Source of the DNA: a virus
Taxonomy: Duplodnaviria > Heunggongvirae > Uroviricota > Caudoviricetes
Virus record (IMG/VR): IMGVR_UViG_3300045051_000909
Coordinates: 1-64,000 of that record
Reading direction: 5' to 3' (one strand)
DNA: 64,000 bases
Part shown: in pieces, positions 1 to 64,000 of the stretch
Layout: each line of letters begins with the position of its first letter
Numbering within the stretch: position 1 is the stretch's first letter
Notes under the pieces: generated by a model
Told to the model about the DNA's origin: nothing
What the model saw: the letters and a program-made list of their open reading frames with translations, nothing else
Databases searched by the model: none
Made by a program: the position numbers and the translations under genes

Positions 1-2
1 GG

Positions 3-575
3 CCATGCGGTCGGCGGGTACGCGGGGCATCGTATCGGTGGAGCGTACTAGGGTCGGAGCCCAAGCAGGCGTCTATTTTTGAGCTCGCTTACGAGCTCGG
101 CTGCAAGGCCGCCGCCGCACAGTTCCAGCCTGTCGCGCCGCCGAAGCCCGCCGCTGCGGCGCCTCTCCGCACCGCTGCCACCCCGCCTCCGAAGCTTTCC
201 CAGCCCCCCGCGCCTCCTACGATGCCCCTCGGCATCAAGCCGCCAGCGCCGATGCCACAGATCAATCCACAGCCGATTCCGCAGCTGGCGGGGACGATGC
301 AACAACAACAGACTCAGCAGGCGGTGGCTCAACCGCAGAAGCTGCTTAATGACGCTGCTAAGATCGGTGAGTTTCGTTTAGGTCTGTCCCCAGACCCCAA
401 GCTAGCTCCTGGAGAGATTCGAGCGGATAATGGACGGCGGGTACTGGGTACGAATTTCGACAGCCCGCTCCAGGACAGGCGGGTCTCCCAGGGTTTCGAG
501 GCACTGCGCGTCCAGAAGAACCAGGACATGCTTAACGCCGGTAACGAGGCGTCGCTAGGTGCACCAGGAGTCTAG
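3..575 (+). CDS. partial CDS: 3' portion of a Pro/Ala/Gln-rich hypothetical protein (5' end lies upstream of window)
   Basis: reading frame open from window edge to stop at 573-575; low-complexity Pro/Gln-rich; next gene starts 3 nt later. Confidence 0.4.
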   Translation, partial: PCGRRVRGASYRWSVLGSEPKQASIFELAYELGCKAAAAQFQPVAPPKPAAAAPLRTAATPPPKLSQPPAPPTMPLGIKPPAPMPQINPQPIPQLAGTMQQQQTQQAVAQPQKLLNDAAKIGEFRLGLSPDPKLAPGEIRADNGRRVLGTNFDSPLQDRRVSQGFEALRVQKNQDMLNAGNEASLGAPGV

Positions 576-577
576 GA

Positions 578-1393
578 ATGGCGTTGGGGTTGTCGATCAC
601 GCGGACCATCCCGCTGTTTCCCCATGGAAACTTCGTTCAGTGGGATCTGCTTGATCCTACCGAGCAGGGGACCTACACGTTCGCGGTATACCGTTCGGGA
701 AGCCCCCAGGGTCCGTGGGATCTGCTGGCTGATGACCTCGAGGACACTTACAACCTTGTAGATCGTGTCCCGACTACCAAAGAAAACGACACCAATCAGC
801 TTGCGCTTACACGCGGTATCTTCTATCGCGTCACCGTAGCTTCGCCGAGTGCTGAAGTCGCTGAAGCCGTTTCGGCTGTAGAACCCCGTCTCGATGTTCG
901 TCAGCGTCTCCTCAAGCGCAAGATCCTGCGCGATGAGAGCATCATGCTTCGCAAGCTCAATGGGGTCGAGGTGGCTGTGCTTAAGCGAAAGCACTGGGGA
1001 GACCGCTGCACCAAATGCTTCGACAAGTATACCAAGAACGTGATTCGAGCTAACTGCACCGTGTGCTACGGAACAGGGTTTGTCGGCGGCTACTTTGAGC
1101 CCATCACAACCCTGGCGAAGCGCGCACCCGCTCCGCCCACGACAACGCTTACGCCCCAAGGCAAGCAGGACATCGCGTTGACGCGCGTAATGATGCTTGA
1201 CGCACCTGCGGTCGTAGAAGACGACGTGCTGGTATTCCTACGAGACAATCGCCGCTTCGTTGTAAAAAATGTGGCCTCGACAGAGCTCCAGACGGTGACG
1301 GTGCACCAGACGCTGATGGTAAGTGAAATCCAGCGTGGCTCTATCGAGTACCGGCTCGACGTGGATCCGCTGCGTATCCCGCCACTATTCTAG
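578..1393 (+). CDS. hypothetical virion-module protein with CxxC...CxxC zinc ribbon
   Basis: 271-aa ORF tightly packed after upstream stop; CTKCFDKY...CTVCYGTG motif. Confidence 0.55.
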   Translation: MALGLSITRTIPLFPHGNFVQWDLLDPTEQGTYTFAVYRSGSPQGPWDLLADDLEDTYNLVDRVPTTKENDTNQLALTRGIFYRVTVASPSAEVAEAVSAVEPRLDVRQRLLKRKILRDESIMLRKLNGVEVAVLKRKHWGDRCTKCFDKYTKNVIRANCTVCYGTGFVGGYFEPITTLAKRAPAPPTTTLTPQGKQDIALTRVMMLDAPAVVEDDVLVFLRDNRRFVVKNVASTELQTVTVHQTLMVSEIQRGSIEYRLDVDPLRIPPLF

Positions 1394-1401
1394 GAATTCT
1401 C

Positions 1402-2097
1402 ATGACTCTCAAGGCTGATCCACAGCGCCGCCCTAGACTACCTGAGCAGCAGGCCGATGTTCACATCGGCTCCCCCATCGCGCTTGAGGCGTTGATGACG
1501 GAGATTGTCCGGGAGCGTTTCCGGCCAGGTAACGGGCTAGCCTGGGTCTACGCCGATAACGCTACTCCGCTGGCTACTGAAGCTAACGATCCTGACGCAC
1601 CGCGTCGTATTGTCATCGAACCCTCTTTTAACATTAATGACGAGCTCCGCAACACCCGGCCCGCCATCTTCGTGGAGAAGGGCGAGACGCAAGCCCAGAA
1701 GGTCGCGGTCAACAACTTCGTTGGCCAGGAGCTCAAGTCCGGAACTAAGGGCTTCTACGCTCTCAGCACTGTGCCCGTTGATATTGAAGCAGTGTCGGAT
1801 ACCAAGGGCGAAAGCGCCTTGTTGGCAGATCTGGTCTGGTTCTACCTACTTGCAGGTCGAGAGTCTATCCGAGCCACTTTCGGCATCCATGATGTCTCCG
1901 AACCCCTTCTTGGCCGCACTACCCCGTTCGACTCAGACAAAACGGCCTGGAGCACCAAGGTTTCACTGACCTTGCAGGTGGAGTTTCGTTGGTGGACAGT
2001 ACCCATCTCCCCGCTTCTTCGTGAAATTGTTGTGCGATTTCAACAGTCGGGGGAGACGAATCCGGATGCTTACTTGCTAAAGAGGTATATCCGCTGA
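1402..2097 (+). CDS. hypothetical protein (231 aa)
   Basis: ORF in co-directional block; stop overlaps next start (TGATG). Confidence 0.5.
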   Translation: MTLKADPQRRPRLPEQQADVHIGSPIALEALMTEIVRERFRPGNGLAWVYADNATPLATEANDPDAPRRIVIEPSFNINDELRNTRPAIFVEKGETQAQKVAVNNFVGQELKSGTKGFYALSTVPVDIEAVSDTKGESALLADLVWFYLLAGRESIRATFGIHDVSEPLLGRTTPFDSDKTAWSTKVSLTLQVEFRWWTVPISPLLREIVVRFQQSGETNPDAYLLKRYIR

Positions 2098-2615
2098 TGC
2101 CGTATAAGGACCCGGAATACATGAAGAAATGGCGTGCTGCGAACAAGGATAAGATCGCGGCGTATAACCACGAAGATCACGTCCGGCGACAACAGAATCC
2201 CGCACATCGCGAAAGCAAACGGCAAGCTGCTGCCCGATGGTACGCCAGAAACACGACCCGCATCAAACAAGCCAAGCGCGCCTACTATGACGCGAATAAG
2301 AACCAGTGGCGTAATTCGGCGTTCCGACGAAAGTATGGGATCACATTAGCAGATTACGAGAAGCTCTTAGCCGCCCAACAAAACCGCTGTGCTATTTGCA
2401 GTACGCTGACACCAGGTGGTCGTGGCGAGCATTTTCATGTTGATCATGATCATGCTACCGGTGTTGTTCGCGGCTTATTGTGTCATAATTGCAATCTTGG
2501 TGTAGGCTCATTTAAGGATCAGCCGGAACGGCTAGAAGCAGCGGCTACTTATCTTCGAACCCGGGGTTCTGCCCGAGTAGCCTATACTACTGCTAACACG
2601 CCTTTGGAGGAATAA
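2097..2615 (+). CDS. HNH endonuclease
   Basis: CAIC...HVDHDHATGVVRGLLCHNCNLGVG = canonical H-N-H zinc-finger nuclease motif. Confidence 0.85.
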   Translation: MPYKDPEYMKKWRAANKDKIAAYNHEDHVRRQQNPAHRESKRQAAARWYARNTTRIKQAKRAYYDANKNQWRNSAFRRKYGITLADYEKLLAAQQNRCAICSTLTPGGRGEHFHVDHDHATGVVRGLLCHNCNLGVGSFKDQPERLEAAATYLRTRGSARVAYTTANTPLEE

Positions 2616-2619
2616 CCCC

Positions 2620-4656
2620 ATGGCACTTAGTCGTCCGGTCGTGCTCGTGTACCAAGAGTTCGCGAGCCTCAGCAGCTCCCCGGCTACTCCGGAGCTCAAC
2701 GTTTTGATCGCGGGTCCCGCGTACCACATCCAGGACTTCCTGGATGACCGCTCCAACATCAAGGTTGCGACTACCTACGGCACGCGGAACGCGGCGGCTA
2801 CCGGCTCGTCGGTAGCTCCGCTCAACAATGCCGATGCGGTTGTGGTTGCATCGCCACCGAACAACATCGTCGGCGCAGTCCTCGATGCCGCCAGCGTCAA
2901 GGTGTACCTGGGCGCCCCGGCTATTGAGATCGCCCATGCGGATGATGCTGTGACGGCGCCTGACGTCACCACGATCACCTCCATCTTGGTTGATTTCGAA
3001 GCTGAGGGCGTACTCGCTGGCGACTCGGTGATCCTCACCAAGTTGGGCGTAGGCGACCTGGTCCGCACTGTTCGTTCAGTCTCGGGCAAGGTGATCACCT
3101 GCACCGACGAGATGCCTGCGGCCGGTTACACCAAGGTCCGCGTTGAGCGCACATTGGCGGATGCGCAGGTGCCTGCGAACAAGGTTGTCGTCGCGGGCCA
3201 GACGATCACGGTCAAGGGCGGTCTCACGCTGGAAACCAAGCCGGTCGCCAGCGCGGATGTCTATGTGGCTTACCGGGCGCTGCGAACGGATCTCCAGGAA
3301 GTCCGGTACCTCAACGACTTCAACGCGCTCAAGGGCGTGTTTGGACGTACGCTCTCGAGCGGAACGCTCCACAGCGGCGTCGATGCCCGCAACCCGCTGG
3401 CAGTTGGTGCGATGATCGCGCTACTCAACACCAACACCCCTGTGCAGATCTACGGTATCCCGACGGATGACCTCGCGGGCTACCTGACCATGAAGGCGGA
3501 CATCTCGCCGCGCAAGGACGTGTACGCGGTGGTTCCGCTCACCACGGACTCGAGCGTCGTTGCAGCGCTGAAGGCCGACTTCGAGAATCTCGCGGATCCT
3601 GCTTACGCAATCGCCAACGGCGTTCCGCAGAAGTTCCGCGTCGTGATCGGGTCGGTGGGCGAGCTGCCGACTTACGGCGTGATCGTTGATGTGGCTACGG
3701 ACGGCGAAACGAAGTACGTCAACGGCGAGAGCAGCACCGTCGACTTCTACGACGCCAACGCTACGTTCATCGACGACCATGTTGCCCCGGGACAGTACCT
3801 CGAGGTTCCGACCGACCTGGCAGCCACGAGCCTTGCTTCGAGCCAGAAGTTCGTGGTCGCGTCGGTGCTCTCCAACCAGCGTATCAAGGTCACTGCCGCA
3901 CACGCTGCGCTGGCCGAAGCCACCAACGTCGTTTACCGCATCGTCAAGGCGCTGGACAAGGACGGTCAGGTTAGCGAGCTCGTCAGCGTGGCACAGAGCT
4001 TCCGCAGCCGCCGCTGCGTCCTCTGCTGGCCGGACAAGGTTGACGTCTCGAGCCTGACCGACGGCTCGCTGACTCGTGGTGCGGATGGCGCTGCGGTTGC
4101 CGCAGCCAGCCAGCCCGGCTACTACTTGGCATGCGCGGTGGGCGGCATGACCGCTGGTCTGCCGTCGCACCAGGGCTTCACCAACCTGGGTATCGCGGGC
4201 ATCAGCAAGCTCTACAACGTCAACACCTACTTCAGCGACCGCCAGATCACCCAGATCTCGAACAACGGCTGGCTCGTCTTCCAGCAGGATACCCCGAGCT
4301 CGCTGCCGTACGTCGTCCACCAGTGCACCACCGACCCGTCGACACTCCAGTTCGGCGAGTTCTCGATGGTCAAGAACTTCGACTTCGTGTCGATGTTCTT
4401 CTCCGACATCCTGGACGACTACATCGGCATCTGGAACATTAACCCGGAGACCATCGGGTTTATCGGCGCGGCGCTGTCGGCGGGCGTCGAGAACCTCAAG
4501 CTCCGTCGGCGGGTTCGTATCGGTGCTCCGATCATCGATGCCAAGGTTACGAAGCTCGGTGAGTCGGCGATCTCCGAGGACCGCCTCGAGATCTACATCG
4601 AGGTGGACTTCCCGAAGCCGCTGAACACTGTCGGCCTCCACCTCGTCAGCGTGTAA
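2620..4656 (+). CDS. large virion structural protein (678 aa), function unassigned
   Basis: long ORF in structural block; no NTPase motifs; GC-mirror ORF 3421..4854(-) considered shadow. Confidence 0.55.
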   Translation: MALSRPVVLVYQEFASLSSSPATPELNVLIAGPAYHIQDFLDDRSNIKVATTYGTRNAAATGSSVAPLNNADAVVVASPPNNIVGAVLDAASVKVYLGAPAIEIAHADDAVTAPDVTTITSILVDFEAEGVLAGDSVILTKLGVGDLVRTVRSVSGKVITCTDEMPAAGYTKVRVERTLADAQVPANKVVVAGQTITVKGGLTLETKPVASADVYVAYRALRTDLQEVRYLNDFNALKGVFGRTLSSGTLHSGVDARNPLAVGAMIALLNTNTPVQIYGIPTDDLAGYLTMKADISPRKDVYAVVPLTTDSSVVAALKADFENLADPAYAIANGVPQKFRVVIGSVGELPTYGVIVDVATDGETKYVNGESSTVDFYDANATFIDDHVAPGQYLEVPTDLAATSLASSQKFVVASVLSNQRIKVTAAHAALAEATNVVYRIVKALDKDGQVSELVSVAQSFRSRRCVLCWPDKVDVSSLTDGSLTRGADGAAVAAASQPGYYLACAVGGMTAGLPSHQGFTNLGIAGISKLYNVNTYFSDRQITQISNNGWLVFQQDTPSSLPYVVHQCTTDPSTLQFGEFSMVKNFDFVSMFFSDILDDYIGIWNINPETIGFIGAALSAGVENLKLRRRVRIGAPIIDAKVTKLGESAISEDRLEIYIEVDFPKPLNTVGLHLVSV

Positions 4657-4665
4657 CGGAGCCCC

Positions 4666-5028
4666 ATGACGTCTGGTCTCTCCAAGTTCGCTGCCAATCG
4701 GGCGCCGGCCGCTTTCGGTGCCCGCTTGGTGGAGGAGTTGATCAAAGGGGCTAGGGAGAACGGTTTCGGTCGTCCCGTGAATGTACAATTCGCAGGGTTC
4801 CCCGAAAACTTTTTCAGCGGCGTGAAGATCGCTGCTGAAAAGTTCGCGTTGCAACCAGAAACAATTCGCGATCTACTTGAGGTGGGCGGCCTCGGGATGC
4901 TCGCGATACCTACGATCCACCATATGGCGACTGCCGAGAAGCCGATGGATAAGGCTATGGCAGGAACCGAACTCGCAGGCTTGGGCGTGCTCGCCGCGCA
5001 CCCCCTTCACGGACTCTTGAAGAGGTAA
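4666..5028 (+). CDS. hypothetical protein (120 aa)
   Basis: ORF 10 nt after previous stop, same strand. Confidence 0.45.
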   Translation: MTSGLSKFAANRAPAAFGARLVEELIKGARENGFGRPVNVQFAGFPENFFSGVKIAAEKFALQPETIRDLLEVGGLGMLAIPTIHHMATAEKPMDKAMAGTELAGLGVLAAHPLHGLLKR

Positions 5029-5038
5029 GGAGACGGCA

Positions 5039-5815
5039 ATGGCCAACCCTATCGGCATTACTAAGGGCGTCGTCGGCTGGCACTTCCAGAACCAGTACGT
5101 CGAGCGCGCAATGGACAACGCAGCCTATGAGGCTGCGCACCCTGACGACACGCTGGTTCTAGCAGGCCCGGCACGCTTCGGGTCGATGGATACGTCGGGC
5201 AACAAGTCCGACTTCTCCTCGCTCCTGGCCATTGGCATGCTCCAGTCGATCCAGTTCACCCAGACCAAGCCCACCCAGCCGATGATGGCCATCGGTTCGG
5301 GCCGCTCCTTCTTCGTCTCGGGCAAGGCCCAGACGCAGTGGAACATTGGCCGCCTGTTCGTGAACGGCCGCAACATGCTGCGCGTGTTGTACCACAACGC
5401 CGTGGCAGGCGGTGTCGAGGTCCAGAACTTCGACGACAAGCCGGCGCTCAAGAAGACCAGCCAGTTTTTCGTCAACCTGGACTCCGAGCTCTACTACGTC
5501 CCGTTCGGTCTGGCCTGCTTCTTCCGCAACAAGGCGCATGACTTCGTGGGCGCGTTCTACGCCGAGCTCTGCATGATCAACAGCTACGCCATCGGCGTCA
5601 ACGCTGGCCAAAGCATGATCCTCGAGAACGTCTCGGGCCTGGCTGACCGCCTGCATCCGATGGAGTACAGCACGCTCGCCACAGGCACCCCGCAGGGCGC
5701 TTCGAATGTTCCGAAGAAGACCCTGGACCAGATCCTGGACTTCACGGGCGGCCCGGGCACCACCTCCGGCATGACGGGCGTCAACAACAACGGCACCTTC
5801 GAGCTGAGCGACTGA
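5039..5815 (+). CDS. abundant structural protein, candidate major capsid protein (258 aa)
   Basis: AGGAG-like RBS upstream; immediately followed by the strongest intrinsic terminator of the arm. Confidence 0.5.
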   Translation: MANPIGITKGVVGWHFQNQYVERAMDNAAYEAAHPDDTLVLAGPARFGSMDTSGNKSDFSSLLAIGMLQSIQFTQTKPTQPMMAIGSGRSFFVSGKAQTQWNIGRLFVNGRNMLRVLYHNAVAGGVEVQNFDDKPALKKTSQFFVNLDSELYYVPFGLACFFRNKAHDFVGAFYAELCMINSYAIGVNAGQSMILENVSGLADRLHPMEYSTLATGTPQGASNVPKKTLDQILDFTGGPGTTSGMTGVNNNGTFELSD

Positions 5816-5837
5816 TCAGCAGCAGCTCTACAGTGAC

Positions 5838-5876
5838 CGGGGCCGTTGGACTTGTTCCAACGGCCCTTTCTTTTTG
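5838..5876 (+). terminator. rho-independent terminator (GGGGCCGTTGGA..TTCCAACGGCCC hairpin + T9)
   Basis: GC-rich perfect stem followed by TTTCTTTTT; coordinates +/-2. Confidence 0.7.
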
Positions 5877-5889
5877 ATAGGCTGAGCCC

Positions 5890-7428
5890 ATGCTAAACCC
5901 CCACCTCCCAGACTCCTATGCCGGCGACCGGCAGCGCCCCGATGATCAGTATGGAAATGCGTTGGGGGACCGATCTTCTCGTCGCTGGGATCTAGCCACC
6001 ATTGTCTCCTTCGATGCAGCTACGCAGACGTATCGCGTACAGGCCCAACGTGCAGGTCCGCTCCCTAATGTTCCACGTCTGATTCGTGACCCCGGTGACA
6101 TTGCGGTGCTGGCTGCCGAAACCACCGTGGCCATCCACGATGAGCTGGGGTTCTGGGTTATCGACAGTGTTATCAAGTTTGCGCCTATCTCGCCGGTTAC
6201 AGTGCGAACGTCGCAGGTTACAGAACTGCGAGGCGTCGGTGGAGAAGACCCCGTCTACGCTCCAAAGAGCGACGCCGTTTCGTACGGCAGTCCTGAAGAC
6301 CCCAAGGATCTTCTTGAGGGAGATTGGCTTCGGCAGAGCCCCGACGGGAACCTGGTGGGCGTCCTTGCCGGGGGCGTCAACGTATTGAAGTCTTCGCCGA
6401 TGTCGCAGATCCGCACGCACCAGCTACAGGATCTCGTCGAAATCATCTCGTCCACATATCGCCACCTCACGTCTATGGGTGATCTACGCATCCAGAATGA
6501 CGGGGGCAAGACCTCGCTCATTTGGCGTGCGGGGGCTAATCAAACTGAAACGGGAGCTAACGCGGGGCACTGGACTATCCGGCTCGACGTGGGCGCTACC
6601 GGCGACGTATTCAACTTTGAAGTGACCACTCCTGAAGGCAACACGCTCGCCAAGGTTCACATGAGTGGGGACGGGCGTCTTGAGCTGACGGGTGTGTCAG
6701 GAGTGGATATTACTTCGGGTGACCGCGGACCTATGCGAGAAGACGTGGCGGGTAGCCGTCATACTAAGATTCGCGGTGCCTGGGACCTAAGCGTCAAGGG
6801 CGACAACGATCTTCTCGTGCAGGGCGCGCGCACCGCCGAAGTTGCGAAGAACGACAGTCTCACTGTTGGCAATGATCTAAATGAGAATGTCAGCAACGCC
6901 CGTAACACTTACGTCGGCGGCAAGGCCACCGAGAAGGTGGCAGGTGGTGGTTCTGTTCCGCCGCCTGTTCCAACCCAGGTAGCCAAAGAAATCCAGCTCC
7001 TGAATGGTGGCTACCTGCTCGAGGTGGGCGACCCCGCAAAGGGATCGCTGCCCACCGGCTTGCAGGGAATGAACTTCGTGTCTCACGTCGGTGGTATCAA
7101 CTTCGTAATGATGCCCACAGCGATGCCACCCCCGGTAGGCGCATTCAGTGTCATCACCAGCCTGCCTATGTCCGTTCTTCTAGGTGCGAATGGCGCTGCT
7201 GTGAAGAACCCGTTGACAGGTGGTTACACGATCACCCCTGTGGCGCCATTCGGGGTGATGAAGTACGAACCGTTCATGGCAATGATGACCGCTCTGCTCA
7301 CCTGGCTAGACACGCATGTTCATCCGAGTGCAGTTGGTCCTACCGGTCCGCCGGCAGCCCCGTCGTCTGCGATGATCAATCCACTGATTGCACCGATCCG
7401 CAGCGTGCGCGTCATGGTAGGCATGTAG
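5890..7428 (+). CDS. Gly-rich virion protein (512 aa), tail/spike-class candidate
   Basis: long ORF with Gly-rich beta-rich composition; follows terminator plus -10-like TGATAGGCT. Confidence 0.5.
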   Translation: MLNPHLPDSYAGDRQRPDDQYGNALGDRSSRRWDLATIVSFDAATQTYRVQAQRAGPLPNVPRLIRDPGDIAVLAAETTVAIHDELGFWVIDSVIKFAPISPVTVRTSQVTELRGVGGEDPVYAPKSDAVSYGSPEDPKDLLEGDWLRQSPDGNLVGVLAGGVNVLKSSPMSQIRTHQLQDLVEIISSTYRHLTSMGDLRIQNDGGKTSLIWRAGANQTETGANAGHWTIRLDVGATGDVFNFEVTTPEGNTLAKVHMSGDGRLELTGVSGVDITSGDRGPMREDVAGSRHTKIRGAWDLSVKGDNDLLVQGARTAEVAKNDSLTVGNDLNENVSNARNTYVGGKATEKVAGGGSVPPPVPTQVAKEIQLLNGGYLLEVGDPAKGSLPTGLQGMNFVSHVGGINFVMMPTAMPPPVGAFSVITSLPMSVLLGANGAAVKNPLTGGYTITPVAPFGVMKYEPFMAMMTALLTWLDTHVHPSAVGPTGPPAAPSSAMINPLIAPIRSVRVMVGM

Positions 7429-7430
7429 TC

Positions 7431-7443
7431 TTTACCGCGTAAA
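7431..7443. promoter_or_regulatory. TTTACnnnGTAAA inverted-repeat site (copy 1 of 4)
   Basis: TTTACCGCGTAAA between convergent gene ends; AT-rich palindrome in GC-rich DNA. Confidence 0.45.
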
Positions 7444-7481
7444 AAAAAACAAACCCCCCGAACCATTGCAGGTTCGAGGGG
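7441..7481 (-). terminator. minus-strand intrinsic terminator (CCCCGAACC..GGTTCGAGGGG hairpin, T-run on minus strand)
   Basis: hairpin preceded on + strand by A9 = T-run for minus-strand transcripts from 7738..8235. Confidence 0.5.
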
Positions 7482-7737
7482 TTCGTTCCACGCCGGGCCT
7501 CTGCGCCGTCCGCATGCGCTAAATGGGCGGGCAGCGTGTTGCGGACTTCGGGTAGCCGTCGCTGTGGGCCAGCGAAGCGGTCTTAGTGCGGTTCTTCTCG
7601 GTGCCCCGATGCTTCACCGATACTCTCCTAACGCCGTGCCACATCCCAATGGTCACAACGCCAGGTACAACGAACCACGCCACGGAATATACCCCGCAGT
7701 AAAAGAAAACGCCAGACCTTTCGGGCTGGCGCTTTCT

Positions 7738-8235
7738 CTACTCGGATTCAGCGTGCCATTGCGTTCGCTTCAGCAGAGGCGTAAACGCCCCAACGAGTTT
7801 GCCGCCATCGAAGATACCGATGTTGGACGGATCCCCGTCGGGATTCTGCTCCTCGCTGTAAAGATGGAACGTAGGGTCCGTTAGGACGGAAGTTAGGAAG
7901 TCGTAGAACTGCGGGCGCATGAAGCGCTCGACGTTCTCCGACACCAGCTGCATGACCTCAAGTGCCCCTTCTTCATCGTCTTCCCAGGAAGCACGCATGA
8001 CTTGAGCACGCTCTCCGTCAGTACCTTGCGGCACTTTTTCGTAACGCCACTGGCGCACGTCGACATACGGATCGCTGACCCACGACTCAACTTTGATCTG
8101 GTCGATAGGGTACTCAAGTACGAAGTAAGGCGAATGAACAATGCCGATGCCCTTGTCGGGGAGCATCAAGCAAGCGACTTTCCTATTACGAGGATGGAGC
8201 TTGTTCAACTCCTTAACATCGCGGTCGTCGATCAT
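7738..8235 (-). CDS. hypothetical protein (165 aa)
   Basis: ORF on minus strand; overlaps upstream minus gene end by 23 nt. Confidence 0.5.
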   Translation of the reverse strand: MIDDRDVKELNKLHPRNRKVACLMLPDKGIGIVHSPYFVLEYPIDQIKVESWVSDPYVDVRQWRYEKVPQGTDGERAQVMRASWEDDEEGALEVMQLVSENVERFMRPQFYDFLTSVLTDPTFHLYSEEQNPDGDPSNIGIFDGGKLVGAFTPLLKRTQWHAESE

Positions 8236-8566
8236 CGAGCCGGATCACCGTAGCCCCACCATGAAAGGGGCAATTATGGTCTTCACACATCTCACCGTGC
8301 TCATCCACCGCGTAGGTGTGATAATCCAGTGCTACCTCCTCCAGCTGATCGAGCAGCTTCTGTTCCATGTCCCCGTCTACTAGGTACATGTGAGTGGCTT
8401 CGAGAGCACCCGATACTAGCGTACCCGCCACAGCGCTGCCCAATCGCTCCGGCAGCCGACTCAGCTCGCGACGCTGAGGCGGGCTGCCCTCGCGTAGTCG
8501 ATCTTCGTCGATCTCCATGATGACTACCAACCTTTTGACTGCCATGATTTTCCACATCACCCGCAA
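8213..8566 (-). CDS. hypothetical protein (start uncertain, 8566 or 8545)
   Basis: ORF upstream of 7738..8235 on same strand; promoter-like GTGTATAAGTG ~8620. Confidence 0.4.
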   Translation of the reverse strand: MRVMWKIMAVKRLVVIMEIDEDRLREGSPPQRRELSRLPERLGSAVAGTLVSGALEATHMYLVDGDMEQKLLDQLEEVALDYHTYAVDEHGEMCEDHNCPFHGGATVIRLDDRRPRC

Positions 8567-8738
8567 AGGAGTGACTCGTTGGATGATGGTGGTGATGTGG
8601 TTATCGCAGTGGACACTTATACACTCACGTTCGTGCTGCTGCGTCGATAGGCTCGTAACTCGAGCCTACGTCGTTGCAGAGTCTCCACCCTAATACCAGG
8701 GTTTCCGTTGAAGCACTCTGCACCTCCAAAAATCAAAA

Positions 8739-8771
8739 GAAGCAGGGGGGAGTGTGTGGCCCCCTGCTTCT
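8739..8771 (-). terminator. intrinsic terminator after 8787..9236 (AGAAGCAGGGGG..CCCCCTGCTTCT)
   Basis: perfect 12-bp stem; on minus strand followed by TTTTGATTTTTGG. Confidence 0.6.
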
Positions 8772-8786
8772 ACCGCATGCTCTGCA

Positions 8787-9236
8787 CTACGAGCCCGCGG
8801 CCTCCTTGCGCTTGGCCGCCAGCGCGTTCTTGTTGCTGACGTGCTTCGTCAGCTCCGCGCGCAGCTCCGCCTCGCTCTTCTTGACGATCTCGAGCTCCTT
8901 GATGGCGGTCTCGAGCTTGGCCTTGGTGTCGGCCGCCCCGGTGATCATCTCGTTGTACTTCTCCTGGAGGGAGGTCTTGTCCGTCTGGGCCTGGAGGAGG
9001 GCGTGGCCCACCTGCTCGCGGTCCTGGCGGAGCTTCTCGAGGTCGGCGGTCATCTCGAGGACCTGGTTCTCCAGGCGCAGCTTCGAGTTGGTCACCACCT
9101 TGAGCTCGGCCTCCGTCTCCTTCACCTTCGTGGCGGCGCGCCGCCACAGGTAGGTGAGGGTGCCGGTTTCGGCGGCGACGGCGGCGCCGATGGCGATCTT
9201 GCCCCAGTGCGCTGCGAAGAAAGTTGCGATGCCCAT
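8787..9236 (-). CDS. membrane-anchored coiled-coil protein (149 aa); i-spanin/holin-like architecture
   Basis: N-terminal hydrophobic segment FFAAHWGKIAIGAAVAA followed by long heptad-rich helix; own promoter (GGTATAAGC ~9291) and terminator. Confidence 0.5.
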   Translation of the reverse strand: MGIATFFAAHWGKIAIGAAVAAETGTLTYLWRRAATKVKETEAELKVVTNSKLRLENQVLEMTADLEKLRQDREQVGHALLQAQTDKTSLQEKYNEMITGAADTKAKLETAIKELEIVKKSEAELRAELTKHVSNKNALAAKRKEAAGS

Positions 9237-9342
9237 TTGTAGTCTCCTCCAGGAGATGTTTTCCCGCCGGGAAATCCGTTCGGGTACAATTGCTTATACC
9301 TACCCCCAGTGGGCTTTTTAGAACCCCTGGGGGTATGCTAGG

Positions 9343-9639
9343 GTGATGCCCATGTCCTGGTCTAGAGAGCTTCCATTGGCAGGTACCCTGGCCCAGTTAA
9401 TGCGGGTCCAACTACGGCTAGAACGACTGGCCTTACTCCAGAAATTGCGTGCCGCCGAGACTCAGGCCGCATCCATGGGTGTCCCTGCGGACAAATTCCG
9501 CGAGATCGAACGCACACTGATGGCGATGCCGCTAGGCCCACCCGATGAGCTGGAATTGCCACCCCCAACGCCTAAGCCGGCTAGCAGCGATTCTGTGGAG
9601 CATCTAGCTGTGAGCACGAATCCTAGGAGCACGTTCTAA
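9343..9639 (+). CDS. hypothetical protein (98 aa)
   Basis: ORF preceded by GGGTATGCT -10-like; stop overlaps next start (TAATGG). Confidence 0.45.
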   Translation: MMPMSWSRELPLAGTLAQLMRVQLRLERLALLQKLRAAETQAASMGVPADKFREIERTLMAMPLGPPDELELPPPTPKPASSDSVEHLAVSTNPRSTF

Positions 9640-11420
9640 TGGCCGGACAGTGGACAAGTTACGAGCTCCCGAAGCTTCCTCCTGGCGTATCCTCCGCCGC
9701 TTCGACGATCAAGGCGATTCTGGATACGCTAACCTCTCTACTGAACCTTCTCAAGGGTGTTCTAGAGGTTCTGTCCAGCCTAGAGATTGGCAACCTGAGT
9801 GTTGCCCAGCTTGCGATCAAGGCTGCGATTAAGACGGTGGAAACCGCGATCCAGGCATTCATGGAAGAAGCCGGGATCTACATCCTCTTCGTGCCGCCAC
9901 GAAAGCGCGTTGTAATCCCGCCTGTGGTTAGCGAAGTCATGGGGCGTATCGGCGTCTCGTCCATGTCCGATCTCGTACAGGTAAAGGTCGGCTCGGCGCT
10001 TACTGTCGACTTCCCCAAAGACAATGCGGCGATGACGCAGTTTTATGATGAGGTTTTCTCGGGTAACGCAGGCAACGCCGGCTTCGTGCGCACCGTTATT
10101 GAATCTCTAGACGACTACGGGGACGCTAATCGCCCCCAGTTGGGACAGAACGATGCTGTATTCGGGATGTGTGTTGTAGCGGGTAGCTCAGACTACTTTC
10201 AGCTGTTGAGCTTCCTCACAGCGTTCCAGTCTCTATTTGGCGCGGGCCGTCCTGCAAGTTCAATGGAGGTGCCCGGGCTACCAGTCCCGCAGAACCTGCG
10301 TGTGCGCCCTGGTGGCGGGGGTATGTTCCTCGAGTGGGACTACCAGAATGGCCTGTCCGAGATCCCCAGCCTCAATACTAGTGCGATGATCAAAAAGATT
10401 GCGATCATCCGCAGTAAGAATCCTGTGCTGTTGAGCAAGACGCAGCCGATGGAGATCTTCGGCGGCAGTGATTTGACCTCGGGGATGAAGGCAGGAACTG
10501 GGGATGACGTCATCGAGATCATCGATGTGATCTCCGACGCCAGCGGCGCCAACCTTAAGCACGACTACATGGATACGAGCACAGAGTTCGATAGCGCGGA
10601 TTCTTACTTCTACACCGTCGCTTATGGCCTCTCTGTCGGGACTACTGCTGATTTGCTACTTGGAAAGGGTCAGGACATCGGATTCCGCCGCTTTTCCAAT
10701 GTGGCGAAGGCGTGTGTAGCCACGGACCCCGCCTCCGCCCGCTCCGCGTCTGGCACCGCCCCCGACTGGATGCGCACGCCGCGCTTGCCGGACATGATGC
10801 CTTTGTTCGGTAAGCTCATTGACCGGCTAAGTGTATACCTACAACAGTTCGACAATTACACTAGCGGCTTCGGGGATATGCTGAAGACGTATATCAAGGT
10901 GCTCGAGCAACAGATCCTCACCTACGAAGAGATGGCTCAGGAAGTCACGGGGACGGTTAACCAGCTCGTTTCGCTGCTGGACGTGAAAGCCAACGTCGGT
11001 ATCTACATGCGTCCTATCGACGGCGTCGGAGGTACGACATTCCTAAAGACGGACATGCTGTCGGCATTCAGTGACACCACCGATAGTCAACGCCCCCCAT
11101 TTGACCGGGGTGATGAATACGTAGGCGGCCTGGTGCTGCTCGCGGCGGCTCCCAGCAAGGTTGATTTAGCTCCAGTCAAGGCGCTGATACAGCAGCTTGT
11201 AATGAGTGGCGGGCAGGAAGAGAGTGTCATCTCTGCTGCCTTGAAAGAGATTGACAAGGTGCTCGATAGTGCTGAGCAGAGCCTCGCTGTAACCGAGTCC
11301 GCGCCTATCAGCGAGCCACCAGTTCTCGGTTCCGACGAGCCGCTACAGCCGGACTGCCCCCAGACGCTGGCTAGGCAGTATGACTTCAACGATGACCTTA
11401 GCGTACGAGGCGAACTGTGA
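9639..11420 (+). CDS. large virion protein (593 aa), function unassigned
   Basis: long ORF translationally coupled to 9343..9639. Confidence 0.55.
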   Translation: MAGQWTSYELPKLPPGVSSAASTIKAILDTLTSLLNLLKGVLEVLSSLEIGNLSVAQLAIKAAIKTVETAIQAFMEEAGIYILFVPPRKRVVIPPVVSEVMGRIGVSSMSDLVQVKVGSALTVDFPKDNAAMTQFYDEVFSGNAGNAGFVRTVIESLDDYGDANRPQLGQNDAVFGMCVVAGSSDYFQLLSFLTAFQSLFGAGRPASSMEVPGLPVPQNLRVRPGGGGMFLEWDYQNGLSEIPSLNTSAMIKKIAIIRSKNPVLLSKTQPMEIFGGSDLTSGMKAGTGDDVIEIIDVISDASGANLKHDYMDTSTEFDSADSYFYTVAYGLSVGTTADLLLGKGQDIGFRRFSNVAKACVATDPASARSASGTAPDWMRTPRLPDMMPLFGKLIDRLSVYLQQFDNYTSGFGDMLKTYIKVLEQQILTYEEMAQEVTGTVNQLVSLLDVKANVGIYMRPIDGVGGTTFLKTDMLSAFSDTTDSQRPPFDRGDEYVGGLVLLAAAPSKVDLAPVKALIQQLVMSGGQEESVISAALKEIDKVLDSAEQSLAVTESAPISEPPVLGSDEPLQPDCPQTLARQYDFNDDLSVRGEL

Positions 11421-11665
11421 TCCTGCGTGACTACGAATGTAAGAAGTGCGAAGAGGTATTCGAGGACTTCGATGGGTCCGAAGTAGCCTGCCCAAAGTGT
11501 AAGAGTGCGGAAGTTCAGCGGATTTTCGCTAAGTCCCCTGCGACGCTGACGGTAATCATCCCCACGTATCCCGGTTGCAAGAAGCACAAGGCTGGTTACG
11601 TGCACAGCCACGGCGACCGCCCAAAGACCCCCGGGAAGATCCAAGTAGGCTACACAGGCAAGTAG
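11417..11665 (+). CDS. FmdB-family zinc-ribbon protein
   Basis: YECKKCEEVFE...CPKCKS N-terminal Zn ribbon typical of FmdB-like regulators; GTGA overlap with upstream gene. Confidence 0.55.
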   Translation: MILRDYECKKCEEVFEDFDGSEVACPKCKSAEVQRIFAKSPATLTVIIPTYPGCKKHKAGYVHSHGDRPKTPGKIQVGYTGK

Positions 11666-11687
11666 ATGTAACCGCCTATACTTAGAC

Positions 11688-12785
11688 ATGCTCCAGCACC
11701 CCTACCAAGAGGGCCAGGCGGAAGCCCTCGGCGCGTTCGGCGTTGAGAAGACCGCCATCAGTGCTCCCCTGCTGCTAGGACTAGGCGGCCTCGGCGCCGG
11801 CTACGCCATGTCGCAGCCTGGAGAGGAGTCCCAGGGAAGCATCCTGGGCGGCCTCGGGGGGCTCGCAGCAGGCTTTGGGCTCCAAGCCGCAGGGCGTGGC
11901 CTCGGGCGTCTCGGACGCGCTGCTGGTGGCTTAGCGGCGCGCGCAGGACGCGGTGTCATGGGCCTGAATCGCGTGGGTCAGGGCACTGTTGACGCGCTCA
12001 AGAATTACAGCGTCGCAGGTGCCGCCGGTCAGCAGATAGCGGGAGCGTTGCCTGCGGGACAGGCGCCGCGAGCACTACCACCGATGGGCGGGACTACCCG
12101 CGCCCCTGCGTCGATGGGCCCGATTCCACAAGGCCCGTCGTCTCTGCCGCAGCAAGGGCAGCTGCCTCCAGGTCCCGCCGCCCCGCCGATGCTCCCACCA
12201 CCTCGTGGCATGGTCCCGGCGTCCCAGGCGATTATCCCCATGCAGGCAGGTCCTGCGGGCGCGTACGCCATGGCTGCGAAGCGTGCTTCTGAACTCTACG
12301 GCGTAAAGGAGGCTGATTGGCAGTTTGGCGTAAGTCCCAATCAGCTCCCTTTTCGTATCGGCTATTCCGACAAAGCAACGCGTCTAGAAGGCATGCACCG
12401 TTTCGTTTCTCCTGATGTGATCAATCAAGCCTACGAGGGGATCGACCAAGGCCATGATCCGCAGGCGATCTTAGATACCGCGAAGGATACCGGTAGTCTG
12501 TTACATCCCGGTGTCGGTGCGGCACTAGGTGCCTACGGCGTGCACCGGTTCCTTCCATCTGGCGGCCTGCCTGGTATGGCCCTAGGTGCCCTTGCTGGTG
12601 GTGGACTGGGAGCTATTTACAACGCAGCTACAGCAGGTGACCGTATCCGCGACATGAGCGAGGCGCTTCGCGGTATCCAACTCGAGGATCAGAAGCGCGT
12701 ATCGCGCCTATCCGCGATTGGGGGCCAGCCGTCTACAACGGCCAATGAGTCGAACCCACTGCTTGTCTCGCGTGGAGAAGCCTGA
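11688..12785 (+). CDS. Gly/Ala/Pro-rich hypothetical protein (365 aa)
   Basis: ORF with GLGGLG repeats and Pro-rich segment; mirror ORF on minus strand rejected. Confidence 0.5.
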   Translation: MLQHPYQEGQAEALGAFGVEKTAISAPLLLGLGGLGAGYAMSQPGEESQGSILGGLGGLAAGFGLQAAGRGLGRLGRAAGGLAARAGRGVMGLNRVGQGTVDALKNYSVAGAAGQQIAGALPAGQAPRALPPMGGTTRAPASMGPIPQGPSSLPQQGQLPPGPAAPPMLPPPRGMVPASQAIIPMQAGPAGAYAMAAKRASELYGVKEADWQFGVSPNQLPFRIGYSDKATRLEGMHRFVSPDVINQAYEGIDQGHDPQAILDTAKDTGSLLHPGVGAALGAYGVHRFLPSGGLPGMALGALAGGGLGAIYNAATAGDRIRDMSEALRGIQLEDQKRVSRLSAIGGQPSTTANESNPLLVSRGEA

Positions 12786-12955
12786 TGCTTCACGACGCCT
12801 ATAAGCTGGGAGCCGAGAAGGCGTTGGAGACGTTCGGTGTGCACGGCACGCCGAAGCCCCCGCCTACTTGGTCCCAAGGCGTGCAGAAGTCGCCCCGTAA
12901 AACTGTGCAGCTTGGCGTCACGATCCCATCCATGAGCGAGAGCCCTGCACGATGA
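12785..12955 (+). CDS. small protein (56 aa) coupled between 11688..12785 and endolysin
   Basis: TGATG overlap at start and ATGA overlap at end; below 60-aa track threshold. Confidence 0.35.
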   Translation: MLHDAYKLGAEKALETFGVHGTPKPPPTWSQGVQKSPRKTVQLGVTIPSMSESPAR

Positions 12956-13482
12956 GCCACTTCGACGAGGCCATCAAGAGCGTCCTCGTCCACGAGGGCG
13001 GGTGGTGTGACTACCCCGAAGATCCAGGTGGTGAGACCAACTTCGGCATCTCGATGATGTTCATCCGCAACCAGGGCCTTACTGCGAAGGATCTTGGCCT
13101 GGCGGATATGCAGCCCGGATGCTTGCGAAAGCTGAGTCTAGATACTGCCAAGGCGCTCTATCGTAAGTACTTCTGGGATCCATTCCCTTACGACAAGATC
13201 GACAACTATCGGATTGCGGCGAAGCTCTTTGATACCGCCGTAAACATCAGTCCGCGAAACGCGCACCGAATGCTCCAGCGCGTGCTCGGTGATGATTTGA
13301 AGGTCGATGGAGTCCTGGGACCAAAGACGATCTCTGCGACTAACGCCGCGACGCCCGATCTTCTTTTGGCTAGCTACTGCCAAGCTCACGCGGATTACTA
13401 CAAGGCGTTGGCCGCCCGTAAGCCTGAGATGAAGATCTTTCTGAAGGGCTGGCTTGAGCGCGCCCGCTGGCCTCTGAGCTAA
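12952..13482 (+). CDS. endolysin: GH108-like glycosidase domain + PG_binding_3 peptidoglycan-binding domain
   Basis: HEGGWCDYPEDPGGETNFGI (GH108 signature) then DGVLGPKTISA... C-terminal PG-binding module. Confidence 0.8.
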   Translation: MSHFDEAIKSVLVHEGGWCDYPEDPGGETNFGISMMFIRNQGLTAKDLGLADMQPGCLRKLSLDTAKALYRKYFWDPFPYDKIDNYRIAAKLFDTAVNISPRNAHRMLQRVLGDDLKVDGVLGPKTISATNAATPDLLLASYCQAHADYYKALAARKPEMKIFLKGWLERARWPLS

Positions 13483-13519
13483 AAAAAAAAAGGCGCCCGG
13501 TGATTTCTCACTAGGCGCC
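13481..13519 (-). terminator. intrinsic terminator for minus-strand arm (GGCGCC..GGCGCC hairpin, T11 on minus strand)
   Basis: A11 then GGCGCCCGGTGATTTCTCACTAGGCGCC on + strand; sits between convergent endolysin and vWA genes. Confidence 0.55.
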
Positions 13520-13526
13520 TCCCAAA

Positions 13527-14561
13527 CTACCGCAGATGCAGCAGCTTGGTTCCGCGAGGCAGCTTGCGGTTGTTCGACGTGCTCTGGACGAAGATGTCGT
13601 AGTTGCCGTGGTTGCCCGGCACCACCGTCACGTCGAGGTCCGGCAGGCCCAGCACCTGGCGCGCCTGCGGCCCGGCGTAGACCTTCTGGGTCGCCTTGTC
13701 GACGATGGCGATGGCCTTGTGGAACTGCACCTTCTCCTTCTTCATGAGCTGGTAGTACGCGCTGCCCGGGTGGTAGAACCCGATCTTGTTCTCGACGAAC
13801 GGCTGGATCGCCGTCTCGCTGGGCACCGTCCAGATCGTGGCCCGGTCGGTCAGGTCATGGAGCTGCTTGTTCAGCGTCGAGGTCTTCACCTGGGCCATGT
13901 TGGGCGCGAAGAAGCCCCGGGTCGCGCTTTGCCCGAAGGCGCGGCTGGTGTAGTAGGCGCTGATACCGCTCGAGATGGCCTCGCCCATCACCTCCGCGCC
14001 CTGCGACGTGGCCTCCCACACCTGGATGTTGTCGATGGGGATGTCGAAGTTCTTGTGCAGCTGGCGGCGATTGTCATCGCTGGGAACGAGGAAGACCAGC
14101 GTCCAGCGGTCGGTCTTCTGCACCCGGGCGGTGAGCTTGGCGAGCGTCTTGGCGTTGAGCGTACGCGACTGATTCTCCTCCCCGTCGGTGATGACGAAGA
14201 GCAGGAACGACGTGTTCTTCTCGTCGGCATCGTCGAACTTCTCGAGCTCGGTGATGGCGATGCCCGTGGCGTCGAGGAGCGCCGTCCCGCCCGCCGGCTG
14301 GATGCTCAGGTCGGTCTCGTTGACGCGCTCCACGTCGCGCCGGAGGAATTCGATGTCGACCTGGTCATCGAACTTGATGTACGACACGGTCGTCTTCTGG
14401 CCGGTCTCCTTCGCGGTCTTCTTGAGCGTGCGCAGGTTCGAGCGCAGCGCCTGGGTTGCCGGCGTCTTCACCGACTGCATTGACCCACTGCGGTCGACGA
14501 CGAACATGACGTGGTTGGTCAGCGCCTTCTGGGAAACAGCCGTCTTCTTCTTGGTTGCCAT
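13527..14561 (-). CDS. von Willebrand factor A (vWA) domain protein
   Basis: VVDRSGSM (MIDAS DxSxS) ... ITDGEEN motifs; the + strand mirror ORF 13536..14483 is a GC shadow. Confidence 0.8.
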   Translation of the reverse strand: MATKKKTAVSQKALTNHVMFVVDRSGSMQSVKTPATQALRSNLRTLKKTAKETGQKTTVSYIKFDDQVDIEFLRRDVERVNETDLSIQPAGGTALLDATGIAITELEKFDDADEKNTSFLLFVITDGEENQSRTLNAKTLAKLTARVQKTDRWTLVFLVPSDDNRRQLHKNFDIPIDNIQVWEATSQGAEVMGEAISSGISAYYTSRAFGQSATRGFFAPNMAQVKTSTLNKQLHDLTDRATIWTVPSETAIQPFVENKIGFYHPGSAYYQLMKKEKVQFHKAIAIVDKATQKVYAGPQARQVLGLPDLDVTVVPGNHGNYDIFVQSTSNNRKLPRGTKLLHLR

Positions 14562-14579
14562 GTGGTTCTTCTCCTTTTG

Positions 14580-15512
14580 TTACTTTCGCGTCAGTGCGTC
14601 GATGTTCATCAGCGGTGTTACTCCGCCCATGATCGTCTGGGGTAACTGCCCGTTCCACTTTTCCACGCGCGCTCGCTCCACTTCCAGGCGCCGCAACTCG
14701 AGCAGCTTGTCGGTCAGTGCTGCGTTGAGTAATGCGTTGGCCTTGGCTTCTGCTTCGGCGCGCGCCAGCTTGGATTTGGCCTCGCCTTCGGCGGTTGTGA
14801 GATTTGCTCGAGCGTCAGCTTCCGCAGCCGCTACGCGCTTGGCACCCTCGGCCTGTGCTTGTTTCACCTCGTTCTCCACTCGCAGCGCGTGCTGCGTGGC
14901 TTCGATCTTGGCGTTCAGAGTTTTGACCACGCTGTCCGGCAGTCGGAAGGTCCCGATGAGGTAAACCTTGCTTACTTCGATGCCGAAAGGTTTGACCTCA
15001 GCGGCGACCCGGTCCTGGACCTTGTCCATCAGTTCGGCTTTGCCTTCTCCGTAAACCGATTCCACGGACATGGACCCCCCGATCTCATTGATGGCGTCGC
15101 GTACGTTGTTGCGCAAAAACGTATCGGTGATCTCGTCGATGCCGCGTCGATACTTCTGGAACACGGTGACCACCTTGTCGGACGGGATGTGGTAGGTGAT
15201 CCCGATGTCTGCGTTGACGCTCAGTCCTTCCTTGGTCTGGAAGGTCAGCGACTCGTCGCGCGGCGACTGGTCGGTCTTGTCGTGCGTCCAGGTGTAATTC
15301 TGCTCGTAGATCGGGAACTCGTACAGCGTTTCACCCATGCTCATCCAGTGCACCCCGACCGGCAGGATCTTGGGCTCGACGCCCTTGCCCTCGCCGAAGA
15401 GATCCACCTTGACGCCGACGTGACCCGGATCCACCGTTGCGCACTGACAACCGCCGTAGCACCCACCGGACAGCAACAACAGCAACGCCAGAAGCCTCAG
15501 ATCGTGTTTCAT
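14580..15512 (-). CDS. SPFH/band-7 (prohibitin/flotillin-like) domain lipoprotein
   Basis: start moved to MKHDLRLLALLLLLSGGC (lipobox); SPFH core ...VNADIGITYHI...AEVKPFGIEV.. then Ala/Glu-rich coiled coil; ATGA overlap with upstream gene. Confidence 0.8.
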   Translation of the reverse strand: MKHDLRLLALLLLLSGGCYGGCQCATVDPGHVGVKVDLFGEGKGVEPKILPVGVHWMSMGETLYEFPIYEQNYTWTHDKTDQSPRDESLTFQTKEGLSVNADIGITYHIPSDKVVTVFQKYRRGIDEITDTFLRNNVRDAINEIGGSMSVESVYGEGKAELMDKVQDRVAAEVKPFGIEVSKVYLIGTFRLPDSVVKTLNAKIEATQHALRVENEVKQAQAEGAKRVAAAEADARANLTTAEGEAKSKLARAEAEAKANALLNAALTDKLLELRRLEVERARVEKWNGQLPQTIMGGVTPLMNIDALTRK

Positions 15513-15712
15513 TTCTTCTCCTTGTGTTTGTTGTAGAAGTGAACACCAACGGCGATGGCGCTTATCACGCCAGCACCGACAGCGATAAAGCCGAGACGGA
15601 CCAGGGCGTCGTTCTGAGAACTGACCCAGTGTGGCACCCAGATCCCGTACAGCATGACCGCAGGGACTGCTGTCATCCCCGCATAGACGACGTGGACAGG
15701 CTTCAAAGACAT
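15509..15712 (-). CDS. small two-TM membrane protein, NfeD-like partner of SPFH gene
   Basis: 67 aa, two hydrophobic helices, GAGG RBS, translationally coupled to SPFH gene. Confidence 0.5.
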   Translation of the reverse strand: MSLKPVHVVYAGMTAVPAVMLYGIWVPHWVSSQNDALVRLGFIAVGAGVISAIAVGVHFYNKHKEKK

Positions 15713-15896
15713 CGTTTACCTCGTAACGAAAACGCCACCCACCCTCGCAGGTGAGTGGCGTCATGGGTAGCCGGGGGCCGGGACCTACCCGGCGACCCTT
15801 GGGTTAGCTAACCCACTGCTCTGGTCCAGGCTCCTCAACCGCGCTAGCTTTCGGCTCGGTGTGCCCAAGTCTGAGCTACCCCGGCATGCGTTGGAA

Positions 15897-16244
15897 CTAC
15901 TCGGCCTTGAAGTGCAGCTTGGCGTAGATCGCGTCGCGCACGAAATCCGCCGGGCGGTACGGCTGTTCCTTCGTGCTCTTCTCCTTGCAGACCGCCACGA
16001 TCTGCTTGAAGGCATCCTTGGCCACCTGGCCCTGGGCCTTCACGCCTGCGATGCGCTTGCTGGGCGCCTTCTCAGTCTTCGCCTTCGGCGCCTTGACGGT
16101 CTTCTTCGCGGCCGGCTTCTTGGTCGCCTTCGCCTTGGTGGCCTTCTTGGCGGCCGGCTTCTCGACCTCAGCCTTCGGGGTCTCGACGGTGGTGTTCACC
16201 AGCGGGATGACATTCGTGTCCGTGCTGCTGTTCTGGTTTTCCAT
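15897..16244 (-). CDS. Lys/Ala-rich histone H1-like basic protein
   Basis: KPAAKKATKAKATKKPAAKKTVKAPKAKTEKAPSK repeats; start set to MENQNSS with AAGGGGAAG RBS. Confidence 0.55.
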   Translation of the reverse strand: MENQNSSTDTNVIPLVNTTVETPKAEVEKPAAKKATKAKATKKPAAKKTVKAPKAKTEKAPSKRIAGVKAQGQVAKDAFKQIVAVCKEKSTKEQPYRPADFVRDAIYAKLHFKAE

Positions 16245-16321
16245 ATTGCGCTTCCCCTTGTTCAAGTTTTACTGCGATCTGGCCCCCTAAATATCAGGGG
16301 CACCGATCCGGCGTCAAGCTC

Positions 16322-16954
16322 TTACAGCTGACCCCGGTAGATGATGAAGTTGGCCTTGTGGATCGTTTCGGCCGCCTCCTCCTCGAGCTTCTGCCAGGCG
16401 TGCGACCAGTCGGCGCTCAGGGTGTAGTGGACTTGGGCGTAGCCGCGGTCCTTGTGCAAGGTGACCGTCACTTCCTTGACTCCCTTGCTGCCGTCGGTGG
16501 TGAACTTCACCTGGTCCTTGCGGCTCTTGGTGCGGGCGGTCACCTCATCGATGATCTCGTCATCGTTCTCGCTGCTGTTGTCGACGATCTCCTGGAGCTG
16601 GCTGACCTTCACCTTGCCGAAGGTCTTGCGCTGCGCCGCATCCACACCGATCTCCTCGAGCGCGTCCAGGAGGTCGCGTTTGGTGCTCGCTTCCTGGATG
16701 ATCATGCGGTTGAGCGTGTGGCTCCAGCCGCGCGGGGCTTCGGGCTTGGTGCTGAAGATCGCCTTGAACACGCGGTCGTGCAACCGGGTCAGGGCCTGGT
16801 AGGTCTCATAGGGCACCCGCTGACGCCCACTCCGGTGGTACTCCTCCTCGTGACCGGAGATCCGGAAGATCTCGAACTTGTTGTTCACTTCCGTGCCGTG
16901 GCGCCGCACGAAGTCGACGAAATCCTGAGCCACGAAAAAGATGAGCTGTTCCAT
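16322..16954 (-). CDS. hypothetical protein (210 aa)
   Basis: AAGGAG RBS 7 nt upstream of ATG. Confidence 0.55.
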   Translation of the reverse strand: MEQLIFFVAQDFVDFVRRHGTEVNNKFEIFRISGHEEEYHRSGRQRVPYETYQALTRLHDRVFKAIFSTKPEAPRGWSHTLNRMIIQEASTKRDLLDALEEIGVDAAQRKTFGKVKVSQLQEIVDNSSENDDEIIDEVTARTKSRKDQVKFTTDGSKGVKEVTVTLHKDRGYAQVHYTLSADWSHAWQKLEEEAAETIHKANFIIYRGQL

Positions 16955-17006
16955 GGTTGTACTGCTCCTTGTAAAAGAAGCAGCCCCCGAAGGGGCTGCC
17001 TCAAGA

Positions 17007-17408
17007 TCACTTCACCTGCTTCTGGACCTTCCCCATGAAGGCCTTGATGATGTACGCGTTGAGCTTGGGGTCGTCGGCGAACGTCACCATCTCGCCGATG
17101 CCCATCCCCAGGGTCGTGGAGAACTCCTCCAGGGTCCGCTTGGCCACGCCGGGGAGGGCGACCTCCTTGACGGGCGGCGGAGTGACCTTCGACCCCGTCG
17201 GTGCCGGGTAGTACCGCTTCGGGTGTCGCCCCTGCACGTAGAGACGTCCTTCCTTGACGTGATGCTGGAGCCCCGCGTGTGCGCTGACTCGGCTCAGCCC
17301 CGTGGCTTCCATCACGTCGCGGGTCGTGAGCCCCGTCGGCTTCGTGTTGATGACCTTCCACGTCAACGTCTTCGCGTTCTTTTTCTGCATGGTTCCCTTT
17401 CTGATCAT
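17007..17408 (-). CDS. basic hypothetical protein, possible winged-helix DNA binder
   Basis: GAGGAGG RBS; ATGA overlap with kinase gene. Confidence 0.5.
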   Translation of the reverse strand: MIRKGTMQKKNAKTLTWKVINTKPTGLTTRDVMEATGLSRVSAHAGLQHHVKEGRLYVQGRHPKRYYPAPTGSKVTPPPVKEVALPGVAKRTLEEFSTTLGMGIGEMVTFADDPKLNAYIIKAFMGKVQKQVK

Positions 17409-17908
17409 GCCGCCTCCTCGAGAACCTTATCAAAGTTCTCAGGTGTGACGATGAGAATCTGATCAAATCCCTCTGCGCGTGTGGGGGGTTCGATCTGCAT
17501 CGCCAGCGCTTCGAGCTTCCCATCGGGAAGCCGACGGTCGTGAGTTCGTTGCAAGTTCCGCTGGACGCACGTATTCAGCGGAGTGTCGAAGAACAGCCCG
17601 ACGACTCTTTGCTTCTGCCCCTTCGCGACATTGACCGTCGCACAGCGCGAGATCGCCGTCAGAAACATGGCGTCGAATACCACAGCCACGTCCTTAGGTA
17701 CGTCGCGAAGGTTTGCCAGCGCTTCTCCGTAGCGCCGGTAGGCCAGTCGCCAAGCATCGGCAGATCTCTCACGAGTCCACCGGTATTGCTGTTCGTCGTA
17801 GAGTGCCTCGTCCGGAGATATGTAGATACAAGGCACGCGCTGGCGAAGAGCCTGCGCGAACGTCGTTTTTCCCGAGTTCGCAAGGCCCATGAGAACTAGC
17901 ACAGCCAT
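17405..17908 (-). CDS. P-loop kinase (polynucleotide-kinase/AAA_33-like)
   Basis: Walker A VLVLMGLANSGKTTFA near N-terminus, Walker-B-like VVFDAMF; small stand-alone kinase fold. Confidence 0.7.
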   Translation of the reverse strand: MAVLVLMGLANSGKTTFAQALRQRVPCIYISPDEALYDEQQYRWTRERSADAWRLAYRRYGEALANLRDVPKDVAVVFDAMFLTAISRCATVNVAKGQKQRVVGLFFDTPLNTCVQRNLQRTHDRRLPDGKLEALAMQIEPPTRAEGFDQILIVTPENFDKVLEEAA

Positions 17909-17958
17909 CCGGGTTCACCTCCTTTCCTTGGAGGCTTATACCCTATTGGCTAGGTGTT

Positions 17959-18816
17959 TCAGATGTGGCAATCGACGCAGACGACGATGGTATCCTGGTG
18001 CTTCTCGAGCACCGTACGCACTTCATCAGCCCAGTCCGACTCCTTCTTTTCGTTCGCCACCGACGCCCACCAGCCCATTTGTCCTTTCTCGATCCACTCC
18101 TGATCAGGAGTAACCAAGGCAAAAGGCGCATCTTCGGGCGTGTAGTGCTTGAGCAGTTCGCGTGCGGGCAGAATGTTTCCCTGGCTCTTCCACTCAGTCG
18201 GCCACTTCAAGCGCATGCCTTTGCCGTCGCAGCCGTTGCAGGTGTACGCAGGATCCTTCGCACGCGTTTCCCTGCCCAGAGTATCGTTGCGCTTACCTGT
18301 GCCTTGGCACAGAGGACAGCGCTCCATGTTGTCCGGATCCTTCTCAGGATCGTAGTCGCTGAGTGCACCGGTCCAGCGACCGCCAATCATCCACCAATCC
18401 CACTTCGAATCCGGGTTGTAGGTGGTGTGTCGAATACCTGTTCCGTTGCAGTCGCTGCACGTAGGATCCGGCTTTTGGTAGAGCGGATGCTGCCGCTCTG
18501 CGGCTTCCACTGCCTGCACATATTTCCCAATGTGCTTATTCCAGAGAGTATTTACGTCCTCACGCGCAGCATCCTCCAGCTCCCTGTGCGCCGTGCTCGC
18601 GTGGTACGTGGCGCGCAGCATCTCCATGTTGGTGCCCAACGCCTTCTCCGCCTCCTCACGACCCTCTTGTCGCGCTATTTGCCCTATGCAGTAGCAGTCC
18701 TCCTCGTGAGTATCGACAATCATGTTCTCATCGAATGGCGCCAGCAGATTACTGACCGCGTTGTCCAGGTCCCGGGCATTTGCCGGAACCAGAACATACG
18801 TCAAGAAATGCGACAT
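17959..18816 (-). CDS. Cys-rich hypothetical protein (start at MSHFLTY)
   Basis: CSDCNGTG...CPLCQGTGKR...CNGCDGKG repeats; start chosen to give ATGA coupling to phosphoesterase gene. Confidence 0.5.
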   Translation of the reverse strand: MSHFLTYVLVPANARDLDNAVSNLLAPFDENMIVDTHEEDCYCIGQIARQEGREEAEKALGTNMEMLRATYHASTAHRELEDAAREDVNTLWNKHIGKYVQAVEAAERQHPLYQKPDPTCSDCNGTGIRHTTYNPDSKWDWWMIGGRWTGALSDYDPEKDPDNMERCPLCQGTGKRNDTLGRETRAKDPAYTCNGCDGKGMRLKWPTEWKSQGNILPARELLKHYTPEDAPFALVTPDQEWIEKGQMGWWASVANEKKESDWADEVRTVLEKHQDTIVVCVDCHI

Positions 18817-18817
18817 G

Positions 18818-19561
18818 TCAGATCTCCACGATCTGGTTGGGGCGGTATCCGTTTTTCCCGCGCTCGTAATTCGGATATCCCATCGGGTTACAGACCACGC
18901 GGGTACCACCAATCCGGTATCTAAAGGCCATGTGTGTATGGCCATGGACCCACAGCGACGGACGCTGTGCCAAAATCTGCTTCTCCATATTCACCATGAA
19001 GAAACGATTGATCGGTGAATGGATGTACCTGTTCGGGATGCTCATGGGACTCGGCAGGTGGTGCGTGAGCACGATGTCCCCTTTCTGGACTGCCTCGAGC
19101 CCCGCTACAAACCGAGCGTGCTCCTCGTACACCCATGGGACAAAGTGTTCGATGTGCTCGAAATCCGGCATCGCTTCTCCGAGGCGCCCATAGTACCAAG
19201 GTTCACCCTCGGGGAACCACATAGTACCGGCGTAGATCCGGCGCCCCTCGATCTCGATCAATTCGTTGCGAGGGATCCGCAGGTTCGGATGCCAGGAGGC
19301 GACTGTCTTGAGCAGTGACCAAGTCTCTTCGGGCACGGTGCCCCAGAACTCGTGATTTCCTGGAACGTAGACCACGTACTGGAATGCACCGCAGACCCGC
19401 GTGAGCCAATCATCGATGGGATTCAAAAACTGGGCGGGCAGCACGTCTCCGACAAGAAAGAGAACTTCGCCCCCCGGCTGATCGCAGATCTCACTAAGGA
19501 GCTCAGCCCCGCCGTCTTCGTAGAACTCCAGGTGCCAATCAGATTCTATTTGTGCGCGCAT
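18818..19561 (-). CDS. calcineurin-like metallophosphoesterase
   Basis: metallophosphatase motifs ...VGDV..(GD), GNHE, ..VHGHTH.. Confidence 0.8.
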   Translation of the reverse strand: MRAQIESDWHLEFYEDGGAELLSEICDQPGGEVLFLVGDVLPAQFLNPIDDWLTRVCGAFQYVVYVPGNHEFWGTVPEETWSLLKTVASWHPNLRIPRNELIEIEGRRIYAGTMWFPEGEPWYYGRLGEAMPDFEHIEHFVPWVYEEHARFVAGLEAVQKGDIVLTHHLPSPMSIPNRYIHSPINRFFMVNMEKQILAQRPSLWVHGHTHMAFRYRIGGTRVVCNPMGYPNYERGKNGYRPNQIVEI

Positions 19562-19632
19562 CTATTTCCTCTACCCGGTCGATGGCAAAAATTGCCAGGG
19601 CGTGTGTACGCCCCAGCAATTCTCTGTTCCGC

Positions 19633-20115
19633 CTATCCGCCGTTGATGATACGGAATCGCGCCCTGCGAACTTGTGGGTGTGCCATGCGTTCGAGAGCGG
19701 CGTAATACTCCTTGCGACTCTGTATATTGTGGAAGATGACGGTGTTGGTTTTCGCTACGTATACACCCGGTACGGAAATCGGTTCGTCCCCAACAATGGT
19801 GACAGGGAACACTTCACGGCCGTTTCGGATCACAAGGGAGAGCTCCGATGAAGGAGCCCACGACGGGAGACTTGCCGCGTCTGCTTTCGTGTCCTCGGCA
19901 CTGAAGAGGCCGCCCCAGTAGATAGCCGCTGCGGCTACCCTGTCGTACGTCTCAGGTGAAGTCGGATCCCCGATTGGCGGGACCCACAGCTCGCTGAAAC
20001 TCCACGTACCCTTGTTGGTTCGAACTGTGCCTTCGTACCGGCCTTCACCGAGCTTGCTAACTTCCCCGGTGAAGCGACTCTTTACTTCCAACGTACCTGA
20101 GAGCCGGGTAGACAT
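19633..20115 (-). CDS. hypothetical protein (160 aa)
   Basis: minus-strand ORF in operon context. Confidence 0.5.
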   Translation of the reverse strand: MSTRLSGTLEVKSRFTGEVSKLGEGRYEGTVRTNKGTWSFSELWVPPIGDPTSPETYDRVAAAAIYWGGLFSAEDTKADAASLPSWAPSSELSLVIRNGREVFPVTIVGDEPISVPGVYVAKTNTVIFHNIQSRKEYYAALERMAHPQVRRARFRIINGG

Positions 20116-20118
20116 CGC

Positions 20119-20472
20119 TCACACTGCCTTTCTGCGAATGCGGCGCCCGAAGGCCTTCCGCAATTCCTTCTCCATTCTCTTTGTGAGCTCCAGCATGTCG
20201 CTGATGCCGTTTCGAACACGACTACTGGCATCGACCTGGATTACGGTAAGACCATGCGCAGCCGGATCTGAGCCTCTCAGCCCGTCAGCCGATTCCCCGA
20301 GTTCTTTGTTAAAGTTCTCGAGAGACTGCGCAGTCCAGTCACTCCATTCTTGGAGCTCCCGGAGTGTCTTTTGCAGGCGCCACCCCTGCTTGGACAACTC
20401 GCGTTTTCTCATTGGGTTGCGTACCTCCAGTGGATTGGGTTTAGAAGCCACCTGTGGCGCGGGTACATACAC
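20119..20472 (-). CDS. hypothetical protein (start possibly internal MRKREL)
   Basis: chosen over opposite-strand ORF 20012..20509 because all neighbours are minus-strand. Confidence 0.4.
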   Translation of the reverse strand: MYVPAPQVASKPNPLEVRNPMRKRELSKQGWRLQKTLRELQEWSDWTAQSLENFNKELGESADGLRGSDPAAHGLTVIQVDASSRVRNGISDMLELTKRMEKELRKAFGRRIRRKAV

Positions 20473-20483
20473 TTATACCCACG

Positions 20484-20681
20484 TCAGCGCCCGTGCTGAT
20501 GGTACTTAGCATCCGGATCTGGGTAGCCTGTTCGATCCATGTTGTCCTGAATCTCCTGCGTCGGTGTCCCGAAACGGGACCTGATCCCGACTTGGAAACC
20601 GATGATAATACCTCGGATGTTGTGCGGGTGACCGGCTTCCTTGCCGCAGTACCCGCATACACGCTTCTTCAAAGCTGGCAT
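20484..20681 (-). CDS. small CxxC protein (65 aa)
   Basis: VCGYCGKEAGHPH motif. Confidence 0.4.
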   Translation of the reverse strand: MPALKKRVCGYCGKEAGHPHNIRGIIIGFQVGIRSRFGTPTQEIQDNMDRTGYPDPDAKYHQHGR

Positions 20682-20684
20682 TAT

Positions 20685-20882
20685 TTACCTCGTAAAGGAT
20701 TGCTGCCGAAGCTCGTCTTCCACTTCCTCGATAAGTCGAGTCAGCGTCTCGAGGAGCTCCCCCGTATCATTGTCTCCACGCTCGTAGGCTTCAATAGCCC
20801 GAGTCGACACACGATCTCTCTCGAGGCGTGCGGAGACATAGAAGGAGTGCAGATCAGTGAAGAGTGGGCTTTTTGCGGGCAC
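20685..20882 (-). CDS. small acidic hypothetical protein (65 aa)
   Basis: ORF immediately upstream of 20484..20681. Confidence 0.35.
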   Translation of the reverse strand: MPAKSPLFTDLHSFYVSARLERDRVSTRAIEAYERGDNDTGELLETLTRLIEEVEDELRQQSFTR

Positions 20883-21104
20883 GGCGCGAGACCTGGGTAT
20901 CGTAGGCGGTGGAATCCATCGAGGCCAGATGCGTCTTGCCAGTAGGGTGAGCGGTGACGTCAGGGTCTGGCGCAGGCGTGGGCGGGAGCACTGTTACCTC
21001 CACCCACTGCCCGTACATGAACACCTTTTTCTTTGGCAGCTCGTCGCTCACGGGGTGAAGCCTATGCGACTTGGGCTAGTTCCGCAAGCGCGTTGTTACG
21101 CTTT

Positions 21105-21425
21105 TCACCGCACTTCTTGAAAGCGCGCCGTGTACTTATCGATGTCCTTCTGGGTTAGCGAAACGGACTCGCCCTCGGCGTTCACGCGGGAAACGAAGAA
21201 ATCTCCCATGACAACGTCCCGGATCTCAGGCAGGGAGCGGTTGGGCGGAAGGCCTTTGAGCTTACCCTCCTCATTGCAGATCAGCTGTACGTAGTCCTCG
21301 AGGTACACAGCTTCGATGAATCCTCCGACGAGCTCCTGCATCGGCCTCAGGGCGGGCTCGATCTCCCGCGCTTCTGGCGATTGTCCCACAGGGACTACGA
21401 GAACTTTGATCTTCTTCTTGGCCAT
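21105..21425 (-). CDS. hypothetical protein (start at MAKKK)
   Basis: AGGAGG RBS upstream of ATG at 21425. Confidence 0.5.
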   Translation of the reverse strand: MAKKKIKVLVVPVGQSPEAREIEPALRPMQELVGGFIEAVYLEDYVQLICNEEGKLKGLPPNRSLPEIRDVVMGDFFVSRVNAEGESVSLTQKDIDKYTARFQEVR

Positions 21426-21503
21426 GGTGCCTCCTAGACAAAAAAGGACCACAGCGGGAGAAAGCCCCGCGTGGCCCAGTTGCTAGCTTCTACCAACTTT
21501 CGG

Positions 21504-21686
21504 TCAGCTCTTGAGCTGAGGGATTGAACGTAGGCCTCGGAGGGCTTTCCACTCCGGAGGCGGTTCAATAGGCACCCCGTGGATGAGGACGTAGGGGGCC
21601 CAGATTTTCTCAAGGAACTCGTCCGCTCCGATGCGGAGTCCCAGCTTCTGGAACATGATTACGCCACTCACCGCAGCTGGAACCAT
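21504..21686 (-). CDS. small hypothetical protein (60 aa)
   Basis: AGGAGG RBS; first gene after divergent promoter region. Confidence 0.45.
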   Translation of the reverse strand: MVPAAVSGVIMFQKLGLRIGADEFLEKIWAPYVLIHGVPIEPPPEWKALRGLRSIPQLKS

Positions 21687-21706
21687 GGTGTACCTCCTCG
21701 TTCTAT

Positions 21707-21733
21707 CTTATACCCGCTCTACCACCTATACTT
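21707..21733. promoter_or_regulatory. divergent promoter pair (minus GGGTATAAG; plus TATACT)
   Basis: CTTATACCC and CTATACTTG elements between divergent genes 21686(-) and 21739(+); coordinates +/-2. Confidence 0.4.
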
Positions 21734-21738
21734 GAGGC

Positions 21739-22587
21739 ATGTTCCTGGATCCTTATGAGCGCGGTGTCGCTGACGCCCTTGAGAAGTTTGCGATGTCGCG
21801 GGGCCGCGCGATGGCCCGGCAGTTCGGCCAGATGTTCCAATCCACCAAGGACCCCCGCTACCTGAACCTAGCTGCACGCGCCGGTGAAGCTGCGTTCTCG
21901 CCTACCTCGCGTCCGGTGCAGCTTGCGAATATTGGCGGCGGGGCCGAGGCCAACGTCAACCTGATGGTCGGTCCACACGCGGGCCAGGCCAAGGCCCAAG
22001 TCTGGAAGCAAGGGCGTACCGACTCCTCTGCGTTCTCGCAGACTCAGTGGAATCGCCGTGCGCAGCTTGGTGCTGAGAACGCGGGCAATCCCGCGTTCGC
22101 GCAGTTCCTGGGAGAGTCCCAGGGCCCCAAGGGCGCCCCGATCCACAAGTATGAATACGTACAAGGTACGCCGATGAACCGCGCGCAGGTGCAGCAGGAT
22201 CCGCAGCTTGCGCAGGCGTATATGCGCACGCGTATGCAGGCCGGTCGCGCAGGACGTCAGGCTGGTATGCGGATTCTCGATGCCAAACCCGGCAACATGG
22301 TGCGGCCTGCCAATGGGGGCGACCCCAAGCTCGTCGATTACCTCGCCTTCAAGCCGGATGAGCTCTACAGCAACGCCATGCGCAAGCGCATGGGTGTGCA
22401 GGAAACCCGGCCGCTCATGACTCCCAAGGGCGAACAGATGTTCCCCAATCTCGGGCCTTCAAATATGGGCGCCCACGAGACAATGCAACAGCAGCAACAG
22501 CAGCTTCTGTCAGCGGTGCACCGACCCCCTCAAAAGCGAGTCCCGCCCCCCGGTGACCCAACACGCGTTGAGGGTCTGCGCCGCTAA
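21739..22587 (+). CDS. Gln-rich hypothetical protein (282 aa)
   Basis: ORF downstream of TATACT promoter. Confidence 0.55.
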   Translation: MFLDPYERGVADALEKFAMSRGRAMARQFGQMFQSTKDPRYLNLAARAGEAAFSPTSRPVQLANIGGGAEANVNLMVGPHAGQAKAQVWKQGRTDSSAFSQTQWNRRAQLGAENAGNPAFAQFLGESQGPKGAPIHKYEYVQGTPMNRAQVQQDPQLAQAYMRTRMQAGRAGRQAGMRILDAKPGNMVRPANGGDPKLVDYLAFKPDELYSNAMRKRMGVQETRPLMTPKGEQMFPNLGPSNMGAHETMQQQQQQLLSAVHRPPQKRVPPPGDPTRVEGLRR

Positions 22588-22596
22588 GAGGTCACC

Positions 22597-22986
22597 ATGG
22601 ATCAGCGAGTTGAGCTCATTGCAGCAGCGTGCCATCAAGCGTGGTACGCATATACCGTCCTCGCGCTGGGCGAGGAGGGCAAAACGTGGCAGGAGGCCCC
22701 CGAGTGGCAACGGTCGTCGATCCGACACGCGGTTAAATTCTGGGACGAGCTTGACGTGGCCCACACGTCATTCGAAACGCTGTGCGCGGCGACCCATGTT
22801 GCCTGGATGAACCACAAGCTGCGAGATGGCTGGAAACTCGGTCCAGTCAAGGACGAGGCAAAAAAAGAACACCCATGCCTCGTGCCCTATGAACAGCTGC
22901 CCCTCGCCCAGCGCAAGAAGGACGAAGTCGTGTTACGTGCCTATCTGGCATTGCGGGGTATTCTGGGTAACCCGAGTTTCGCCTGA
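22597..22986 (+). CDS. RyR (ryanodine-receptor) domain protein
   Basis: HQAWYAY..W......HVAWMNHKLRDGWKLGPVKDEAKKEHPCLVPYEQLPLAQRKKDEVVLR matches the RyR-domain signature seen in phages. Confidence 0.7.
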   Translation: MDQRVELIAAACHQAWYAYTVLALGEEGKTWQEAPEWQRSSIRHAVKFWDELDVAHTSFETLCAATHVAWMNHKLRDGWKLGPVKDEAKKEHPCLVPYEQLPLAQRKKDEVVLRAYLALRGILGNPSFA

Positions 22987-23002
22987 AAGCTAAACACGCC
23001 CC

Positions 23003-23032
23003 AGCCCCCTTTCGGGAAGCCGGGGCGTGTTG
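23003..23032. terminator. bidirectional terminator hairpin between convergent arms
   Basis: ACACGCCCCAGC..GCCGGGGCGTGT stem; coordinates +/-2. Confidence 0.5.
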
Positions 23033-23041
23033 TGCGTGGGT

Positions 23042-23659
23042 TTAGCATACGCATTCGAACTGCGGGGATCCGCAGAGGCCACAGCGTACGCTGTTGGTGG
23101 CCTTATACTTCGCCCAGCAGTGGTCGCAAAAGACCCCGGCGAAGTGCCTGCCAGCTACCCGATCCCGGGTTAGGATTTCAGAGCAACTTGCGCAATGGAC
23201 GCGGCCCTCATCTACCAGGGCCCATGTGCTGGCCAATGCCCCTCGGAGCAATCCATCGATTTCCATGATGGATGCTGTGGGCGTGCCTATGTGCGTGATG
23301 GCTGTACGGCCGCCATCGATCCAGCGGTAAATAGTTATGTCGTAGTTGATCATGTACTGCGGGGCTTTATCACCGCGTATGATCAACCCTAAGACGACGC
23401 TGGGGTCGCCGCTACGGCCTCGCATCGCTTTGCCTTCGCGCGACAGGAGTAATGACGCACCACCGTGGAGGCTACCGTTACCGTACTTCATTCGGTATCC
23501 CCACGCGCGTTCGTACTCCTGAATAGCGTGATCCAGAAGCCACTGTACCGCGTCCTGTTCGCCTACTCGACAGACGGAGCAGAGGTACACCATTTGGCCT
23601 GCGGCCACTTGGCTTGGGGTGAGCACCGTGTCGAACTCACCGCACTGACCGCACACCAT
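23042..23659 (-). CDS. Cys-rich hypothetical protein (205 aa)
   Basis: multiple CxxC pairs (CGQCGE, CSVC, CASC, CDHC, CGLCGS). Confidence 0.5.
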   Translation of the reverse strand: MVCGQCGEFDTVLTPSQVAAGQMVYLCSVCRVGEQDAVQWLLDHAIQEYERAWGYRMKYGNGSLHGGASLLLSREGKAMRGRSGDPSVVLGLIIRGDKAPQYMINYDITIYRWIDGGRTAITHIGTPTASIMEIDGLLRGALASTWALVDEGRVHCASCSEILTRDRVAGRHFAGVFCDHCWAKYKATNSVRCGLCGSPQFECVC

Positions 23660-24473
23660 TACCGATCACCTCTCTGAGACGTCGGTACAGCGTGTCAGGG
23701 TTATTCTCGGATAGGCCCGACATCTGGCCGTCATTCAATTCTATTACGACCCACACCCCCTCCGTCGTCTGTGCGACGTCGAGTGCATAGAAATTCGCGG
23801 CGTCTCCGATGGTGGAGATAACCTTGGCCAAGAAGGGCTCAGGGACTTCGCTCACCTGCGGATCGATGCCGCGCTCCCGCAGCTCCTCTACATGCGACGA
23901 CCAGTAATAGGCTCCGCACAGAATCTGTCCGTATGCCACGAAGAAGCGGAACTCCTTCGTGATCGGCATTCCGTTGATCTCGCTAGTCATGTACCGCTCA
24001 AGCGGTACGTATTTGCGGATCGCGATGCCCTGATGGCTGATGAGCTGGTCATCCGTGAGCCGAGAATACACGGTGCCCATGTCCTCCCAGGTTTCGGCGA
24101 ACATGTGCGTCTTCCAGCGATCCTTGCGCGAATTGGTCAGTCCCTTTAGGACGAACGGCCCGGCGTCGCGGGGCACGTCTTCCATGCGATACCACGTCTG
24201 GGGTGTCAGACCTTCCAGGTCTGTTGTCCAATTCCGCAAGTCGGCGATGTACTCGTGCTGCGTTGCCGAATTTATCATCCGGCCGCCAAGGTTGCGAACA
24301 TCTCGCTCGAGTTCCCGATAGAACGGGAGCACGGAATAACGCCCTACAACTAGCACGTCGGGGTCGTTGTTCTCGATCTCCGTTCGTGCAGGTACGCAGC
24401 AGAAGTACTTCTCCGCTGCCTCGAGCTCGTCGCGTTCCATGTCGGCTTTGCGATACAGAATGACCGGAGTCAC
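23637..24473 (-). CDS. ATP-grasp domain protein
   Basis: C-terminal GVWVVIELNDGQMSGL and preceding K/E-rich ATP-grasp-like fold pattern. Confidence 0.6.
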   Translation of the reverse strand: MTPVILYRKADMERDELEAAEKYFCCVPARTEIENNDPDVLVVGRYSVLPFYRELERDVRNLGGRMINSATQHEYIADLRNWTTDLEGLTPQTWYRMEDVPRDAGPFVLKGLTNSRKDRWKTHMFAETWEDMGTVYSRLTDDQLISHQGIAIRKYVPLERYMTSEINGMPITKEFRFFVAYGQILCGAYYWSSHVEELRERGIDPQVSEVPEPFLAKVISTIGDAANFYALDVAQTTEGVWVVIELNDGQMSGLSENNPDTLYRRLREVIGNGVRSVR

Positions 24474-24652
24474 TTGGTCCTCGTCACGGCACCGACACGA
24501 TTACCGTTGGTGTCCAGTACGACGTGCCCCTCCAGAGACTCAGCATCATCGATACGCTGGGCGAGTGCGCGAAGTATCCGCGCCACTTCGAAAGCGGGCT
24601 TATCCTCAAACGCCGCATTCTCCATGTTGATTACGATCTTCACCTTGCTCAC
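24470..24652 (-). CDS. small hypothetical protein (60 aa)
   Basis: GTG start; ATGA-type coupling to ATP-grasp gene. Confidence 0.4.
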   Translation of the reverse strand: MSKVKIVINMENAAFEDKPAFEVARILRALAQRIDDAESLEGHVVLDTNGNRVGAVTRTK

Positions 24653-24828
24653 GGCGCGAAAACCTCCAGTTCACTCTTCGGAATCGTCCCGTCCTCGACG
24701 TTGACGAGAAGTGCTTCGCGAAGCACTTCAGTTGGCTCATCGTCGTAAACCTGGAACCCGTGCTCGGTCAGGATGTACTCGATGGCGTTACGGGTGAGCT
24801 GGTTGACCCTCTCCTTGGTAGATCTCAT
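24649..24828 (-). CDS. small hypothetical protein (59 aa)
   Basis: GGAGACGGGAGTGG RBS-like; ATGA overlap upstream and GTGA overlap downstream; below track threshold. Confidence 0.4.
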   Translation of the reverse strand: MRSTKERVNQLTRNAIEYILTEHGFQVYDDEPTEVLREALLVNVEDGTIPKSELEVFAP

Positions 24829-25157
24829 CCACTCCCGTCTCCTTCTTGCTGCAAGTGTCGAAGCATCTGTGCTCGCGTATGCGGGCAGCGCTCACTTCTC
24901 AAGATTCTGAATCCCGCGTTCCCTAGCGCTCTCAAGAACGCGTGCGTATGCGCGCTGGTAGTGACCGAGAATTTCTGACTGGTCACCCATGCGATTCGGC
25001 GGTCGTTGTAAGTCCACGCCAACTTCTTAGCTATAGGCTCGGCATACGAGTACGCAGTCTCTTTGCGGTACCACCCGCTACCCGCATGCGCGTACTCACG
25101 ACTGCCGGGTCGTGCAAACTGTTCAGCGACATCGTTGATCTTCTTTCGGCCGCGCAA
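24825..25157 (-). CDS. hypothetical protein (110 aa)
   Basis: minus-strand ORF in operon. Confidence 0.45.
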   Translation of the reverse strand: MRGRKKINDVAEQFARPGSREYAHAGSGWYRKETAYSYAEPIAKKLAWTYNDRRIAWVTSQKFSVTTSAHTHAFLRALGNAGFRILRSERCPHTRAQMLRHLQQEGDGSG

Positions 25158-25223
25158 AAAATTCTCCTACATGAAAGCGGCCCCCGAGCAGTGAACACAG
25201 AACACTCGGAGGCCGCCGATGGC

Positions 25224-25436
25224 CTAGTTGCGGAGCGTTACGCGCTCCAGGCGACGAATTGCAGCTTGCAGTGCACGTCGCGTCTCCGCGTTCTCGCCAC
25301 CGTGCAGGTGTTCGAGTTCGTAGAGGATGCGTAGGCGATTGGGCGGGTATTCCACCAAGTGCAACTTGGGGAAATAGGCATTGAGCAGCTTCTCCTGCTC
25401 AGTCAGCATCGAGGCCTCCGTTTGGTGCGTTCCCAT
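25224..25436 (-). CDS. hypothetical protein (70 aa)
   Basis: directly abuts HicB-like gene. Confidence 0.4.
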   Translation of the reverse strand: MGTHQTEASMLTEQEKLLNAYFPKLHLVEYPPNRLRILYELEHLHGGENAETRRALQAAIRRLERVTLRN

Positions 25437-25661
25437 CTACTTATACCGGGAATCCTCGATACCCTGATGAAGGGTATCGGCGTGCGCCGGGGTGGACATG
25501 ATCGGCACGCCGCACACGGCCATCGCCTCTACGGTGCGTTCGAGCGCCTGGGTGAGTGTCTTTCCCTGGCTCCGGCAGCCCGGGATTTCCTGTACCGACG
25601 TCACCCAGTAATTGCTGCTGTCATCTCCATCGATCACGATGGTGAGTTGTTTCTTTGCCAT
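25437..25661 (-). CDS. HicB-like (UPF0150) antitoxin-fold protein
   Basis: YWVTSVQEIPGCRSQGKTLTQALERTVEAM matches HicB N-terminal RNase-H-like fold pattern; no HicA partner seen. Confidence 0.55.
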   Translation of the reverse strand: MAKKQLTIVIDGDDSSNYWVTSVQEIPGCRSQGKTLTQALERTVEAMAVCGVPIMSTPAHADTLHQGIEDSRYK

Positions 25662-25725
25662 TCCTTCTCCTGTTGGGGTTGAACAAAAGAAGCGGAGCAG
25701 CGCCGAAGCGCTGCCCCGCCGAGAA

Positions 25726-26709
25726 CTACGGGATGTAGTACCGCAGCGGCCCTGGGTAGGTCCCAGCGGCGCCGAGGTCCACGGCGCTTACCACTTCCGG
25801 CGTAGACCCCACCACAGAGTAGCAACCGGCATTCGCCCGATACGTCAGTAGGGCGCTGGGGGTGTACAGCGTCGCCGCACCACTTGCGCTGTAATAGACG
25901 TGTCCGTTCACCACGGCCATGGTGTACGGCGACTCGAGGTACGCGTTACCGGTGCAATTCGAGGCCGTGAAGTACACTTTCATACCGTTCTCGACTGGTG
26001 CCCCGGAGAGCCAACGCTGAACCAAGACGTTGACACCGCCGTGCCGCTCAACGATGGAAATCGTGTTGGCACCGCTGCCGCTCAAGACCGGCCCAATGAT
26101 GTAGCCGGTGGCGTCCTTGGCGTAGGCCACGATACCCGGGGGGCCTTCGATGCCCTGAATGCCCTGAGCACCCGTATCACCCTTCGGCCCCTGGACACCT
26201 TGGAGACCCTGAATGCCCTGGTCGCCTTTGTCACCCTTCAGGCCCTGAGCACCGGTATCGCCCTTCAAGCCTTGGAGACCCTGAGCACCTTGAGCACCGG
26301 TATCGCCCTTCAGACCCTGCGGACCTTGGGCTCCGGTATCGCCCTTGTCACCTTTGTCGCCCTTCAGGCCTTGAGCACCCTGTGCACCCATGTCGCCCTT
26401 CAGGCCTTGCGGGCCTTGAGTACCCTGGAACCCTTGCGGACCTTGGGCACCCGTATCGCCCTTCGGTCCCTGCGGGCCCTGGGTTCCCTGCGCACCGGTG
26501 TCGCCCTTGTCGCCCTTCAGCCCCTGCGGACCTTGCGGGCCCACGTCGCCCTTATCGCCCTTGTCGCCCTGGACACCAGGATCGCCCTTCAGCCCCTGCG
26601 GGCCTTGGGGACCTTGAGGGCCAACCAGCGCGTCGGGGCTAGTAGTGTTGTTAGGCGCCTCATTGGCGCACGCGGTAAGCACCACCAGCATAGCGATAAG
26701 GGTCTTCAT
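25726..26709 (-). CDS. collagen-like (Gly-X-Y) repeat lipoprotein with C-terminal globular domain
   Basis: MKTLIAMLVVLTAC lipobox; ~55 uninterrupted GXY triplets (GPQGPQGLKGDKGD...); ~130-aa non-repetitive C-terminus. Confidence 0.8.
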   Translation of the reverse strand: MKTLIAMLVVLTACANEAPNNTTSPDALVGPQGPQGPQGLKGDPGVQGDKGDKGDVGPQGPQGLKGDKGDTGAQGTQGPQGPKGDTGAQGPQGFQGTQGPQGLKGDMGAQGAQGLKGDKGDKGDTGAQGPQGLKGDTGAQGAQGLQGLKGDTGAQGLKGDKGDQGIQGLQGVQGPKGDTGAQGIQGIEGPPGIVAYAKDATGYIIGPVLSGSGANTISIVERHGGVNVLVQRWLSGAPVENGMKVYFTASNCTGNAYLESPYTMAVVNGHVYYSASGAATLYTPSALLTYRANAGCYSVVGSTPEVVSAVDLGAAGTYPGPLRYYIP

Positions 26710-26737
26710 CGTGGACTCCTAGTTTTGGGTTTACAAC

Positions 26738-26772
26738 TTATACCCAAAAGAAACCGCCCCTTGAGAGGGCGG
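26738..26772 (-). promoter_or_regulatory. terminator-promoter cassette (hairpin then T-run then GGGTATAAG -10-like element on minus strand)
   Basis: CTTATACCCAAAAGAAA + CCGCCCC..GGGCGG hairpin; coordinates +/-2. Confidence 0.5.
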
Positions 26773-26779
26773 CTTCTAG

Positions 26780-27001
26780 TCAGCGCAGTCCCAAACGCTG
26801 TCGCAGCGTGTGGATTTCGTCGCGGAGTTCGAGGATCTTCTTGGCGGGCTTTCCGTTGAACGGCACGATGCGAGGATACCCAACAGCCGTAACGGCACCG
26901 CGCAAACTAGGGAATGCCACGCTAGCCTGCTTGAGCCCCTCGTTTACTGAGTAAACCACGCCCACCTCTCCATCGACTTCGACGAGTTCCTCAGGCAGCA
27001 T
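26780..27001 (-). CDS. small hypothetical protein (73 aa)
   Basis: ORF overlapping start of MazG-like gene by 11 nt. Confidence 0.4.
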   Translation of the reverse strand: MLPEELVEVDGEVGVVYSVNEGLKQASVAFPSLRGAVTAVGYPRIVPFNGKPAKKILELRDEIHTLRQRLGLR

Positions 27002-27338
27002 CGCCGTTCACCTCCACCACGACATAGCGCTTCGTGAACCCGCCCTTCTCCTCACGTTTGCGGTTTGCGCGGTCACGCAACTCCATCCAGCCCATGTCGT
27101 ACATGTCTGCGATGGCGAGAAGCGCCTCAAAGATATCTGTGAGCTCCTCGCGCGCAGGTTCCAAGGGCTTACCGATCCCGGACGCGTCCACGAACTCCTC
27201 AGTCTCTTCCTGCAACTTGCGAATCGCGTACAGCAGAAACTCCTCGTCGTCCTGCACCTTGCGGTAGACGACCGTCTGCCCCGCATTCACCATGATCGCA
27301 GGGATGTTGTCGCGCACCAGCTTATCCAGCTTCTTCAT
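26991..27338 (-). CDS. MazG/HisE-like nucleoside triphosphate pyrophosphohydrolase
   Basis: MKKLDKLVRDNIP...LQEETEEF...ELTDIFEAL: EExxE metal motifs of all-alpha NTP-PPase family. Confidence 0.7.
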   Translation of the reverse strand: MKKLDKLVRDNIPAIMVNAGQTVVYRKVQDDEEFLLYAIRKLQEETEEFVDASGIGKPLEPAREELTDIFEALLAIADMYDMGWMELRDRANRKREEKGGFTKRYVVVEVNGDAA

Positions 27339-27625
27339 GAGGCTCCCGTGTGAGTGGTGTGTGGATGCCTATTGCAGCACCAGGTAGTCTTGTTGTTCTC
27401 CGAGACGAAGAAGTAGAACGAGTAGCGATCAGGGTCGAAGCCCGCGTCGCGCTGGAGCTCGCGCGCGTCCTTCTCGGTAAGCGTCCTGTGAATCAGGAAG
27501 CTCAGCCGATAGTCCTCTGACCGGTCAATAATCAGCGTCACAGGTTTGTGTGGCTGGTTATGGTGAGCAGCGGGAAATTCTCCCGTAGTACGACGTCTAC
27601 GCTGCGGGTTGAAAGGCCGCGGCAT
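27335..27625 (-). CDS. hypothetical protein (96 aa)
   Basis: ATGA-coupled to MazG-like gene; preceded by cassette. Confidence 0.45.
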   Translation of the reverse strand: MPRPFNPQRRRRTTGEFPAAHHNQPHKPVTLIIDRSEDYRLSFLIHRTLTEKDARELQRDAGFDPDRYSFYFFVSENNKTTWCCNRHPHTTHTGAS

Positions 27626-27650
27626 GCGTAAGCCTCCTTTCGGTTACAGG

Positions 27651-27687
27651 CTTATACCCAAAAGAAAGCCCCCACCGAGTGGGAGCT
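27651..27687 (-). promoter_or_regulatory. terminator-promoter cassette
   Basis: GCTTATACCCAAAAGAAAG + hairpin; RBS AAGGAGG follows on minus strand. Confidence 0.5.
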
Positions 27688-27694
27688 TTCGATG

Positions 27695-28180
27695 TTATTG
27701 GGGAACCAATTCGCGCAACCGAGACGCCGCATCCAATGCCCCGAGACGATTGACGAAGCAGACCGCCGCCGCCGACGGATCCTTAACACGCTTGGCCTGC
27801 TTAGCGTATCCCTCGTACTGGTGTGCCATTACGGTCAGGCGATCCGCTGCCAGGTGAACTACCTCTCCGAACACCTTAGGTATGATCTGCAACTCCGGTG
27901 GTTCGAACACCACCGGCCGCAGATGCATATTCGCCAGCCTAGCTGCGATTCTGGTCTCAAGCCGCTCTGCACGCGCGCGGCATCCTGCGGACAGCAAGTT
28001 CAACTGATCCAGCACGTCACGATTCGACAACTGCGTCAGCCACGCTGAATCGATGATGATCTCCACGGTCTTTTCACGTTGCCAGCATACTGCCAACTGT
28101 GCAGTGAACTTCTGTCCGGCGGGATCGTTCTTGCCCGTCCCACCTCCCTCTAGCAATCTCAAGTTGAGATCTGTGGTCAT
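27695..28180 (-). CDS. hypothetical protein (161 aa)
   Basis: minus-strand ORF between two cassettes. Confidence 0.5.
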   Translation of the reverse strand: MTTDLNLRLLEGGGTGKNDPAGQKFTAQLAVCWQREKTVEIIIDSAWLTQLSNRDVLDQLNLLSAGCRARAERLETRIAARLANMHLRPVVFEPPELQIIPKVFGEVVHLAADRLTVMAHQYEGYAKQAKRVKDPSAAAVCFVNRLGALDAASRLRELVPQ

Positions 28181-28250
28181 GCGCCCCGCTCTTCCTTGTT
28201 TTCAGTTACGTGGTTGGTACTGAAAAACCCGGGTTGGTTCGTGTCCGTTT

Positions 28251-28300
28251 GCTTATACCCAAAAGAAAGCGCCGTGGAGGGGACGATGCCCCCACGGCGC
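28251..28300 (-). promoter_or_regulatory. terminator-promoter cassette
   Basis: GCTTATACCCAAAAGAAAGC + GCGCCGTGG..CCACGGCGC hairpin. Confidence 0.5.
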
Positions 28301-28314
28301 CTTCGCGGTTCGTT

Positions 28315-28437
28315 TTACGTCGAACCGCGCCTGAACGTGTAGCCTTCGTCGACGATGTACTTCTTGTACAGCATCCGACCGGCATCGTAGATGCCCATGC
28401 CGACGGCAACCGCAAACGCGGTTTTCCAGAAGCCCAT
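28315..28437 (-). CDS. small membrane protein (40 aa)
   Basis: MGFWKTAFAVAVGMGIY single TM; own cassette up- and downstream; coordinates +/-1. Confidence 0.35.
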   Translation of the reverse strand: MGFWKTAFAVAVGMGIYDAGRMLYKKYIVDEGYTFRRGST

Positions 28438-28478
28438 CGAAGGCCTCCTTGTGAGGGTTGAAGGTTTGGGGTTTGCCA

Positions 28479-28640
28479 CTAGCTGGGCAGCGGCGCTTCC
28501 GGCTCGACGTGGACCGCCACGCGGCGCGGCTTCGAGGCCATCTTGTCCAGCGCCTCAGCACCGGCCATCACGCCCACGATCCCCAGGCCGCCCAGGAAGG
28601 TGCCGACGGTGACGCAGATGATCGTCTTGAACATACCCAT
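28479..28640 (-). CDS. small membrane protein (53 aa)
   Basis: MGMFKTIICVTVGTFLGGLGIVGVMAG single TM; own promoter cassette; coordinates +/-1. Confidence 0.35.
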   Translation of the reverse strand: MGMFKTIICVTVGTFLGGLGIVGVMAGAEALDKMASKPRRVAVHVEPEAPLPS

Positions 28641-28697
28641 GTGTTTTCCTCCAACCCCGGCGGATACGGGGCAAGTTGGTTTTCCGCTTTACTAAAC

Positions 28698-28740
28698 GCT
28701 TATACCCAAAAAAACGGGGGATCCTTGGAAGGACCCCCCG
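28698..28740 (-). promoter_or_regulatory. terminator-promoter cassette
   Basis: GCTTATACCCAAAAAAAC + GGGGGATCC..GGACCCCC hairpin; TTTAGTAAA leader. Confidence 0.5.
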
Positions 28741-28809
28741 CTGGTCAGCGGAACAGCAACTCGTGCACCAGCTCCAACAATTTCAACTGGGCGCGCTGTA
28801 CGAGGCGCT

Positions 28810-29157
28810 TCATGCGCTTGCTCCTCCCGGCGGTGGCAATTGCGTGAGCTGCGGATGGCGCGGCATGGCGTTGCTGTGGAACTTGTTGCGCACCTCCGGG
28901 CCGCAGGTCGCGCACTGCCCGTCGCAGCCGAGCAGCCGGATCTGGAGGGACTTCGCCTCCGTCATGACCCGGTTCTTCGCTGCCACGCTGTTGGTCATGC
29001 TCGTCGCCTCGTCGATGACCGCATCGATGAGCGAGGCCATCTCGAGACTCGTGGCCTTCTTGTCGTTCACCAGCATGTCCGCGATGACCGTGAGCATGAG
29101 GATCTCTTCGGCCAGGAACAGCTGCTTCAGCATCTTCATCGCGTCGTTGTCGGTCAT
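28810..29157 (-). CDS. hypothetical protein (115 aa)
   Basis: AAAGGA RBS; chosen over overlapping alternative frames. Confidence 0.45.
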   Translation of the reverse strand: MTDNDAMKMLKQLFLAEEILMLTVIADMLVNDKKATSLEMASLIDAVIDEATSMTNSVAAKNRVMTEAKSLQIRLLGCDGQCATCGPEVRNKFHSNAMPRHPQLTQLPPPGGASA

Positions 29158-29166
29158 GTCGTCCTT

Positions 29167-29559
29167 TCACATCAGGTTGGGGGTAGCATGCGCTTCGGCT
29201 TCCGCATTGACCCACAGAGCCACCATCTTCCGATGCGTCTCCTCGGGGTCCGCGTCATCCAGCTTTGCGATTGCAACCGCGACATCGCGGTTGTGGCAGA
29301 ACGCCCGGAGGTACGCCTCGAGCATCTCTGCGCGAGCCTTGCTGAAGCGCTGCGTCGGGATGACCCAGGGCAGACCGAGCTGGCGCAGGTACGCCGGCCG
29401 CAGGCCCGCCAGGGTCATCCAGCCCAACATCTCGGCATAGCGCAGCAGCGCGCCGAGGTACCGCTTGTTGAGCAGCGCGAGGGCGATCCCCGCCATCCGC
29501 GTGTAGAGGGCATCCCCGAGCTGCGTGGCCAGAACGACGCGCTTGTTGTTGTGGTTCAT
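29167..29559 (-). CDS. hypothetical protein (130 aa)
   Basis: first gene after cassette at ~29600. Confidence 0.5.
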   Translation of the reverse strand: MNHNNKRVVLATQLGDALYTRMAGIALALLNKRYLGALLRYAEMLGWMTLAGLRPAYLRQLGLPWVIPTQRFSKARAEMLEAYLRAFCHNRDVAVAIAKLDDADPEETHRKMVALWVNAEAEAHATPNLM

Positions 29560-29593
29560 TTTTGGAGCTCCGAGGTTTTCGGGTTTACTAGAA

Positions 29594-29633
29594 GCTCATA
29601 CCCAAAAAGAAGCGCCGGCTTCGAATAGCCGGC
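29594..29633 (-). promoter_or_regulatory. terminator-promoter cassette (variant GGGTATGAGC)
   Basis: GGGTTTACTAGAAGCTCATACCCAAAAAGAAGC + GCCGGCT..AGCCGGC hairpin. Confidence 0.5.
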
Positions 29634-29640
29634 ACTCCTT

Positions 29641-29822
29641 CTAGCGGGTAACGAGGCGGAGCGCGTTACCCCGAGTGAAGGTACGGGGCGTCGGTGGTGG
29701 CGGGGGTCGCTTTGGGCGGTCATTGCGGACGTAGCCCTTGCGATTAGCCTCACGCGCCTTAGCCTTACGGTGGCCACGCCATTCGTAGACGCGCCACTCG
29801 TAATCGGGCAGGTAGATCACGC
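29641..29822 (-). CDS. small basic protein (start at GTG ~29822)
   Basis: GGAGG RBS 7 nt upstream of GTG; Arg/Lys/Pro-rich. Confidence 0.35.
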
Positions 29823-30068
29823 GCGAACCTCCGAGGACAGCATCGGAACCCAGGTGCACGCCTGCATCATCCAATCATCCGCCGCGCGCTGCCACGCCAG
29901 GCCCATGTTCAGCGAGTAGTTGGCGTCCAGCAATCGCCCCCACTTCTCGTAAGCCGCCGCAGCCTCGAGCGAGCGGTCAGAGTAGGAGGCGCAACGGAAC
30001 GCGGCTTCAATCGCGTCCGCGAAGCTTTCCAGGGCGTACTGCTCGGACAAGTAGTAGTCGATACTCAT
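29817..30068 (-). CDS. hypothetical protein (83 aa)
   Basis: first gene after cassette at ~30110. Confidence 0.45.
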   Translation of the reverse strand: MSIDYYLSEQYALESFADAIEAAFRCASYSDRSLEAAAAYEKWGRLLDANYSLNMGLAWQRAADDWMMQACTWVPMLSSEVRA

Positions 30069-30106
30069 GGAGGTCGGCCTCCCGCAAAGGTTTGGGTTTA
30101 CTAGAA

Positions 30107-30150
30107 GCTAATACCAAAAAAAGCAGCGCCCCCAGGATTGGGAGCGCTGC
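30107..30150 (-). promoter_or_regulatory. terminator-promoter cassette (variant TGGTATTAGC)
   Basis: GGGTTTACTAGAAGCTAATACCAAAAAAAGC + GCAGCGC..GCGCTGC hairpin. Confidence 0.5.
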
Positions 30151-30181
30151 CACATTCGCGGTGAGGATTGGCCGCAAATGT

Positions 30182-30685
30182 TCATGCCTTCGCGTGTGCC
30201 TCGGTGTGGCAGTGGTCGCAGTTCCCGTCGCAGTCCTTGTCCTCGTCCTCGCCGCCCGGCTGCATCTTCTTGAGCAGCTCCACGAACGGGTTCTTCTCCC
30301 GGGGCAGCGTCAGGTACAGCTTCTCGAGCGCGTTGCAGGCGTCGACCGGATCCGGCAAGTTCGCGAACGTCTCGGCCTGCTTGCCGATCTCCTTGGCTTC
30401 CTCGCCCGTCTTGAGGCCCTTGACCACCGCCGCCGTGAGAGCCTCGGTGATGTTCAGGTGCATCAGCGAGGACAGCGTCTTGCCCAGCGCGGGCTCGAGC
30501 GCGGCCATCGCCTCTTCGTACTTGTACTCCTTGGCCAGCGGGATCGCGATCTCGATGGCGCTGTCGTAGAGCTTCTGCGCGTTGTCGGGTTCGATGATCT
30601 TGCGCTCGATGCCTTCGCTGAGCATCTGCTGGAGGAACTCCACGCTGAGCTGCGTCTGGATTCCAGCGAGTCGGGTGATGCGCAT
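30182..30685 (-). CDS. hypothetical protein with C-terminal CDGNCDHCHTEAH metal-binding tail (start at MRITRL)
   Basis: TAATG coupling with upstream gene. Confidence 0.5.
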   Translation of the reverse strand: MRITRLAGIQTQLSVEFLQQMLSEGIERKIIEPDNAQKLYDSAIEIAIPLAKEYKYEEAMAALEPALGKTLSSLMHLNITEALTAAVVKGLKTGEEAKEIGKQAETFANLPDPVDACNALEKLYLTLPREKNPFVELLKKMQPGGEDEDKDCDGNCDHCHTEAHAKA

Positions 30686-31107
30686 TACGACCTCCTCTTC
30701 TTCTTGGTGGTAGCAGCGGGTTTGGTATTGCTCTTGGTGGTGGTGAACAACTGAACGTCGCCCTTCTCGAAGGGCTGGAAGTTGCCCGTGCGGCACTGAA
30801 TCACCTTCTTCCAGCCATTCATCTTCATGTTGGCGATGAGACTTTCCGCAGTAGGCATTTTCTTCTCGACGTCCTTGAGCGTCATCACCTGGCCGTCGAT
30901 GAAGTACATCTTGTCGCTGTACATGGGCTGCCCATGCAGGGTCTCGCGTGCGATCTTCCGCTCGTTGCGCTTCCAGAATCGGAACGCGAAGGCCTCGCGA
31001 GGCGCTTTCTTCAACGCCACCTCGGGGTCGGGCTTGGCGATGGCCTTGTCCTCTCGTTCAGAGAAGAAGGCCCCGGGGATCAGGTACTCCACGTAGTGCT
31101 TGATCAT
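30685..31107 (-). CDS. hypothetical protein (140 aa)
   Basis: minus-strand ORF coupled both sides. Confidence 0.5.
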   Translation of the reverse strand: MIKHYVEYLIPGAFFSEREDKAIAKPDPEVALKKAPREAFAFRFWKRNERKIARETLHGQPMYSDKMYFIDGQVMTLKDVEKKMPTAESLIANMKMNGWKKVIQCRTGNFQPFEKGDVQLFTTTKSNTKPAATTKKKRRS

Positions 31108-31110
31108 CTA

Positions 31111-31857
31111 TTAGATCTCGTAGTTGGGTACTCCCAGGCACCGTTCGATGATCCGGAAGTACTCGATGAACTTCTCCTTCGACCAGGCGTGCACGCCCAG
31201 GCCGCCCGTCGTGTCGTAGAACGTCACGTCGTCCTTCTTTGTCACTGCGTCGAGCTCCGGGCACTCGAACGGCGGTGAGCACGACACCTCGATGACATCG
31301 ACCCGTTTGCGTGGGCCCACGACCACCTTGGCCCCGTGCAGTGTGAACTTGTACCACGGCTCGAGCTCAGAGCCGCTGTAGCGATTCTTGATGGGCGTGT
31401 ACTCCTCGATCCCCAGCTCAGCCAGCAGCTCGGACCAGTACTTCTTGTGCCGCGTGAGGATCGGATCCTCAGGCGCTTGTACGTGCTTCGTGTTCTCTGC
31501 GTTGTACGGGCCCTCCCACTCATCGTCCGCGCGCTTGATGTACCCCACCACACCCAGGGGCAGGGCGGGCGGCGTCGGCGTGATCGGACGCGACATGTCC
31601 TTGTTCGCGTGCTTGTCCCAGGTCAGGCGCCACTGAGCCATCATCGGGCCGTTGACCCAGCGCTCGACGGCCAGCGTAGCGTCCTTCATGTGGAAGAGCG
31701 CCAGCGGGCCGCAGCCGTATCCGGTGAGGATCCAGACGGGCTGGCCGCAGCGACCACACACGAACGACTCGTGGCTGAACGACGCGCTCAGCGTCCCGCC
31801 ACCGAATCTCCACTTCTTTGCACCACAGATGCACGGCATCACATCTTCGGGCAGCAT
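31111..31857 (-). CDS. Cys-rich hypothetical protein (start at MLPEDV)
   Basis: GGAGG RBS 4 nt before ATG; GGGTATAAGCGGG promoter upstream. Confidence 0.5.
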   Translation of the reverse strand: MLPEDVMPCICGAKKWRFGGGTLSASFSHESFVCGRCGQPVWILTGYGCGPLALFHMKDATLAVERWVNGPMMAQWRLTWDKHANKDMSRPITPTPPALPLGVVGYIKRADDEWEGPYNAENTKHVQAPEDPILTRHKKYWSELLAELGIEEYTPIKNRYSGSELEPWYKFTLHGAKVVVGPRKRVDVIEVSCSPPFECPELDAVTKKDDVTFYDTTGGLGVHAWSKEKFIEYFRIIERCLGVPNYEI

Positions 31858-31890
31858 GCCACCTCCACAAAGGTTTGGGTTCACTGCCCG

Positions 31891-31935
31891 CTTATACCCG
31901 AAAAAAGGCTGTGCTCCCGGAGTGGGAGCAAAGCC
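31891..31935 (-). promoter_or_regulatory. terminator-promoter cassette
   Basis: GCTTATACCCGAAAAAAGGC + GCTCCC..GGGAGC hairpin. Confidence 0.5.
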
Positions 31936-31936
31936 A

Positions 31937-32161
31937 TCACTGGATACGGTGATCCAGTAGCAGAGCGATCTGCTTCTGCGAGCCCTGCTTGAACATCACG
32001 CTGCCCGTGTCGATCAGCTCCTGGAGCTCTTTGGTGCTCAGCTCTGGGCCCATGATCATCGTCGTCTGCCCAGCATTGAACTCGAATTGCCAGGTGACTC
32101 GCTGCGCCCGCAGATGTTTCAGTGACGCGTAGTACCGCACCTTCAGGGTGTGCAGGATCAT
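31937..32161 (-). CDS. small hypothetical protein (74 aa)
   Basis: ORF ends at cassette. Confidence 0.4.
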   Translation of the reverse strand: MILHTLKVRYYASLKHLRAQRVTWQFEFNAGQTTMIMGPELSTKELQELIDTGSVMFKQGSQKQIALLLDHRIQ

Positions 32162-32418
32162 CGCAGCCTCCGCAGCATCATTTTGAATAGCCGCTCAGCG
32201 CGTCGACACACGTCAGCACATGCGCGTTCAGGCGTCTTGTAGACGCGGGTCTCTTCGATCACCGTATCCGAGCTGATCGCGATGTACCCGGACCACAATC
32301 CCTTGGCGGGTGTTACCACCAGGAATATTTCCGACTTCTCATCAAAGTCGTAGGTGTAGAAGTCATCCAGCAGTGTCCAGTTCTTCAGCAACCGCGCGCT
32401 ACCTTTGTTAGCAGGCAC
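32158..32418 (-). CDS. hypothetical protein (86 aa)
   Basis: ATGA-coupled. Confidence 0.45.
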   Translation of the reverse strand: MPANKGSARLLKNWTLLDDFYTYDFDEKSEIFLVVTPAKGLWSGYIAISSDTVIEETRVYKTPERACADVCRRAERLFKMMLRRLR

Positions 32419-32421
32419 GTA

Positions 32422-32904
32422 TTACCGCCACCCCTTCCGACGCAGTTCCGCGTCCAGTATCTCCATCATCTGCTGGAGGTGCTCCGCTTGATTCCGGATC
32501 GTGTTCAGCAGCATCACGTCGCGCGGCTCGCTCTCTGAGCTCCCCTCCAACGCCTGCGCGGCGTACATCATCGTCTCCGCCAGGTGTGCGACGTACTGCA
32601 CCAGAGCTTCCCGCAACCGAACCTCAACTTCGGCATGGCGGCTATGCACGGGCACCCCCGGCCCGATCACCCGATGCCACGCGGCCACCATGGCAGTGCT
32701 CATGCCTGCGCCGAAGCACCAGCCGATGTTGCCCTGAGCCACAGCCTCAGCGGCTACGCCATCCATTCCCTGTAGCCGCATGAACTCGAGATATCCCAGA
32801 TAGAAAGCCCTGGCATCATTCTCGGTTGTTATCAACATCACGGCGTCTGTTAAAACACCGTTGCCCTTTTCATAGAGCGTCTTCGTGTAGAATTCGAGGC
32901 TCAC
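32422..32904 (-). CDS. hypothetical protein (160 aa), first gene of minus arm
   Basis: preceded by GGGTATAAGTC promoter-like element at ~32920. Confidence 0.5.
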   Translation of the reverse strand: MSLEFYTKTLYEKGNGVLTDAVMLITTENDARAFYLGYLEFMRLQGMDGVAAEAVAQGNIGWCFGAGMSTAMVAAWHRVIGPGVPVHSRHAEVEVRLREALVQYVAHLAETMMYAAQALEGSSESEPRDVMLLNTIRNQAEHLQQMMEILDAELRRKGWR

Positions 32905-33127
32905 TGTCGACGTCCTTTCTTTATTTCGTTGTGAGCTAATAGTTCCAGCTTCCTCTATAGACTTATACCCTACCCCGCCATACAGGCACGGATGGCTTTA
33001 ACGGCCGTTAGGGCGCTTTTGGCCCCCGGGCCCTGGCCTAGTGTTGGTTGGGGTAGCTCCGCGCGTCCTGGCCTCAATACGGCCTTTATAGCGGGGTTTC
33101 TAAATAGATCGGGGATACGATGAAACG

Positions 33128-33285
33128 TCGTTTCACCGACTCGCTGTTTCGCCGAGTCTTTCGATCAGTCAAAGCTTGTGTGTATGCTGTACGGTGTAAC
33201 GTGGTGTTTAGACTCGCCGTTTCGCCGACTCGCTGATTCCCCGAAACCTTAGAATACGCAACAGTGGTTGTTTCGCTGATTCGTA
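33128..33285. repeat. iteron-like direct repeats (core GTTTCGCCGACTCGCTG, 4-5 copies)
   Basis: GTTTCACCGACTCGCTGTTTCGCCGAGTC ... GACTCGCCGTTTCGCCGACTCGCTGATTC ... GTTTCGCTGATTCG. Confidence 0.55.
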
Positions 33286-33460
33286 TACTGTGACAGCCAC
33301 CGCCTCTAAGACAGCTACGTATACTGATCCTAAAGGCTACACGTACCCCTGTATCTCTATACATACGATAACGTTACATATATACGCATATGCCCCTTAT
33401 ATTCCCCGCGCCCCCGGGCACATCATTACGCGCGCGCGGCTACACGCTTCTAAAACTGCG

Positions 33461-33474
33461 TGTCAAATTTGACA
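33461..33474. promoter_or_regulatory. perfect 14-bp palindrome TGTCAAATTTGACA (operator candidate), with TGTCAAA half-site repeated 20 nt downstream
   Basis: exact inverted repeat in non-coding region. Confidence 0.5.
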
Positions 33475-33843
33475 CACCCATTTGGACAAAATGTCAAACA
33501 TACGTATGTACGAGACTGAGGGGTATGTGGAAAAGGTACTTTAGATTGCTCGCGCGCGCATAGATCCTAGGTTTCCCGGTAACGCATCTGTACACATGAG
33601 CATGTGCTGAGATCCCTAAGAACAATAACGCATTGGGTTGAGGGGGGCAGGTCGCCCTCATCAGATCAGACTCGTTTGAATAGCCGCTTAGTGACCCAAT
33701 AAAACCTGGGGTGGCTCATTCACTAACCACCGGTTCCGTGCGTAAATTCGACGGGGCTAAGAATACTGATCTCCGCAAATAACGTGTTCCATACTCTATT
33801 CACAACGGCGGCGGGGAGGCGGCGCAACCCCGTAGTCATTGCT

Positions 33844-33871
33844 TGACGTTACGGCGTAAACGGGGTATGTC
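33844..33871 (+). promoter_or_regulatory. sigma70-like promoter for rightward arm (-35 TTGACG, 16-nt spacer, -10 TATGTC), overlapped by GTTACGGCGTAAA inverted repeat
   Basis: positioned ~30 nt upstream of AGGAG RBS and ATG at 33899. Confidence 0.45.
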
Positions 33872-33898
33872 CTGGTCAACTTCTCGATAGGAGCAGAT

Positions 33899-35830
33899 AT
33901 GCTAAGTACCTGGCTAAAGGACCTGCATCGCCTCGCTACCGCCACCAACGCCCCCTTCCCCGTCTACGACACCACGCGCGCATGTATCAGCGAGCACGGA
34001 CTGGCGTACTACGTCCTCCCCAGGAAGCGGCGTCTCGAGGACTCCCTGTGGTTCGACGGAACGTTGTACGCCCAGCAGCGCCGGCTCGCCGCTGTCAACG
34101 CAGGGCTCGAGCCACCGCACTGGAACAGCGAGGATGTGCTGCTGCTCATCCATTGGCCGCATCTGCTATGGACGGCGAGGCCACACAGCCGCTCTCCGAT
34201 GAAGCCGATGGCTCATCGTCTCCTGCGGGCGCTGAAGCCGTTGATCCTGCAATACGACGCCGCCCTGGTGACGATGCTCGAGCGTTACGAAACTGACTGG
34301 GCCAAGAACGTCAAGGAGCACCAGGGAGATCTGGGCTACTTCGGGCAGCGAGACGAGGCGGACGGGGAGATCTTTACTGCGCATTTGCAAAGCCTCCTCG
34401 CCAACAAGAGCTTCAAGCAGCACCTCGCAGCCACCATGCGGCAGAGCACACGCATCGTCACTGCCGATCATGTGCAGCACACCTTGGGTCGCTGCCCCAG
34501 CGGAGCGACGCATCGTAAAGGCCAGGATTGCGGCGCCTGCAAGGACTTGCGCTGGGTGCGGGCCAACACCAGCGTCCTCTGGCCCGGCAAGCTCAACGAG
34601 GTCAAGAGCGGCATGGCCGAGCTCCAATTCGATAAGCCCGACCTCTGGCCGGAGGGGATTACTAATCCCTGGCTGCTGGAGCTGCGCCATTGGGTTTCTC
34701 TGTGCAGTGAGCAGGAAGGCGTGGCGCGCACTGAATACCCGGGATACGGCGAGGCGTTGCTCGTGGATTTCGGCAAGCTCATCGAAACGGCGAAGCGCTA
34801 CGACCGCGAAATGCCGTTGACGAAGTTCTTCGATGTCACCGCCCCCGCCGATTTCTGGACGCCTGGCTGCCGTGCCCGCGCCGCTTTCCACGAGGTTACC
34901 AAGGGCGAGTTCCTGGCGCGTCGCCCCAAGCCACTCAAGGATCTCGTGGAGTCGGTGGGGTGGCGCTGGGAAGAGTCCTTGGAGACGCCGTATGAATTGA
35001 TCTCCCTGTTCGCCATCGCGGGCAAGTTCGCTGGCGTCAAGAAGACCGCCAAGTCCCTTTCTTTGGCTTGGCGCAGCCGCAAGATCACGGAGCCCCGCAA
35101 GCTTCCCCCGAAGCTGGTGACGCTGACCTACGCCGACGCCGGAGGACGGCAGTTTTATATCCAGGCGGCGAGGCGGCGCTTCATCGACATCAAAGGCACA
35201 CTGGCTGAAGGCCAGCGTGCCTTTGCCTGCTTTACCACGCCGTTCCCCGTGGGCGGTGAGGAAACGAAGTACAAGTATCGCAAGCGCAAGGCCTTCAAGA
35301 TCAACGGTGTCCTGTTCTGGACGGTGCGCGGTCTCAACATGCTGGCCAGTGTGCGTTGGCAGCACAACATCAAGAATCCTGAGAATGGTGAGGTAATGCA
35401 CAAGGAAGGCGAGCCCAAATACCCCTGGGCCGAGGCTTTCCGAGACTGGGCGGATATCGAGGAGTCGAAGCTGACGTTGGAGCGCTTCCGTGAGTTGCGC
35501 TATGAGGCCAAGTACGGAGAGCGGCTTTTGCGGTATCAGAAGGGTCGAGCCAAACACATTGGCCCGTTCACTAATCAGGAGGACAACACGCTGCGAGAGT
35601 TCTTTCTTTTGCGTGCGCCAGGTTCGCACCGCATCGCCAAGGAGGAGTGGAATCAGATCCTGCCGCTGCTTCCTGGGCGTTCGCAGAAGTCGATCATTCG
35701 CCGGCTCGAGGAGCTAGGCAAACAATACGCACGGGAGCACGGCTGGGCCGCTTACTGCGACTCGGGGCTATGCGTGCGGCGTTCGCACCTGCGCAAACAA
35801 CGTTGGATCAAGGAAGGGATTGCGCTATGA
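33899..35830 (+). CDS. large early protein (643 aa) with C-terminal Myb/SANT-like DNA-binding domain
   Basis: AGGAG RBS; C-terminus FTNQEDNTLREFF...WNQILPLLPGRSQKSIIRRLEEL has Myb-repeat W/F spacing; mirror ORF 34166..35629(-) rejected. Confidence 0.65.
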   Translation: MLSTWLKDLHRLATATNAPFPVYDTTRACISEHGLAYYVLPRKRRLEDSLWFDGTLYAQQRRLAAVNAGLEPPHWNSEDVLLLIHWPHLLWTARPHSRSPMKPMAHRLLRALKPLILQYDAALVTMLERYETDWAKNVKEHQGDLGYFGQRDEADGEIFTAHLQSLLANKSFKQHLAATMRQSTRIVTADHVQHTLGRCPSGATHRKGQDCGACKDLRWVRANTSVLWPGKLNEVKSGMAELQFDKPDLWPEGITNPWLLELRHWVSLCSEQEGVARTEYPGYGEALLVDFGKLIETAKRYDREMPLTKFFDVTAPADFWTPGCRARAAFHEVTKGEFLARRPKPLKDLVESVGWRWEESLETPYELISLFAIAGKFAGVKKTAKSLSLAWRSRKITEPRKLPPKLVTLTYADAGGRQFYIQAARRRFIDIKGTLAEGQRAFACFTTPFPVGGEETKYKYRKRKAFKINGVLFWTVRGLNMLASVRWQHNIKNPENGEVMHKEGEPKYPWAEAFRDWADIEESKLTLERFRELRYEAKYGERLLRYQKGRAKHIGPFTNQEDNTLREFFLLRAPGSHRIAKEEWNQILPLLPGRSQKSIIRRLEELGKQYAREHGWAAYCDSGLCVRRSHLRKQRWIKEGIAL

Positions 35831-36546
35831 GTCGCAAGGAGGCTAAGCGGCTAAGAGCCTCGCGGCAGTATAACGAAAAGGCGGCGCAGGGTCTTTGTCG
35901 AAATGAGGGATGTCACAATCCTGTGACACCAGGAAAGGTACGTTGTGCGCCGTGTCTCGAACACTACAATAAGCTTCGACAAGAGCGGCGAGTACGCAAC
36001 CGCGAAATTAGTTTGTGCATCGATTGTGGTAATCCCTCAAGCGGATATTCGAGATGTGAAGTATGTCGTTCGGGCGCCCGGCGTATCGATAATAAGCTGT
36101 ACCGCATCAGCTGTGAAGCAGGTACTTGTGTAACTTGTGGCCGCCCCGCGGCCCCAAATCTTCGAAGTTGTTTGGTTCATTGGTTTAGCGGTATTGCCAA
36201 GTCTCAGCAGTATCGCGGAGCTGATCTCGGTTCGCTTTCAGGAACGGAAATTCGTGCACTGTTTGAATTACAGCAAGGGCGTTGTGCATACACGGGGACT
36301 CCACTGCGTATCGGAGGCCGTGCGTGGAACAGTGCTTCACTGGACCACAAACTCCCAATCAGTCAAGGAGGCACGAACAGCATCGACAACTTGCACTGGG
36401 TCGCGTGGTGTATAAACGGTCTCAAAGGCACGTTATCAGACAGCGAATTCCAAGAGACGTTTGATGCACCCACACTTTCGCGATTTATAATCGTCTTAGC
36501 TAAGAAAGAAAAGCATGACCAAATCCCAGGAAACAGCGCTGCGTAA
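35827..36546 (+). CDS. HNH endonuclease with N-terminal tandem CxxC zinc-finger repeats
   Basis: RCAYTG...DHKLPISQGGTNSIDNLHWVAWCIN = HNH core; four Cx2C..Cx2C pairs upstream; ATGA-coupled. Confidence 0.75.
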   Translation: MSRKEAKRLRASRQYNEKAAQGLCRNEGCHNPVTPGKVRCAPCLEHYNKLRQERRVRNREISLCIDCGNPSSGYSRCEVCRSGARRIDNKLYRISCEAGTCVTCGRPAAPNLRSCLVHWFSGIAKSQQYRGADLGSLSGTEIRALFELQQGRCAYTGTPLRIGGRAWNSASLDHKLPISQGGTNSIDNLHWVAWCINGLKGTLSDSEFQETFDAPTLSRFIIVLAKKEKHDQIPGNSAA

Positions 36547-36715
36547 GATCTGCAAGAAGGCGGGCTTCAACGTCGCTATCACCAACGTACTCGTGGAGAT
36601 CCATAAGGGCCTCGAGCGCACCTACGCCGGCTACATCAAGGCGCTGCGGCAGGAGAACGTGGAGCTCAAGCGGCAGCTGCGAGACGCCGCGTTCTACACC
36701 ATGAGGATGAAGTGA
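36515..36715 (+). CDS. small hypothetical protein (66 aa)
   Basis: ORF overlapping 3' end of HNH gene by 32 nt; weak support. Confidence 0.3.
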   Translation: MTKSQETALRKICKKAGFNVAITNVLVEIHKGLERTYAGYIKALRQENVELKRQLRDAAFYTMRMK

Positions 36716-36906
36716 TGCGCCGAGATCTGTGGGTAATTCTGCTCTGCCTCGCCATCCCCATCGCCGCCCTGTTCTGGGTGTCCTGGGAGAAGAGCCGCTG
36801 GCGGTGCGTCGAAACTGGGCCGGGGACGTGTTGGCGCACCTACGTTCCGCTGCACTCGGGGCCGTATCCCTGCACGATGTGCACGAAGTGGGAAAGGAAA
36901 TCATGA
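36712..36906 (+). CDS. small membrane-like protein (64 aa)
   Basis: ATGA-coupled; hydrophobic N-terminus. Confidence 0.35.
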   Translation: MMRRDLWVILLCLAIPIAALFWVSWEKSRWRCVETGPGTCWRTYVPLHSGPYPCTMCTKWERKS

Positions 36907-37136
36907 AACCTACGATTTACTACACCCTTGGTGTGGAGAAAGACGATTACGCAAAGGGGCGTTACATGGTGGTGATCCGGGATAGCAGGCGGCATATTCT
37001 CGGGGTTCCTCTGCGCGACGAAGACAAGGAAACCGCAGAGCGGCTGTTGGGGGCGTTGCGGTTTGCCTTCGATTACGGCATGACCGCCGTTCGCATGGAG
37101 GTAGATCGCGTCCACATCAACCTGGTGGAGAAATAG
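36903..37136 (+). CDS. hypothetical protein (77 aa, start MKPTIYY)
   Basis: ATGA overlap with upstream ORF; GGAAAGGAAA RBS. Confidence 0.45.
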   Translation: MKPTIYYTLGVEKDDYAKGRYMVVIRDSRRHILGVPLRDEDKETAERLLGALRFAFDYGMTAVRMEVDRVHINLVEK

Positions 37137-37138
37137 GA

Positions 37139-37345
37139 ATGAAGTTCATCGTCCGCCTCTACGACGGCTTCGACAACCAGTGGATGGATATCAGCAAGCC
37201 CGTGTCCAAAGAAGAAGCGCAGAAGATCTGGGCCGAGAACACGAACGGCGGAACGAAGAACACCAAGTACAGCGACATCGATTACTACGCCATCTTCCCG
37301 GCGGACACCAAGATGCTCTATTCCGATGGGTTCGGGGAGTATTAA
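37139..37345 (+). CDS. hypothetical protein (68 aa)
   Basis: AGGAATG start 3 nt after previous stop. Confidence 0.45.
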   Translation: MKFIVRLYDGFDNQWMDISKPVSKEEAQKIWAENTNGGTKNTKYSDIDYYAIFPADTKMLYSDGFGEY

Positions 37346-37348
37346 GCC

Positions 37349-37726
37349 ATGAAAAAGTCGCGATTAACATTCAAGGAAGGCGGCGTGCATGGCTGCTGCG
37401 CCAACTGCGGCGAGCCCCCTGAAGAACACCTCCGCAACATAAACCACTGTGATGGCGTCTGTCCGCCGAAACCTACGCCGCTCCGCGACGAGGTCGGCCT
37501 GGTGCTGTCGGGCAAGCATCTCGCCTACGGCTGGAAACGTGGGTGGTTACAGTGGGCGCCCTCGTGCGTTCGAAAAACAATCATCGATGTCTGGAATCCC
37601 GTCGCCTGTTGTATCTGGGGCCATGCCCCTTTTGGGCCGCTGGTTGAGGAAGACGGGACGGTGATTCAACATGACGTTGTTTGCACGCACTGCTGCAAAC
37701 ACTGGCTGCCGGAGAAGGAACAGTGA
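37349..37726 (+). CDS. Cys-rich protein; distant member of zinc-knuckle family (CANCGEPPEEHLRNINHC)
   Basis: C-x2-C-x6-H-x6-C spacing near N-terminus plus extra Cys pairs. Confidence 0.5.
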   Translation: MKKSRLTFKEGGVHGCCANCGEPPEEHLRNINHCDGVCPPKPTPLRDEVGLVLSGKHLAYGWKRGWLQWAPSCVRKTIIDVWNPVACCIWGHAPFGPLVEEDGTVIQHDVVCTHCCKHWLPEKEQ

Positions 37727-38061
37727 CCAAGAAGAAGACCAAGAAGCCTAAGTTGATGCAGCGTCGTCTCGCGGGCCTGGAAGTCCGCAGACGCGTCAAT
37801 AGCCATGCGGCCTATGCCCACCTGTTCTACGAGGACATGTACGACGACGGCACCGTGCGTGTCTCTCGCGGAAACAACCTCGACACGCTGCCGGGGTTCG
37901 ACTACTACAACGGCGGCACCAAGAAGCAGCAAGAGCGGGCCAAGCAGGCATACGCCGGTGAGATGTATGCGGAGCTCCAAGCCGCTGCGGTCCTATTCGA
38001 GCACATCACTCGGCGCTGCTTGGAGCTGGACGAGCTGCATGGGATCAAGGAGAAGCCGTAA
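37723..38061 (+). CDS. hypothetical protein (GTG start, 112 aa)
   Basis: GTGA overlap with upstream stop. Confidence 0.45.
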   Translation: MTKKKTKKPKLMQRRLAGLEVRRRVNSHAAYAHLFYEDMYDDGTVRVSRGNNLDTLPGFDYYNGGTKKQQERAKQAYAGEMYAELQAAAVLFEHITRRCLELDELHGIKEKP

Positions 38062-38264
38062 TGGCCAACCACCTGCACAAATACGTTCTGTGGCTTCATA
38101 ACCACACAGATCAGCGTGACGATGAATGGTTGGTGTTCTGGGCCAAGGACGACGATGAGGCCAAGCACAAGGGCTCTGAGTTGAGTATTGACCGTACGCG
38201 CTTCAGCCGGGGCGGCGTCATGACCGCCAAGGAGTTCCAGAAGAAGATGGGGATGGCGCCATGA
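38061..38264 (+). CDS. hypothetical protein (67 aa)
   Basis: TAATG coupling. Confidence 0.45.
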   Translation: MANHLHKYVLWLHNHTDQRDDEWLVFWAKDDDEAKHKGSELSIDRTRFSRGGVMTAKEFQKKMGMAP

Positions 38265-38464
38265 GGCCATTCCGCAGTTGGCTCGGTACCATCAACTTCT
38301 TCTTGTTGCAGTTCTTCTTCGTTCGCCTCTACGCTGAGGGCGCCACCACGGAGGAACTGGAGAACAATCCGCGCTACGGCCTTATGGGCTTTGTGGCGCC
38401 GTTCACGGGCTGGTGGGGCTCGTATTGGCCCCGGCAGCCGCGCTTCATGAGGACGTTTCGATGA
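38261..38464 (+). CDS. hypothetical protein (67 aa)
   Basis: ATGA coupling. Confidence 0.4.
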   Translation: MRPFRSWLGTINFFLLQFFFVRLYAEGATTEELENNPRYGLMGFVAPFTGWWGSYWPRQPRFMRTFR

Positions 38465-38655
38465 ACCTGCGAATCAAGACAGGCCAAGAGCCCGGAGATC
38501 TCGGTAAGTCCGAAAAGCAGAAGATGCTCGAGGGAAAGCACAAGGACAAGAAGCGCGCGAAGAACTTCAAGAAGTACGTGCGCATGCAGGAGCGCGCCGT
38601 GCTTAAGGAGCGAGCCAAGAAGCGCATCGAGCAAGACCTGAGCGAGGAGTCATGA
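38461..38655 (+). CDS. Lys-rich small protein (64 aa)
   Basis: ATGA coupling; KHKDKKRAKNFKKY basic tract. Confidence 0.45.
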   Translation: MNLRIKTGQEPGDLGKSEKQKMLEGKHKDKKRAKNFKKYVRMQERAVLKERAKKRIEQDLSEES

Positions 38656-39170
38656 AGGAACACGTCTGGGAAGTAGAGGAGATTGACGGCGGTCCGGTCG
38701 GTATCGAGGAGTTCTGGATCTGCCGCGCCTGCGGTGCCAGCGGCGGGCCGACGATCACAGGGCAGACGCCGGGGAAGTGGATCTTCTACGCCAGCGGCTT
38801 TCACGCTGACCAGAAGCTGCCTGAGGACTGCGACGCCGCTGCGAAGATCATCGCTGGGTTCAAGAAGGAAACCGTGCTGGAGGCCATGTTGAACAGCATC
38901 GAGAAACGGCGTATGAAGCCGCCCAAGAAGAGCCCCCGCAAGGCAGAAGCAGTGCCGATGCCCACGATGGAAGACCGCGTCCGCGTCTATGAGGCGTTGC
39001 TGCACAGCATCCAGGCAGCGCGGGTTACTGGCGAAGGCGAGCGGCTCTACAAGCTGCTGGGACGCGTAAACAACTGGTCCTATGCCCACCGCGCCGGCAA
39101 TGGAGAGCTCAGCGACAAGGAGTTGCAGCAGCAGATCAACCGCGCGTTCTGGGCGCTGGAGGACAAGTAG
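38652..39170 (+). CDS. hypothetical protein (172 aa) with CRACG zinc motif
   Basis: ATGA coupling. Confidence 0.5.
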   Translation: MKEHVWEVEEIDGGPVGIEEFWICRACGASGGPTITGQTPGKWIFYASGFHADQKLPEDCDAAAKIIAGFKKETVLEAMLNSIEKRRMKPPKKSPRKAEAVPMPTMEDRVRVYEALLHSIQAARVTGEGERLYKLLGRVNNWSYAHRAGNGELSDKELQQQINRAFWALEDK

Positions 39171-39172
39171 TT

Positions 39173-39589
39173 ATGCGTATCCTAATCCTCGACGACGACA
39201 AAGATCGCCACGACGGCTTCGCCGAGCTGTACGCCAACGACGAGCGCGTCCACGTCTACACCGCAGAGCATGCCGCCCAGGCCCTGGACTCTCAGGACTT
39301 CGACGCCGTCTACCTCGACCACGATCTCAACGGGACAGCGTACGCGCCGAGCTCGACCGAGAGCGGCTACGCTGCGGCAGTGCACATCACTCACATGGCG
39401 CCAGAGCGCCGTCCCAAGAAGGTATTCGTCCACAGCTGGAATCCGCCTGGTGCCTACAACATGGTGCGCGTACTGCGCCGTGCCGGCGTAGACGTCGTCT
39501 ACAAGCCCTACTGGATCGGCTACGAAACAGCGGCAGAGGGCTGCGAAGAAGCATTCCACACCTGGGAAAAGATGCACGGTAAAGCCTGA
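39173..39589 (+). CDS. stand-alone receiver (REC/CheY-like) domain protein
   Basis: MRILILDDD acidic pocket, ..DAVYLDHDL phospho-acceptor region, conserved downstream S/T and K-like positions. Confidence 0.5.
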   Translation: MRILILDDDKDRHDGFAELYANDERVHVYTAEHAAQALDSQDFDAVYLDHDLNGTAYAPSSTESGYAAAVHITHMAPERRPKKVFVHSWNPPGAYNMVRVLRRAGVDVVYKPYWIGYETAAEGCEEAFHTWEKMHGKA

Positions 39590-39590
39590 G

Positions 39591-39887
39591 ATGCCGCCTG
39601 ACGCCATCGTAAAGATTCTTACCAGCAACGGCGTAAAGACCGCGCTGATGGCCGATCCACGTAAAGATGACTTCGTCTGGCACGGCGGGACGTTGCTGCG
39701 CGTAGTCCAAATCAACGAAATTGCATTCTTGGCCTGCTGCGTTTTAGCGGATTCGCCAGTGCCAGAAGCTACTTGGTTTGCTTTTGAGAGTCTGACCATC
39801 GCCACCTGCAAGCACTGCCACCAAGCCCACACAGATCACGCTGATAATGAGAAATGCCTATTCGAACCAACGAATTGGGCCATTTGA
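39591..39887 (+). CDS. zinc-knuckle family paralog 1 (CKHCHQAHTDHADNEKCLFEPTNW)
   Basis: C-terminal C-x2-C-x6-H-x5-C-LF-xPT motif. Confidence 0.6.
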   Translation: MPPDAIVKILTSNGVKTALMADPRKDDFVWHGGTLLRVVQINEIAFLACCVLADSPVPEATWFAFESLTIATCKHCHQAHTDHADNEKCLFEPTNWAI

Positions 39888-39905
39888 CAAAGCAAGTTGT
39901 TTCAG

Positions 39906-39950
39906 AGGGCGCCCTGTATCCGGGGGCGCCTTCTTTTTGGTATAAGGAGG
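39906..39950 (+). promoter_or_regulatory. terminator-promoter cassette (hairpin, T-run, TGGTATAAG, AGGAGG)
   Basis: GGGCGCCCTGTATCCGGGGGCGCC TTCTTTTTGGTATAAGGAGG. Confidence 0.55.
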
Positions 39951-39953
39951 GCA

Positions 39954-40232
39954 ATGCTAAAGACGGATTGGATATTCGACATGATCCCCTGCGAAATACG
40001 ACTCGAGTCGCGCTGGCCTCAGCGCTGCGGTAAACGCTCCGTAGTTGCCAAGTTGAATTCCAATGGCTTCGTGGTCTACTGCTGCCGTACACACTCTCGC
40101 AGCAAGGCTCTCAAGAACGCCGATTCCCCTGCGTGGTGGGAGTGCGCTAACTGTGGCAAGATCCGCGAAAACCACGCCGACAACGGTAAGTGCCTCTATG
40201 AGCCAACCACCTTCAAAGCCATCGAACGCTGA
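39954..40232 (+). CDS. zinc-knuckle family paralog 2 (CANCGKIRENHADNGKCLYEPTTF)
   Basis: start at ATG after cassette RBS; C-terminal family motif. Confidence 0.6.
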   Translation: MLKTDWIFDMIPCEIRLESRWPQRCGKRSVVAKLNSNGFVVYCCRTHSRSKALKNADSPAWWECANCGKIRENHADNGKCLYEPTTFKAIER

Positions 40233-40428
40233 CACGATTGAGCGTTGGGCGACGCCGCAACAAATTGATACGATCATCAGCGGCACCAAGGCAGAGGGGG
40301 AGCATACATGGTACGTATTGAAAGCTGCTTGGGCGATCTGCAAGCACTGCAAGCAGCCTCGGCGAGACCACGCTGACAATGAGAAGTGTCTCTACGAACC
40401 GACGAGCTTTGAGCCTGAGATCACATGA
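40198..40428 (+). CDS. zinc-knuckle family paralog 3 (CKHCKQPRRDHADNEKCLYEPTSF); start uncertain
   Basis: only in-frame ATG overlaps paralog 2 by 35 nt. Confidence 0.45.
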   Translation: MSQPPSKPSNADTIERWATPQQIDTIISGTKAEGEHTWYVLKAAWAICKHCKQPRRDHADNEKCLYEPTSFEPEIT

Positions 40429-40727
40429 CTCAGACCTATCCGCACGCTGAGGGCACTGTGCTCGGTATTAACGAGGACCTGTTCATCGTTCGCGGCTACC
40501 ATTACGTCCCTTATGGCAAAGACGCAGGCCATTGGTATATCCGCCTTCGCCGCATGGCCGATACTGCATTCCTCAGCACAATAGTGGTTGACGATAAGCT
40601 TGAGCAGGCGCGGGTTGCCTGCAAACACTGCCGTATGGTGTTACTAGACCACGCCGACGGCGGGCAGTGCCTCTACAGCCCCACGCGCTTCGAGTCGTGG
40701 GTAATCAAGGAATATCCACATGGCTGA
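40425..40727 (+). CDS. zinc-knuckle family paralog 4 (CKHCRMVLLDHADGGQCLYSPTRF)
   Basis: ATGA coupling; family motif. Confidence 0.6.
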   Translation: MTQTYPHAEGTVLGINEDLFIVRGYHYVPYGKDAGHWYIRLRRMADTAFLSTIVVDDKLEQARVACKHCRMVLLDHADGGQCLYSPTRFESWVIKEYPHG

Positions 40728-41025
40728 ATTCACGCCGCCCCCCTGGAAGTGGGAGTACGGCTATAACAACGGCGGGATGGCAACGGGATTCTTCTTTATC
40801 CCGGCGAACAACCAGAATGCCAGCGTGGAGATGCTGATTGACGATGCTATCCTCGCCGCCGCCTCTCCCAACCTGTACCTGGCGTTGAAGGGGCTCGAGG
40901 ATCCCTACGAGCCGGGACGATTCTGTGACCACGCTGCCGAGCCTTGTGCTCGCTGCGAGGCCGCACGCAAGGCGCTTGCACGCGCTGAGGGCAAGGGCAT
41001 GATCTCCTCGGACGAGGAAGCATAG
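40720..41025 (+). CDS. hypothetical protein (101 aa) with CDHAAEPCARC
   Basis: co-directional ORF. Confidence 0.45.
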   Translation: MAEFTPPPWKWEYGYNNGGMATGFFFIPANNQNASVEMLIDDAILAAASPNLYLALKGLEDPYEPGRFCDHAAEPCARCEAARKALARAEGKGMISSDEEA

Positions 41026-41208
41026 ATGACCAGCAAAGACCTGGAGCACTACCTCAAGGCCGCCAACGAAAGCAGCATCGCGAACGCACATCCCAATCTT
41101 CAGACTGCCTACGCCATCCTCGTTCTGGCGCAGGTGGTGGATCACGGATTCAAGTCTGTCGTTGCATCACTGTCCGATGTTTACCGCGTAATGAAGGAGA
41201 GGCGGTGA
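41026..41208 (+). CDS. small hypothetical protein (60 aa)
   Basis: begins 1 nt after previous stop. Confidence 0.4.
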   Translation: MTSKDLEHYLKAANESSIANAHPNLQTAYAILVLAQVVDHGFKSVVASLSDVYRVMKERR

Positions 41209-41360
41209 TGGGACGCCGAGCCGAGCAAAACGACCGCCACGAGAACAGCGAGACCAAGAAGTACAACAAGAAGCAAACCAATCGCCATCTGCGGCGCCGA
41301 GGCAAGAAAGAGTTGGAAGACGCGCCGAAGAAGAAGGCATATCGAGGATACAGCGGATGA
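41208..41360 (+). CDS. small highly basic protein (50 aa)
   Basis: TGATG and ATGA overlaps on both sides; Arg/Lys-rich. Confidence 0.35.
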   Translation: MGRRAEQNDRHENSETKKYNKKQTNRHLRRRGKKELEDAPKKKAYRGYSG

Positions 41361-41611
41361 TTATCACCAAAGCCTGGCAGCGATTCCTGGATGGACAGTG
41401 GGTCAAGAAGGCGCCGAAGAGGCCGGGTAATTACCCTGTCGCTGATCAAGCCGGCCACTACGCCGGCGAGATCGAGGTGATTCGTACGCGGGAGAAGGAG
41501 TTGCTCGCAGCGCGTAGTGTCGCTGAACCGCCGCATCGGGCGTGGGCGGGTTGGTGGTGGTCGGCGCCCCTGCCCCGCCTCCCCAAGCCGAAGAAGTGGG
41601 ACAGCAAGTGA
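41357..41611 (+). CDS. hypothetical protein (84 aa)
   Basis: ATGA coupling. Confidence 0.45.
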   Translation: MIITKAWQRFLDGQWVKKAPKRPGNYPVADQAGHYAGEIEVIRTREKELLAARSVAEPPHRAWAGWWWSAPLPRLPKPKKWDSK

Positions 41612-41955
41612 AATTCCACAAGAAGCCCATCTACAACGATCTGCCCAAGTACTTCAACGGCAAACCTGCGGAGTCGTTCACCGCCGCCCAGATTCGTATC
41701 CATTCGCTGGTGGTGGCGCTCACCATGTCATCCGTACAGTGGGCAACCACGAAGCATTACGAACGCATGACTCAGCAGTACCAGCACGATGACTCCTATC
41801 GTTGGTGGCTCGACCGCTTCACCGAGAGCGCGAGCTACGAGGTCTGGAATCGGGTCTTCGAGGTAACGCGGGCAGGGCAGTACGGCAGCAACGACCGCGA
41901 GGCCGAGAAGAAGGCCAATGCGGCGAAACAGCAATTCGACGCAGCAGTGGTGTAA
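41608..41955 (+). CDS. hypothetical protein (GTG start)
   Basis: GTGA overlap with upstream stop. Confidence 0.45.
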   Translation: MKFHKKPIYNDLPKYFNGKPAESFTAAQIRIHSLVVALTMSSVQWATTKHYERMTQQYQHDDSYRWWLDRFTESASYEVWNRVFEVTRAGQYGSNDREAEKKANAAKQQFDAAVV

Positions 41956-41964
41956 TGCCGCAGA

Positions 41965-41998
41965 GAAGGCGCCCTCCCACAGGGCGCTTTCTTTTTGG
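41965..41998 (+). terminator. terminator, left copy of identical 34-bp repeat GAAGGCGCCCTCCCACAGGGCGCTTTCTTTTTGG
   Basis: GGCGCCCT..AGGGCGC hairpin + T-run. Confidence 0.6.
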
Positions 41999-42064
41999 CC
42001 TACAGATGAACGCTTCCTTGGTATGAGGATGAGCAGCAACGATCACGTTTACTCGAAAGGACCC

Positions 42065-42589
42065 ATGACTGACATTCACTGGAAACACCGGATGGACCGC
42101 CGTGTCTACATCGATCTGAATGATGAGATGAATATCCGTATCGGTAGTAGCGGCAATGTCCCTGAGCGCACACGCGTCATACAATCCACGCACTATCGCG
42201 AAGTCTTCAATCTTTTCTCGATCCCGGGAAACGAGGACGTGGAAAAGCTGTTGCAGTATTGCTTGTATCGCCACGCTATCGATAAGGATTGGTTCAGCGC
42301 CAAATCAGACAAGGACCCTGAGGTCTGGTACTTGATTGAAGAGCTGCGTCCAGCGGAACAGCGAGGCAATGTCGTCAACACCGTCGAGCGGCTGTGTCTT
42401 GAGTTCAACGTCCCGTCGTGGCCAGTCGTACTTCGCCCCAGCAAGAATATGCTGGCGGGAATATTGCGACAGCGGAAGTGGCAGAATGCGCGGGAATCCG
42501 TAGCGGCGGCGCGCCGGTACTGGGAGCCGATCCTTCAACGGCGGGACCGTCGTGAAATACCTTTGGCAGATATTGCTGCGGGGATTTGA
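42065..42589 (+). CDS. GIY-YIG-like (T5orf172/MUG113-type) domain protein, putative homing endonuclease
   Basis: N-terminal VYIDLNDEMNIRIGSSGNVPERTR resembles GIY..(K/R)IG.T..R core; GAAAGGA RBS; flanked by identical terminator repeats. Confidence 0.45.
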   Translation: MTDIHWKHRMDRRVYIDLNDEMNIRIGSSGNVPERTRVIQSTHYREVFNLFSIPGNEDVEKLLQYCLYRHAIDKDWFSAKSDKDPEVWYLIEELRPAEQRGNVVNTVERLCLEFNVPSWPVVLRPSKNMLAGILRQRKWQNARESVAAARRYWEPILQRRDRREIPLADIAAGI

Positions 42590-42591
42590 AG

Positions 42592-42631
42592 GAAGGCGCC
42601 CTCCCACAGGGCGCTTTCTTTTTGGTATGAG
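42592..42631 (+). promoter_or_regulatory. terminator-promoter cassette, right copy of 34-bp repeat (then TGGTATGAG)
   Basis: sequence identical to 41965-41998. Confidence 0.6.
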
Positions 42632-42660
42632 GTAGTACCACGTCAACAATTGGAGTCGCC

Positions 42661-42954
42661 GTGAAGTTCGAAGTAGGGGAGCGCGTGTTTTGGAAGGCCG
42701 CATACGAGACTCAGCTCATGAGCCCTCGCTCAATGGATGGCCCGTACACCGTAACGACACCTCCGCCCGGTACGCCGCGCTGGATGCTTGAGTGCATGGT
42801 CTGGCTCGAGGAAGACTTCTATGGGAATCGGCGTACCATCGGACGCTACGCCAACCACTTCATCAGCATCTGCATCAACTGCTACAAGCCCAAGGCCGAC
42901 CACGCTGACAATGGGAAATGTCTCTTCGAACCAACCTACTGGAGGTCACACTAG
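42661..42954 (+). CDS. zinc-knuckle family paralog 5 (CINCYKPKADHADNGKCLFEPTYW)
   Basis: GTG start after TGGAG RBS; family motif. Confidence 0.6.
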   Translation: MKFEVGERVFWKAAYETQLMSPRSMDGPYTVTTPPPGTPRWMLECMVWLEEDFYGNRRTIGRYANHFISICINCYKPKADHADNGKCLFEPTYWRSH

Positions 42955-43317
42955 ATGGTGCAGCTTTCTTTGCCATTCAACATCGCCTCGCCGCTCGCAA
43001 TTACCAGTCTGTCGTTCTGGGCGCAGCTCAAGCGCTACATCAAGAACTACGCCGCCCAGCAGAACCGCTTCGAGATTGAACCGCAGATCCCGCCCGCCTT
43101 GCTGGCGTTGGCGTTGAAGTCCAAGGTCCGCTGCGTCCACTGCAACAAGTGGATCCACCCCGTTCGCCTGCGCAAGGCGTCGCCGGGGCGCAATACCCGG
43201 AACACCGCCAAGCAGTTCTTCGTCGCCCTCACCTGCCCGCTGAAGGTCAACATGGGCTGCGCCCGCGGCAAGCGTGCCCGCGACGCCAGCGCGGCTCTGG
43301 CACAGGCGCTACGATGA
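42955..43317 (+). CDS. hypothetical protein (120 aa)
   Basis: starts 1 nt after previous stop. Confidence 0.45.
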   Translation: MVQLSLPFNIASPLAITSLSFWAQLKRYIKNYAAQQNRFEIEPQIPPALLALALKSKVRCVHCNKWIHPVRLRKASPGRNTRNTAKQFFVALTCPLKVNMGCARGKRARDASAALAQALR

Positions 43318-43568
43318 GCCCGGATATCCAGCTGTGCGTTGAGATCCTCGACGCTTGGATTGCGGACGCCGGCAAGAAGATTGCTGAATACAGCGCGCAG
43401 TGTCGAGGGTTGGAAAGCGCCCGCCGCTTCGAGGTGTGCAGCGGCGAGGCAGACGCCAACGAGCCGCCGGCACCAACCTACGCCTACGCCATCAAGAACA
43501 TCGTTCCGCGTATCAAGCGTGAGCTCCTGTACAAGTGCGGTGAGCTCTCGCGAGGCGCCGGGATCTAA
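43314..43568 (+). CDS. hypothetical protein (84 aa, start MSPDIQ)
   Basis: ATGA coupling. Confidence 0.45.
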   Translation: MSPDIQLCVEILDAWIADAGKKIAEYSAQCRGLESARRFEVCSGEADANEPPAPTYAYAIKNIVPRIKRELLYKCGELSRGAGI

Positions 43569-43573
43569 ATCCA

Positions 43574-43750
43574 ATGTTCTGGCAAGCAATACCCAGCAGC
43601 AAACTGTCCAGCAAATCGCTCAGAGCCGACGACTACATGCCAGTGTCCAAGCGGCGGCGCCTCATCAAGGAATTGAAGTCTAACCTGCGCGTCATCCACA
43701 GCCACCTGGCGGGCATGGAGAGGCGCCTCAAGGAACTCGAGGAAACGTGA
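43574..43750 (+). CDS. small basic protein (58 aa)
   Basis: below track threshold; coupled to next small ORF; coordinates +/-1. Confidence 0.3.
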   Translation: MFWQAIPSSKLSSKSLRADDYMPVSKRRRLIKELKSNLRVIHSHLAGMERRLKELEET

Positions 43751-43887
43751 TGTCCACCAACAACATCCTTCATCTGATCGGCTTGGGTTTGATCGGCACT
43801 GCCGCGGTCAATCAGTTCGGCTGGCTCAACGGGCTGGCCATCGTCTTCGCCGTCTTCATTCTCATGCCCTACCACCCGCGTTCCTGA
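43750..43887 (+). CDS. small membrane protein (45 aa)
   Basis: ILHLIGLGLIGTAAV..LAIVFAVFILM hydrophobic. Confidence 0.3.
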   Translation: MSTNNILHLIGLGLIGTAAVNQFGWLNGLAIVFAVFILMPYHPRS

Positions 43888-43888
43888 C

Positions 43889-44128
43889 ATGAAGACCCGT
43901 CGCGGCTACACCCTTGTCGAGGTCCTGATTCTCGTCGCCATCGTGGGGATCCTCTCCACCATTGCCCTGGCCAGCTACCAGCAATACCACCTGCGAAAGA
44001 ACTGCCGGCGCGGGCGCTACGAGTTCACCGGGGCGACGGTGTGCTCGAGCTCCAGCCCCTCCGGCCATTACTGCGAACGCTACGAACCCGAGAAGCGATT
44101 CATCTGTGACCAACCCAACGAAGAGTAA
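43889..44128 (+). CDS. type IV pilin-like (prepilin N-terminal motif) small protein
   Basis: MKTRRG|YTLVEVLILVAIVGILSTIALASY = class III signal peptide with G-1 and E+5. Confidence 0.55.
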   Translation: MKTRRGYTLVEVLILVAIVGILSTIALASYQQYHLRKNCRRGRYEFTGATVCSSSSPSGHYCERYEPEKRFICDQPNEE

Positions 44129-44140
44129 AGGAGCAACACC

Positions 44141-44419
44141 ATGAACGTTTCCAAAGAATGGCTCGACGAGCACGTCAAGGAGTTCGAGGACGCGCTGCGC
44201 TTCACTGAGCCGGAGTCGCGTGTAGCGGTGGCCACCTGCCTCGCGGGGGCAATGATCGCTGAGGAAGTTGCGAACGTCTCGAGCACGCTGTCGGAGGTCG
44301 CCCAGAATCTCGACTACATCGACAACAAGCTCGACAGCCTGATCGACACGAGCGCGCTCAACGGCATTCAAGAGGCCATCGAGGAGCTCACCAAGGCCGT
44401 CACCGAGAAGTCGAAATGA
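44141..44419 (+). CDS. hypothetical acidic protein (92 aa)
   Basis: AAGGAG RBS. Confidence 0.5.
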   Translation: MNVSKEWLDEHVKEFEDALRFTEPESRVAVATCLAGAMIAEEVANVSSTLSEVAQNLDYIDNKLDSLIDTSALNGIQEAIEELTKAVTEKSK

Positions 44420-44856
44420 CGGACGCTGAGATCAAGAAGCTCGCTCATGATCTGGTCACCAACCAGATCTTCATGAGCGACCAGTGCAGGCGCCCCGAAG
44501 AAGTCTCGATGGTCTTCATGCCGCTGCTCTTCCTGGACGCTGCCGCCCTCGAGACGCTGAAGAAGGATGACATCGTTCACTTCTACGAGTACAACGCCAA
44601 GGCCCTGCCGCGAGGCATCAACGGGATGCCGATGTTCTCCTCTATGCACTGCATCAGCCGCCAGGACTACGACAAGCTGCTCGTGGTCGAGAAGCAGATG
44701 CGGGTGGCGCTCGGCGAAATCAGCGAGACGCCGGAGCCATGTGAGTATTGCAAGGCGGACGGGTCCGACAGGGAAACCGCTACTGCCGAACGCCTAGCAC
44801 TCGGGCTGCCAGCCTTCGGCGCCTGCTGCGAGTGGTCGAAACAGAAGTCGTCATGA
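44416..44856 (+). CDS. hypothetical protein (146 aa)
   Basis: ATGA coupling. Confidence 0.5.
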   Translation: MTDAEIKKLAHDLVTNQIFMSDQCRRPEEVSMVFMPLLFLDAAALETLKKDDIVHFYEYNAKALPRGINGMPMFSSMHCISRQDYDKLLVVEKQMRVALGEISETPEPCEYCKADGSDRETATAERLALGLPAFGACCEWSKQKSS

Positions 44857-45116
44857 AACCGCATGTCGGTGATTACGTCGGCTACCCCGGTGGGAAGGCC
44901 ATCGGGGTAGTCGAGAAGTACGGACACTTGAATGCAGAAGTCTGTGCCTGGACAATCCGCTACCTGAACAACACCGGGGTAGAGAGCGGGACATCTGTCT
45001 ACGGCTTTCCTTTTGTCGTCAAGTGCAAGAACTGCCACTGTAGCCGCAACCAACACGCTCGCGGAGGCAAGTGCCTCTTTGAGCCAACGAAGTGGGAACG
45101 TGGAGTCAAGCTGTGA
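44853..45116 (+). CDS. zinc-knuckle family paralog 6 (CKNCHCSRNQHARGGKCLFEPTKW)
   Basis: ATGA coupling; N-terminal VGDYVGYPGGKAIGVV SH3/KOW-like strand. Confidence 0.6.
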   Translation: MKPHVGDYVGYPGGKAIGVVEKYGHLNAEVCAWTIRYLNNTGVESGTSVYGFPFVVKCKNCHCSRNQHARGGKCLFEPTKWERGVKL

Positions 45117-45496
45117 AAAATGAAGACATCGCTCCAGTAGTAACTCTCTTCATAATAATCAGTCTATTCGTCGGCGGTATTGTCGGGTTTGCGCTGATGC
45201 CTAGCGGCCACGAAGTTCTGGCCACGGTCCTAACGTCGATCTACGTGGCGCTGTGGACTATCCCCCTTGTCACTACGCCAATCGTCTGCGCTATCCTCGA
45301 TAAGCTCGAGGAAGGGCGGGCACTGAAGCGCGACATCCGCCGCGCTGAGTCCAAGGCCAAGGTAGAGGAGATCAACCTGCGTCACGCGCTGGAGATGGAT
45401 CGCATTCGCCTGGAGCACGGGAGAATTCAGCATGAGCTCAGAGAAGTCCTCGCGGAAGACGGCGTCCCGCCGGCACCCCGTGCCCAGGGTCGGTGA
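45113..45496 (+). CDS. membrane protein (GTG start) with two TM helices and coiled-coil tail
   Basis: GTGA overlap. Confidence 0.45.
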   Translation: MKNEDIAPVVTLFIIISLFVGGIVGFALMPSGHEVLATVLTSIYVALWTIPLVTTPIVCAILDKLEEGRALKRDIRRAESKAKVEEINLRHALEMDRIRLEHGRIQHELREVLAEDGVPPAPRAQGR

Positions 45497-45725
45497 TCTT
45501 GTTAAACATGAATACATCGATAGCGCTGTCGGGGTAGTCACCGAAGTGCGCCGAGACGAACCGTTTGGCGTCTGGATCACCTGGAACGCGAAATATGGAC
45601 CTAGTCCGTATAGGTGGGAAGAGCTCTTCGTCGTCTGCATGCACTGCAAGCAACCGTTCAAAGACCACGCTCGAGGGGGTTGGTGTCTATTCGAGCCGAC
45701 GCGTTGGGCGCGGAGACCTGCATGA
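45432..45725 (+). CDS. zinc-knuckle family paralog 7 (CMHCKQPFKDHARGGWCLFEPTRW); start 45432 or GTG 45480
   Basis: family motif; overlaps upstream gene. Confidence 0.5.
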   Translation: MSSEKSSRKTASRRHPVPRVGDLVKHEYIDSAVGVVTEVRRDEPFGVWITWNAKYGPSPYRWEELFVVCMHCKQPFKDHARGGWCLFEPTRWARRPA

Positions 45726-46003
45726 CAATCGTACCTATCGGCAAGGGAGACTACGTACGCAAGTTGCGTATGACCTCCAATTTCTACGACACGTATCCGG
45801 ATGATCCCATGCGTCGCGGTCAGGTGACTGACCGGGACGAGTGTATGCTCTATGTGAATTGGATAAGCGGCTTCATTACCGGGTGGTTCAAGCCCGAGGA
45901 GCTCGAAGCTCTCTGCCACAACTGCTTCATGGTCCATGAGGACCACGCTGACAACGAGAAGTGCCTGTACCAACCCACTTACTGGAAGGGGCCGTATCCA
46001 TGA
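45722..46003 (+). CDS. zinc-knuckle family paralog 8 (CHNCFMVHEDHADNEKCLYQPTYW)
   Basis: ATGA coupling. Confidence 0.6.
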   Translation: MTIVPIGKGDYVRKLRMTSNFYDTYPDDPMRRGQVTDRDECMLYVNWISGFITGWFKPEELEALCHNCFMVHEDHADNEKCLYQPTYWKGPYP

Positions 46004-46242
46004 TCTGGAACCACCGAGTCGTGAGGCGCGTCCACCGCCAAGGGAGGCGGCGGGAAACCGAGTACGCCATCCACGAGGCGTTCTACTGGGACAAGCGCAG
46101 CAAGAAGAAGGTGAGCGCGGTCACCGTGGACCCCATCGCTGTGCGCGGCAGCACGAAGAAGGAACTGCGGGAGACCTTGGAGCGCATGTTGCGCGCACTC
46201 GACGCCCCCGTGATCGACTACGATACACGGAAGGAGATCTAG
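46000..46242 (+). CDS. hypothetical protein (80 aa, start MIWNHR)
   Basis: ATGA coupling. Confidence 0.45.
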   Translation: MIWNHRVVRRVHRQGRRRETEYAIHEAFYWDKRSKKKVSAVTVDPIAVRGSTKKELRETLERMLRALDAPVIDYDTRKEI

Positions 46243-46244
46243 CC

Positions 46245-46523
46245 GTGTGTGCCAACTGTTACAAGAAGATCGAGGAGGCGATGAAGCGTGTTAACCGCTG
46301 GGGGCCGTTCGTCTGGTTCGTAGTGGTTCTCGGCGGCAACACGCTTATGGTCAAGATGGAGATCACGCTGCTGCTGAAGCCATTCCAGCTCTTCCACAAC
46401 ATCCTCTGGCTGGCGACGTGCATTGGGTTCGGCATCTTGGCCGCAGAGTGTGAACGCGCCTACGAGCACTACGTCTTCTGGTCCCTTGAGCGCGACTACC
46501 TGCGCAAGGACAAGCATCTGTGA
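46245..46523 (+). CDS. membrane protein with N-terminal CANC (GTG start)
   Basis: two hydrophobic helices. Confidence 0.4.
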   Translation: MCANCYKKIEEAMKRVNRWGPFVWFVVVLGGNTLMVKMEITLLLKPFQLFHNILWLATCIGFGILAAECERAYEHYVFWSLERDYLRKDKHL

Positions 46524-46912
46524 GTCGGTTCGACGATATGCCGTTTTACATCCATGATGGCGATAAGCAATACATCGTGGATGCACATTTCGACACTCGC
46601 TCCAAAGTTGGAGATCTCGTCCGCATCGGGATGCTCACCTTCTTCGGCATCGTAATCAAGGCCTGGAATGCCGAAGTAAGAAACGCCAGCGGCTTCATAG
46701 AGAGCGTTCCCATGCGCCGCGTGGTATTCCAGAACGGCTCACGCGACCGCGCGAATTACTCGGAGGACAATCTGAGCATCGTCCTCTGCGCCAACTGCTT
46801 GCTTCCAAGGTCAGAGCATGCGAAATACATGAGGTGTCTGTTCGAGCCCACGCGGTTCACACCCTGGAGGAAGACTGATGTACTGCCCAACGCACGGAGA
46901 CGTCTACGGTAG
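46520..46912 (+). CDS. zinc-knuckle family paralog 9 (CANCLLPRSEHAKYMRCLFEPTRF)
   Basis: GTGA coupling. Confidence 0.55.
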   Translation: MSRFDDMPFYIHDGDKQYIVDAHFDTRSKVGDLVRIGMLTFFGIVIKAWNAEVRNASGFIESVPMRRVVFQNGSRDRANYSEDNLSIVLCANCLLPRSEHAKYMRCLFEPTRFTPWRKTDVLPNARRRLR

Positions 46913-47114
46913 CAGCACCATCGGTTGCCCCTACTGCAATACTGGAACAATCACCGTGCCTCAGGGAGTGGTCTATTCGGGGCCGCCCCTCAGGGTTCCG
47001 ACGCTCGAGGAGCGCGTCGCCGCCCTGGAGGCCGAGGTGGCTGCGCTCAAGGAGCAGCTCCGCAACGCCGCCGGCGCCTTGGACTACGCGCGGCAGTTGA
47101 TGCCATTGCGATGA
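46878..47114 (+). CDS. zinc-ribbon + coiled-coil small protein (78 aa)
   Basis: MYCPTHG...CPYCNTG then heptad helix. Confidence 0.45.
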   Translation: MYCPTHGDVYGSSTIGCPYCNTGTITVPQGVVYSGPPLRVPTLEERVAALEAEVAALKEQLRNAAGALDYARQLMPLR

Positions 47115-47329
47115 AACCCTGGACAATCGAAACGCGGGACACCTGTCGCTTTTGCAGAATGCCCAAGGCCGAACACGCGGCCGCTGCCAAGTGCCTATTC
47201 GAGCCTACGCAATACGACCCGACAACGGTGTTGGTCATCGACGCAGAGAACGGTATCTCGTTGGATATCTCCGAACCCGCCGTACGGCAGTGGGTTGAGG
47301 GGATCGCCAGCGGGATACGCGGAGTCTGA
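47111..47329 (+). CDS. zinc-knuckle family paralog 10 with N-terminal motif (CRFCRMPKAEHAAAAKCLFEPTQY)
   Basis: ATGA coupling. Confidence 0.55.
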   Translation: MKPWTIETRDTCRFCRMPKAEHAAAAKCLFEPTQYDPTTVLVIDAENGISLDISEPAVRQWVEGIASGIRGV

Positions 47330-47335
47330 AAGGAA

Positions 47336-47370
47336 GCGGGCCAGCACCGGCCGCTTCTTTTTGGTATCAG
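47336..47370 (+). promoter_or_regulatory. terminator-promoter cassette (then TGGTATCAG)
   Basis: GCGGGCC..GGCCGC hairpin TTCTTTTTGGTATCAG. Confidence 0.5.
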
Positions 47371-47375
47371 CAGAC

Positions 47376-47645
47376 ATGAACCCCGCGAATTTCCGGGTCG
47401 GGGATGCGGTCACTATTGCCCTACTCCGTACGGATAGTTACCCTGTTGGCCGCGTCGTTAGTGTCCTCCCCGACTGCTTAAACGTAGCGTGGGGGTTTTC
47501 CCACGGCTACTTGGCGTATGACCCTACTGCGCTATGCCCTCTCTGTAACAATTGTCTAATGCTCCAAGTGGAACACGCCCAAAACAACAAATGCCTATTC
47601 GCTCCGACCTACTGGGACGGGGCGTGTGAAGGAAGGAAGAAGTGA
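47376..47645 (+). CDS. zinc-knuckle family paralog 11 (CPLCNNCLMLQVEHAQNNKCLFAPTYW)
   Basis: ATG 6 nt after -10-like element. Confidence 0.55.
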   Translation: MNPANFRVGDAVTIALLRTDSYPVGRVVSVLPDCLNVAWGFSHGYLAYDPTALCPLCNNCLMLQVEHAQNNKCLFAPTYWDGACEGRKK

Positions 47646-47761
47646 TCGAAGCGCTAGAGAGTTTCATAGGAGCTGTGTTGGGCTTGGTTGCAACGGCCGT
47701 TGCCGTTGCGGGCGTCCTTTATTTATTGGGCGTCCTTCAGTGAACAGGGAAACATCAAAAC

Positions 47762-49216
47762 ATGAGCGACCAGATTCTTCGCAATGCGCTGGATGAGGCC
47801 AAAGAGACCATCCGCGAGCAAGACGAGATGCTGCGCCAGTTGACCGCGCCCCCGTATCTGCGGGGCGTCGTCATCCGCCCACCGAAGCCGAACGACAAGC
47901 AGCTCTGCCTCATCTCCCAGGACGGAAAGCTCCTCGAGCTCGTCGCCCCCGCCAACGTGCAACTCCGCGCAGGTATGCAGCTGCGGCTGAACGCCCAGAC
48001 GATGGGGATTGTCGAGGTACTCAAGGAAGCGTCTCTCGGAGAGATCGGCTCCGTACTGCGCACGATGCCCGCGACGAATCAGTGTGAGGTCGAAGTCCAG
48101 GGGACAACGCGCGTGGTGTCGGTCGGTCTCGACAAAGCACCTGTCCGCGGCGACCGCGTGGTCGTCGACGAGACCTGCTCCGTGATCACCCAGAACCTGG
48201 GGAAGGAACAGGAGGCGTTCGCCTTCACTGGCGAGACCAGCGTGTCCTGGGAGGACATCGGTGGCCTGCGCGATGCCAAGGAGCAGATGATCGAAGCCAT
48301 CGAGCTCCCGCACAAGCATCCCGACCTCTACAAGAAGTACGGGAAGAAGCCCATCAAGGGCGTGCTGCTCTACGGTCCTCCGGGCTGCGGCAAGACGATG
48401 CTCGCCAAGGCCACGGCCACGGCGCTGTCCAAGGTCCACGGTCAGAAGACCTCCACGGGGTTCATCTACGTCAAGGGCCCCGAGATCCTCAGCAAGTTCG
48501 TGGGAACCAGCGAGGCGACGATTCGGGGGCTCTTCGAGCGCGCCCGCGAGCACAAGAAGAAGCACGGCTACCCCGCTGTGCTGTTCGTCGACGAAGCCGA
48601 CGCCATCCTGTCTCGTCGCGGTACGGGCATCAGCTCCGACATCGAAAAGACCATCGTCCCGATGTTCCTCGCCGAGATGGACGGCATGGACGACAGCGGG
48701 GCCGTCGTTCTGCTGGCAACGAACCGCCCAGACGTCCTGGACCCCGCAGTGGTCCGCGACGGACGCGTCGACCGCAAGGTTCGGGTGACCCGGCCCGAGG
48801 TCGACGGCGCCGCCGAGATCTTCAGCCTGAACCTGAAGGGGAAGCCCCTCATCGATCACACGCCCAAGGAGTACGCGCGCTTCTGCGCCGGCGAGCTGTA
48901 CGCCGACAAGCACGAGCTCTACGAAATCAATCTGCGCTCGGGAAACACGCTCAAGGTCAAGCTGTCCCACCTGGTCAACGGCGCGATGATCGCCGGCGTG
49001 GTCGACCAGGCCACCACCCTCGCAATGCGGCGGGACATCGCCCACAGCGGCAAGGGAAAGTGTGGGCTGACCAAGGAAGACGCCACGGAGGCCATCGCCT
49101 CTCTGCTCAAGCAGAATCGCGACCTCGACCACACCGACGAGTTGCAGGAGTTCACGCACGACTTCCGCAAGGACGTCGTGGGCGTCAACAAGATCCGGCA
49201 CGCGGCCACCGCGTAG
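47762..49216 (+). CDS. ARC/Mpa/PAN-like proteasomal-type AAA+ ATPase (coiled coil + OB + classic AAA)
   Basis: DIGGL...ELP..HP.LY..YG..P.KGVLLYGPPGCGKTMLAKA (near-identical to Mpa/ARC Walker A region), Walker B LFVDEAD, SRH ATNRPDVLDPAVVRDGRVDR; N-terminal heptad helix and OB-like segment. Confidence 0.8.
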   Translation: MSDQILRNALDEAKETIREQDEMLRQLTAPPYLRGVVIRPPKPNDKQLCLISQDGKLLELVAPANVQLRAGMQLRLNAQTMGIVEVLKEASLGEIGSVLRTMPATNQCEVEVQGTTRVVSVGLDKAPVRGDRVVVDETCSVITQNLGKEQEAFAFTGETSVSWEDIGGLRDAKEQMIEAIELPHKHPDLYKKYGKKPIKGVLLYGPPGCGKTMLAKATATALSKVHGQKTSTGFIYVKGPEILSKFVGTSEATIRGLFERAREHKKKHGYPAVLFVDEADAILSRRGTGISSDIEKTIVPMFLAEMDGMDDSGAVVLLATNRPDVLDPAVVRDGRVDRKVRVTRPEVDGAAEIFSLNLKGKPLIDHTPKEYARFCAGELYADKHELYEINLRSGNTLKVKLSHLVNGAMIAGVVDQATTLAMRRDIAHSGKGKCGLTKEDATEAIASLLKQNRDLDHTDELQEFTHDFRKDVVGVNKIRHAATA

Positions 49217-49231
49217 CCAGAGGAGCTACAC

Positions 49232-49432
49232 ATGTGGGAGCAGACCAAGAAGAGCAAGAAGAAGCCGACCGGCGGCAAGGGCGGCAAGACGGAGTTCGAA
49301 GACATCAGCGCGAAGATCCCCGACGCCAAGAGCGCCCTCGAGAAGTTGGAGGCCGCTGAGCGCGAGGCCAACCGGCTGAACCGCCAGAAGCAGAAGAAAG
49401 AAGAGGAGTCCAGTGGCTGCACCTGCTGGTGA
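49232..49432 (+). CDS. small disordered Lys-rich + helical protein (66 aa) downstream of AAA ATPase
   Basis: KKSKKKPTGGKGGK then EKLEAAEREANRL helix. Confidence 0.45.
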   Translation: MWEQTKKSKKKPTGGKGGKTEFEDISAKIPDAKSALEKLEAAEREANRLNRQKQKKEEESSGCTCW

Positions 49433-49772
49433 CATCCTCACGGTCATGGCGCTGTCGCTAGCAGTAGCGGCAGCTGCTATGACGCTCACCAAGGCGAAGG
49501 TGTTCTCCTGGCTGCGCGAGGCTGTGAGCTCGCGCAGTCAGTTCTTCGGTGAGCTGTTCAGTTGCCCGTACTGCATGAGCCACTGGCTCGCGTTCATCGG
49601 AGTATTGGTTTTCCGGCCGGCGCTGGCTATTTGCCCGGTCCCCTACCTGGGCCCGGTCGCCGAAGTGGCCCTGTCCACGTTCGTCGTAGTAGCGCTCAAC
49701 GCACCCATCGCCCGTTTGATTTTCTCAGCGTACGCCGCTATGGGAGCTCTTGCTGAAGAAGAGGAGGAGTAG
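49413..49772 (+). CDS. membrane protein with CPYC motif (DUF1360-like)
   Basis: three hydrophobic helices, CPYCMSHW. Confidence 0.5.
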   Translation: MAAPAGDILTVMALSLAVAAAAMTLTKAKVFSWLREAVSSRSQFFGELFSCPYCMSHWLAFIGVLVFRPALAICPVPYLGPVAEVALSTFVVVALNAPIARLIFSAYAAMGALAEEEEE

Positions 49773-50105
49773 ATGAGCGAAGAAGCGTTCGACGCCCTGA
49801 TGAAGAAGTACAGTCTCAACCCCAAGATTCCCAGCGTCTGCGGCCCCGGTTGGCTGCCCATTCTCGATGAGCTCTTCGACAAGCTCATCAAGCTGGGCTG
49901 GGACCGCGACGTACACCAGATCAAGGAGAAGTTCGGAAAGCTGCGCATCTACATCGGCCCCGGGACCGATGAGATGCGCCGGCTCGTTCACGAGGCCGAA
50001 GACAAGTCCAACCACGTCTGCGAGGAGTGCGGTAAGCCCGGTACGAACGGCGCAAGCAAGACGGGCTGGTTCCGCACCCTCTGCGAGAAATGCCGTGGCC
50101 GATAA
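49773..50105 (+). CDS. hypothetical protein with C-terminal CEECGK...CEKC zinc ribbon
   Basis: begins 1 nt after previous stop. Confidence 0.5.
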   Translation: MSEEAFDALMKKYSLNPKIPSVCGPGWLPILDELFDKLIKLGWDRDVHQIKEKFGKLRIYIGPGTDEMRRLVHEAEDKSNHVCEECGKPGTNGASKTGWFRTLCEKCRGR

Positions 50106-50434
50106 CAAGAAGATCGTTCGGATCCTGTTCGAGTACGAGGACGGGACGGCACGCCAAGCCGTCGGTGCCGACGCTGATACGTACATCAACTGGGTCAACG
50201 GGTTCATGGTCACAGCGCAGCTGCGAGCCGGTGGCGCGGACCCGACGGGCGAGAAGATGCACGCCCTGCTCAAGCCCTGCAAACCGCCGGTGGTGGAAGA
50301 GCTGTGAACCGCACCGATCCTGACCGCATCTTGGCGTGGCTTCTGGTGCACGCCGTGCGGCTCGGCTTCTTCATCTACGGCGTGGTGCAGCTTGTCGAGA
50401 ATCCGCCGAAGTTCAAAGAAGACGAGGACGAGTG

Positions 50435-50719
50435 ATGGCCGAGACGAAGCCCATCTACATGATCCGCAACAAGAAGACGGGGCTGTTCCGTCTGCCCAAC
50501 GGCAAAGCCAAGGTTCACTTCGGCCCGAACGGCGGCGTCCATCTCGAGGAGTGGAGCCCTGCCGGGAAGATCTTCGAGTCCATGGCCGCCGTCAAGCAGC
50601 ACCTGCGGCTCGCGGGCTACCAGCAACGCGCGAAGGACTGGGGGGTATGCGAGGTGAGGGTCCACGTAAGCAAGGCCACGCCCGTCAGAGAGGTTCTCGC
50701 CAAAAAGGAACGTCGGTGA
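50435..50719 (+). CDS. hypothetical protein (94 aa) sharing YMIRN-KTG N-domain with paralog 14
   Basis: KPIYMIRNKKTGLF vs GKLYMIRNTNTGHF in 52593. Confidence 0.5.
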   Translation: MAETKPIYMIRNKKTGLFRLPNGKAKVHFGPNGGVHLEEWSPAGKIFESMAAVKQHLRLAGYQQRAKDWGVCEVRVHVSKATPVREVLAKKERR

Positions 50720-51036
50720 ACGACGTTATCGGGTACAAGCTACTGCGCAAGCGCAAGGACGGTACGCTGGGTCCGCTGTTCATCAATCGGGCCCAGCGTA
50801 TCCCCTTCGGCGTATGGCTGAAAGCGAAGCCGCACCGTACGCCAGGCTACGCGTTTCGTCCGGGGTGGCACGCAACGGTGCGTCCCGTGGCGCCGCACCT
50901 ATCCCTCAAGGGGCGGGTGTGGTGCCGCGTTCGGCTTCGCGGCGTGACTGAGTACATCAGGCCCAAGGCGCAAGGAGGCACCTGGCTGTTGGCCAAGCAG
51001 ATGAAAATCGAAGCGGAGATCAAGGAAAAGAAATGA
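50716..51036 (+). CDS. hypothetical basic protein (GTG start)
   Basis: GTGA coupling. Confidence 0.45.
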   Translation: MNDVIGYKLLRKRKDGTLGPLFINRAQRIPFGVWLKAKPHRTPGYAFRPGWHATVRPVAPHLSLKGRVWCRVRLRGVTEYIRPKAQGGTWLLAKQMKIEAEIKEKK

Positions 51037-51518
51037 CCTGTGCAACGTGCTGGTGGCACGACAAGGGCCGTTGTCGCAATCTGGCATTCGGCTTCTTCGG
51101 TAAGGAAGTTCTCACCGCCATGCGGACGACGGACAAGCTCATCACGATCAACGTCCCCCACGCAATCAATGACTACCTGCTAGGGCGCTGCGCAAAGGCC
51201 GGCGATAACGGCTACCGCGAAGAGGCCAAGGTCCTGGTTATGTACGAGGAGGCGCGCAATCGCCCGGCGCCGCCGCCAGCTGTGTACACGGTCCCCAAGC
51301 CGATTCCTGTCGTTCGGTGCCCGGCGCCCTGGATTGCGTATGCCCCCCTCCCGGAGCATGAGATCAACTGGGGGAACAAGAAGCATCGGTTTGCGGAGCT
51401 CAGTATCATGATTCACGCACTCGACGTCAAGCCCAAGAACTCGGCGGAGATTCGACAGCTCCGCGCCCTCCGCAAAGAAGCGCGGCAGCTCAACAAGCAG
51501 ATAAGGGGGCACGCATGA
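51033..51518 (+). CDS. hypothetical protein (161 aa) with N-terminal CATCWWHDKGRC
   Basis: ATGA coupling. Confidence 0.5.
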   Translation: MTCATCWWHDKGRCRNLAFGFFGKEVLTAMRTTDKLITINVPHAINDYLLGRCAKAGDNGYREEAKVLVMYEEARNRPAPPPAVYTVPKPIPVVRCPAPWIAYAPLPEHEINWGNKKHRFAELSIMIHALDVKPKNSAEIRQLRALRKEARQLNKQIRGHA

Positions 51519-51733
51519 CCAAAGAAGAGATCAATGAAAAGGCCACGCAGTTGGGCATCGCCCTGGTGGACACCGTGAGCGGGTTCGACTTCGGAACCGA
51601 AGACCTCAACGAACGCATGATGGTCATCTACAACGCCAATCTGCGTTTCGCGGCAAGCTTCGCTGCCGGGCTTGTCACCGAAGAGGAGTTCGTCAGGCAC
51701 TTGGTCGAGTCTTACCGAGAGGCCAAGAAGTAG
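51515..51733 (+). CDS. hypothetical protein (72 aa)
   Basis: ATGA coupling; followed by cassette. Confidence 0.45.
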   Translation: MTKEEINEKATQLGIALVDTVSGFDFGTEDLNERMMVIYNANLRFAASFAAGLVTEEEFVRHLVESYREAKK

Positions 51734-51742
51734 CCGTGAGAG

Positions 51743-51779
51743 AGCGACGCCCGTAAGGGTCGCTTTCTTTTGGTATCAG
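51743..51779 (+). promoter_or_regulatory. terminator-promoter cassette (then TGGTATCAG)
   Basis: AGCGACGCCC..GGGTCGCT hairpin TTCTTTTGGTATCAG. Confidence 0.55.
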
Positions 51780-51811
51780 CTGATGCTGACAAAGCTTTCG
51801 GAGGTATCTGA

Positions 51812-52270
51812 GTGTCCCTTCCATTTGACGAAACGATCAAACCCGGAACTTGGACCAAGCGCAAGGTGGGTTTCGATGATCTGCGTTACTTAGTTACTGA
51901 TATTCACCCGGTGGCGGGCCAGTTACGTGTCGATGTTATCCAAGTCGACGCACGCACCCGGGACTGGTATCACCTGTTTTTCGAAGGCACCTTGGGGTCC
52001 TGGGCCCGTGAAATCTTCAACTGCCATCCGGGGCTACTAACGCCGCTCTGTGTGAATTGTCTGGAGTCTCGTGATGACCATGCACAGGATAAGTGCCTAT
52101 GGGCTCCGAGTTGGTTTGAGCCATTTGTAGAGTCCCGCCTGGATCGACTCGCACAGCTTCTGAGCGATCAACAAATTACGTGTATTCGCTGTGGTTGGCC
52201 TAAGGCGTTACACCAACCCCCTAGCCTGAAATGCATCGGAGGTCTCGGTATAGGAGTGTTCGCGCCATGA
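51812..52270 (+). CDS. zinc-knuckle family paralog 12 (CVNCLESRDDHAQDKCLWAPSWF plus degenerate second copy CIRCGWPKALHQPPSLKC)
   Basis: GTG start after GGAGG RBS. Confidence 0.55.
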   Translation: MSLPFDETIKPGTWTKRKVGFDDLRYLVTDIHPVAGQLRVDVIQVDARTRDWYHLFFEGTLGSWAREIFNCHPGLLTPLCVNCLESRDDHAQDKCLWAPSWFEPFVESRLDRLAQLLSDQQITCIRCGWPKALHQPPSLKCIGGLGIGVFAP

Positions 52271-52596
52271 AAGCCAAAGTCGCCATTCTCCAAAAACCCA
52301 GCGTGCCAAATCGCGCCCGCTACTACACCAACATCTTCTTGGCGATAAAGCGTCGGCGAGGCAACTACAGGGGTTTCTATTATCCCTGGACGGTGCTGTG
52401 CGCCAGACATCCACAATCTCTCGACTTCGTCTGTGTCCATTGCAAGAAGCGCTATTCCGAGCACGCGGGCGATAAGTGCCTGTTCGACACGACGTGGTTT
52501 AAGCACTGGGAAGTTGAAGTCACAGTCGATGCCAACGGCGTCGGCCACTGTGAGTACACACACCTGCTGGAAGACCTGGAAGGGGTTCCGTTTTGA
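52267..52596 (+). CDS. zinc-knuckle family paralog 13 (CVHCKKRYSEHAGDKCLFDTTWF)
   Basis: ATGA coupling. Confidence 0.55.
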   Translation: MKAKVAILQKPSVPNRARYYTNIFLAIKRRRGNYRGFYYPWTVLCARHPQSLDFVCVHCKKRYSEHAGDKCLFDTTWFKHWEVEVTVDANGVGHCEYTHLLEDLEGVPF

Positions 52597-52973
52597 GCAA
52601 GAAGAACAGCACTAAAGGCAAGCTGTACATGATCCGCAATACGAACACGGGGCACTTCGTGAGCGGCAAAGGCCGCTACGCCAACGAGACCAAGAACGGC
52701 AAGCTGTGGACGCACGGGACGCTGTTGCTACACCTCAACCTGTACAAGAGCTACCCCGCAAAGGATCTGGGCGATCCAGAGAGCTGGGCGTCTCTGCCCG
52801 AGAGCCTCGAGATCGTCGAGGTTGAGATCCGCGTCAAAGAGGAGACAGCGCGCAACGCCAAGCGTTACATGCTGGCGCGCCACCGCTGCCCGGACTGCGG
52901 CTTCTCCGCCAAAGCCCACACCGAGGATGGCCGATGCCTGTACGCACCGAATGCAGTCAACCCAAAACAATAA
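52593..52973 (+). CDS. zinc-knuckle family paralog 14 (CPDCGFSAKAHTEDGRCLYAPNAV)
   Basis: TTGA-type overlap; N-domain homologous to 50435..50719. Confidence 0.5.
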   Translation: MSKKNSTKGKLYMIRNTNTGHFVSGKGRYANETKNGKLWTHGTLLLHLNLYKSYPAKDLGDPESWASLPESLEIVEVEIRVKEETARNAKRYMLARHRCPDCGFSAKAHTEDGRCLYAPNAVNPKQ

Positions 52974-53224
52974 GCATCAACGACTGGGTACAGCTCCAAC
53001 ACTTGAAGGACGTCAAACGCGTCGGACGGGTTATTAGCGCCAGCCACTTCGTCTCGAATGCGTATGGTATTGAAGTGGTCTACCTCATACAATTTACTGA
53101 TACACCCTGGCCCGCCCAGTGTAGGGCTGAGGCACTCGTGCGTGTTTGCGGCAACTGCCACCGCCTTCCGGTGGACCACGCTGAATCGGGGCAGTGCCTC
53201 TACGCTCCTGGGAAATTCACATGA
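52934..53224 (+). CDS. zinc-knuckle family paralog 15 (CGNCHRLPVDHAESGQCLYAPGKF); start uncertain
   Basis: family motif. Confidence 0.5.
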   Translation: MPVRTECSQPKTISINDWVQLQHLKDVKRVGRVISASHFVSNAYGIEVVYLIQFTDTPWPAQCRAEALVRVCGNCHRLPVDHAESGQCLYAPGKFT

Positions 53225-53529
53225 ACACTGCTCTGCTAACCCTGGTCATTCTAGTGGCCAGTTTCGGGCCTCCCCTTGCGTACCTGATAGGGTGGGCAAA
53301 GGGGAACCGCCGACGGGCCGTATGTCGCTGGGGCGGAATCGGAGGATGTAGCGCCTACGCAGATACTGAGTGTGGGTCCGGATACTGCACGTATCACTGC
53401 CGGACATATTGTGACAGCCAGTGCTATGGTCGTCGCTCACCGAAGCCCTGTCGCCATTGCGGCCTGCCTTACAAGGACCACGCCGCGCCTAAATGCACCA
53501 TCGAGCCTACGTTCTACGAATCCAAGTAG
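53221..53529 (+). CDS. zinc-knuckle family paralog 16, membrane-anchored and Cys-rich (CRHCGLPYKDHAAPKCTIEPTFY)
   Basis: ATGA coupling; N-terminal TM helix. Confidence 0.55.
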   Translation: MNTALLTLVILVASFGPPLAYLIGWAKGNRRRAVCRWGGIGGCSAYADTECGSGYCTYHCRTYCDSQCYGRRSPKPCRHCGLPYKDHAAPKCTIEPTFYESK

Positions 53530-53536
53530 ACTGGGA

Positions 53537-53571
53537 AGCGACCTTCTAGGGGTCGCTTTCTTTGGTATCAG
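53537..53571 (+). promoter_or_regulatory. terminator-promoter cassette (then TGGTATCAG)
   Basis: AGCGACC..GGTCGCT hairpin TTCTTTGGTATCAG. Confidence 0.55.
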
Positions 53572-53621
53572 GAACCGATGTAGCCTTACGAGCATCCCAA
53601 CGAGCCACCCTGGAGGTACTT

Positions 53622-53915
53622 ATGCGCTGGCTCAAACTTGCACACGGTCTAGTCGTAGTTGCTTTGATCGCGGTGCTTATCGCGGTCGTAACAGGAGCTC
53701 AGCGCAACCACGCGGTTGCTCTAGAGAATGCGCAACACTATGCAGCTTCCCGCCATCCGCTTCGAGAAATTAGCGTCGAGTGTGCTCAGTTTGATTCACA
53801 CTCAGACGGCTATTTGCACTGCGCTGTGGTTTTGGATAAACAGCGGGTCATTCTGATCGAGTGCCCGGGTGCCTTGACCTTCAACAAGGACTGCAAGGAG
53901 AATTGGTGGCCCTGA
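53622..53915 (+). CDS. signal-anchored small secreted protein (97 aa)
   Basis: GGAGG RBS; MRWLKLAHGLVVVALIAVLIAVV hydrophobic N-terminus; Cys pairs. Confidence 0.5.
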   Translation: MRWLKLAHGLVVVALIAVLIAVVTGAQRNHAVALENAQHYAASRHPLREISVECAQFDSHSDGYLHCAVVLDKQRVILIECPGALTFNKDCKENWWP

Positions 53916-54364
53916 ATCGAGTTCCGCCGCGCCACGCCATTGTTTTACTGCGTAAAGACAAGGCGAAGCAAAGCGCGTCTCACTGGCGCGTAGCGGTTGT
54001 TCGTAACAGTAAAAAGGTGCTCATCGCCCCTATGTTTGGACCGGTGTCCCGGCAGCACAGCGGCACGGAAACCGTGGGGCCCAACTGCCTTGACCCCATC
54101 TGCTCCAACTGCAAGGAGCCCGCCTCGGACCACGCAGACAATGGCAAGTGTCTGTGGCATCCTACCTTTTTCAACTATGAAAAGGTTTCGCGTGAGTACC
54201 TTCTGAAGCTCGAGGAGGACTTTCAGGCGGATATGAAAAGGAAGGCCGAGGAGTACGAAGAGTATCGTAAACGGGAAGAGCTACTGGCCAAGTCCGCGGA
54301 AACGCAGTGGCTCTTCGGCCCACACTACCGCCCCAAGAAGAAGTCAGGAGGCAAGGTCAAATGA
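53906..54364 (+). CDS. zinc-knuckle family paralog 17 (CSNCKEPASDHADNGKCLWHPTFF) with K/E-rich C-terminal extension; start uncertain
   Basis: family motif in middle; TTTACTGCGTAAA site lies at 53944-53956 so true start may be downstream. Confidence 0.45.
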   Translation: MALNRVPPRHAIVLLRKDKAKQSASHWRVAVVRNSKKVLIAPMFGPVSRQHSGTETVGPNCLDPICSNCKEPASDHADNGKCLWHPTFFNYEKVSREYLLKLEEDFQADMKRKAEEYEEYRKREELLAKSAETQWLFGPHYRPKKKSGGKVK

Positions 54365-54573
54365 GGAGTGACGCCTTTCGCCAAGCCCTGCGGGAGTGCC
54401 GGTCCTGCTTTCGACCGCGGGTCACAGGTCGAGCAATGACCGACTACGTCTGCAAGAAGTGCGGAAAGGAGAAGACACACCACGACACTGCGGTGCCGGA
54501 GGTCTGTGAGGAGTGTTCCCGTGAGCACAACATCTGCCGGCGCTGCGGCGACCGCTTGGAGGACCACGCGTGA
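54361..54573 (+). CDS. zinc-knuckle family paralog 18, C-terminally truncated (ends CRRCGDRLEDHA-stop)
   Basis: motif interrupted by stop exactly after DHA. Confidence 0.4.
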   Translation: MRSDAFRQALRECRSCFRPRVTGRAMTDYVCKKCGKEKTHHDTAVPEVCEECSREHNICRRCGDRLEDHA

Positions 54574-54902
54574 TGGTGATCTGGAAATATCCTATAACTG
54601 CTTCTGTCGTAACCCTCTCATTGCCAGAAGGAGCACGCGTACTTCATGTTCACGAACAAAATGGAGATCCCTGTCTCTGGGCAGCGGTCGACCCAAACGC
54701 GCCCAGGACGGAAAGACGGTTCCACGCCATTCCGACTGGTTCCCCAATCGCCCATACCGTCGCGGTCGAAGATCAATCCGATCCGACCGGGTATCGTGTG
54801 GTGGGGACAGCCGGACGCCTCGGCAATGTACTGAAGTATCTCGGTACGGTGCATCTGGGAGCGTCGCTCGTCTTCCACATCTTCGAAGAAGTGCCGTGGT
54901 GA
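54570..54902 (+). CDS. hypothetical protein (110 aa)
   Basis: ATGA coupling. Confidence 0.45.
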   Translation: MMVIWKYPITASVVTLSLPEGARVLHVHEQNGDPCLWAAVDPNAPRTERRFHAIPTGSPIAHTVAVEDQSDPTGYRVVGTAGRLGNVLKYLGTVHLGASLVFHIFEEVPW

Positions 54903-55087
54903 CGGCGGAACAGCGAATCAAAGATCTCGAAGAAGCGCTGCGCTTAGCCACCGGGGACACCGGGGAGGCCTGGCAGGCGTGGGTCCACGAACAGGGCTGT
55001 CGGTACGAAGAGCCCTTTGAGGAAACGTGTACGTGCGACGGCCTCTACATCGTCAACGAAGTGAAACGCCTTCTAGGGAAGACTTGA
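54899..55087 (+). CDS. small hypothetical protein (GTG start, 62 aa)
   Basis: GTGA coupling. Confidence 0.35.
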   Translation: MTAEQRIKDLEEALRLATGDTGEAWQAWVHEQGCRYEEPFEETCTCDGLYIVNEVKRLLGKT

Positions 55088-55299
55088 CCGGGGAGTGTGC
55101 GCAGTGCGGGCTTCCTCTGCATTGGCATGACGAACAGCGCATCTGGGTGTACACACCCGACTACGAAAAGCTTCCTCATGCAGATCTTGTGGTGGCAGAG
55201 CAACGCCGCCGAGGCGAGAGCCTTGTCCATTTGTTCATGCGGATAGTCAAGCGCGAGCTTGATCACTACCGCGATGCTCGCAAGGGTAAAGTTCACTGA
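55084..55299 (+). CDS. small hypothetical protein (TTG start, 71 aa) with CAQCG
   Basis: TTGA coupling. Confidence 0.35.
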   Translation: MTGECAQCGLPLHWHDEQRIWVYTPDYEKLPHADLVVAEQRRRGESLVHLFMRIVKRELDHYRDARKGKVH

Positions 55300-55380
55300 A
55301 AGGTGTACGCGGTTGACATTATGACCGCATGTGATAGGACGGAGGTTGCAGGTTTCCACCAAACCCGGAGTACCAAAAAA

Positions 55381-56226
55381 ATGAACACCAAGATCATCAC
55401 CGAACAGGTGATCGTGACGCCGCAGATGGCGATGCAGTACCTGGACACCAACCACGACAACCGGCGCGTCAATCAGGACCGCGTCAAGCTCTTCGCCGAG
55501 GACATGCGGATGGGCCGCTGGAAGCTGAACCACCAGGGCCTCGCCTTCGACGAGAACGGGGAGCTCTTCGATGGCCAGCATCGGCTGTGGGCGGTGATCG
55601 AGGCTGACAAGTCCATCGAGTTCATGATCACGAAGGGGCTGTCCCGCGACGTCGTGACCACCATCGATGCGGGGCGTTCGCGGAGCATTGCGGACCAGCT
55701 GCACATGGTCGATCACGTCCCCAACTCGAACCGCGTGGTGGCGGCGCTCAACGCCATGCGGAACATCCCCACCAAGCACCGCAACGGCTTCTCCACCTAC
55801 GGCATGATCAAGGAGGAGACGGACAAGTACAAGAAGGAGATCGAGTGGGTGTTGAAGTACTACACCCCGCGCAACTGCCGGCTGATGAAGGCGCCGGTCG
55901 CCGCCGCTCTGATGTACGCCTACTCGGTCAACCCCGAGAAGGTGGACGCGTTCGCGATGAGCTACTGCAATGGCGATCAGCCCGAGCTCACGGATCCGAC
56001 GCGGGCGCTGCGGGACTACGTCCTCCTGCGCATGCCGGGCAAGCGCATCGAGCAGCGCGAACTCTCCCTCAAGGCGCTCAACTGCATCATGTCCTACCTC
56101 GAGGGCGACAAGGTGACCAAGCTGTACGCCACTGAGAGCGTGGTCTACTACTTCAAGGCCCACAACTCCACGGTGAAGCCCACGAAGAAGGTGGGCAAGA
56201 TCTATCGGCGGCGCAAGCTGACGTAG
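55381..56226 (+). CDS. ParB-like nuclease (ParB/Srx) domain protein
   Basis: ...LFDGQHRLWA... hallmark GxxR motif region of ParB N-terminal domain; start set to MNTKII. Confidence 0.6.
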   Translation: MNTKIITEQVIVTPQMAMQYLDTNHDNRRVNQDRVKLFAEDMRMGRWKLNHQGLAFDENGELFDGQHRLWAVIEADKSIEFMITKGLSRDVVTTIDAGRSRSIADQLHMVDHVPNSNRVVAALNAMRNIPTKHRNGFSTYGMIKEETDKYKKEIEWVLKYYTPRNCRLMKAPVAAALMYAYSVNPEKVDAFAMSYCNGDQPELTDPTRALRDYVLLRMPGKRIEQRELSLKALNCIMSYLEGDKVTKLYATESVVYYFKAHNSTVKPTKKVGKIYRRRKLT

Positions 56227-56242
56227 ATCTCACGGAAGAGAG

Positions 56243-56270
56243 GCGGCGCCAGTACGGGCCGCCTTTCTTT
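56243..56270 (+). terminator. intrinsic terminator after ParB-like gene
   Basis: GGCGGC..GCCGCC hairpin + TTTCTTTCT. Confidence 0.45.
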
Positions 56271-56284
56271 CTGTGGGTGCACAC

Positions 56285-56617
56285 ATGGACCTCAAAGCCA
56301 TTCAACAATTTCCCCACTGCGACTCCCGGATACTGCACGCTCCCGGGGAGTGCACCTACTGTGACCAGTACCCGGAGTGGCAAGACCTCCGGAAAGTCTG
56401 GGGGATCAATTTCACTGGGAAAACCGAACCCAGCTTGCAGCCGTGCCCCGCTGACAAGGCACGCGGCGGCAGCCACAAGATGTGGTATGGCAACGTCGCC
56501 TACGCGTACCCATGCAAGAATTGCAAGCGCGAACCCGGCGACCATGCCGACGACGGGCGCTGTCTCTACAGCCCCGGTACTAACTACGAACCCAACGAAC
56601 CCGCCAAGGAGAAGTAA
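56285..56617 (+). CDS. zinc-knuckle family paralog 19 (CKNCKREPGDHADDGRCLYSPGTNY)
   Basis: family motif; extra CxxC pair upstream. Confidence 0.55.
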   Translation: MDLKAIQQFPHCDSRILHAPGECTYCDQYPEWQDLRKVWGINFTGKTEPSLQPCPADKARGGSHKMWYGNVAYAYPCKNCKREPGDHADDGRCLYSPGTNYEPNEPAKEK

Positions 56618-56913
56618 TGGGTTGGGCAACTCCCTACATCAGCAAGCTCCTCGAAGGAGCTCCCGTTCAGTTTCGCCCACGCGGTAATTCGATGCACCCG
56701 CTCATCAAGTCCGGTGCGCTCGTCACTGTCGAACCCTTGACGCGCGACCCTCAGATCGGCGACATTGTTCTGTGTCGCGTCAATGGACAGCAGTACCTGC
56801 ACAAGGTCACAGCGGTCAACGGCGACCGTTACCAGATCAGCAACAACCGAGGTCACATTAACGGCTGGGTGGGTCGTAGAGCGATCTACGGGGTCACCAG
56901 CAAAGTGGAGTAG
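56617..56913 (+). CDS. S24 (LexA/UmuD-like) peptidase catalytic domain protein
   Basis: PRGNSMHPLIKSGALVTVEP...GDIVLCRVNGQQYLHKV: Ser in GNSM and Lys in HK spaced as in S24 Ser-Lys dyad; no DNA-binding domain. Confidence 0.55.
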   Translation: MGWATPYISKLLEGAPVQFRPRGNSMHPLIKSGALVTVEPLTRDPQIGDIVLCRVNGQQYLHKVTAVNGDRYQISNNRGHINGWVGRRAIYGVTSKVE

Positions 56914-56915
56914 CC

Positions 56916-57170
56916 ATGGCAAAGAAGAGTCCGAAGCTGACCCACATCACGCTCAAGAAGGACGAAGCAGCTTTGATCATCGACGCCAACGGGGTGGCCT
57001 CGCTCTACCTGCCCGAGCAGGATGGCGATGTCCCAGTCTCGGACGCCAGCGTCACTGCGGTCGTACTGTCGATGGCGGCACGGGACATCAAGCTCATGAC
57101 CAAGCTCCACAAGCAGCTCGATAAGATGGTTGCGGCCATCGAGGCAGGGAAGCCGCTACCCAAGAACTAA
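56916..57170 (+). CDS. hypothetical protein (84 aa)
   Basis: begins 2 nt after previous stop. Confidence 0.45.
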   Translation: MAKKSPKLTHITLKKDEAALIIDANGVASLYLPEQDGDVPVSDASVTAVVLSMAARDIKLMTKLHKQLDKMVAAIEAGKPLPKN

Positions 57171-57175
57171 GCAAG

Positions 57176-57212
57176 GGCCCGGGCAACCGGGCTCCTGCTT
57201 TCTTTGGTCTAC
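57176..57212 (+). promoter_or_regulatory. terminator-promoter cassette (GCCCGG..CCGGGC hairpin, T-run, TGGTCTACG)
   Basis: pattern as other cassettes. Confidence 0.4.
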
Positions 57213-57233
57213 GTTGTAAACGCGAGGTTCCTA

Positions 57234-57368
57234 ATGGCTGCTATCCTTGGATACGGTGTACTGGCCTTTGTTGTAGGCGTGATCTTATTCGGCATCGGAC
57301 AAGTTATCTATGGGCTTGTGACCAAGCCAAAGCCTCTATCTGACGGTACGGGTCGAAACGACCCATAG
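57234..57368 (+). CDS. small membrane protein (44 aa)
   Basis: AILGYGVLAFVVGVILFGIG; coordinates +/-1. Confidence 0.3.
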   Translation: MAAILGYGVLAFVVGVILFGIGQVIYGLVTKPKPLSDGTGRNDP

Positions 57369-57524
57369 CCTGAAAAAGTGGTATCAGAAGAGCCATGGGA
57401 ACATGTAGCAAACACCCACACACCAGTGAGGAGTCTGCCCAGCGCTGCTGGGCTACGGCTGCTCGCCGTAGAGCCGACCGGCGCATCCGCGCCTCTGGCT
57501 GGCTAGGCGACTTACCTTTCTACT

Positions 57525-57848
57525 ATGAACCACGAACCTACAAGCCACCTCGACGAGTCCTCCGAAGAGGCGTCGAAATCTTCGTCTTCTTCGAAGGCGT
57601 TCACGTACCGCGTAGGTGATCGCGTTCGTATCGACTTCATGGGAGGCGCGGTCTACGGCACCGTCTTCCAGGTCGTCAACGACACCACCGTGCGCGTGGT
57701 CTATGAGCACAGTCCAGAGTTCAATTCATACCATGCCGTGAGTTGGCGGGTCTCCGACATTCGAAAGCTCTGCCGCAACTGCCGCCGTCTCTACTCCGAA
57801 CACGCACAGAACGCCAAGTGTCTGTACGCCCCCGGCTACTTCGAATAG
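57525..57848 (+). CDS. zinc-knuckle family paralog 20 (CRNCRRLYSEHAQNAKCLYAPGYF); start uncertain
   Basis: VGDRVRIDFMGGAVYGTV SH3/KOW-like N-domain + family motif; preferred over overlapping ORF 57395..57619. Confidence 0.5.
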   Translation: MNHEPTSHLDESSEEASKSSSSSKAFTYRVGDRVRIDFMGGAVYGTVFQVVNDTTVRVVYEHSPEFNSYHAVSWRVSDIRKLCRNCRRLYSEHAQNAKCLYAPGYFE

Positions 57849-57850
57849 GC

Positions 57851-57884
57851 AAAAAAGGGCCCCACCGTTGGGCCCTTTCTTTTA
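57851..57884. terminator. bidirectional terminator (A-run, GGGCCC..GGGCCC hairpin, T-run)
   Basis: between convergent 57848(+) and 57882(-) gene ends. Confidence 0.6.
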
Positions 57885-58094
57885 CTGCGCTGCGCACGGT
57901 CCTGTGCACGCGGCGCCCCCTTCGATGACTTCGAGCTCGGGCGTTTTGCGGAAGATCCGCTCAACGTTGCGGGTCCGGCGCCGCAGATCCGCCACCATCA
58001 ACTTTTTCGCGTAGGCATCGAGTGCCTTGTGCGAGAAGTAACTGCCGATAGCGACCCCTGCGAGGCCAGCCAGAATGACGAGGCGGATGTTCAT
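57882..58094 (-). CDS. small membrane protein (70 aa) on minus strand
   Basis: LVILAGLAGVAIGSYF TM; own TGGTATAAGCCTTTAGTAAG promoter at ~58115-58140. Confidence 0.5.
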   Translation of the reverse strand: MNIRLVILAGLAGVAIGSYFSHKALDAYAKKLMVADLRRRTRNVERIFRKTPELEVIEGGAACTGPCAAQ

Positions 58095-58139
58095 GATAGA
58101 CTCCGGGGCTAAGGTTTCGGCTTACTAAAGGCTTATACC

Positions 58140-58457
58140 ATGTCGAATGATCGTCGTATGGAGCAGCTGCTCGGCCGTCAGATGGCGGCTATTGTGACCT
58201 CGATCAATGAAAAGCGGTACCCTGAACTATGCCGTCACTGTCATCAGTATCAAGACGAGCACGCCGAGGGTGGCAAATGTCTGTTTGAGCCTTCGACGTT
58301 TGACCCCTACCCCAATGCAGAAGCGCTGCAAACCGCAAACACCGCGTCGGAGCGCCTGAGAAAACTAAATGAACTCATTGAAGAAGTGGAAGCACCTTCG
58401 CCGCCGACCCCCATACATTGGCCCACTACAAAAGGGTCAACGGGTCGTGGTACGTGA
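58140..58457 (+). CDS. zinc-knuckle family paralog 21 (motif near N-terminus: CRHCHQYQDEHAEGGKCLFEPSTF)
   Basis: family motif followed by 55-aa tail. Confidence 0.5.
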   Translation: MSNDRRMEQLLGRQMAAIVTSINEKRYPELCRHCHQYQDEHAEGGKCLFEPSTFDPYPNAEALQTANTASERLRKLNELIEEVEAPSPPTPIHWPTTKGSTGRGT

Positions 58458-58710
58458 TGGTTATCCGAATACAGGACGAAAGGGCACCGTGCTCGAGTCG
58501 GTAGTGCCACACCGCTATTCAACTGTCCACTTACACGAACTCCCAAAACGTTACCGTGAGTACCTCGTCCAATTTGACGGCGATGGGGGGTCGTCGTATG
58601 TGCGACGTACTCACCTGTGGGCTGTCTGTAAGAACTGCGAAATGCCGCGCAAGGCACACGCAGCCAAGGGCAAGTGTCTTTTTGAACCTGCAACTTACTG
58701 GGAGACCTGA
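58369..58710 (+). CDS. zinc-knuckle family paralog 22 (CKNCEMPRKAHAAKGKCLFEPATYW); start 58369 or GTG 58447
   Basis: KGQRVVVRDGYPNTGRKGTV SH3/KOW-like N-domain. Confidence 0.5.
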   Translation: MNSLKKWKHLRRRPPYIGPLQKGQRVVVRDGYPNTGRKGTVLESVVPHRYSTVHLHELPKRYREYLVQFDGDGGSSYVRRTHLWAVCKNCEMPRKAHAAKGKCLFEPATYWET

Positions 58711-59018
58711 TGGCCGAGCAACCATGGATGTACGGCGCCAAGAAGTCAGTGGCTGTGCCACCCAAGCCGCAAAAGAAGATCGAGCCCGAAGAGAAACCGT
58801 TCCACTGGCAGCCCTCGAAGAAGAGCGTCTATTGGCCTACTGCCTTCGGTGTGAAGACGGCCGACGGCCACTGGCTCTGTATCTATGTGGATCGGCGCCA
58901 CGCTGAGAAGGTGTTCGCAGAGCACCCCGAAGCTAAGTACCTCTACACCGAACTCGACACCCTGATGGACGAGGAGGACAACGAAGCCAACTGGGGTCGC
59001 GTGGAGAAGACCAAGTGA
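58710..59018 (+). CDS. hypothetical protein (102 aa)
   Basis: TGATG coupling. Confidence 0.45.
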   Translation: MAEQPWMYGAKKSVAVPPKPQKKIEPEEKPFHWQPSKKSVYWPTAFGVKTADGHWLCIYVDRRHAEKVFAEHPEAKYLYTELDTLMDEEDNEANWGRVEKTK

Positions 59019-59452
59019 AATTTTCGGAAACCACCGCGTCACACTGCCGTTATGGGGGGCATGCGGAGGAGATCTGGGGGGACTGGCAGGTACTCTGGGA
59101 GTACAGCATTGCCGACTACCAAGGTAGCGCCCGGTTCCTTGCTGCCAAGAATGGTCGATTCGCTTACTACGAATGGAACTACGGTTCCTGTTCAGGTTGT
59201 GATAGCTGGGAAGCCGCTGGGACCTCGGATGCCGATATCTGCGAGGAGATGAAGCGCGATGCACTCTGGTTCACCAATCGCGCTGAGGTGGATGCCTGGC
59301 TTTTGCAGCGGTCTACTAGCAGCACGGATGCCGCTGATATGATGCACGCACTCCGCAACGTCTGCCCCCACTGCGGTCGCGGCAAGGATGACCATGCGAA
59401 TAGCGGCAAGTGTTTCTACGAGCCGACGACCTGGAAGGAGATGGAGACGTGA
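59015..59452 (+). CDS. zinc-knuckle family paralog 23 (CPHCGRGKDDHANSGKCFYEPTTW)
   Basis: GTGA coupling. Confidence 0.55.
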   Translation: MKFSETTASHCRYGGHAEEIWGDWQVLWEYSIADYQGSARFLAAKNGRFAYYEWNYGSCSGCDSWEAAGTSDADICEEMKRDALWFTNRAEVDAWLLQRSTSSTDAADMMHALRNVCPHCGRGKDDHANSGKCFYEPTTWKEMET

Positions 59453-59769
59453 GCGGCCTGTACATCCAAGTAGTGATGGAGTGCTGTCACTGCAAGGAAC
59501 GAGTCAACGGTTTCGCCGGTACCGGAATGGGTGGGCGTTATATCCCACATCCTCCTGAACACTGGGTTATGGTGGAGTACCGGGAGAACCTGTTCCTCTT
59601 CTGCTGTCCGCGCAAGAGGTGTCGGGATAAGCTCGGTTACACCAACCCCTCCAGTACCCATCACGGTGAGCCGCGTAAGTGCAAGTTCTGCGGGGCCTGG
59701 CTGAAGGACCATGCACATGGCGGTAAGTGCTTGTTTGAGCACACCTGTTACGAGCCTGAGTTTCCGTAA
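59449..59769 (+). CDS. zinc-knuckle family paralog 24 (CKFCGAWLKDHAHGGKCLFEHTCY), extra Cys pairs
   Basis: GTGA coupling. Confidence 0.55.
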   Translation: MSGLYIQVVMECCHCKERVNGFAGTGMGGRYIPHPPEHWVMVEYRENLFLFCCPRKRCRDKLGYTNPSSTHHGEPRKCKFCGAWLKDHAHGGKCLFEHTCYEPEFP

Positions 59770-59772
59770 TGG

Positions 59773-59813
59773 CAAAAAGAAAGGGCGCCCCTCGTGGGTG
59801 CGCCTTTTCTTTT
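59773..59813. terminator. bidirectional terminator (GGGCGCCC..GGGTGCGCC hairpin flanked by A-run and T-run)
   Basis: between convergent 59769(+) and 59812(-). Confidence 0.6.
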
Positions 59814-60144
59814 AGTCGGGGGAGAGTAGCCCAGCGTCACGGAGCATGGGCTTGAGGTATTCAGGGGGCGCTGGATCAGGGAGCAGCTGCCATACCTTCT
59901 GATCTGCCTCGGATAGCTCACCCGGTTCGTTGACATCACGGCGTGCCAGGATCTGCCGGTAAACGCCCGTCCAGTACAAGAAATACGACGCGTGGATCAG
60001 CTCAAAGGGATTGGGCAGGTAGACAATATGCACGCCAGGCTGAATACATTTGATGAGCTGCTTCATGAAGTGCCCGAAGAGCACAACGATGCCGACAGGA
60101 ACGAGGAGCCACAGCAGCGCGACCACGGCGTATCGGCGGATCAT
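59812..60144 (-). CDS. membrane protein (minus strand, start MIRRYAVV)
   Basis: two TM helices. Confidence 0.45.
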   Translation of the reverse strand: MIRRYAVVALLWLLVPVGIVVLFGHFMKQLIKCIQPGVHIVYLPNPFELIHASYFLYWTGVYRQILARRDVNEPGELSEADQKVWQLLPDPAPPEYLKPMLRDAGLLSPD

Positions 60145-60181
60145 CCAATCCTCCAAGCGTTAAGGTTTTCGGTCTCAAGTA

Positions 60182-60203
60182 CTTATACCATTCCGGGTAT
60201 AAG
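60182..60203. promoter_or_regulatory. back-to-back divergent -10 elements forming inverted repeat CTTATACCattccGGGTATAAG
   Basis: serves 59812..60144(-) and 60250..60759(+). Confidence 0.5.
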
Positions 60204-60249
60204 CGTTTGTTTCGGAGATTTACTCCGTAAACACCGATAGGAGAAGATC

Positions 60250-60759
60250 GTGAAAGAAATCGAAAGGAAGTTTCTGGTCCGCGCTGATCTCCTTCCCGCC
60301 TTGACCAAGGAAGACACGGCCAAGGTGAAGAAGGTCACTCAAGGATACCTCTCCATGGTACCCCCAGTCGTGCGCGTGAGGCTGGTTTCCACGAGTGAGC
60401 CCAACGACGTGCCCCGCGCCTACATGACCGTGAAGAGCGCTGGGACGCTGGTGCGCGAGGAAATCGAGACGGAGATCCTGCCTCGCTTCGGCTTCGAGCT
60501 GATGAAGCTCTGTCCGGTGTCGCTGTACAAATTCCGGCGGGACATGGGCGAGGGGTGGGTCGTGGACCATATCCCGGCGCTCGACCTCTGGCTCGCAGAG
60601 ATTGAGCTCGATCATGAGATGCAGCAGTTCCGCAGGCCCGCGTGGCTGGGGCGTGAGGTGACTGAGAGCCCGGAGTTCACCAGCCTGGCGCTGGCCCAAA
60701 AACTTCATCAAAAGCTTCAGGGCGACGGGAGCGTGCACGAACGTAACGCCCGCACCTAG
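60250..60759 (+). CDS. CYTH-domain (triphosphate tunnel metalloenzyme; CyaB/ThTPase-like) protein
   Basis: N-terminal EIERKFLV (ExExK), VRVRL, T.K....REE.E.EI, WLAEIELD acidic motifs. Confidence 0.6.
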   Translation: MKEIERKFLVRADLLPALTKEDTAKVKKVTQGYLSMVPPVVRVRLVSTSEPNDVPRAYMTVKSAGTLVREEIETEILPRFGFELMKLCPVSLYKFRRDMGEGWVVDHIPALDLWLAEIELDHEMQQFRRPAWLGREVTESPEFTSLALAQKLHQKLQGDGSVHERNART

Positions 60760-60927
60760 AGCTCGATCACTACTACGGCGGGGCGTTCTTCAGCCGGGCG
60801 GGCAGGAGGCGGAGGCTCGGGGAGCGGGAGCTGCGGCTGCTCTCGCTCCTCCTCCTTCTCCTGCCGTTGGATCTCTTTTATGATCCAAGCATCTAGCATG
60901 CTCAAAATATAGCTCGAGGGTAAAGAA

Positions 60928-60947
60928 AGCGCCCCTGATGGGGCGCT
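60928..60947. terminator. terminator hairpin AGCGCCCC..GGGGCGCT between convergent genes
   Basis: flanked by AAAGAAA and CTCTCTGTTT. Confidence 0.5.
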
Positions 60948-60953
60948 CTCTGT

Positions 60954-61760
60954 TTACAGCTTCGCCTTGCCCTTGGCGTGGCTCACCACCTGGCGCTCGG
61001 CGCTCCACTCGAGGTCGCCGTCGGCGGTGACATTGATCTCGAGCGTTTGCAGGTGATACTTCTTCTTGAGCTTCGAGAGGAAGGGCAGCAGAGCTTCTTC
61101 AATCTCCGCCTCCCACTCCGTCTCAGGGGCTTCGTCTTCCGTGTGTTCAGTGATACGCATGGGTTTCTCGGTCTCCGTCGGTTCGTTGTCCACGCCCAGT
61201 ACGGCGCGGGCGACCTTCAGTGATTCGCTCATGCGCGGGATCCAGATACCCCGCCCATCGTGAGCCGCCTTGTACGCCCGGTTCACTTCGTGCGCGTTCG
61301 CCTTCCTGTGCTCTGCGATATACGTCATCACGAAATTGTCGATCTCCAGCTGCTCCGGATCCACCATAGGCGTAGACTGCGGCTTCGGCGGAGGCGGCGG
61401 TACGATGACCAGTGCAGGCGGTGCCTTCATCTCCACCACCACCACCGCCTCTTCGGCAGGGGCCGGTGGTGGCGGGGGAGGCGGTGACACCTCGAACCAG
61501 GTCTTCGAGTGCTTGCGGACGAATGCGGCGCCTGCGCCGGCGGCGCAGCTGAGCTGTTGGATCAGCGGCTGCTTCCTGCGCTCCTCCTTTTCCCGGAGGG
61601 CTTCGCGCCGAGCCAGTGCTACCTGCGGTTTGGTAAGTGACGGCAGCCCGGCGTCCAGGACACCTCGGGCCAGGGTATTGATGGAGGGGGCGTGTTCTTC
61701 ATCCACGCTCTGGACAGTTTGCTTCACCCAGTCGTACGACGCTTTTAGACGTGCGTCCAT
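60954..61760 (-). CDS. hypothetical protein with poly-Pro linker (268 aa)
   Basis: PPPPPPPAPA and PPPPPKP linkers; promoter GGGTATAAGC at ~61797. Confidence 0.5.
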   Translation of the reverse strand: MDARLKASYDWVKQTVQSVDEEHAPSINTLARGVLDAGLPSLTKPQVALARREALREKEERRKQPLIQQLSCAAGAGAAFVRKHSKTWFEVSPPPPPPPAPAEEAVVVVEMKAPPALVIVPPPPPKPQSTPMVDPEQLEIDNFVMTYIAEHRKANAHEVNRAYKAAHDGRGIWIPRMSESLKVARAVLGVDNEPTETEKPMRITEHTEDEAPETEWEAEIEEALLPFLSKLKKKYHLQTLEINVTADGDLEWSAERQVVSHAKGKAKL

Positions 61761-61796
61761 GTGGTTCGGCTCCCGGAAAGGTTGCGGGTTACAAAT

Positions 61797-61815
61797 GCTT
61801 ATACCCGCTATACTG
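61797..61815. promoter_or_regulatory. divergent promoter pair (minus GGGTATAAGC; plus GCTATACTG)
   Basis: between 61760(-) and 61823(+). Confidence 0.45.
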
Positions 61816-61822
61816 AGAGGAA

Positions 61823-62071
61823 ATGTGGCGGCGAAAAGACGACTATATGACGCCAGAGGACTTTCGGTCCTGGTGCGTCAACTGCCTGCTACATCACGAT
61901 GATCACGCGGGGGAGAAGTGTCTCTATTCCCCTACGTTCTTCGCCCCCATTGAAGACATTCGTCCGGGTCAGATCGTTCCTCAGAGGTACCGGATAGTAC
62001 TCACCGAGTTCAGAAAACGCCTGATACAGCAGAGACGCCATGCACGAAAAAGACCTAAAAAAGCTAGCTAA
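61823..62071 (+). CDS. zinc-knuckle family paralog 25 (CVNCLLHHDDHAGEKCLYSPTFF, motif near N-terminus)
   Basis: family motif. Confidence 0.5.
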   Translation: MWRRKDDYMTPEDFRSWCVNCLLHHDDHAGEKCLYSPTFFAPIEDIRPGQIVPQRYRIVLTEFRKRLIQQRRHARKRPKKAS

Positions 62072-62351
62072 CCGTTTAGGGGATGAGCGTGTCGCTCGCA
62101 GCCTGGCTAAGTTCCAGTGTCGCTACTGCCGTCAGGCTAAAGCCGATCATGCGGACAACGGGAAGTGTTTGTATGAACCGACGTTCTTCGAATCACTAAC
62201 CGAAGAGCAGATCCAGGCCCAGATTGCTGAGCGCCAGACGGTTATGAAGGAGCTGTCCAGCTTCATCCACAAGTGGCAAGGTAAAGAGAGTCTTACCCGA
62301 CAGCTGTTTCCTGCAAGACCCGTTTTACCAAAAGGACCGAGATACAAGTGA
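62040..62351 (+). CDS. zinc-knuckle family paralog 26 (CRYCRQAKADHADNGKCLYEPTFF, motif near N-terminus)
   Basis: overlaps paralog 25 by 32 nt. Confidence 0.5.
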   Translation: MHEKDLKKLANRLGDERVARSLAKFQCRYCRQAKADHADNGKCLYEPTFFESLTEEQIQAQIAERQTVMKELSSFIHKWQGKESLTRQLFPARPVLPKGPRYK

Positions 62352-62719
62352 ATGACGCACGACCCTTCTTCGAAAAGACTCGCGAACCGCAGAGCTTCGC
62401 GCCTTATTTCCACAGTCTGCGCGTCCACCCATGTAACGCCTGTAACCAGGAAGTCATGGACCAGGAGCTCTTCGAGCCCTCTTTCTATGTGAGTCTCGAA
62501 TCTCTGCGTGCGCACACCAAGAATCTCTTCCGCCTGCACTGCCATACCAAGACCCCAAAGGAACATGGACGCCGGGCACTGTATGCTCGTCCGTGGTGGG
62601 TCATCGAGTCCTTGTATCAGATGTCGGACGGCTTCTGGCGTCCTGCCATGGTCGCGGGGGGCTACTCACTGTCGGAAGCTATCAAGGCCGCCATTGCAGA
62701 GATTCCGGAGATCCCATGA
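62348..62719 (+). CDS. degenerate zinc-knuckle family paralog 27 (CNACNQEVMDQELFEPSFY; His and last Cys lost)
   Basis: retains CxxC and ELFEPSFY tail. Confidence 0.45.
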   Translation: MNDARPFFEKTREPQSFAPYFHSLRVHPCNACNQEVMDQELFEPSFYVSLESLRAHTKNLFRLHCHTKTPKEHGRRALYARPWWVIESLYQMSDGFWRPAMVAGGYSLSEAIKAAIAEIPEIP

Positions 62720-63063
62720 CGGACATCAAGGACATGGTGATGCTCTGTAAAAACTGTGTGTTGACGAAGGATCAGCACGATCCCAACGGGCACTGCTTAT
62801 TTGAACCCACGTACTTCGAACCCGTCGACATCACCAAGGTGAAGGGGCAAGCCGAGATCATCAAGTACAAGGAGATCATTCGCAAGGCACACGAGAGTAT
62901 CCGGCGCCAGACTGAGCAGCTTGAGCAAACCTCGATAGCTCTGGATCGCACGTCAGAGCTTCTTGGCCGCACCTGCACACACCGCTACGCCAATGGGAAA
63001 TACGCAGGGGATAACGGGTTCCTGTATTCCCACTGCGAAATCTGCGGCGCGCCGCTTGACTAA
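62716..63063 (+). CDS. zinc-knuckle family paralog 28 (CKNCVLTKDQHDPNGHCLFEPTYF) with coiled-coil and C-terminal CEICG
   Basis: ATGA coupling. Confidence 0.55.
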   Translation: MTDIKDMVMLCKNCVLTKDQHDPNGHCLFEPTYFEPVDITKVKGQAEIIKYKEIIRKAHESIRRQTEQLEQTSIALDRTSELLGRTCTHRYANGKYAGDNGFLYSHCEICGAPLD

Positions 63064-63088
63064 TAGAATCGCATACGCTAGAAGGAAG

Positions 63089-63127
63089 GCCGTAAGGTTG
63101 ACGCGATTGACCTTACGGCTTTTTTTA
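63089..63127 (+). terminator. strong intrinsic terminator (GCCGTAAGG..CCTTACGGC + T8)
   Basis: 9-bp perfect stem + TTTTTTT. Confidence 0.7.
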
Positions 63128-63143
63128 GCTCACAGAGGGAAGG

Positions 63144-63329
63144 ATGACACGAACTGAAGGGGAACAGCTACTCATCGAAAAAGCAGAGCGGTATCAGGCG
63201 ATGTGGCGGTTGATCAAGTCCAAGAAATACAAAGGCAGCCGCCTTGACCTACTGGACCTGGAGATCGAAGTCATCAGCGCCGCCCAGAAGCTTCCACCCC
63301 GCCGTCCCAAGAAGGTGTCACATGCCTGA
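63144..63329 (+). CDS. small hypothetical protein (61 aa)
   Basis: AGGGAAGGATGA RBS-like. Confidence 0.45.
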   Translation: MTRTEGEQLLIEKAERYQAMWRLIKSKKYKGSRLDLLDLEIEVISAAQKLPPRRPKKVSHA

Positions 63330-63681
63330 ACAGTACTTGGAGAAAGGCCCCATGCGGTTCGATTACGGGGGCGAGGCTTATGCCGAAGGCTTCGAACGCG
63401 TATTCGGTCCGAAGGTGTGCAAGGGGGATCACAACTTGGAACTGGTCGCTCCGAGCCCCGAAGACCGTATCTGCGATGGAGACATTACCTGTGACACCCT
63501 GGTGTGCGGCAAGCTAGTCTGCAAGAAGTGCGACGTCGTTTGCACGGTCACTACCAATCGAGGGGCGCCGCTCTGCGAAGTATGCGGTCTGCCCCAGCAC
63601 ATGCACTCAGTGGACAAGAAGTCTTTCGTTATCGACGGTCTCGGCGCGATCCCGTGCTGGCCTCGAGAGGAGAAGCGATGA
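63322..63681 (+). CDS. Cys-rich hypothetical protein (119 aa)
   Basis: many CxxC/CxC pairs. Confidence 0.45.
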   Translation: MPEQYLEKGPMRFDYGGEAYAEGFERVFGPKVCKGDHNLELVAPSPEDRICDGDITCDTLVCGKLVCKKCDVVCTVTTNRGAPLCEVCGLPQHMHSVDKKSFVIDGLGAIPCWPREEKR

Positions 63682-63956
63682 GCACGCCTGAAAACGCTGA
63701 GCCGCAGCAACAGCAGATGTCCCCGCGTGAAGTCTTGCTAGCAACCCTTGCTGGGTGGTTGGACTCCGTAGCGCGCGAAGGCTCTACCGACGAAAGCATC
63801 ACCTTCCGGAAGGTTGGTTACATGCCGGGGGCTACGCAAGGACAGCGAGCCGGGGTAGTGGTTTCAGCGCGTGCCGAAGTAACCACGGCGATGGCACCGC
63901 TCGAGTACACCAAGATTGTTCCCGCGACGAGCGGGATCATCCTTCCGAAGCACTGA
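63678..63956 (+). CDS. hypothetical protein (92 aa)
   Basis: ATGA coupling; followed by TTTACTGCGTAAA palindrome. Confidence 0.45.
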   Translation: MSTPENAEPQQQQMSPREVLLATLAGWLDSVAREGSTDESITFRKVGYMPGATQGQRAGVVVSARAEVTTAMAPLEYTKIVPATSGIILPKH

Positions 63957-63960
63957 CCTT

Positions 63961-63979
63961 CGCTTTACTGCGTAAAGCG
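63961..63979. promoter_or_regulatory. CGCTTTACTGCGTAAAGCG palindrome (TTTACnnnGTAAA copy 4)
   Basis: 19-bp near-perfect inverted repeat after last gene. Confidence 0.45.
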
Positions 63980-64000
63980 AAAACGCCCATGGTGGGCGGA

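Follow-up and report, generated by a model that had tools for sequence, protein, structure and literature searches.

A 13-bp palindrome repeated in the gaps between genes of an uncultured phage clade is a candidate multi-copy operator

A 13-base palindrome, TTTACnnnGTAAA, occurs about ten times in the phage DNA analysed here (the window, 64,000 nt), mostly in gaps free of genes. The pattern searched over the whole window was TTTAC-N3-GTAAA, that is, 5 + 3 + 5 bases. The matches, and two promoter-like boxes next to them, are as follows.

7431 to 7443: exact copy, TTTACCGCGTAAA, 2 nt past the stop codon of a hub-like gene (5890-7428, plus strand)
12295 to 12307: one-mismatch match, TCTACGGCGTAAA, in-frame coding sequence (…LYGVKEADW…) of a conserved reading frame
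15715 to 15727: one-mismatch copy, reading GTTACGAGGTAAA-cg-ATG on the minus strand, after a minus-strand terminator (15754-15735)
20684 to 20696: exact copy, reading TTTACGAGGTAAA-ta-ATG on the minus strand, overlapping the stop codon of the upstream gene (20685-20993)
26943 to 26955: exact copy, TTTACTGAGTAAA, within a plausible 73-aa minus-strand ORF (26780-27001)
33848 to 33860: one-mismatch copy, GTTACGGCGTAAA, 1 nt before the box-like sequence of the next line
33862 to 33871: plus strand, GGGGTATGTC, variant of the -10-type box of the family, abutted by the 33848 palindrome
41180 to 41192: one-mismatch copy, TTTACCGCGTAAT, among the final codons of a 60-aa ORF
53944 to 53956: exact copy, TTTACTGCGTAAA, codons 13-17 (5′ end) of an independently called gene (53906-54364)
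57208 to 57220: one-mismatch copy, TCTACGTTGTAAA, followed by cgcGAGG and by an ATG at 57234
60196 to 60203: plus strand, GGTATAAG box upstream of the 60219 palindrome, overlapping a divergent minus-strand box (60182-60189)
60219 to 60231: exact copy, TTTACTCCGTAAA, 15 nt downstream of the plus-strand box at 60196-60203
63961 to 63979: longer palindrome, CGCTTTACTGCGTAAAGCG, with an exact copy inside it (63964-63976)

The 7431 copy occupies a convergent intergenic gap, immediately beyond the T-run of a minus-strand terminator (7489-7446). At 15715, the central GAG and the next G form the Shine-Dalgarno (SD) sequence of a 67-aa ORF (15509-15712) that precedes SPFH/VWA genes, and the 20684 copy lies 2 nt ahead of a 65-aa ORF (20484-20681). 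On the minus strand, cGAGG comes next after the 26943 copy. The 33848 copy ends 38 nt before the ATG of a 643-aa gene, the first of the rightward arm, and the 41180 copy is 1 nt ahead of GAAGGAG, the SD sequence of the gene that follows (ATG 41208). The 57208 copy follows a plus-strand terminator (57175-57194), 13 nt past its stem and 2 nt past its T-run. The 60219 copy covers about +9 to +21 relative to a predicted start, 18 nt ahead of a GTG at 60250. The longer palindrome at 63961-63979 lies in the gap between two plus-strand genes (63678-63956 and 64017 onward), with a small GC hairpin after it. The 12295 match is probably due to chance, judging from the sequence: the homologous sequence of the related locus L001 has no match, and chance alone would give about 0.5 such matches. 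It was left out, and the other ten are regarded as credible copies.

It was found that the window has six exact matches (0.00 expected from shuffles) and eleven with at most one mismatch (0.51 expected); none of the shuffled sequences equalled either count. An earlier note on this DNA had claimed an excess far above chance from four copies at 7431, 33848, 53944 and 63961-63979. The excess holds, and the four coordinates and sequences were all confirmed, including the one mismatch at 33848, but the exact copies at 20684, 26943 and 60219 had been missed, as had the one-mismatch matches at 15715, 41180, 57208 and 12295. The note had also placed the repeat in non-coding DNA. This is true of seven of the ten credible copies, in a window of which coding sequence takes up at least 83% (P about 3e-4); the 53944 copy is in a called gene, and the 26943 and 41180 copies are inside ORFs. 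The spacing is strict, since the core TTAC-N3-GTAA occurs nine times and each of the remaining N0 to N8 spacers 0-1 times. Eleven control palindromes of the same composition have no occurrence in the window. A density comparison of the kind that the note had proposed, with shuffled and other genomes, was made, and the motif survives it: the family's 211 kb of DNA gave 17 exact palindromes, and the 404 kb of unrelated phage loci, 114 kb of which exceed 50% GC, gave none. The density in the family DNA is 0.8 exact copies per 10 kb. By extrapolation, a genome of ~180 kb would have about 15 exact copies and 25-30 near-exact ones. It is true that the gaps with the copies are comparatively rich in AT and that one match (12295) is probably accidental. 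Nevertheless, an artefact of AT-rich intergenic composition is effectively refuted by the shuffles, the spacing, the absent controls, the conservation of orthologous sites and the restriction of the motif to one family.

In the arms, positions 2-5 hardly vary and position 1 is less well conserved; the centre is free, and no arm mismatch is compensated on the opposite arm. Thus, base-specific contacts with a protein fit the pattern, and a structural stem does not. The minimum free energy of the 13-mer as RNA was 0 kcal/mol (four 13-mers folded), so that, most likely, a dimeric protein recognises the duplex DNA. Since the flanks of the ten window copies are unrelated to one another, the palindrome is not part of a longer repeat. 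The central triplet is asymmetric: of 21 sites, 16 have CG on exactly one side, where 10.5 are expected (p about 0.015). The TTTACG half is oriented with transcription at seven sites and against it at five.

May the palindrome act in RNA, as an mRNA hairpin or protein site just before ribosome-binding sites, for translational control or processing? Eleven of the ~21 family copies contain an SD sequence or end within 8 nt of one, and the extended palindrome at 63961-63979, the only version that folds as RNA, reaches -7.8 kcal/mol. However, this possibility is very improbable: the 13-mer alone does not fold, mismatches are never compensated, start codons follow at anything from 2 to 40 nt, and in gaps as short as these SD proximity is mostly unavoidable. 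Furthermore, the copies upstream of -10 boxes (33848 and L063:3152) and in the convergent gap would not be in a useful transcript. An intrinsic terminator has a GC-rich stem able to fold by itself, with a U-run after it; this was rejected, as the 13-mers have no fold and the nearby terminators are separate hairpins. The hairpin promoter of the N4 virion RNA polymerase has a stem of 5-7 bp, a 3-nt loop and a start about 11 nt past the loop centre. Such a promoter was also rejected, since the start codon is 2-4 nt past the stem at 15715, 20684 and L006:9787, and the SD sequence would be cut off at L001:4045 and L001:6715; no virion RNA polymerase was seen.

The palindrome is specific to one clade of uncultured myovirus-like phages of ~170-190 kb. 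The cultured phage nearest to the clade is Salmonella phage Arash, with a sheath identity of only 30%. Almost all genes of the clade are unannotated. Between the window and contig 3300014204_000001, whose sheaths are 61% identical, all three testable orthologous sites keep the arms in diverged gaps. The 7431 copy is kept at the orthologous L001:15461 (the same as L006:16782), where the flanks have diverged. The ortholog of the 15715 copy, TTTACGAGGTAAA at L006:9787, gives 14 consecutive identical bases amid DNA that is ~45% identical. At L006:7115, the ortholog of the 20684 copy directly adjoins a GGTATAAG box, whereas in the window an insertion, the small 65-aa ORF, separates the palindrome from the box (20472-20479). 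The palindrome has kept its place despite the changed distance, which fits a site working alone. The 33848 copy is identical in the JGI contig L043. In L042 the arrangement of this copy with its box is not conserved, but the palindrome persists, next to a flanking 612-aa gene that is 44% identical; it is also present in L002-L005. The 26943 region is covered by no relative.

The family has separate promoter-like boxes. A -10-type box, GGTATAAG, is found in the genome arms in 16 exact copies (0.59 expected), and a second one, CCTATACT, precedes structural genes (3 copies, 0.56 expected), which have a conserved CCTATAC(T/C) box ahead. The palindrome resembles neither box; with these putative promoters at hand, it is not needed as a promoter. 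Three independent, non-orthologous copies (33848, L006:7115 and L063:3152) adjoin a GGTAT box with a gap of 2-3 nt. With the 60219 copy, about 3-4 of ~21 copies are at promoter-like boxes, and inspection of the sequences downstream of the other ~17 family copies found no -10-like hexamer. Short gaps without a box hold the copies at 7431, 15715, 20684, 57208 and 63964 in the window and L001:4045, L001:6715 and L042:19298 in relatives. A collection-wide scan for the palindrome with a box gave matches, among high-GC DNA, only in contigs of this clade. In a scan for consensus -35 and -10 hexamers 16-18 bp apart, no palindrome copy was assigned as promoter to the gene after it, and the number of promoter-like sigma-70 calls was at or below the shuffle expectation. 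The single call that overlaps a copy (20709-20680) was dismissed as a chance match; its -10 hexamer covers the ATG at which the downstream ORF begins. TTTAC lacks equivalents of the A at -11 and the T at -7.

Is the palindrome a positive-control element? A phage activator or a phage-modified polymerase would then use a distinct promoter class to switch on a temporal class of transcription units, in the manner of the T4 MotA box at middle promoters or of the 9-bp inverted repeat that Lpa binds at the late promoters of P1. The 15715 and 57208 copies lie directly after a terminator T-run and before SD and ATG, in the slot filled elsewhere by GGTATAAG boxes. Two L001 copies (4045 and 6715) sit 11-12 nt ahead of the ATGs of structural genes, exactly at gene insertions or gaps missing from L002-L005. 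The three box-abutting copies are 4-5 nt upstream of a -10 hexamer that has no -35 and are centred near -23/-24; GTAAAC recurs at the predicted starts of box promoters. Against this, most copies have no -10-like hexamer downstream, and the structural genes already own their CCTATAC(T/C) box. At 15715, 20684 and L006:9787 the palindrome is followed by the ATG after only 2-4 nt and has the SD sequence in its centre, so that a transcript starting downstream would lose the SD sequence. The 7431 copy and its ortholog are between convergent genes, with nothing there to transcribe, and only at about every second site does the TTTACG half point the same way as the neighbouring gene. Positive control seems rather unlikely.

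Are similar repeats known? In phage P1, an inverted repeat bound by an activator is found at 11 Lpa-dependent late promoters (PMC10695390). The three box-abutting copies likewise form a short inverted repeat by a -10 hexamer without a -35, but every P1 repeat is linked to a promoter and the sequences are unrelated. The P1 repeat is positioned at -22, close to the centre of those three copies. The conserved inverted repeats (CIRs) of Streptomyces phage phiC31 and the C1 operators of P1 are 17-bp repressor-binding sequences repeated across many intergenic regions of temperate phages, and their repressors are identified; they are like the palindrome in intergenic repetition but differ in sequence and length. 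Cluster A mycobacteriophages (L5, Bxb1 and TipsytheTRex) have more than 20 13-bp sites per genome, some at promoters and most in short intergenic spaces (PMC9283540). The palindrome resembles these operators and stoperators in its length and copy number and in having a minority of copies at -10 boxes and a majority at junctions without promoters. In contrast, the L5-type site lacks symmetry; the immunity repressor binds it as a monomer through two DNA-binding domains and blocks elongation, and the site is functional only in one orientation relative to transcription. The window site is dyad-symmetric and has no consistent polarity to genes. L5-type phages are temperate siphoviruses of ~50 kb, unlike this myovirus-like clade of ~180 kb, and no homologue of the L5-type repressor was found in the window.

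The operator OB of KorB, in the IncP-1 plasmid RK2, is the 13-bp TTTAGC(C/G)GCTAAA (PMC2680271), present in multiple copies near to and far from promoters for global regulation (PMC2680271, PMC11790492). Does the palindrome, then, load a ParB/KorB-like clamp, or serve a protein of partition, replication, packaging or genome organisation, its intergenic placement merely reflecting avoidance of coding sequence? The two sites share the 5 + 3 + 5 architecture, eight of ten arm bases and the mixture of promoter-adjacent and distant copies (PMC11790492 for KorB). One conserved copy (7431) occupies a convergent gap, and the central triplet has a 7:1 strand bias in the window whatever the gene direction, though this bias falls short of significance and L020 contradicts it. 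However, TTTACnnnGTAAA is a phage sequence, not a plasmid one, with G and C swapped at the inner arm base (TTTAC, not TTTAG) and a free centre where KorB needs a fixed GC-S-GC. The spacing is irregular in the closest relative, and the repeated juxtaposition to -10 boxes points to transcription. No ParB-type, KorB-type or other partition protein was found among the 117 window proteins, about two thirds of the genome lying beyond the window. Such a non-transcriptional site is improbable.

Recurrence in gene-free gaps and retention in uncultured relatives make a docking site for a regulator most likely. The reading I favour, tentatively and at slightly less than even confidence, is that TTTAC-N3-GTAAA is a multi-copy operator, the duplex-DNA site of a probably dimeric DNA-binding protein encoded by the phage. 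Its copies would be placed in the few non-coding gaps, at junctions of transcription units. Where a copy abuts a putative GGTAT(A/G)AG -10 box (33848, L006:7115 and L063:3152), a protein bound there would govern initiation, and occlusion of RNA polymerase is the simplest way; the 60219 copy, just past the predicted start, would have the same role. A negative effect is favoured, and activation is possible. This classical role covers only a minority, since about two thirds of the copies have no recognisable promoter nearby. By analogy, the promoter-less junction copies, the majority, may act as a roadblock or insulator for passing polymerase, or they may merely mark unit boundaries. The earlier note's interpretation, a candidate operator, is partly supported. 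Further observations speak against an operator. The slot at 15715 and 57208 suits a promoter equally well, two or three copies are inside ORFs, and the one-sided central CG is left unexplained by a simple symmetric dimer.

Which protein might bind? No canonical HTH regulator was detected by Pfam among the 117 window proteins, and neither an immunity repressor (HTH plus stoperator domain) nor an integrase was seen in the window; the clade is probably lytic. A Crp-type winged-HTH gene is common to L042 and L020 and absent from the syntenic spot in the window. The earlier note had listed a Myb-domain protein among the candidate binders. This protein does show a homeodomain/Myb-like fold but has no link to the motif. 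It is conceivable, though doubtful, that an early protein with a Myb/homeodomain-like domain, the 643-aa product whose gene adjoins the 33848 copy, binds the ~25-30 junction palindromes and stops or gates host RNA polymerase there, giving a dyad-symmetric, stoperator-like insulation. It would act like the eukaryotic Myb-like terminator Reb1 and drive the switch between temporal gene classes, and the one-sided central CG would be a hidden polarity of each site.

Most likely, the palindrome is an element of a familiar kind, an operator-like repeat, here in an unstudied phage group. Together with the two boxes, GGTATAAG and CCTATAC(T/C), it provides a first testable map of transcription and regulation for a clade without a close cultured relative, and a 13-bp probe is enough to capture the regulator by DNA affinity. 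Should the sites turn out to be ordinary operators or to bind an activator, the gain is annotation of a routine yet useful kind. If they act on elongating polymerase, the stoperator principle would cover a symmetric site as well and would no longer be confined to temperate mycobacteriophages.

I found all four copies of the inverted repeat TTTAC-N3-GTAAA (exemplified by the duplex cgcTTTACTGCGTAAAgcg) that the earlier note had reported, and the motif is commoner than was stated there. The window has six exact copies of TTTACNNNGTAAA and 11 copies when up to one mismatch is allowed, against 0.00 and 0.51 expected by chance from dinucleotide-preserving shuffles. No shuffle attained either count, which bears out the excess claimed earlier. 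One match, 12295, lies in-frame within a conserved protein, is absent from L001, a piece of the closest relative (contig 3300014204_000001), and was treated as due to chance. Ten copies are regarded as credible.

Copies of the palindrome in the window, by start position
7431, 20684, 26943, 53944, 60219, 63964: exact
12295, 15715, 33848, 41180, 57208: one mismatch

The geometry of the motif is strict. The core TTAC-N3-GTAA occurs nine times in the window, versus zero or one occurrence for spacers of 0-2 and 4-8 bp, and the inverted arrangement GTAA-Nx-TTAC is found at most once. None of eleven control palindromes of equal composition is present in the window, and about one-fifth of its TTTAC pentamers fall within palindromes. 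It is hardly conceivable, given such counts, that chance produced the set. The ten credible copies have unrelated flanks, so the unit is the 13-mer alone, and a longer repeat or a mobile element was ruled out. The intervals between window copies (3.0-12.8 kb) appear fairly even, but the idea of regular spacing was dropped, as the copies in the closest relative are uneven (2.7-8.8 kb).

Seven of the ten credible copies (7431, 15715, 20684, 33848, 57208, 60219, and 63964) lie outside genes (P ~3e-4, with the coding fraction set deliberately low at 83%). The non-coding placement described in the earlier note thus stands for most copies but not for 53944, which it had listed: this copy and 26943 are within small ORFs, and the ORF around 53944 was independently called as a gene in a Logan assembly. 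Copy 41180 occupies the final codons of a 60-aa ORF, immediately ahead of the next SD. A terminator T-run on one strand precedes 7431, 15715, 57208, and 63964 as well as the orthologs of 7431 and 15715; L020:1616, in another piece of the closest relative, lies ahead of a terminator. In 11 of about 21 copies, an SD is contained in the copy or lies within 8 nt of its end. Copies 15715 and 20684 read TTTAC-GAG-GTAAA-nn-ATG, and L006:9787 of the closest relative reads TTTAC-GAG-GTAAA followed by cgcc-TTG. With gaps of only 20-90 nt, much of this proximity to SDs is forced.

Is the palindrome confined to one lineage? The window encodes a tail-sheath-like protein (2620-4656), a gp5-like hub (5890-7428), a collagen-like fibre, and SPFH, VWA, and AAA proteins, together with about 120 unknown ORFs, most of them small. 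Plus-strand (structural) genes occupy 1-7428 and 9346-13482, leftward genes about 7.5-33 kb, and rightward genes the part from 33899 onward. There is no DNA-level similarity to deposited phages, and among cultured phages the closest sheath protein is that of Salmonella phage Arash (30% identity). The relatives, uncultured viruses with genomes of 168-190 kb (L001-L005), have 58-61% identical sheaths and are joined by additional pieces of the closest relative (L006, L020, and L046) and by L042, a 25-kb Logan contig encoding a 612-aa protein with 44% identity to the 643-aa Myb-like product of the first rightward gene. L063, a 180-kb contig retrieved by DNA pattern, probably belongs among them. 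Two Logan contigs encode proteins identical to those of the window. The viral collection contained no relatives for three right-arm proteins and one left-arm protein, and metagenome matches to the AAA ATPase were unrelated contigs lacking the motif.

The motif marks one clade: 17 exact copies are present in 211 kb of non-redundant family DNA (the window, L001 plus L020, L002-L005, and L042), whereas the 404 kb examined from other phages, including 114 kb with >50% GC, contain none. Neither the shuffles nor these other loci show a similar density. All three copies that can be compared between the window and its closest relative are kept at the orthologous place, and in each pairwise alignment the arms are identity islands amid poorly alignable intergenic DNA.

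Orthologous copies, from pairwise alignment
7431 = L001:15461
15715 = L006:9787
20684 = L006:7115

Judging from these genomes, copies also come and go among relatives. In L002-L005, no copy follows the hub gene but one precedes the homolog of the 593-aa gene, and L001 copies 4045 and 6715 coincide with gene gaps or insertions not found in L002-L005. A literature search gave no report of TTTAC-N3-GTAAA in a phage. The sole match in a prophage and host search was a 5.3-kb scaffold labelled as an Archaeoglobales MAG (L044, QMZE01000092.1). It has an exact palindrome at 3602 and a tube-like protein 59% identical to that of window 5039-5815, and is almost certainly phage DNA that was binned with an archaeal genome by mistake.

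Scanning for terminators showed a conserved tail after strong hairpins, which led to the recognition of a box, (G/T)GGTAT(A/G)AG. Its exact form GGTATAAG occurs 16 times in the window versus 0.59 expected, and about 25 times counting variants. The box always faces the next gene, usually right behind a terminator T-run; next come GTAA(A/C)C, an A/C-rich leader (…CCGAAAACC), an SD, and ATG. It is kept in all relatives, with the form GGTATAAT in L005. The terminator-plus-promoter cassettes around small ORFs resemble the promoter-early stem-loop (PeSL) cassettes of T4-type phages. A second box, CCTATACT of the CCTATAC(T/C) type, is confined to plus-strand structural-type genes; it precedes the sheath gene in six genomes (that of the window and those of five relatives) and also two other plus-strand genes.

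Promoter-like boxes
9293, 17935, 20472, 21707, 25440, 26737, 27651, minus strand: exact GGTATAAG
28252, 28699, 31891, 32962, 58132, 60182, 61798, minus strand: exact GGTATAAG
39939, 60196, plus strand: exact GGTATAAG
7694, 29603, ~30100, 33862, 42020, 42624: variants of GGTATAAG
2581-2588, 11675-11682, 21725-21732, plus strand: CCTATAC(T/C) box
L001:3604, 9965; L002:9958, 19285; L003:9956, 19662: CCTATAC(T/C) box in relatives

Both boxes look like -10-type promoters without a -35 element, their promoter role and start sites being predictions from sequence. Because the second box is only 5-6 nt from the ATG at three genes, it suggests that the late messages of such genes may be leaderless. At 60182-60203, overlapping GGTATAAG boxes on opposite strands form a palindrome of their own, CTTATACC-attcc-GGGTATAAG, which the terminator scan misread as a hairpin. 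The two boxes probably serve 59812-60144 (minus) and 60250-60759 (plus) as a compact pair of divergent promoters. The TTTAC-N3-GTAAA palindrome is unlike either box. It is unlikely to be a late-gene promoter, since a separate CCTATAC(T/C) box is conserved and the structural blocks of L002-L005 are palindrome-poor; sigma-70 and N4-type hairpin promoters were ruled out on geometry.

Three non-orthologous copies end 2-3 nt ahead of GGTAT.

Box-abutting copies
Window 33848: GTAAA-cgg-GGTATGTC
L006:7115: GTAAA-cg-GGTATAAG
L063:3152: GTAAA-ct-GGTATAAG

The ORFs flanking L063:3152 have no homology to the other box-abutting loci. With the predicted start taken as about 7 nt after the hexamer, a box-abutting copy would span about -30 to -18, and copy 60219, 15 nt downstream of the box at 60196-60203, about +9 to +21. 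All other copies are farther than 60 nt from any box and are not followed by a -10-like hexamer. When the whole viral collection was scanned for a palindrome and a box no more than 12 nt apart, 21 loci were obtained, of which 19 are contigs of 24-47% GC, mostly with a single matched copy and in a number close to chance expectation; the only two near 58% GC are family contigs. In a giant-virus MAG (L061, GVMAG-M-3300013093-42, 37% GC), four exact TTTACNNNGTAAA lie at 74-, 74-, and 26-bp intervals in 2153-2340, two of them followed by GGTATAAG; this array is an unrelated tandem repeat matching both patterns by coincidence. At 20684, an inserted 65-aa Cys-rich ORF (20484-20681, MPALKKRVCGYCGK…) separates the palindrome from the GGTATAAG box; in the closest relative (L006:7127-7150), these two elements adjoin. 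The palindrome centre has changed from GCG to GAG, creating the SD of the inserted ORF. Thus, the palindrome is kept regardless of its distance from the box.

That the palindrome is itself an activator site or a separate promoter class is rather unlikely. Copies 15715 and 57208 do occupy a slot equivalent to that of the box promoters, and L001 has copies at structural genes, but start codons may be only 2 nt away, one copy lies in a convergent gap, and there is no polarity relative to genes.

Is the site read as DNA or as RNA? Four different 13-mers have an RNA minimum free energy of 0 kcal/mol, which rules out a self-folding hairpin or a part of a terminator. Only the extended copy at 63961-63979 folds as RNA (-7.8 kcal/mol), and an RNA element is very improbable. 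In 21 distinct family copies, the arms hardly vary at positions 2-5, are less well conserved at position 1, and enclose a free centre, while no mismatch has a compensating change on the opposite arm. On these grounds, base-specific contacts to two symmetric half-sites in duplex DNA, in the style of a dimeric protein, are predicted. The position adjoining the arm prefers G (20 of 42 half-sites), and this G is on exactly one side in 16 of 21 sites versus 10.5 expected (chi-square p ~0.015). Seven of eight asymmetric window copies have their CG side on the plus strand, irrespective of gene direction, and TTTACG faces away from the box in all three box-abutting copies. The one-sided central CG is unexplained by the symmetric-site model. 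A DNA site with a non-transcriptional role is improbable; as to a strand-locked element of the replication or nick type, the 7:1 plus-strand bias is not significant and L020:1616 contradicts it.

The Myb-like protein, whose gene (ATG 33899) adjoins copy 33848, has only two homologs in the protein database, too few for co-occurrence statistics. Two relatives encode a small Crp-type winged-HTH protein at syntenic positions (L020 3300-4472 and L042 6150-6509); it was rejected as the binder, since its 1.2-kb segment is gone from the syntenic spot of the window, between 24649 and 24828. This segment also carries a one-mismatch palindrome (L020:3937).

Several other features of this genome were observed. 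A gene-free gap of about 1 kb separates the divergent arms (window 32905-33898, L042 9139-10000). It contains four iteron-like repeats (C/T)GTTTCGCCGA(C/G)TC at 33129-33282, is AT-rich near 33350-33395, and has TGTCAAA/TTTGACA palindromes (window 33460-33500, L042 9662-9700). The L042 gap also holds nested inverted repeats whose arms measure 47, 34, and 18 nt. The gap is a candidate replication origin or regulatory hub. On the minus strand, about 250 nt (7446-7694) form a unit that has a box of its own (GGGTATATT, 7694), a strong terminator (7489-7446), and an RNA fold z of -4.07. Independent calls place no gene there, and Rfam and tRNA scans gave no matches in the unit or elsewhere in the window; the unit may contain a 54-aa ORF or specify a small RNA. 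Many small arm proteins have a common Cys-containing C-terminal peptide of about 22-30 aa (45-65% identity), and by this resemblance they appear to be a large paralogous family of tiny proteins, present in relatives too.

Small ORFs with the Cys peptide include
39888-40232, 40057-40428, 42631-42954, 45900-45990 (window)
46490-46912, 53840-54364, 57760-57840, 58113-58457 (window)
59350-59450, 62025-62351 (window)
L006:562-650; L042:18641-18979, 19045-19287

The initial observation is confirmed and extended. It is plausible, if short of probable, that the palindrome is a multi-copy operator of a phage regulator, and negative or roadblock action would be favoured for this putative operator. The earlier note had also proposed a regulator-binding site; this part is partly supported, while the control of the whole rightward arm and the binders it named are not established. 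In L5-type mycobacteriophages, repressor sites are operators at promoters and stoperators in intergenic spaces (PMC9283540). The present motif likewise has many 13-bp copies per genome, a minority on promoters and a majority at short promoter-less junctions. However, L5-type sites are asymmetric, depend on orientation, and are recognised by a monomer; the present site is palindromic and without polarity relative to genes. These differences are decisive, and thus it is not a member of that system. The KorB operator of RK2, TTTAGC(C/G)GCTAAA (PMC2680271), has the same 5+3+5 palindromic build and 8 of 10 identical arm bases, and KorB works from promoter-proximal and distal sites (PMC11790492), but the sequence differs and no ParB-like protein is found among the window proteins. 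The 9-bp inverted repeat bound by the activator Lpa at P1 late promoters (PMC10695390) parallels only the three box-abutting copies. Multi-copy regulatory sites are already known in phages, and the present site is an instance in an unstudied clade.

Follow-up and report, generated by a model that had tools for sequence, protein, structure and literature searches.

A small membrane protein and predicted SPFH lipoprotein gene pair, widespread in phages, beside a probably separable vWA gene in a large contractile-tailed phage

Organization of the locus

The window analysed here is a 64,000-nt stretch of phage DNA, and between positions 13527 and 15712 it carries three co-directional ORFs on the minus strand. 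An earlier note on this DNA had proposed the same three genes and the same phage context. Both are upheld, with the coordinates confirmed, and in a second, independent assembly of the same phage the genes are called identically, with products of 67, 310, and 344 aa and a 4-nt overlap between the first two. The genes close a leftward operon at its 3' end, in a contractile-tailed phage of large size (~194 kb), and the following features were assigned to the locus:

15727..15754, minus strand: 14-bp hairpin, then UUUUCGUU, directly upstream of the ribosome-binding site of the small gene
15509..15712, minus strand: small inner-membrane protein, 67 aa, two TM helices, PHROG 1130/11742 (gene call, profiles, hydrophobicity)
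14580..15512, minus strand: SPFH/Band-7 (prohibitin-type) lipoprotein, 310 aa, PHROG 200 (Band_7, phrog_200)
15459..15512, minus strand: lipoprotein signal peptide, MKHDLRLLALLLLLSGG-C, with lipobox Cys18 and Tyr at +2 (lipobox pattern)
14562..14579, minus strand: 18-nt spacer between the SPFH and vWA genes, with an AAGGAG ribosome-binding site for the vWA gene (sequence)
13527..14561, minus strand: vWA protein with a C-terminal domain, 344 aa, PHROG 26613 (profiles; no signal peptide or TM helix)
13932..14519, minus strand: vWA domain, residues about 15-210, MIDAS residues D23, S25, S27, T93, and D126 (profile, metal-site residues)
13530..13910, minus strand: C-terminal domain, residues about 218-344, with the invariant motif PGNHG...S-x-S-x-NRKL-x-RG (alignment, model)
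13483..13523, minus strand: intrinsic terminator, a GC-rich hairpin (dG -23.4 kcal/mol) plus T-run, closing the leftward unit

The stop codon of the small gene and the start codon of the SPFH gene share the sequence ATGA (15512-15509), and this junction is translationally coupled by virtue of that overlap. The earlier claim that all three genes are coupled holds for this junction but not for the next, where the SPFH and vWA genes do not overlap; because the 18-nt gap between them contains no terminator, these two genes are closely spaced and co-transcribed. A longer, 394-aa ORF for the SPFH protein, beginning at 15764, was rejected in favour of the start at 15512 (MKHDL). The terminator at the other end of the unit sits between the vWA gene and a convergent gene for a GH108 endolysin. 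GC3 differs among the three genes: the vWA gene has 0.94, the SPFH gene 0.77, and the small gene 0.69.

Upstream of the small gene lies an intergenic region of 184 nt that has a tRNA-like look by eye. A tRNA was rejected, as ARAGORN predicted none in the whole window, and no Rfam family matched the region, which folds moderately better than shuffled sequences (z = -3). In the closest relative of the phage, contig L012, this region is missing and the corresponding gap is 25 nt. The hairpin at 15727-15754 is possibly an attenuator or terminator of an upstream transcript, or a structure within a 5'-UTR.

The lipoprotein and its small membrane partner

Assignment of the middle gene to the SPFH/band-7 family survived the homology searches that could have overturned it. 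Residues 26-222 match Band_7 (PF01145) with E=6.5e-30 and 104.9 bits (cut-off 23.6), and the match to phrog_200 has E=2.5e-77. The protein consists of a signal peptide with a lipobox, the SPFH domain (residues about 26-222), and an Ala/Glu/Lys-rich coiled-coil (about 225-285), and it carries the C-terminal motif EKWNGxLPQ. By the permissive PROSITE-type pattern, MKHDLRLLALLLLLSGGC at the N-terminus contains a lipobox; by the strict L-[AS]-[GA]-C version it does not. A lipobox cysteine is found at the same place in 94 of 120 homologues, and the cysteine is invariant in alignment A5, in agreement with the lipobox reported earlier; the protein thus bears a bacterial-lipoprotein signal and is predicted to be lipidated. 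Under the E. coli +2 rule, tyrosine at this position would direct a lipoprotein to the outer membrane.

The 67-aa product of the upstream gene has hydrophobic segments at about residues 9-31 and 38-58 and a basic C-terminal tail (NKHKEKK), and matches the profiles phrog_1130 (E=2.5e-5) and phrog_11742 (E=2.8e-6). Conserved residues in the family are confined to the short loop that joins the TM helices, which carries the motif P-x-[LW]-[IV]-S-S, and 12 of 13 partner proteins encoded upstream of SPFH genes match phrog_1130. The description of this protein as NfeD-like is accurate for its position, in an operon with an SPFH gene through the ATGA overlap, and the analogy is positional only. Membership of the NfeD family was rejected: the 67-aa protein has no Pfam match, PF01957 included, nor do 13 family members even at E<=5, and a protein almost entirely taken up by two TM helices leaves no room for the C-terminal OB-fold NfeD domain. 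Judged by sequence, the small protein belongs to a family of its own, PHROG 1130, and not to NfeD.

The vWA protein

As previously claimed, the third gene encodes a vWA fold with an intact MIDAS, the DxSxS...T...D residues all being present. Its N-terminus is Lys-rich, and its C-terminal domain is modelled confidently (pLDDT 94) and has no match in the PDB, BFVD, or Pfam. Neither a signal peptide nor a TM or hydrophobic segment is found in the protein, and from this lack of an export signal it is probably cytoplasmic. Direct contact between the vWA and SPFH proteins is therefore not obvious, since the SPFH domain is predicted to be exported. The closest homologue (59% identity) is encoded on a contig of just 1.8 kb, L063, with 87 nt upstream of the gene and a terminator-like hairpin there. 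No neighbouring family is conserved near the vWA genes, the largest neighbour cluster occurring in 7 of 94 loci. Furthermore, none of the three proteins at the locus matched a PADLOC-DB defence model at E<=0.1, and membership of a known defence system was rejected.

Distribution of the pair and of the vWA family

The conserved unit at this locus, as defined by sequence profiles, is the pair formed by the small two-TM protein (PHROG 1130) and the SPFH lipoprotein (PHROG 200), which is widespread in phages. In the window PHROG 1130 lies directly upstream of PHROG 200, and the small partner is present at 41 of 61 unique SPFH loci, which shows the upstream two-TM protein of the earlier note to be a conserved partner. 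Carriers include phages of Burkholderia, Vibrio, Pseudomonas, Desulfovibrio, Roseobacter, Stenotrophomonas, and Myxococcus. A partner with the same loop motif is encoded directly upstream of the SPFH gene in L012, Myxococcus phage Mx1, Burkholderia phages phi1026b (gp49/gp48) and BcepF1 (gp1/gp2), L013-17, L021, and L064/65, as well as in Vibrio CKB-S1, Pseudomonas Pacha_bin_1, Desulfovibrio ProddE, and Roseobacter DSS3P8; in Stenotrophomonas Pokken it is an unannotated ORF. The 4-nt overlap between the two genes is frequent among these phages. The genomic setting of the pair varies, from the neighbourhood of DNA polymerase (ProddE, CKB-S1) or baseplate genes (L064) to the genome end (BcepF1) or an early tRNA region (Pokken), as expected of a mobile accessory unit. 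Contractile, long non-contractile, and short-tailed phages carry it, both temperate and virulent, on many Gram-negative hosts.

SPFH lipoproteins are already widely annotated in phages (414 records), and the database labels for members of the pair are just "lipoprotein" and "membrane protein". In the literature searched, no experiments on either member of the pair were found, nor any functional study of a phage SPFH lipoprotein save for a prophage-borne HflK/C-like protein of Pasteurella, which was detected in outer-membrane vesicles. A "superinfection exclusion protein" is listed adjoining the SPFH gene of Vi01-like phages (PMC3220722). The PhiSH19 protein of that name was considered as a lead to the small partner, and the lead was dropped because that protein is soluble, acidic, and unrelated to the small two-TM family.

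The vWA gene has a different distribution. The closest relative, L012, is a 179-kb contig that is syntenic with the window over about 13 kb (9.6-23 kb); it retains the small-TM and SPFH genes and lacks the vWA gene, so that the SPFH gene is directly followed by the convergent endolysin gene. No member of the vWA family was found within 4 kb on either side of the SPFH gene at any of the 61 unique SPFH loci. Conversely, an SPFH gene lies directly upstream at just 2 of 94 unique vWA-family loci and is missing from that position at the other 92; the homologues in Cr30, Phabba, L026, and L027, for instance, have no SPFH neighbour. The SPFH-vWA adjacency recurs in two other contigs. In L090 a membrane protein gene overlaps the start of an SPFH lipoprotein gene, which is followed after a 52-nt gap by a vWA family gene, and in L028 a pair of tRNA genes separates the SPFH lipoprotein gene from the vWA gene that follows it. 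The membrane partners in both contigs fall outside the PHROG 1130 family.

Interpretation

The explanation we favour, with a probability of about 60%, is that the three genes form two separable units, the small-TM/SPFH pair and an independently mobile vWA gene, rather than a conserved module. Their occurrence side by side is mostly juxtaposition, and the locus is an ordinary to moderate accessory one. Other SPFH proteins (HflK/C, QmcA, and stomatin) enclose a patch of membrane within large oligomers shaped like a ring or cage. By analogy, the SPFH lipoprotein would assemble into a cage on the periplasmic side of a membrane, and the small protein would be its membrane-embedded partner or client, with a loop that, by the positive-inside rule, would face the periplasm. 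The likely effect of such a pair would be a change to the envelope of cells that are infected or lysogenised, for example through a block on superinfection, a more stable membrane, or modulation of a membrane protease such as FtsH. The vWA protein, in turn, would most likely be a metal-dependent protein-binding adaptor in the cytoplasm, acting independently of the SPFH pair. Its gene stands alone in large phages, usually amid genes of early function or nucleotide metabolism; in this phage lineage its place is between the SPFH cassette and the terminator.

A more specific role for the pair has been proposed by the authors of phage genome papers (PMC10269572, PMC4936722), namely that the SPFH lipoprotein mimics HflK/C and specifically binds and modulates host FtsH, thereby stabilising phage proteins or biasing the choice between lysis and lysogeny. 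Weak sequence similarity to HflK/HflC and QmcA is consistent with this proposal, as is the predicted placement of the SPFH domain beyond the cytoplasmic membrane, where most of HflK/C is also located. However, identity as an HflK/HflC equivalog was rejected, as scores against the NCBIfam equivalogs TIGR01933 and TIGR01932 (32.0 bits against 159.4, and 20.5 against 134.4) fall far under the cut-offs, and the predicted anchor is a lipid rather than an N-terminal TM helix. Moreover, the pair occurs in strictly virulent types (N4-like, T7-like, and large myoviruses), where control of lysogeny would be irrelevant. We consider the mimicry unlikely.

There is similarly little probability in the earlier view that all three proteins make up one functional module, for example a trans-membrane complex in which the membrane partner would connect a vWA adaptor in the cytoplasm with an SPFH scaffold in the periplasm, serving superinfection exclusion or membrane remodelling. 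Co-transcription of the genes up to a single terminator speaks for it, as do the same architecture in L090 and the related order in L028, and the SPFH-vWA adjacency significantly exceeds the background: 0.016 cases are expected by chance (P ~1e-4), and P is ~0.01 with the SPFH density set 10 times higher. The SPFH proteins of the window, L028, and L090 are only 20-27% identical to one another, which suggests repeated or ancient juxtaposition, and a facultative SPFH-vWA link may exist. Against a module stand the relative that keeps the pair without the vWA gene, the counts of 0/61 and 2/94, membrane partners in L090 and L028 that are not of the PHROG 1130 family, the separation of an exported SPFH domain from a vWA protein with no export signal, and codon usage that differs markedly between the genes. 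In addition, the rare adjacency could be explained by accessory genes accumulating at the same insertion points. The trio is thus not conserved across the phages sampled, although it is indeed undescribed, in that no published description was found in the literature searched.

Still less probable is a restricted form of the module, which draws on the occurrence of vWA genes 3' of three very divergent SPFH genes above chance: in a minority of large phages, the vWA protein would be a true third component of the SPFH scaffold, brought in via the membrane partner's cytoplasmic tails, and the resulting trans-envelope complex of periplasmic SPFH cage, membrane partner, and cytoplasmic MIDAS adaptor would control DNA entry or membrane integrity. 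Least probable is a role in lysis, with a holin- or antiholin-like small protein and an SPFH lipoprotein regulating lysis timing or envelope disruption, because the resemblance of the small protein to class II holins (two TM helices, about 67 aa, a charged C-tail), the convergence of the cassette on a lysin gene in the window and L012 (and of the vWA gene in L063), and the lack of a recognised holin beside the endolysin in the window are set against a pair that is remote from lysis genes in ProddE, CKB-S1, L064, BcepF1, and Pokken, lies on the opposite strand to the endolysin, belongs to a family (PHROG 1130) not classed among lysis families, and combines a 310-aa SPFH protein unlike an o-spanin with a small protein that has no periplasmic domain to bridge the envelope.

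Under the two-unit explanation, the point of note is the two-gene cassette of small two-TM protein and SPFH lipoprotein rather than the trio. The presence of the SPFH lipoprotein cassette in phages was still called unexplained in a 2026 paper (PMC13239085). If the cassette does build a membrane cage, it would represent a common phage route to re-organising the host envelope, and phi1026b, BcepF1, Pokken, ProddE, and Mx1 are tractable phages that carry it. The vWA family PHROG 26613 is a second widespread, uncharacterised family, whose confidently modelled C-terminal domain has no structural relatives. Neither unit is surprising in kind to a specialist, and no long-standing question is opened by them.

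Comparison with known systems

SPFH and NfeD genes form operons such as Pyrococcus PH1511/PH1510, B. subtilis floT/yuaF, and E. coli qmcA/ybbJ. These operons, which are covered by a review, to go by its citation in PMC9872710, likewise link the gene for a membrane protein tightly to an SPFH gene, a linkage that in the window takes the form of translational coupling. The partners differ, as the window protein has only 67 aa and contains neither an OB-fold NfeD domain nor a ClpP-like protease domain.

With the HflK/HflC-FtsH and QmcA cages of E. coli, the window protein shares an SPFH domain, a coiled-coil, and a C-terminal cap-like motif, and QmcA is the sole solved structure detectable from its sequence (8z5g, E=5.6e-4). 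In contrast to HflK/HflC, with their N-terminal TM helix and FtsH partner, it has a predicted lipoprotein anchor and is not encoded together with a protease partner.

TerY/TerF-type and MoxR-associated vWA proteins, which belong to conflict and chaperone systems, are cytoplasmic and have an intact MIDAS; the window vWA protein, with an intact MIDAS and a predicted cytoplasmic location, resembles them, and some of its homologues carry the JGI label "YegL". They differ in their C-terminal domain, and PADLOC gave no match. No Ter genes or MoxR AAA+ partner were found within 10 kb of the locus, where the Pfam assignments include no MoxR-type AAA (AAA_3/AAA_5) and just an AAA_33/KTI12 kinase-like protein. 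Homology is full-length (E=2.9e-75) with the PHROG 26613 family, including Myrna gp18 and Phabba gp21 (Mycobacterium phages), Cr30 AGS81147 (Caulobacter), and BUCT-ZZ01 (Synechococcus). These relatives are 35-37% identical over 93-96% of the length and have the same MIDAS and C-terminal motifs, but their genes, all annotated as hypothetical, lie amid genes of early function or DNA metabolism and have no SPFH gene beside them.

Closest to the cassette are the PHROG 200 proteins of other phages (phi1026b gp48, BcepF1 gp2, ProddE gp10, and Mx1 WNM70264), which are homologous over their full length at 40-47% identity and share the lipobox at the same place, the Band_7 domain, the coiled-coil, the C-terminal KWNG motif, and the small two-TM gene upstream. 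A vWA gene lies 3' of the cassette in the window and none is found at that position in those phages, whereas the architecture of the cassette itself is identical.

Gene layout and transcription unit

The three genes encoding a small two-TM protein, an SPFH/Band-7 lipoprotein and a vWA protein lie together on the minus strand, with tail-sheath and baseplate-hub genes upstream on the plus strand. The window is a piece of a large phage. A 194-kb JGI contig encodes an SPFH protein identical to the window's; a search of deposited phages found no close relative.

The trio and its downstream boundary
15509-15712, minus: small protein, 67 aa (gene call)
14580-15512, minus: SPFH protein, 310 aa (gene call, start MKHDL)
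13527-14561, minus: vWA protein, 344 aa (gene call)
13483-13523, end of the minus-strand unit: intrinsic terminator, GC-rich hairpin and T-run (dG -23.4 kcal/mol, z = -4)
12952-13482, convergent to the trio: GH108/PG_binding_3 endolysin (domain match)

A second, independent assembly of the same phage gives identical gene calls (67, 310 and 344 aa). A 394-aa ORF starting at 15764 was rejected as the SPFH gene, being an artefact of an open upstream frame. The layout shows that the trio is co-transcribed and that the small and SPFH genes are translationally coupled. The earlier note had all three genes coupled; this holds for the small and SPFH genes, which are joined by an ATGA overlap, but not for SPFH and vWA, which are separated by an 18-nt spacer with an AAGGAG ribosome-binding site.

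Families of the three proteins

The SPFH gene is assigned by profile match to PHROG 200 ('lipoprotein'; 2.5e-77, full length) and to the SPFH superfamily (Band_7, E=6.5e-30), which bears out the original domain call. HflK/HflC identity was rejected, with scores far under the equivalog thresholds, and the sole solved structure reached by sequence was E. coli QmcA (E=5.6e-4). Signals for export and lipidation are evident in the protein: its N-terminus, MKHDLRLLALLLLLSGG-C, agrees with a permissive lipobox pattern, as had been proposed, and the lipobox Cys is present at that position in 94 of the 120 best SPFH homologues and invariant in a 16-sequence SPFH alignment. The +2 residue is Tyr in the window and Ser in most homologues.

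The small protein has a pair of hydrophobic helices, and its C-tail is basic. The label 'NfeD-like' is not sustained, as Pfam searches with the protein and 13 homologues gave no match, NfeD included, and an NfeD OB-fold is impossible in only 67 residues. Matches to PHROG 11742 and PHROG 1130 ('membrane protein'), the latter shared by 12 of the 13 homologues, assign the gene by similarity to PHROG 1130. In Stenotrophomonas phage Pokken, a small-partner ORF (MIKEIKLILAVLYWAVLIGGVLPYLFSARSYELVLAGF…) that is absent from the deposited annotation abuts the SPFH gene upstream, at about 1250-1450 of the locus.

The vWA protein clears the VWA_2 and VWA cut-offs, and its end-to-end match (2.9e-75) places the gene, by profile, in PHROG 26613. 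The intact MIDAS read earlier is confirmed by residues D23, S25, S27, T93 and D126, invariant in 28 family members. No hydrophobic segment was found, and the protein thus lacks an export signal. Many homologues have Lys-rich N-terminal tails, and many of their genes lie amid replication or nucleotide-metabolism genes. There are no MoxR or Ter genes in the gene's surroundings, and PADLOC models matched none of the trio proteins. The vWA protein is most plausibly a cytoplasmic metal-dependent protein-binding adaptor, a putative assignment.

Distribution of the pair and of the vWA gene

The closest relative, L012, is a 179 kb IMG/VR contig whose SPFH protein is 62% identical to the window's and whose gene order follows window 9.6-23 kb gene for gene, bar two differences: the vWA gene is missing, with a convergent endolysin directly after SPFH, and the window block at 17007-18945 has no counterpart. 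In a vWA-centred survey of 94 unique loci (phage records, IMG/VR, JGI metagenomes and other assemblies; flanks 739 kb), an SPFH gene lay directly upstream of the vWA family gene in only two, L028, where two tRNA-Ala genes (5311-5386 and 5690-5763) part the genes, and L090, where the vWA gene starts 52 nt past SPFH and the SPFH start is itself overlapped by a single-TM, Cys-rich protein of 94 aa. One further contig (L030, the same as L080) has, 4.7 kb from the vWA family gene, an ORF weakly resembling SPFH. No neighbour family recurred in over 7 of the 94.

An SPFH-centred survey of 61 unique loci found no vWA family member within 4 kb on either side, and a small-partner homologue, counted if its end lay no more than 150 nt from the SPFH start, upstream of SPFH in 41. 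Cultured phages carrying the pair are Myxococcus phage Mx1, Burkholderia phi1026b (gp49/gp48) and BcepF1 (gp1/gp2), Vibrio CKB-S1, Pseudomonas Pacha_bin_1, Desulfovibrio ProddE, Roseobacter DSS3P8 and Stenotrophomonas Pokken (partner an unannotated ORF), with the loop motif P-x-[LW]-[IV]-S/N kept and a 4-nt overlap frequent; it is absent from Sinorhizobium phiM6 and PhiSH19. Codon usage also differs: the vWA gene has a GC3 of 0.94, and the SPFH and small genes have 0.77 and 0.69, respectively. From the synteny with L012, both surveys, the cultured phages and codon usage, the conserved unit is the small-TM gene plus the SPFH lipoprotein gene, and the vWA gene is distributed independently. The trio is thus a rare arrangement and no defined module, its genes being members of known phage families of uncharacterised function; the earlier note read the domains correctly but over-interpreted the gene order.

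Adjacency of SPFH and vWA nevertheless far exceeds chance, with 2 extra cases in 94 loci versus 0.016 expected from SPFH gene density in 2.3 Gb of phage records (Poisson P about 1e-4, and still about 0.01 should SPFH density in large environmental phages be ten times higher). Mutual identity among the window, L028 and L090 is only 20-27% for the SPFH proteins, against 40-45% for the vWA proteins. The excess could reflect a facultative functional link between SPFH and vWA, or accessory genes piling up at shared insertion points.

Neighbouring features

The 184-nt intergenic region from a Lys-rich 122-aa gene to the small TM gene (15713-15896, minus) is predicted, at -85.6 kcal/mol (z = -3), to fold into a multi-branch structure and a hairpin of 14 bp with a U-tract; tRNA and Rfam searches gave no match, and L012 has a gap of only 25 nt at its place. 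The 122-aa protein (15897-16265, minus; GC3 0.93), with a Lys/Ala/Pro-rich histone-H1-like stretch (AKKATKAKATKKPAAKKTVKAPKAKTEKAP), is kept in L012 (4419-4733) and matched nothing in Pfam or PHROG; a promoter-like site lies by its gene at 16290-16317. The minus-strand block at 17007-18945 comprises three genes, whose products are a protein of 133 aa, an AAA_33/KTI12-like P-loop kinase and a protein of 328 aa with a DnaJ-type CxxCxGxG zinc finger, and is a second indel beside the vWA gene, because it is absent from the otherwise syntenic L012.

The lysin slot (12785-13482 in the window; 1154-1767 in the related contig L063) is a swap point, occupied by a GH108 + PG_binding_3 endolysin in the window and L012 and, in L063, by an unrelated 175-aa protein after a conserved 56-aa gene (…LGVTIPSM…). 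No holin was recognised next to the window's endolysin. Just upstream of the lysin region, 11688-12785 (plus) encodes a Gly/Ala/Pro-rich protein of 365 aa that has Gly-zipper-like hydrophobic stretches and no family match; its L012 counterpart is shorter (49% identity). Among the neighbouring leftward genes called at about 22000-25000 are those for an R2K-type ATP-grasp protein (R2K_2/R2K_3), a RyR-domain protein and a DUF3846 protein; in large phages, biological conflict systems typically feature R2K and RyR domains. On the 205-kb phage-like contig L028, a gene at 1-1146, some 5 kb upstream of the SPFH-vWA pair there, specifies a TROVE/Ro60-like protein whose vWA domain is of the Ro60 type.

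Possible role of the pair

HflK/C, QmcA, stomatin, flotillin and prohibitin build large membrane-attached rings or cages. By analogy with such SPFH proteins, the phage lipoprotein would oligomerise on the periplasmic side of either the inner or the outer membrane, and the small protein would be its membrane-embedded partner. An HflK/C-like protein of a Pasteurella prophage, a possible homologue, was found in outer-membrane vesicles (PMC9872710). From its basic termini, the small protein is predicted to be N-in/C-in, so that the only residues conserved in it would lie in the periplasmic loop. The cassette sits at different places in different phages, from beside DNA polymerase to amid baseplate genes or at the genome end, which makes a function in lysis unlikely. 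Strictly virulent phage types also carry the pair, which argues against a role confined to lysogeny control. Superinfection exclusion, membrane stabilisation and FtsH modulation are candidate roles. Genome papers have only speculated on what phage SPFH proteins do (PMC10269572, PMC4936722, PMC13239085).
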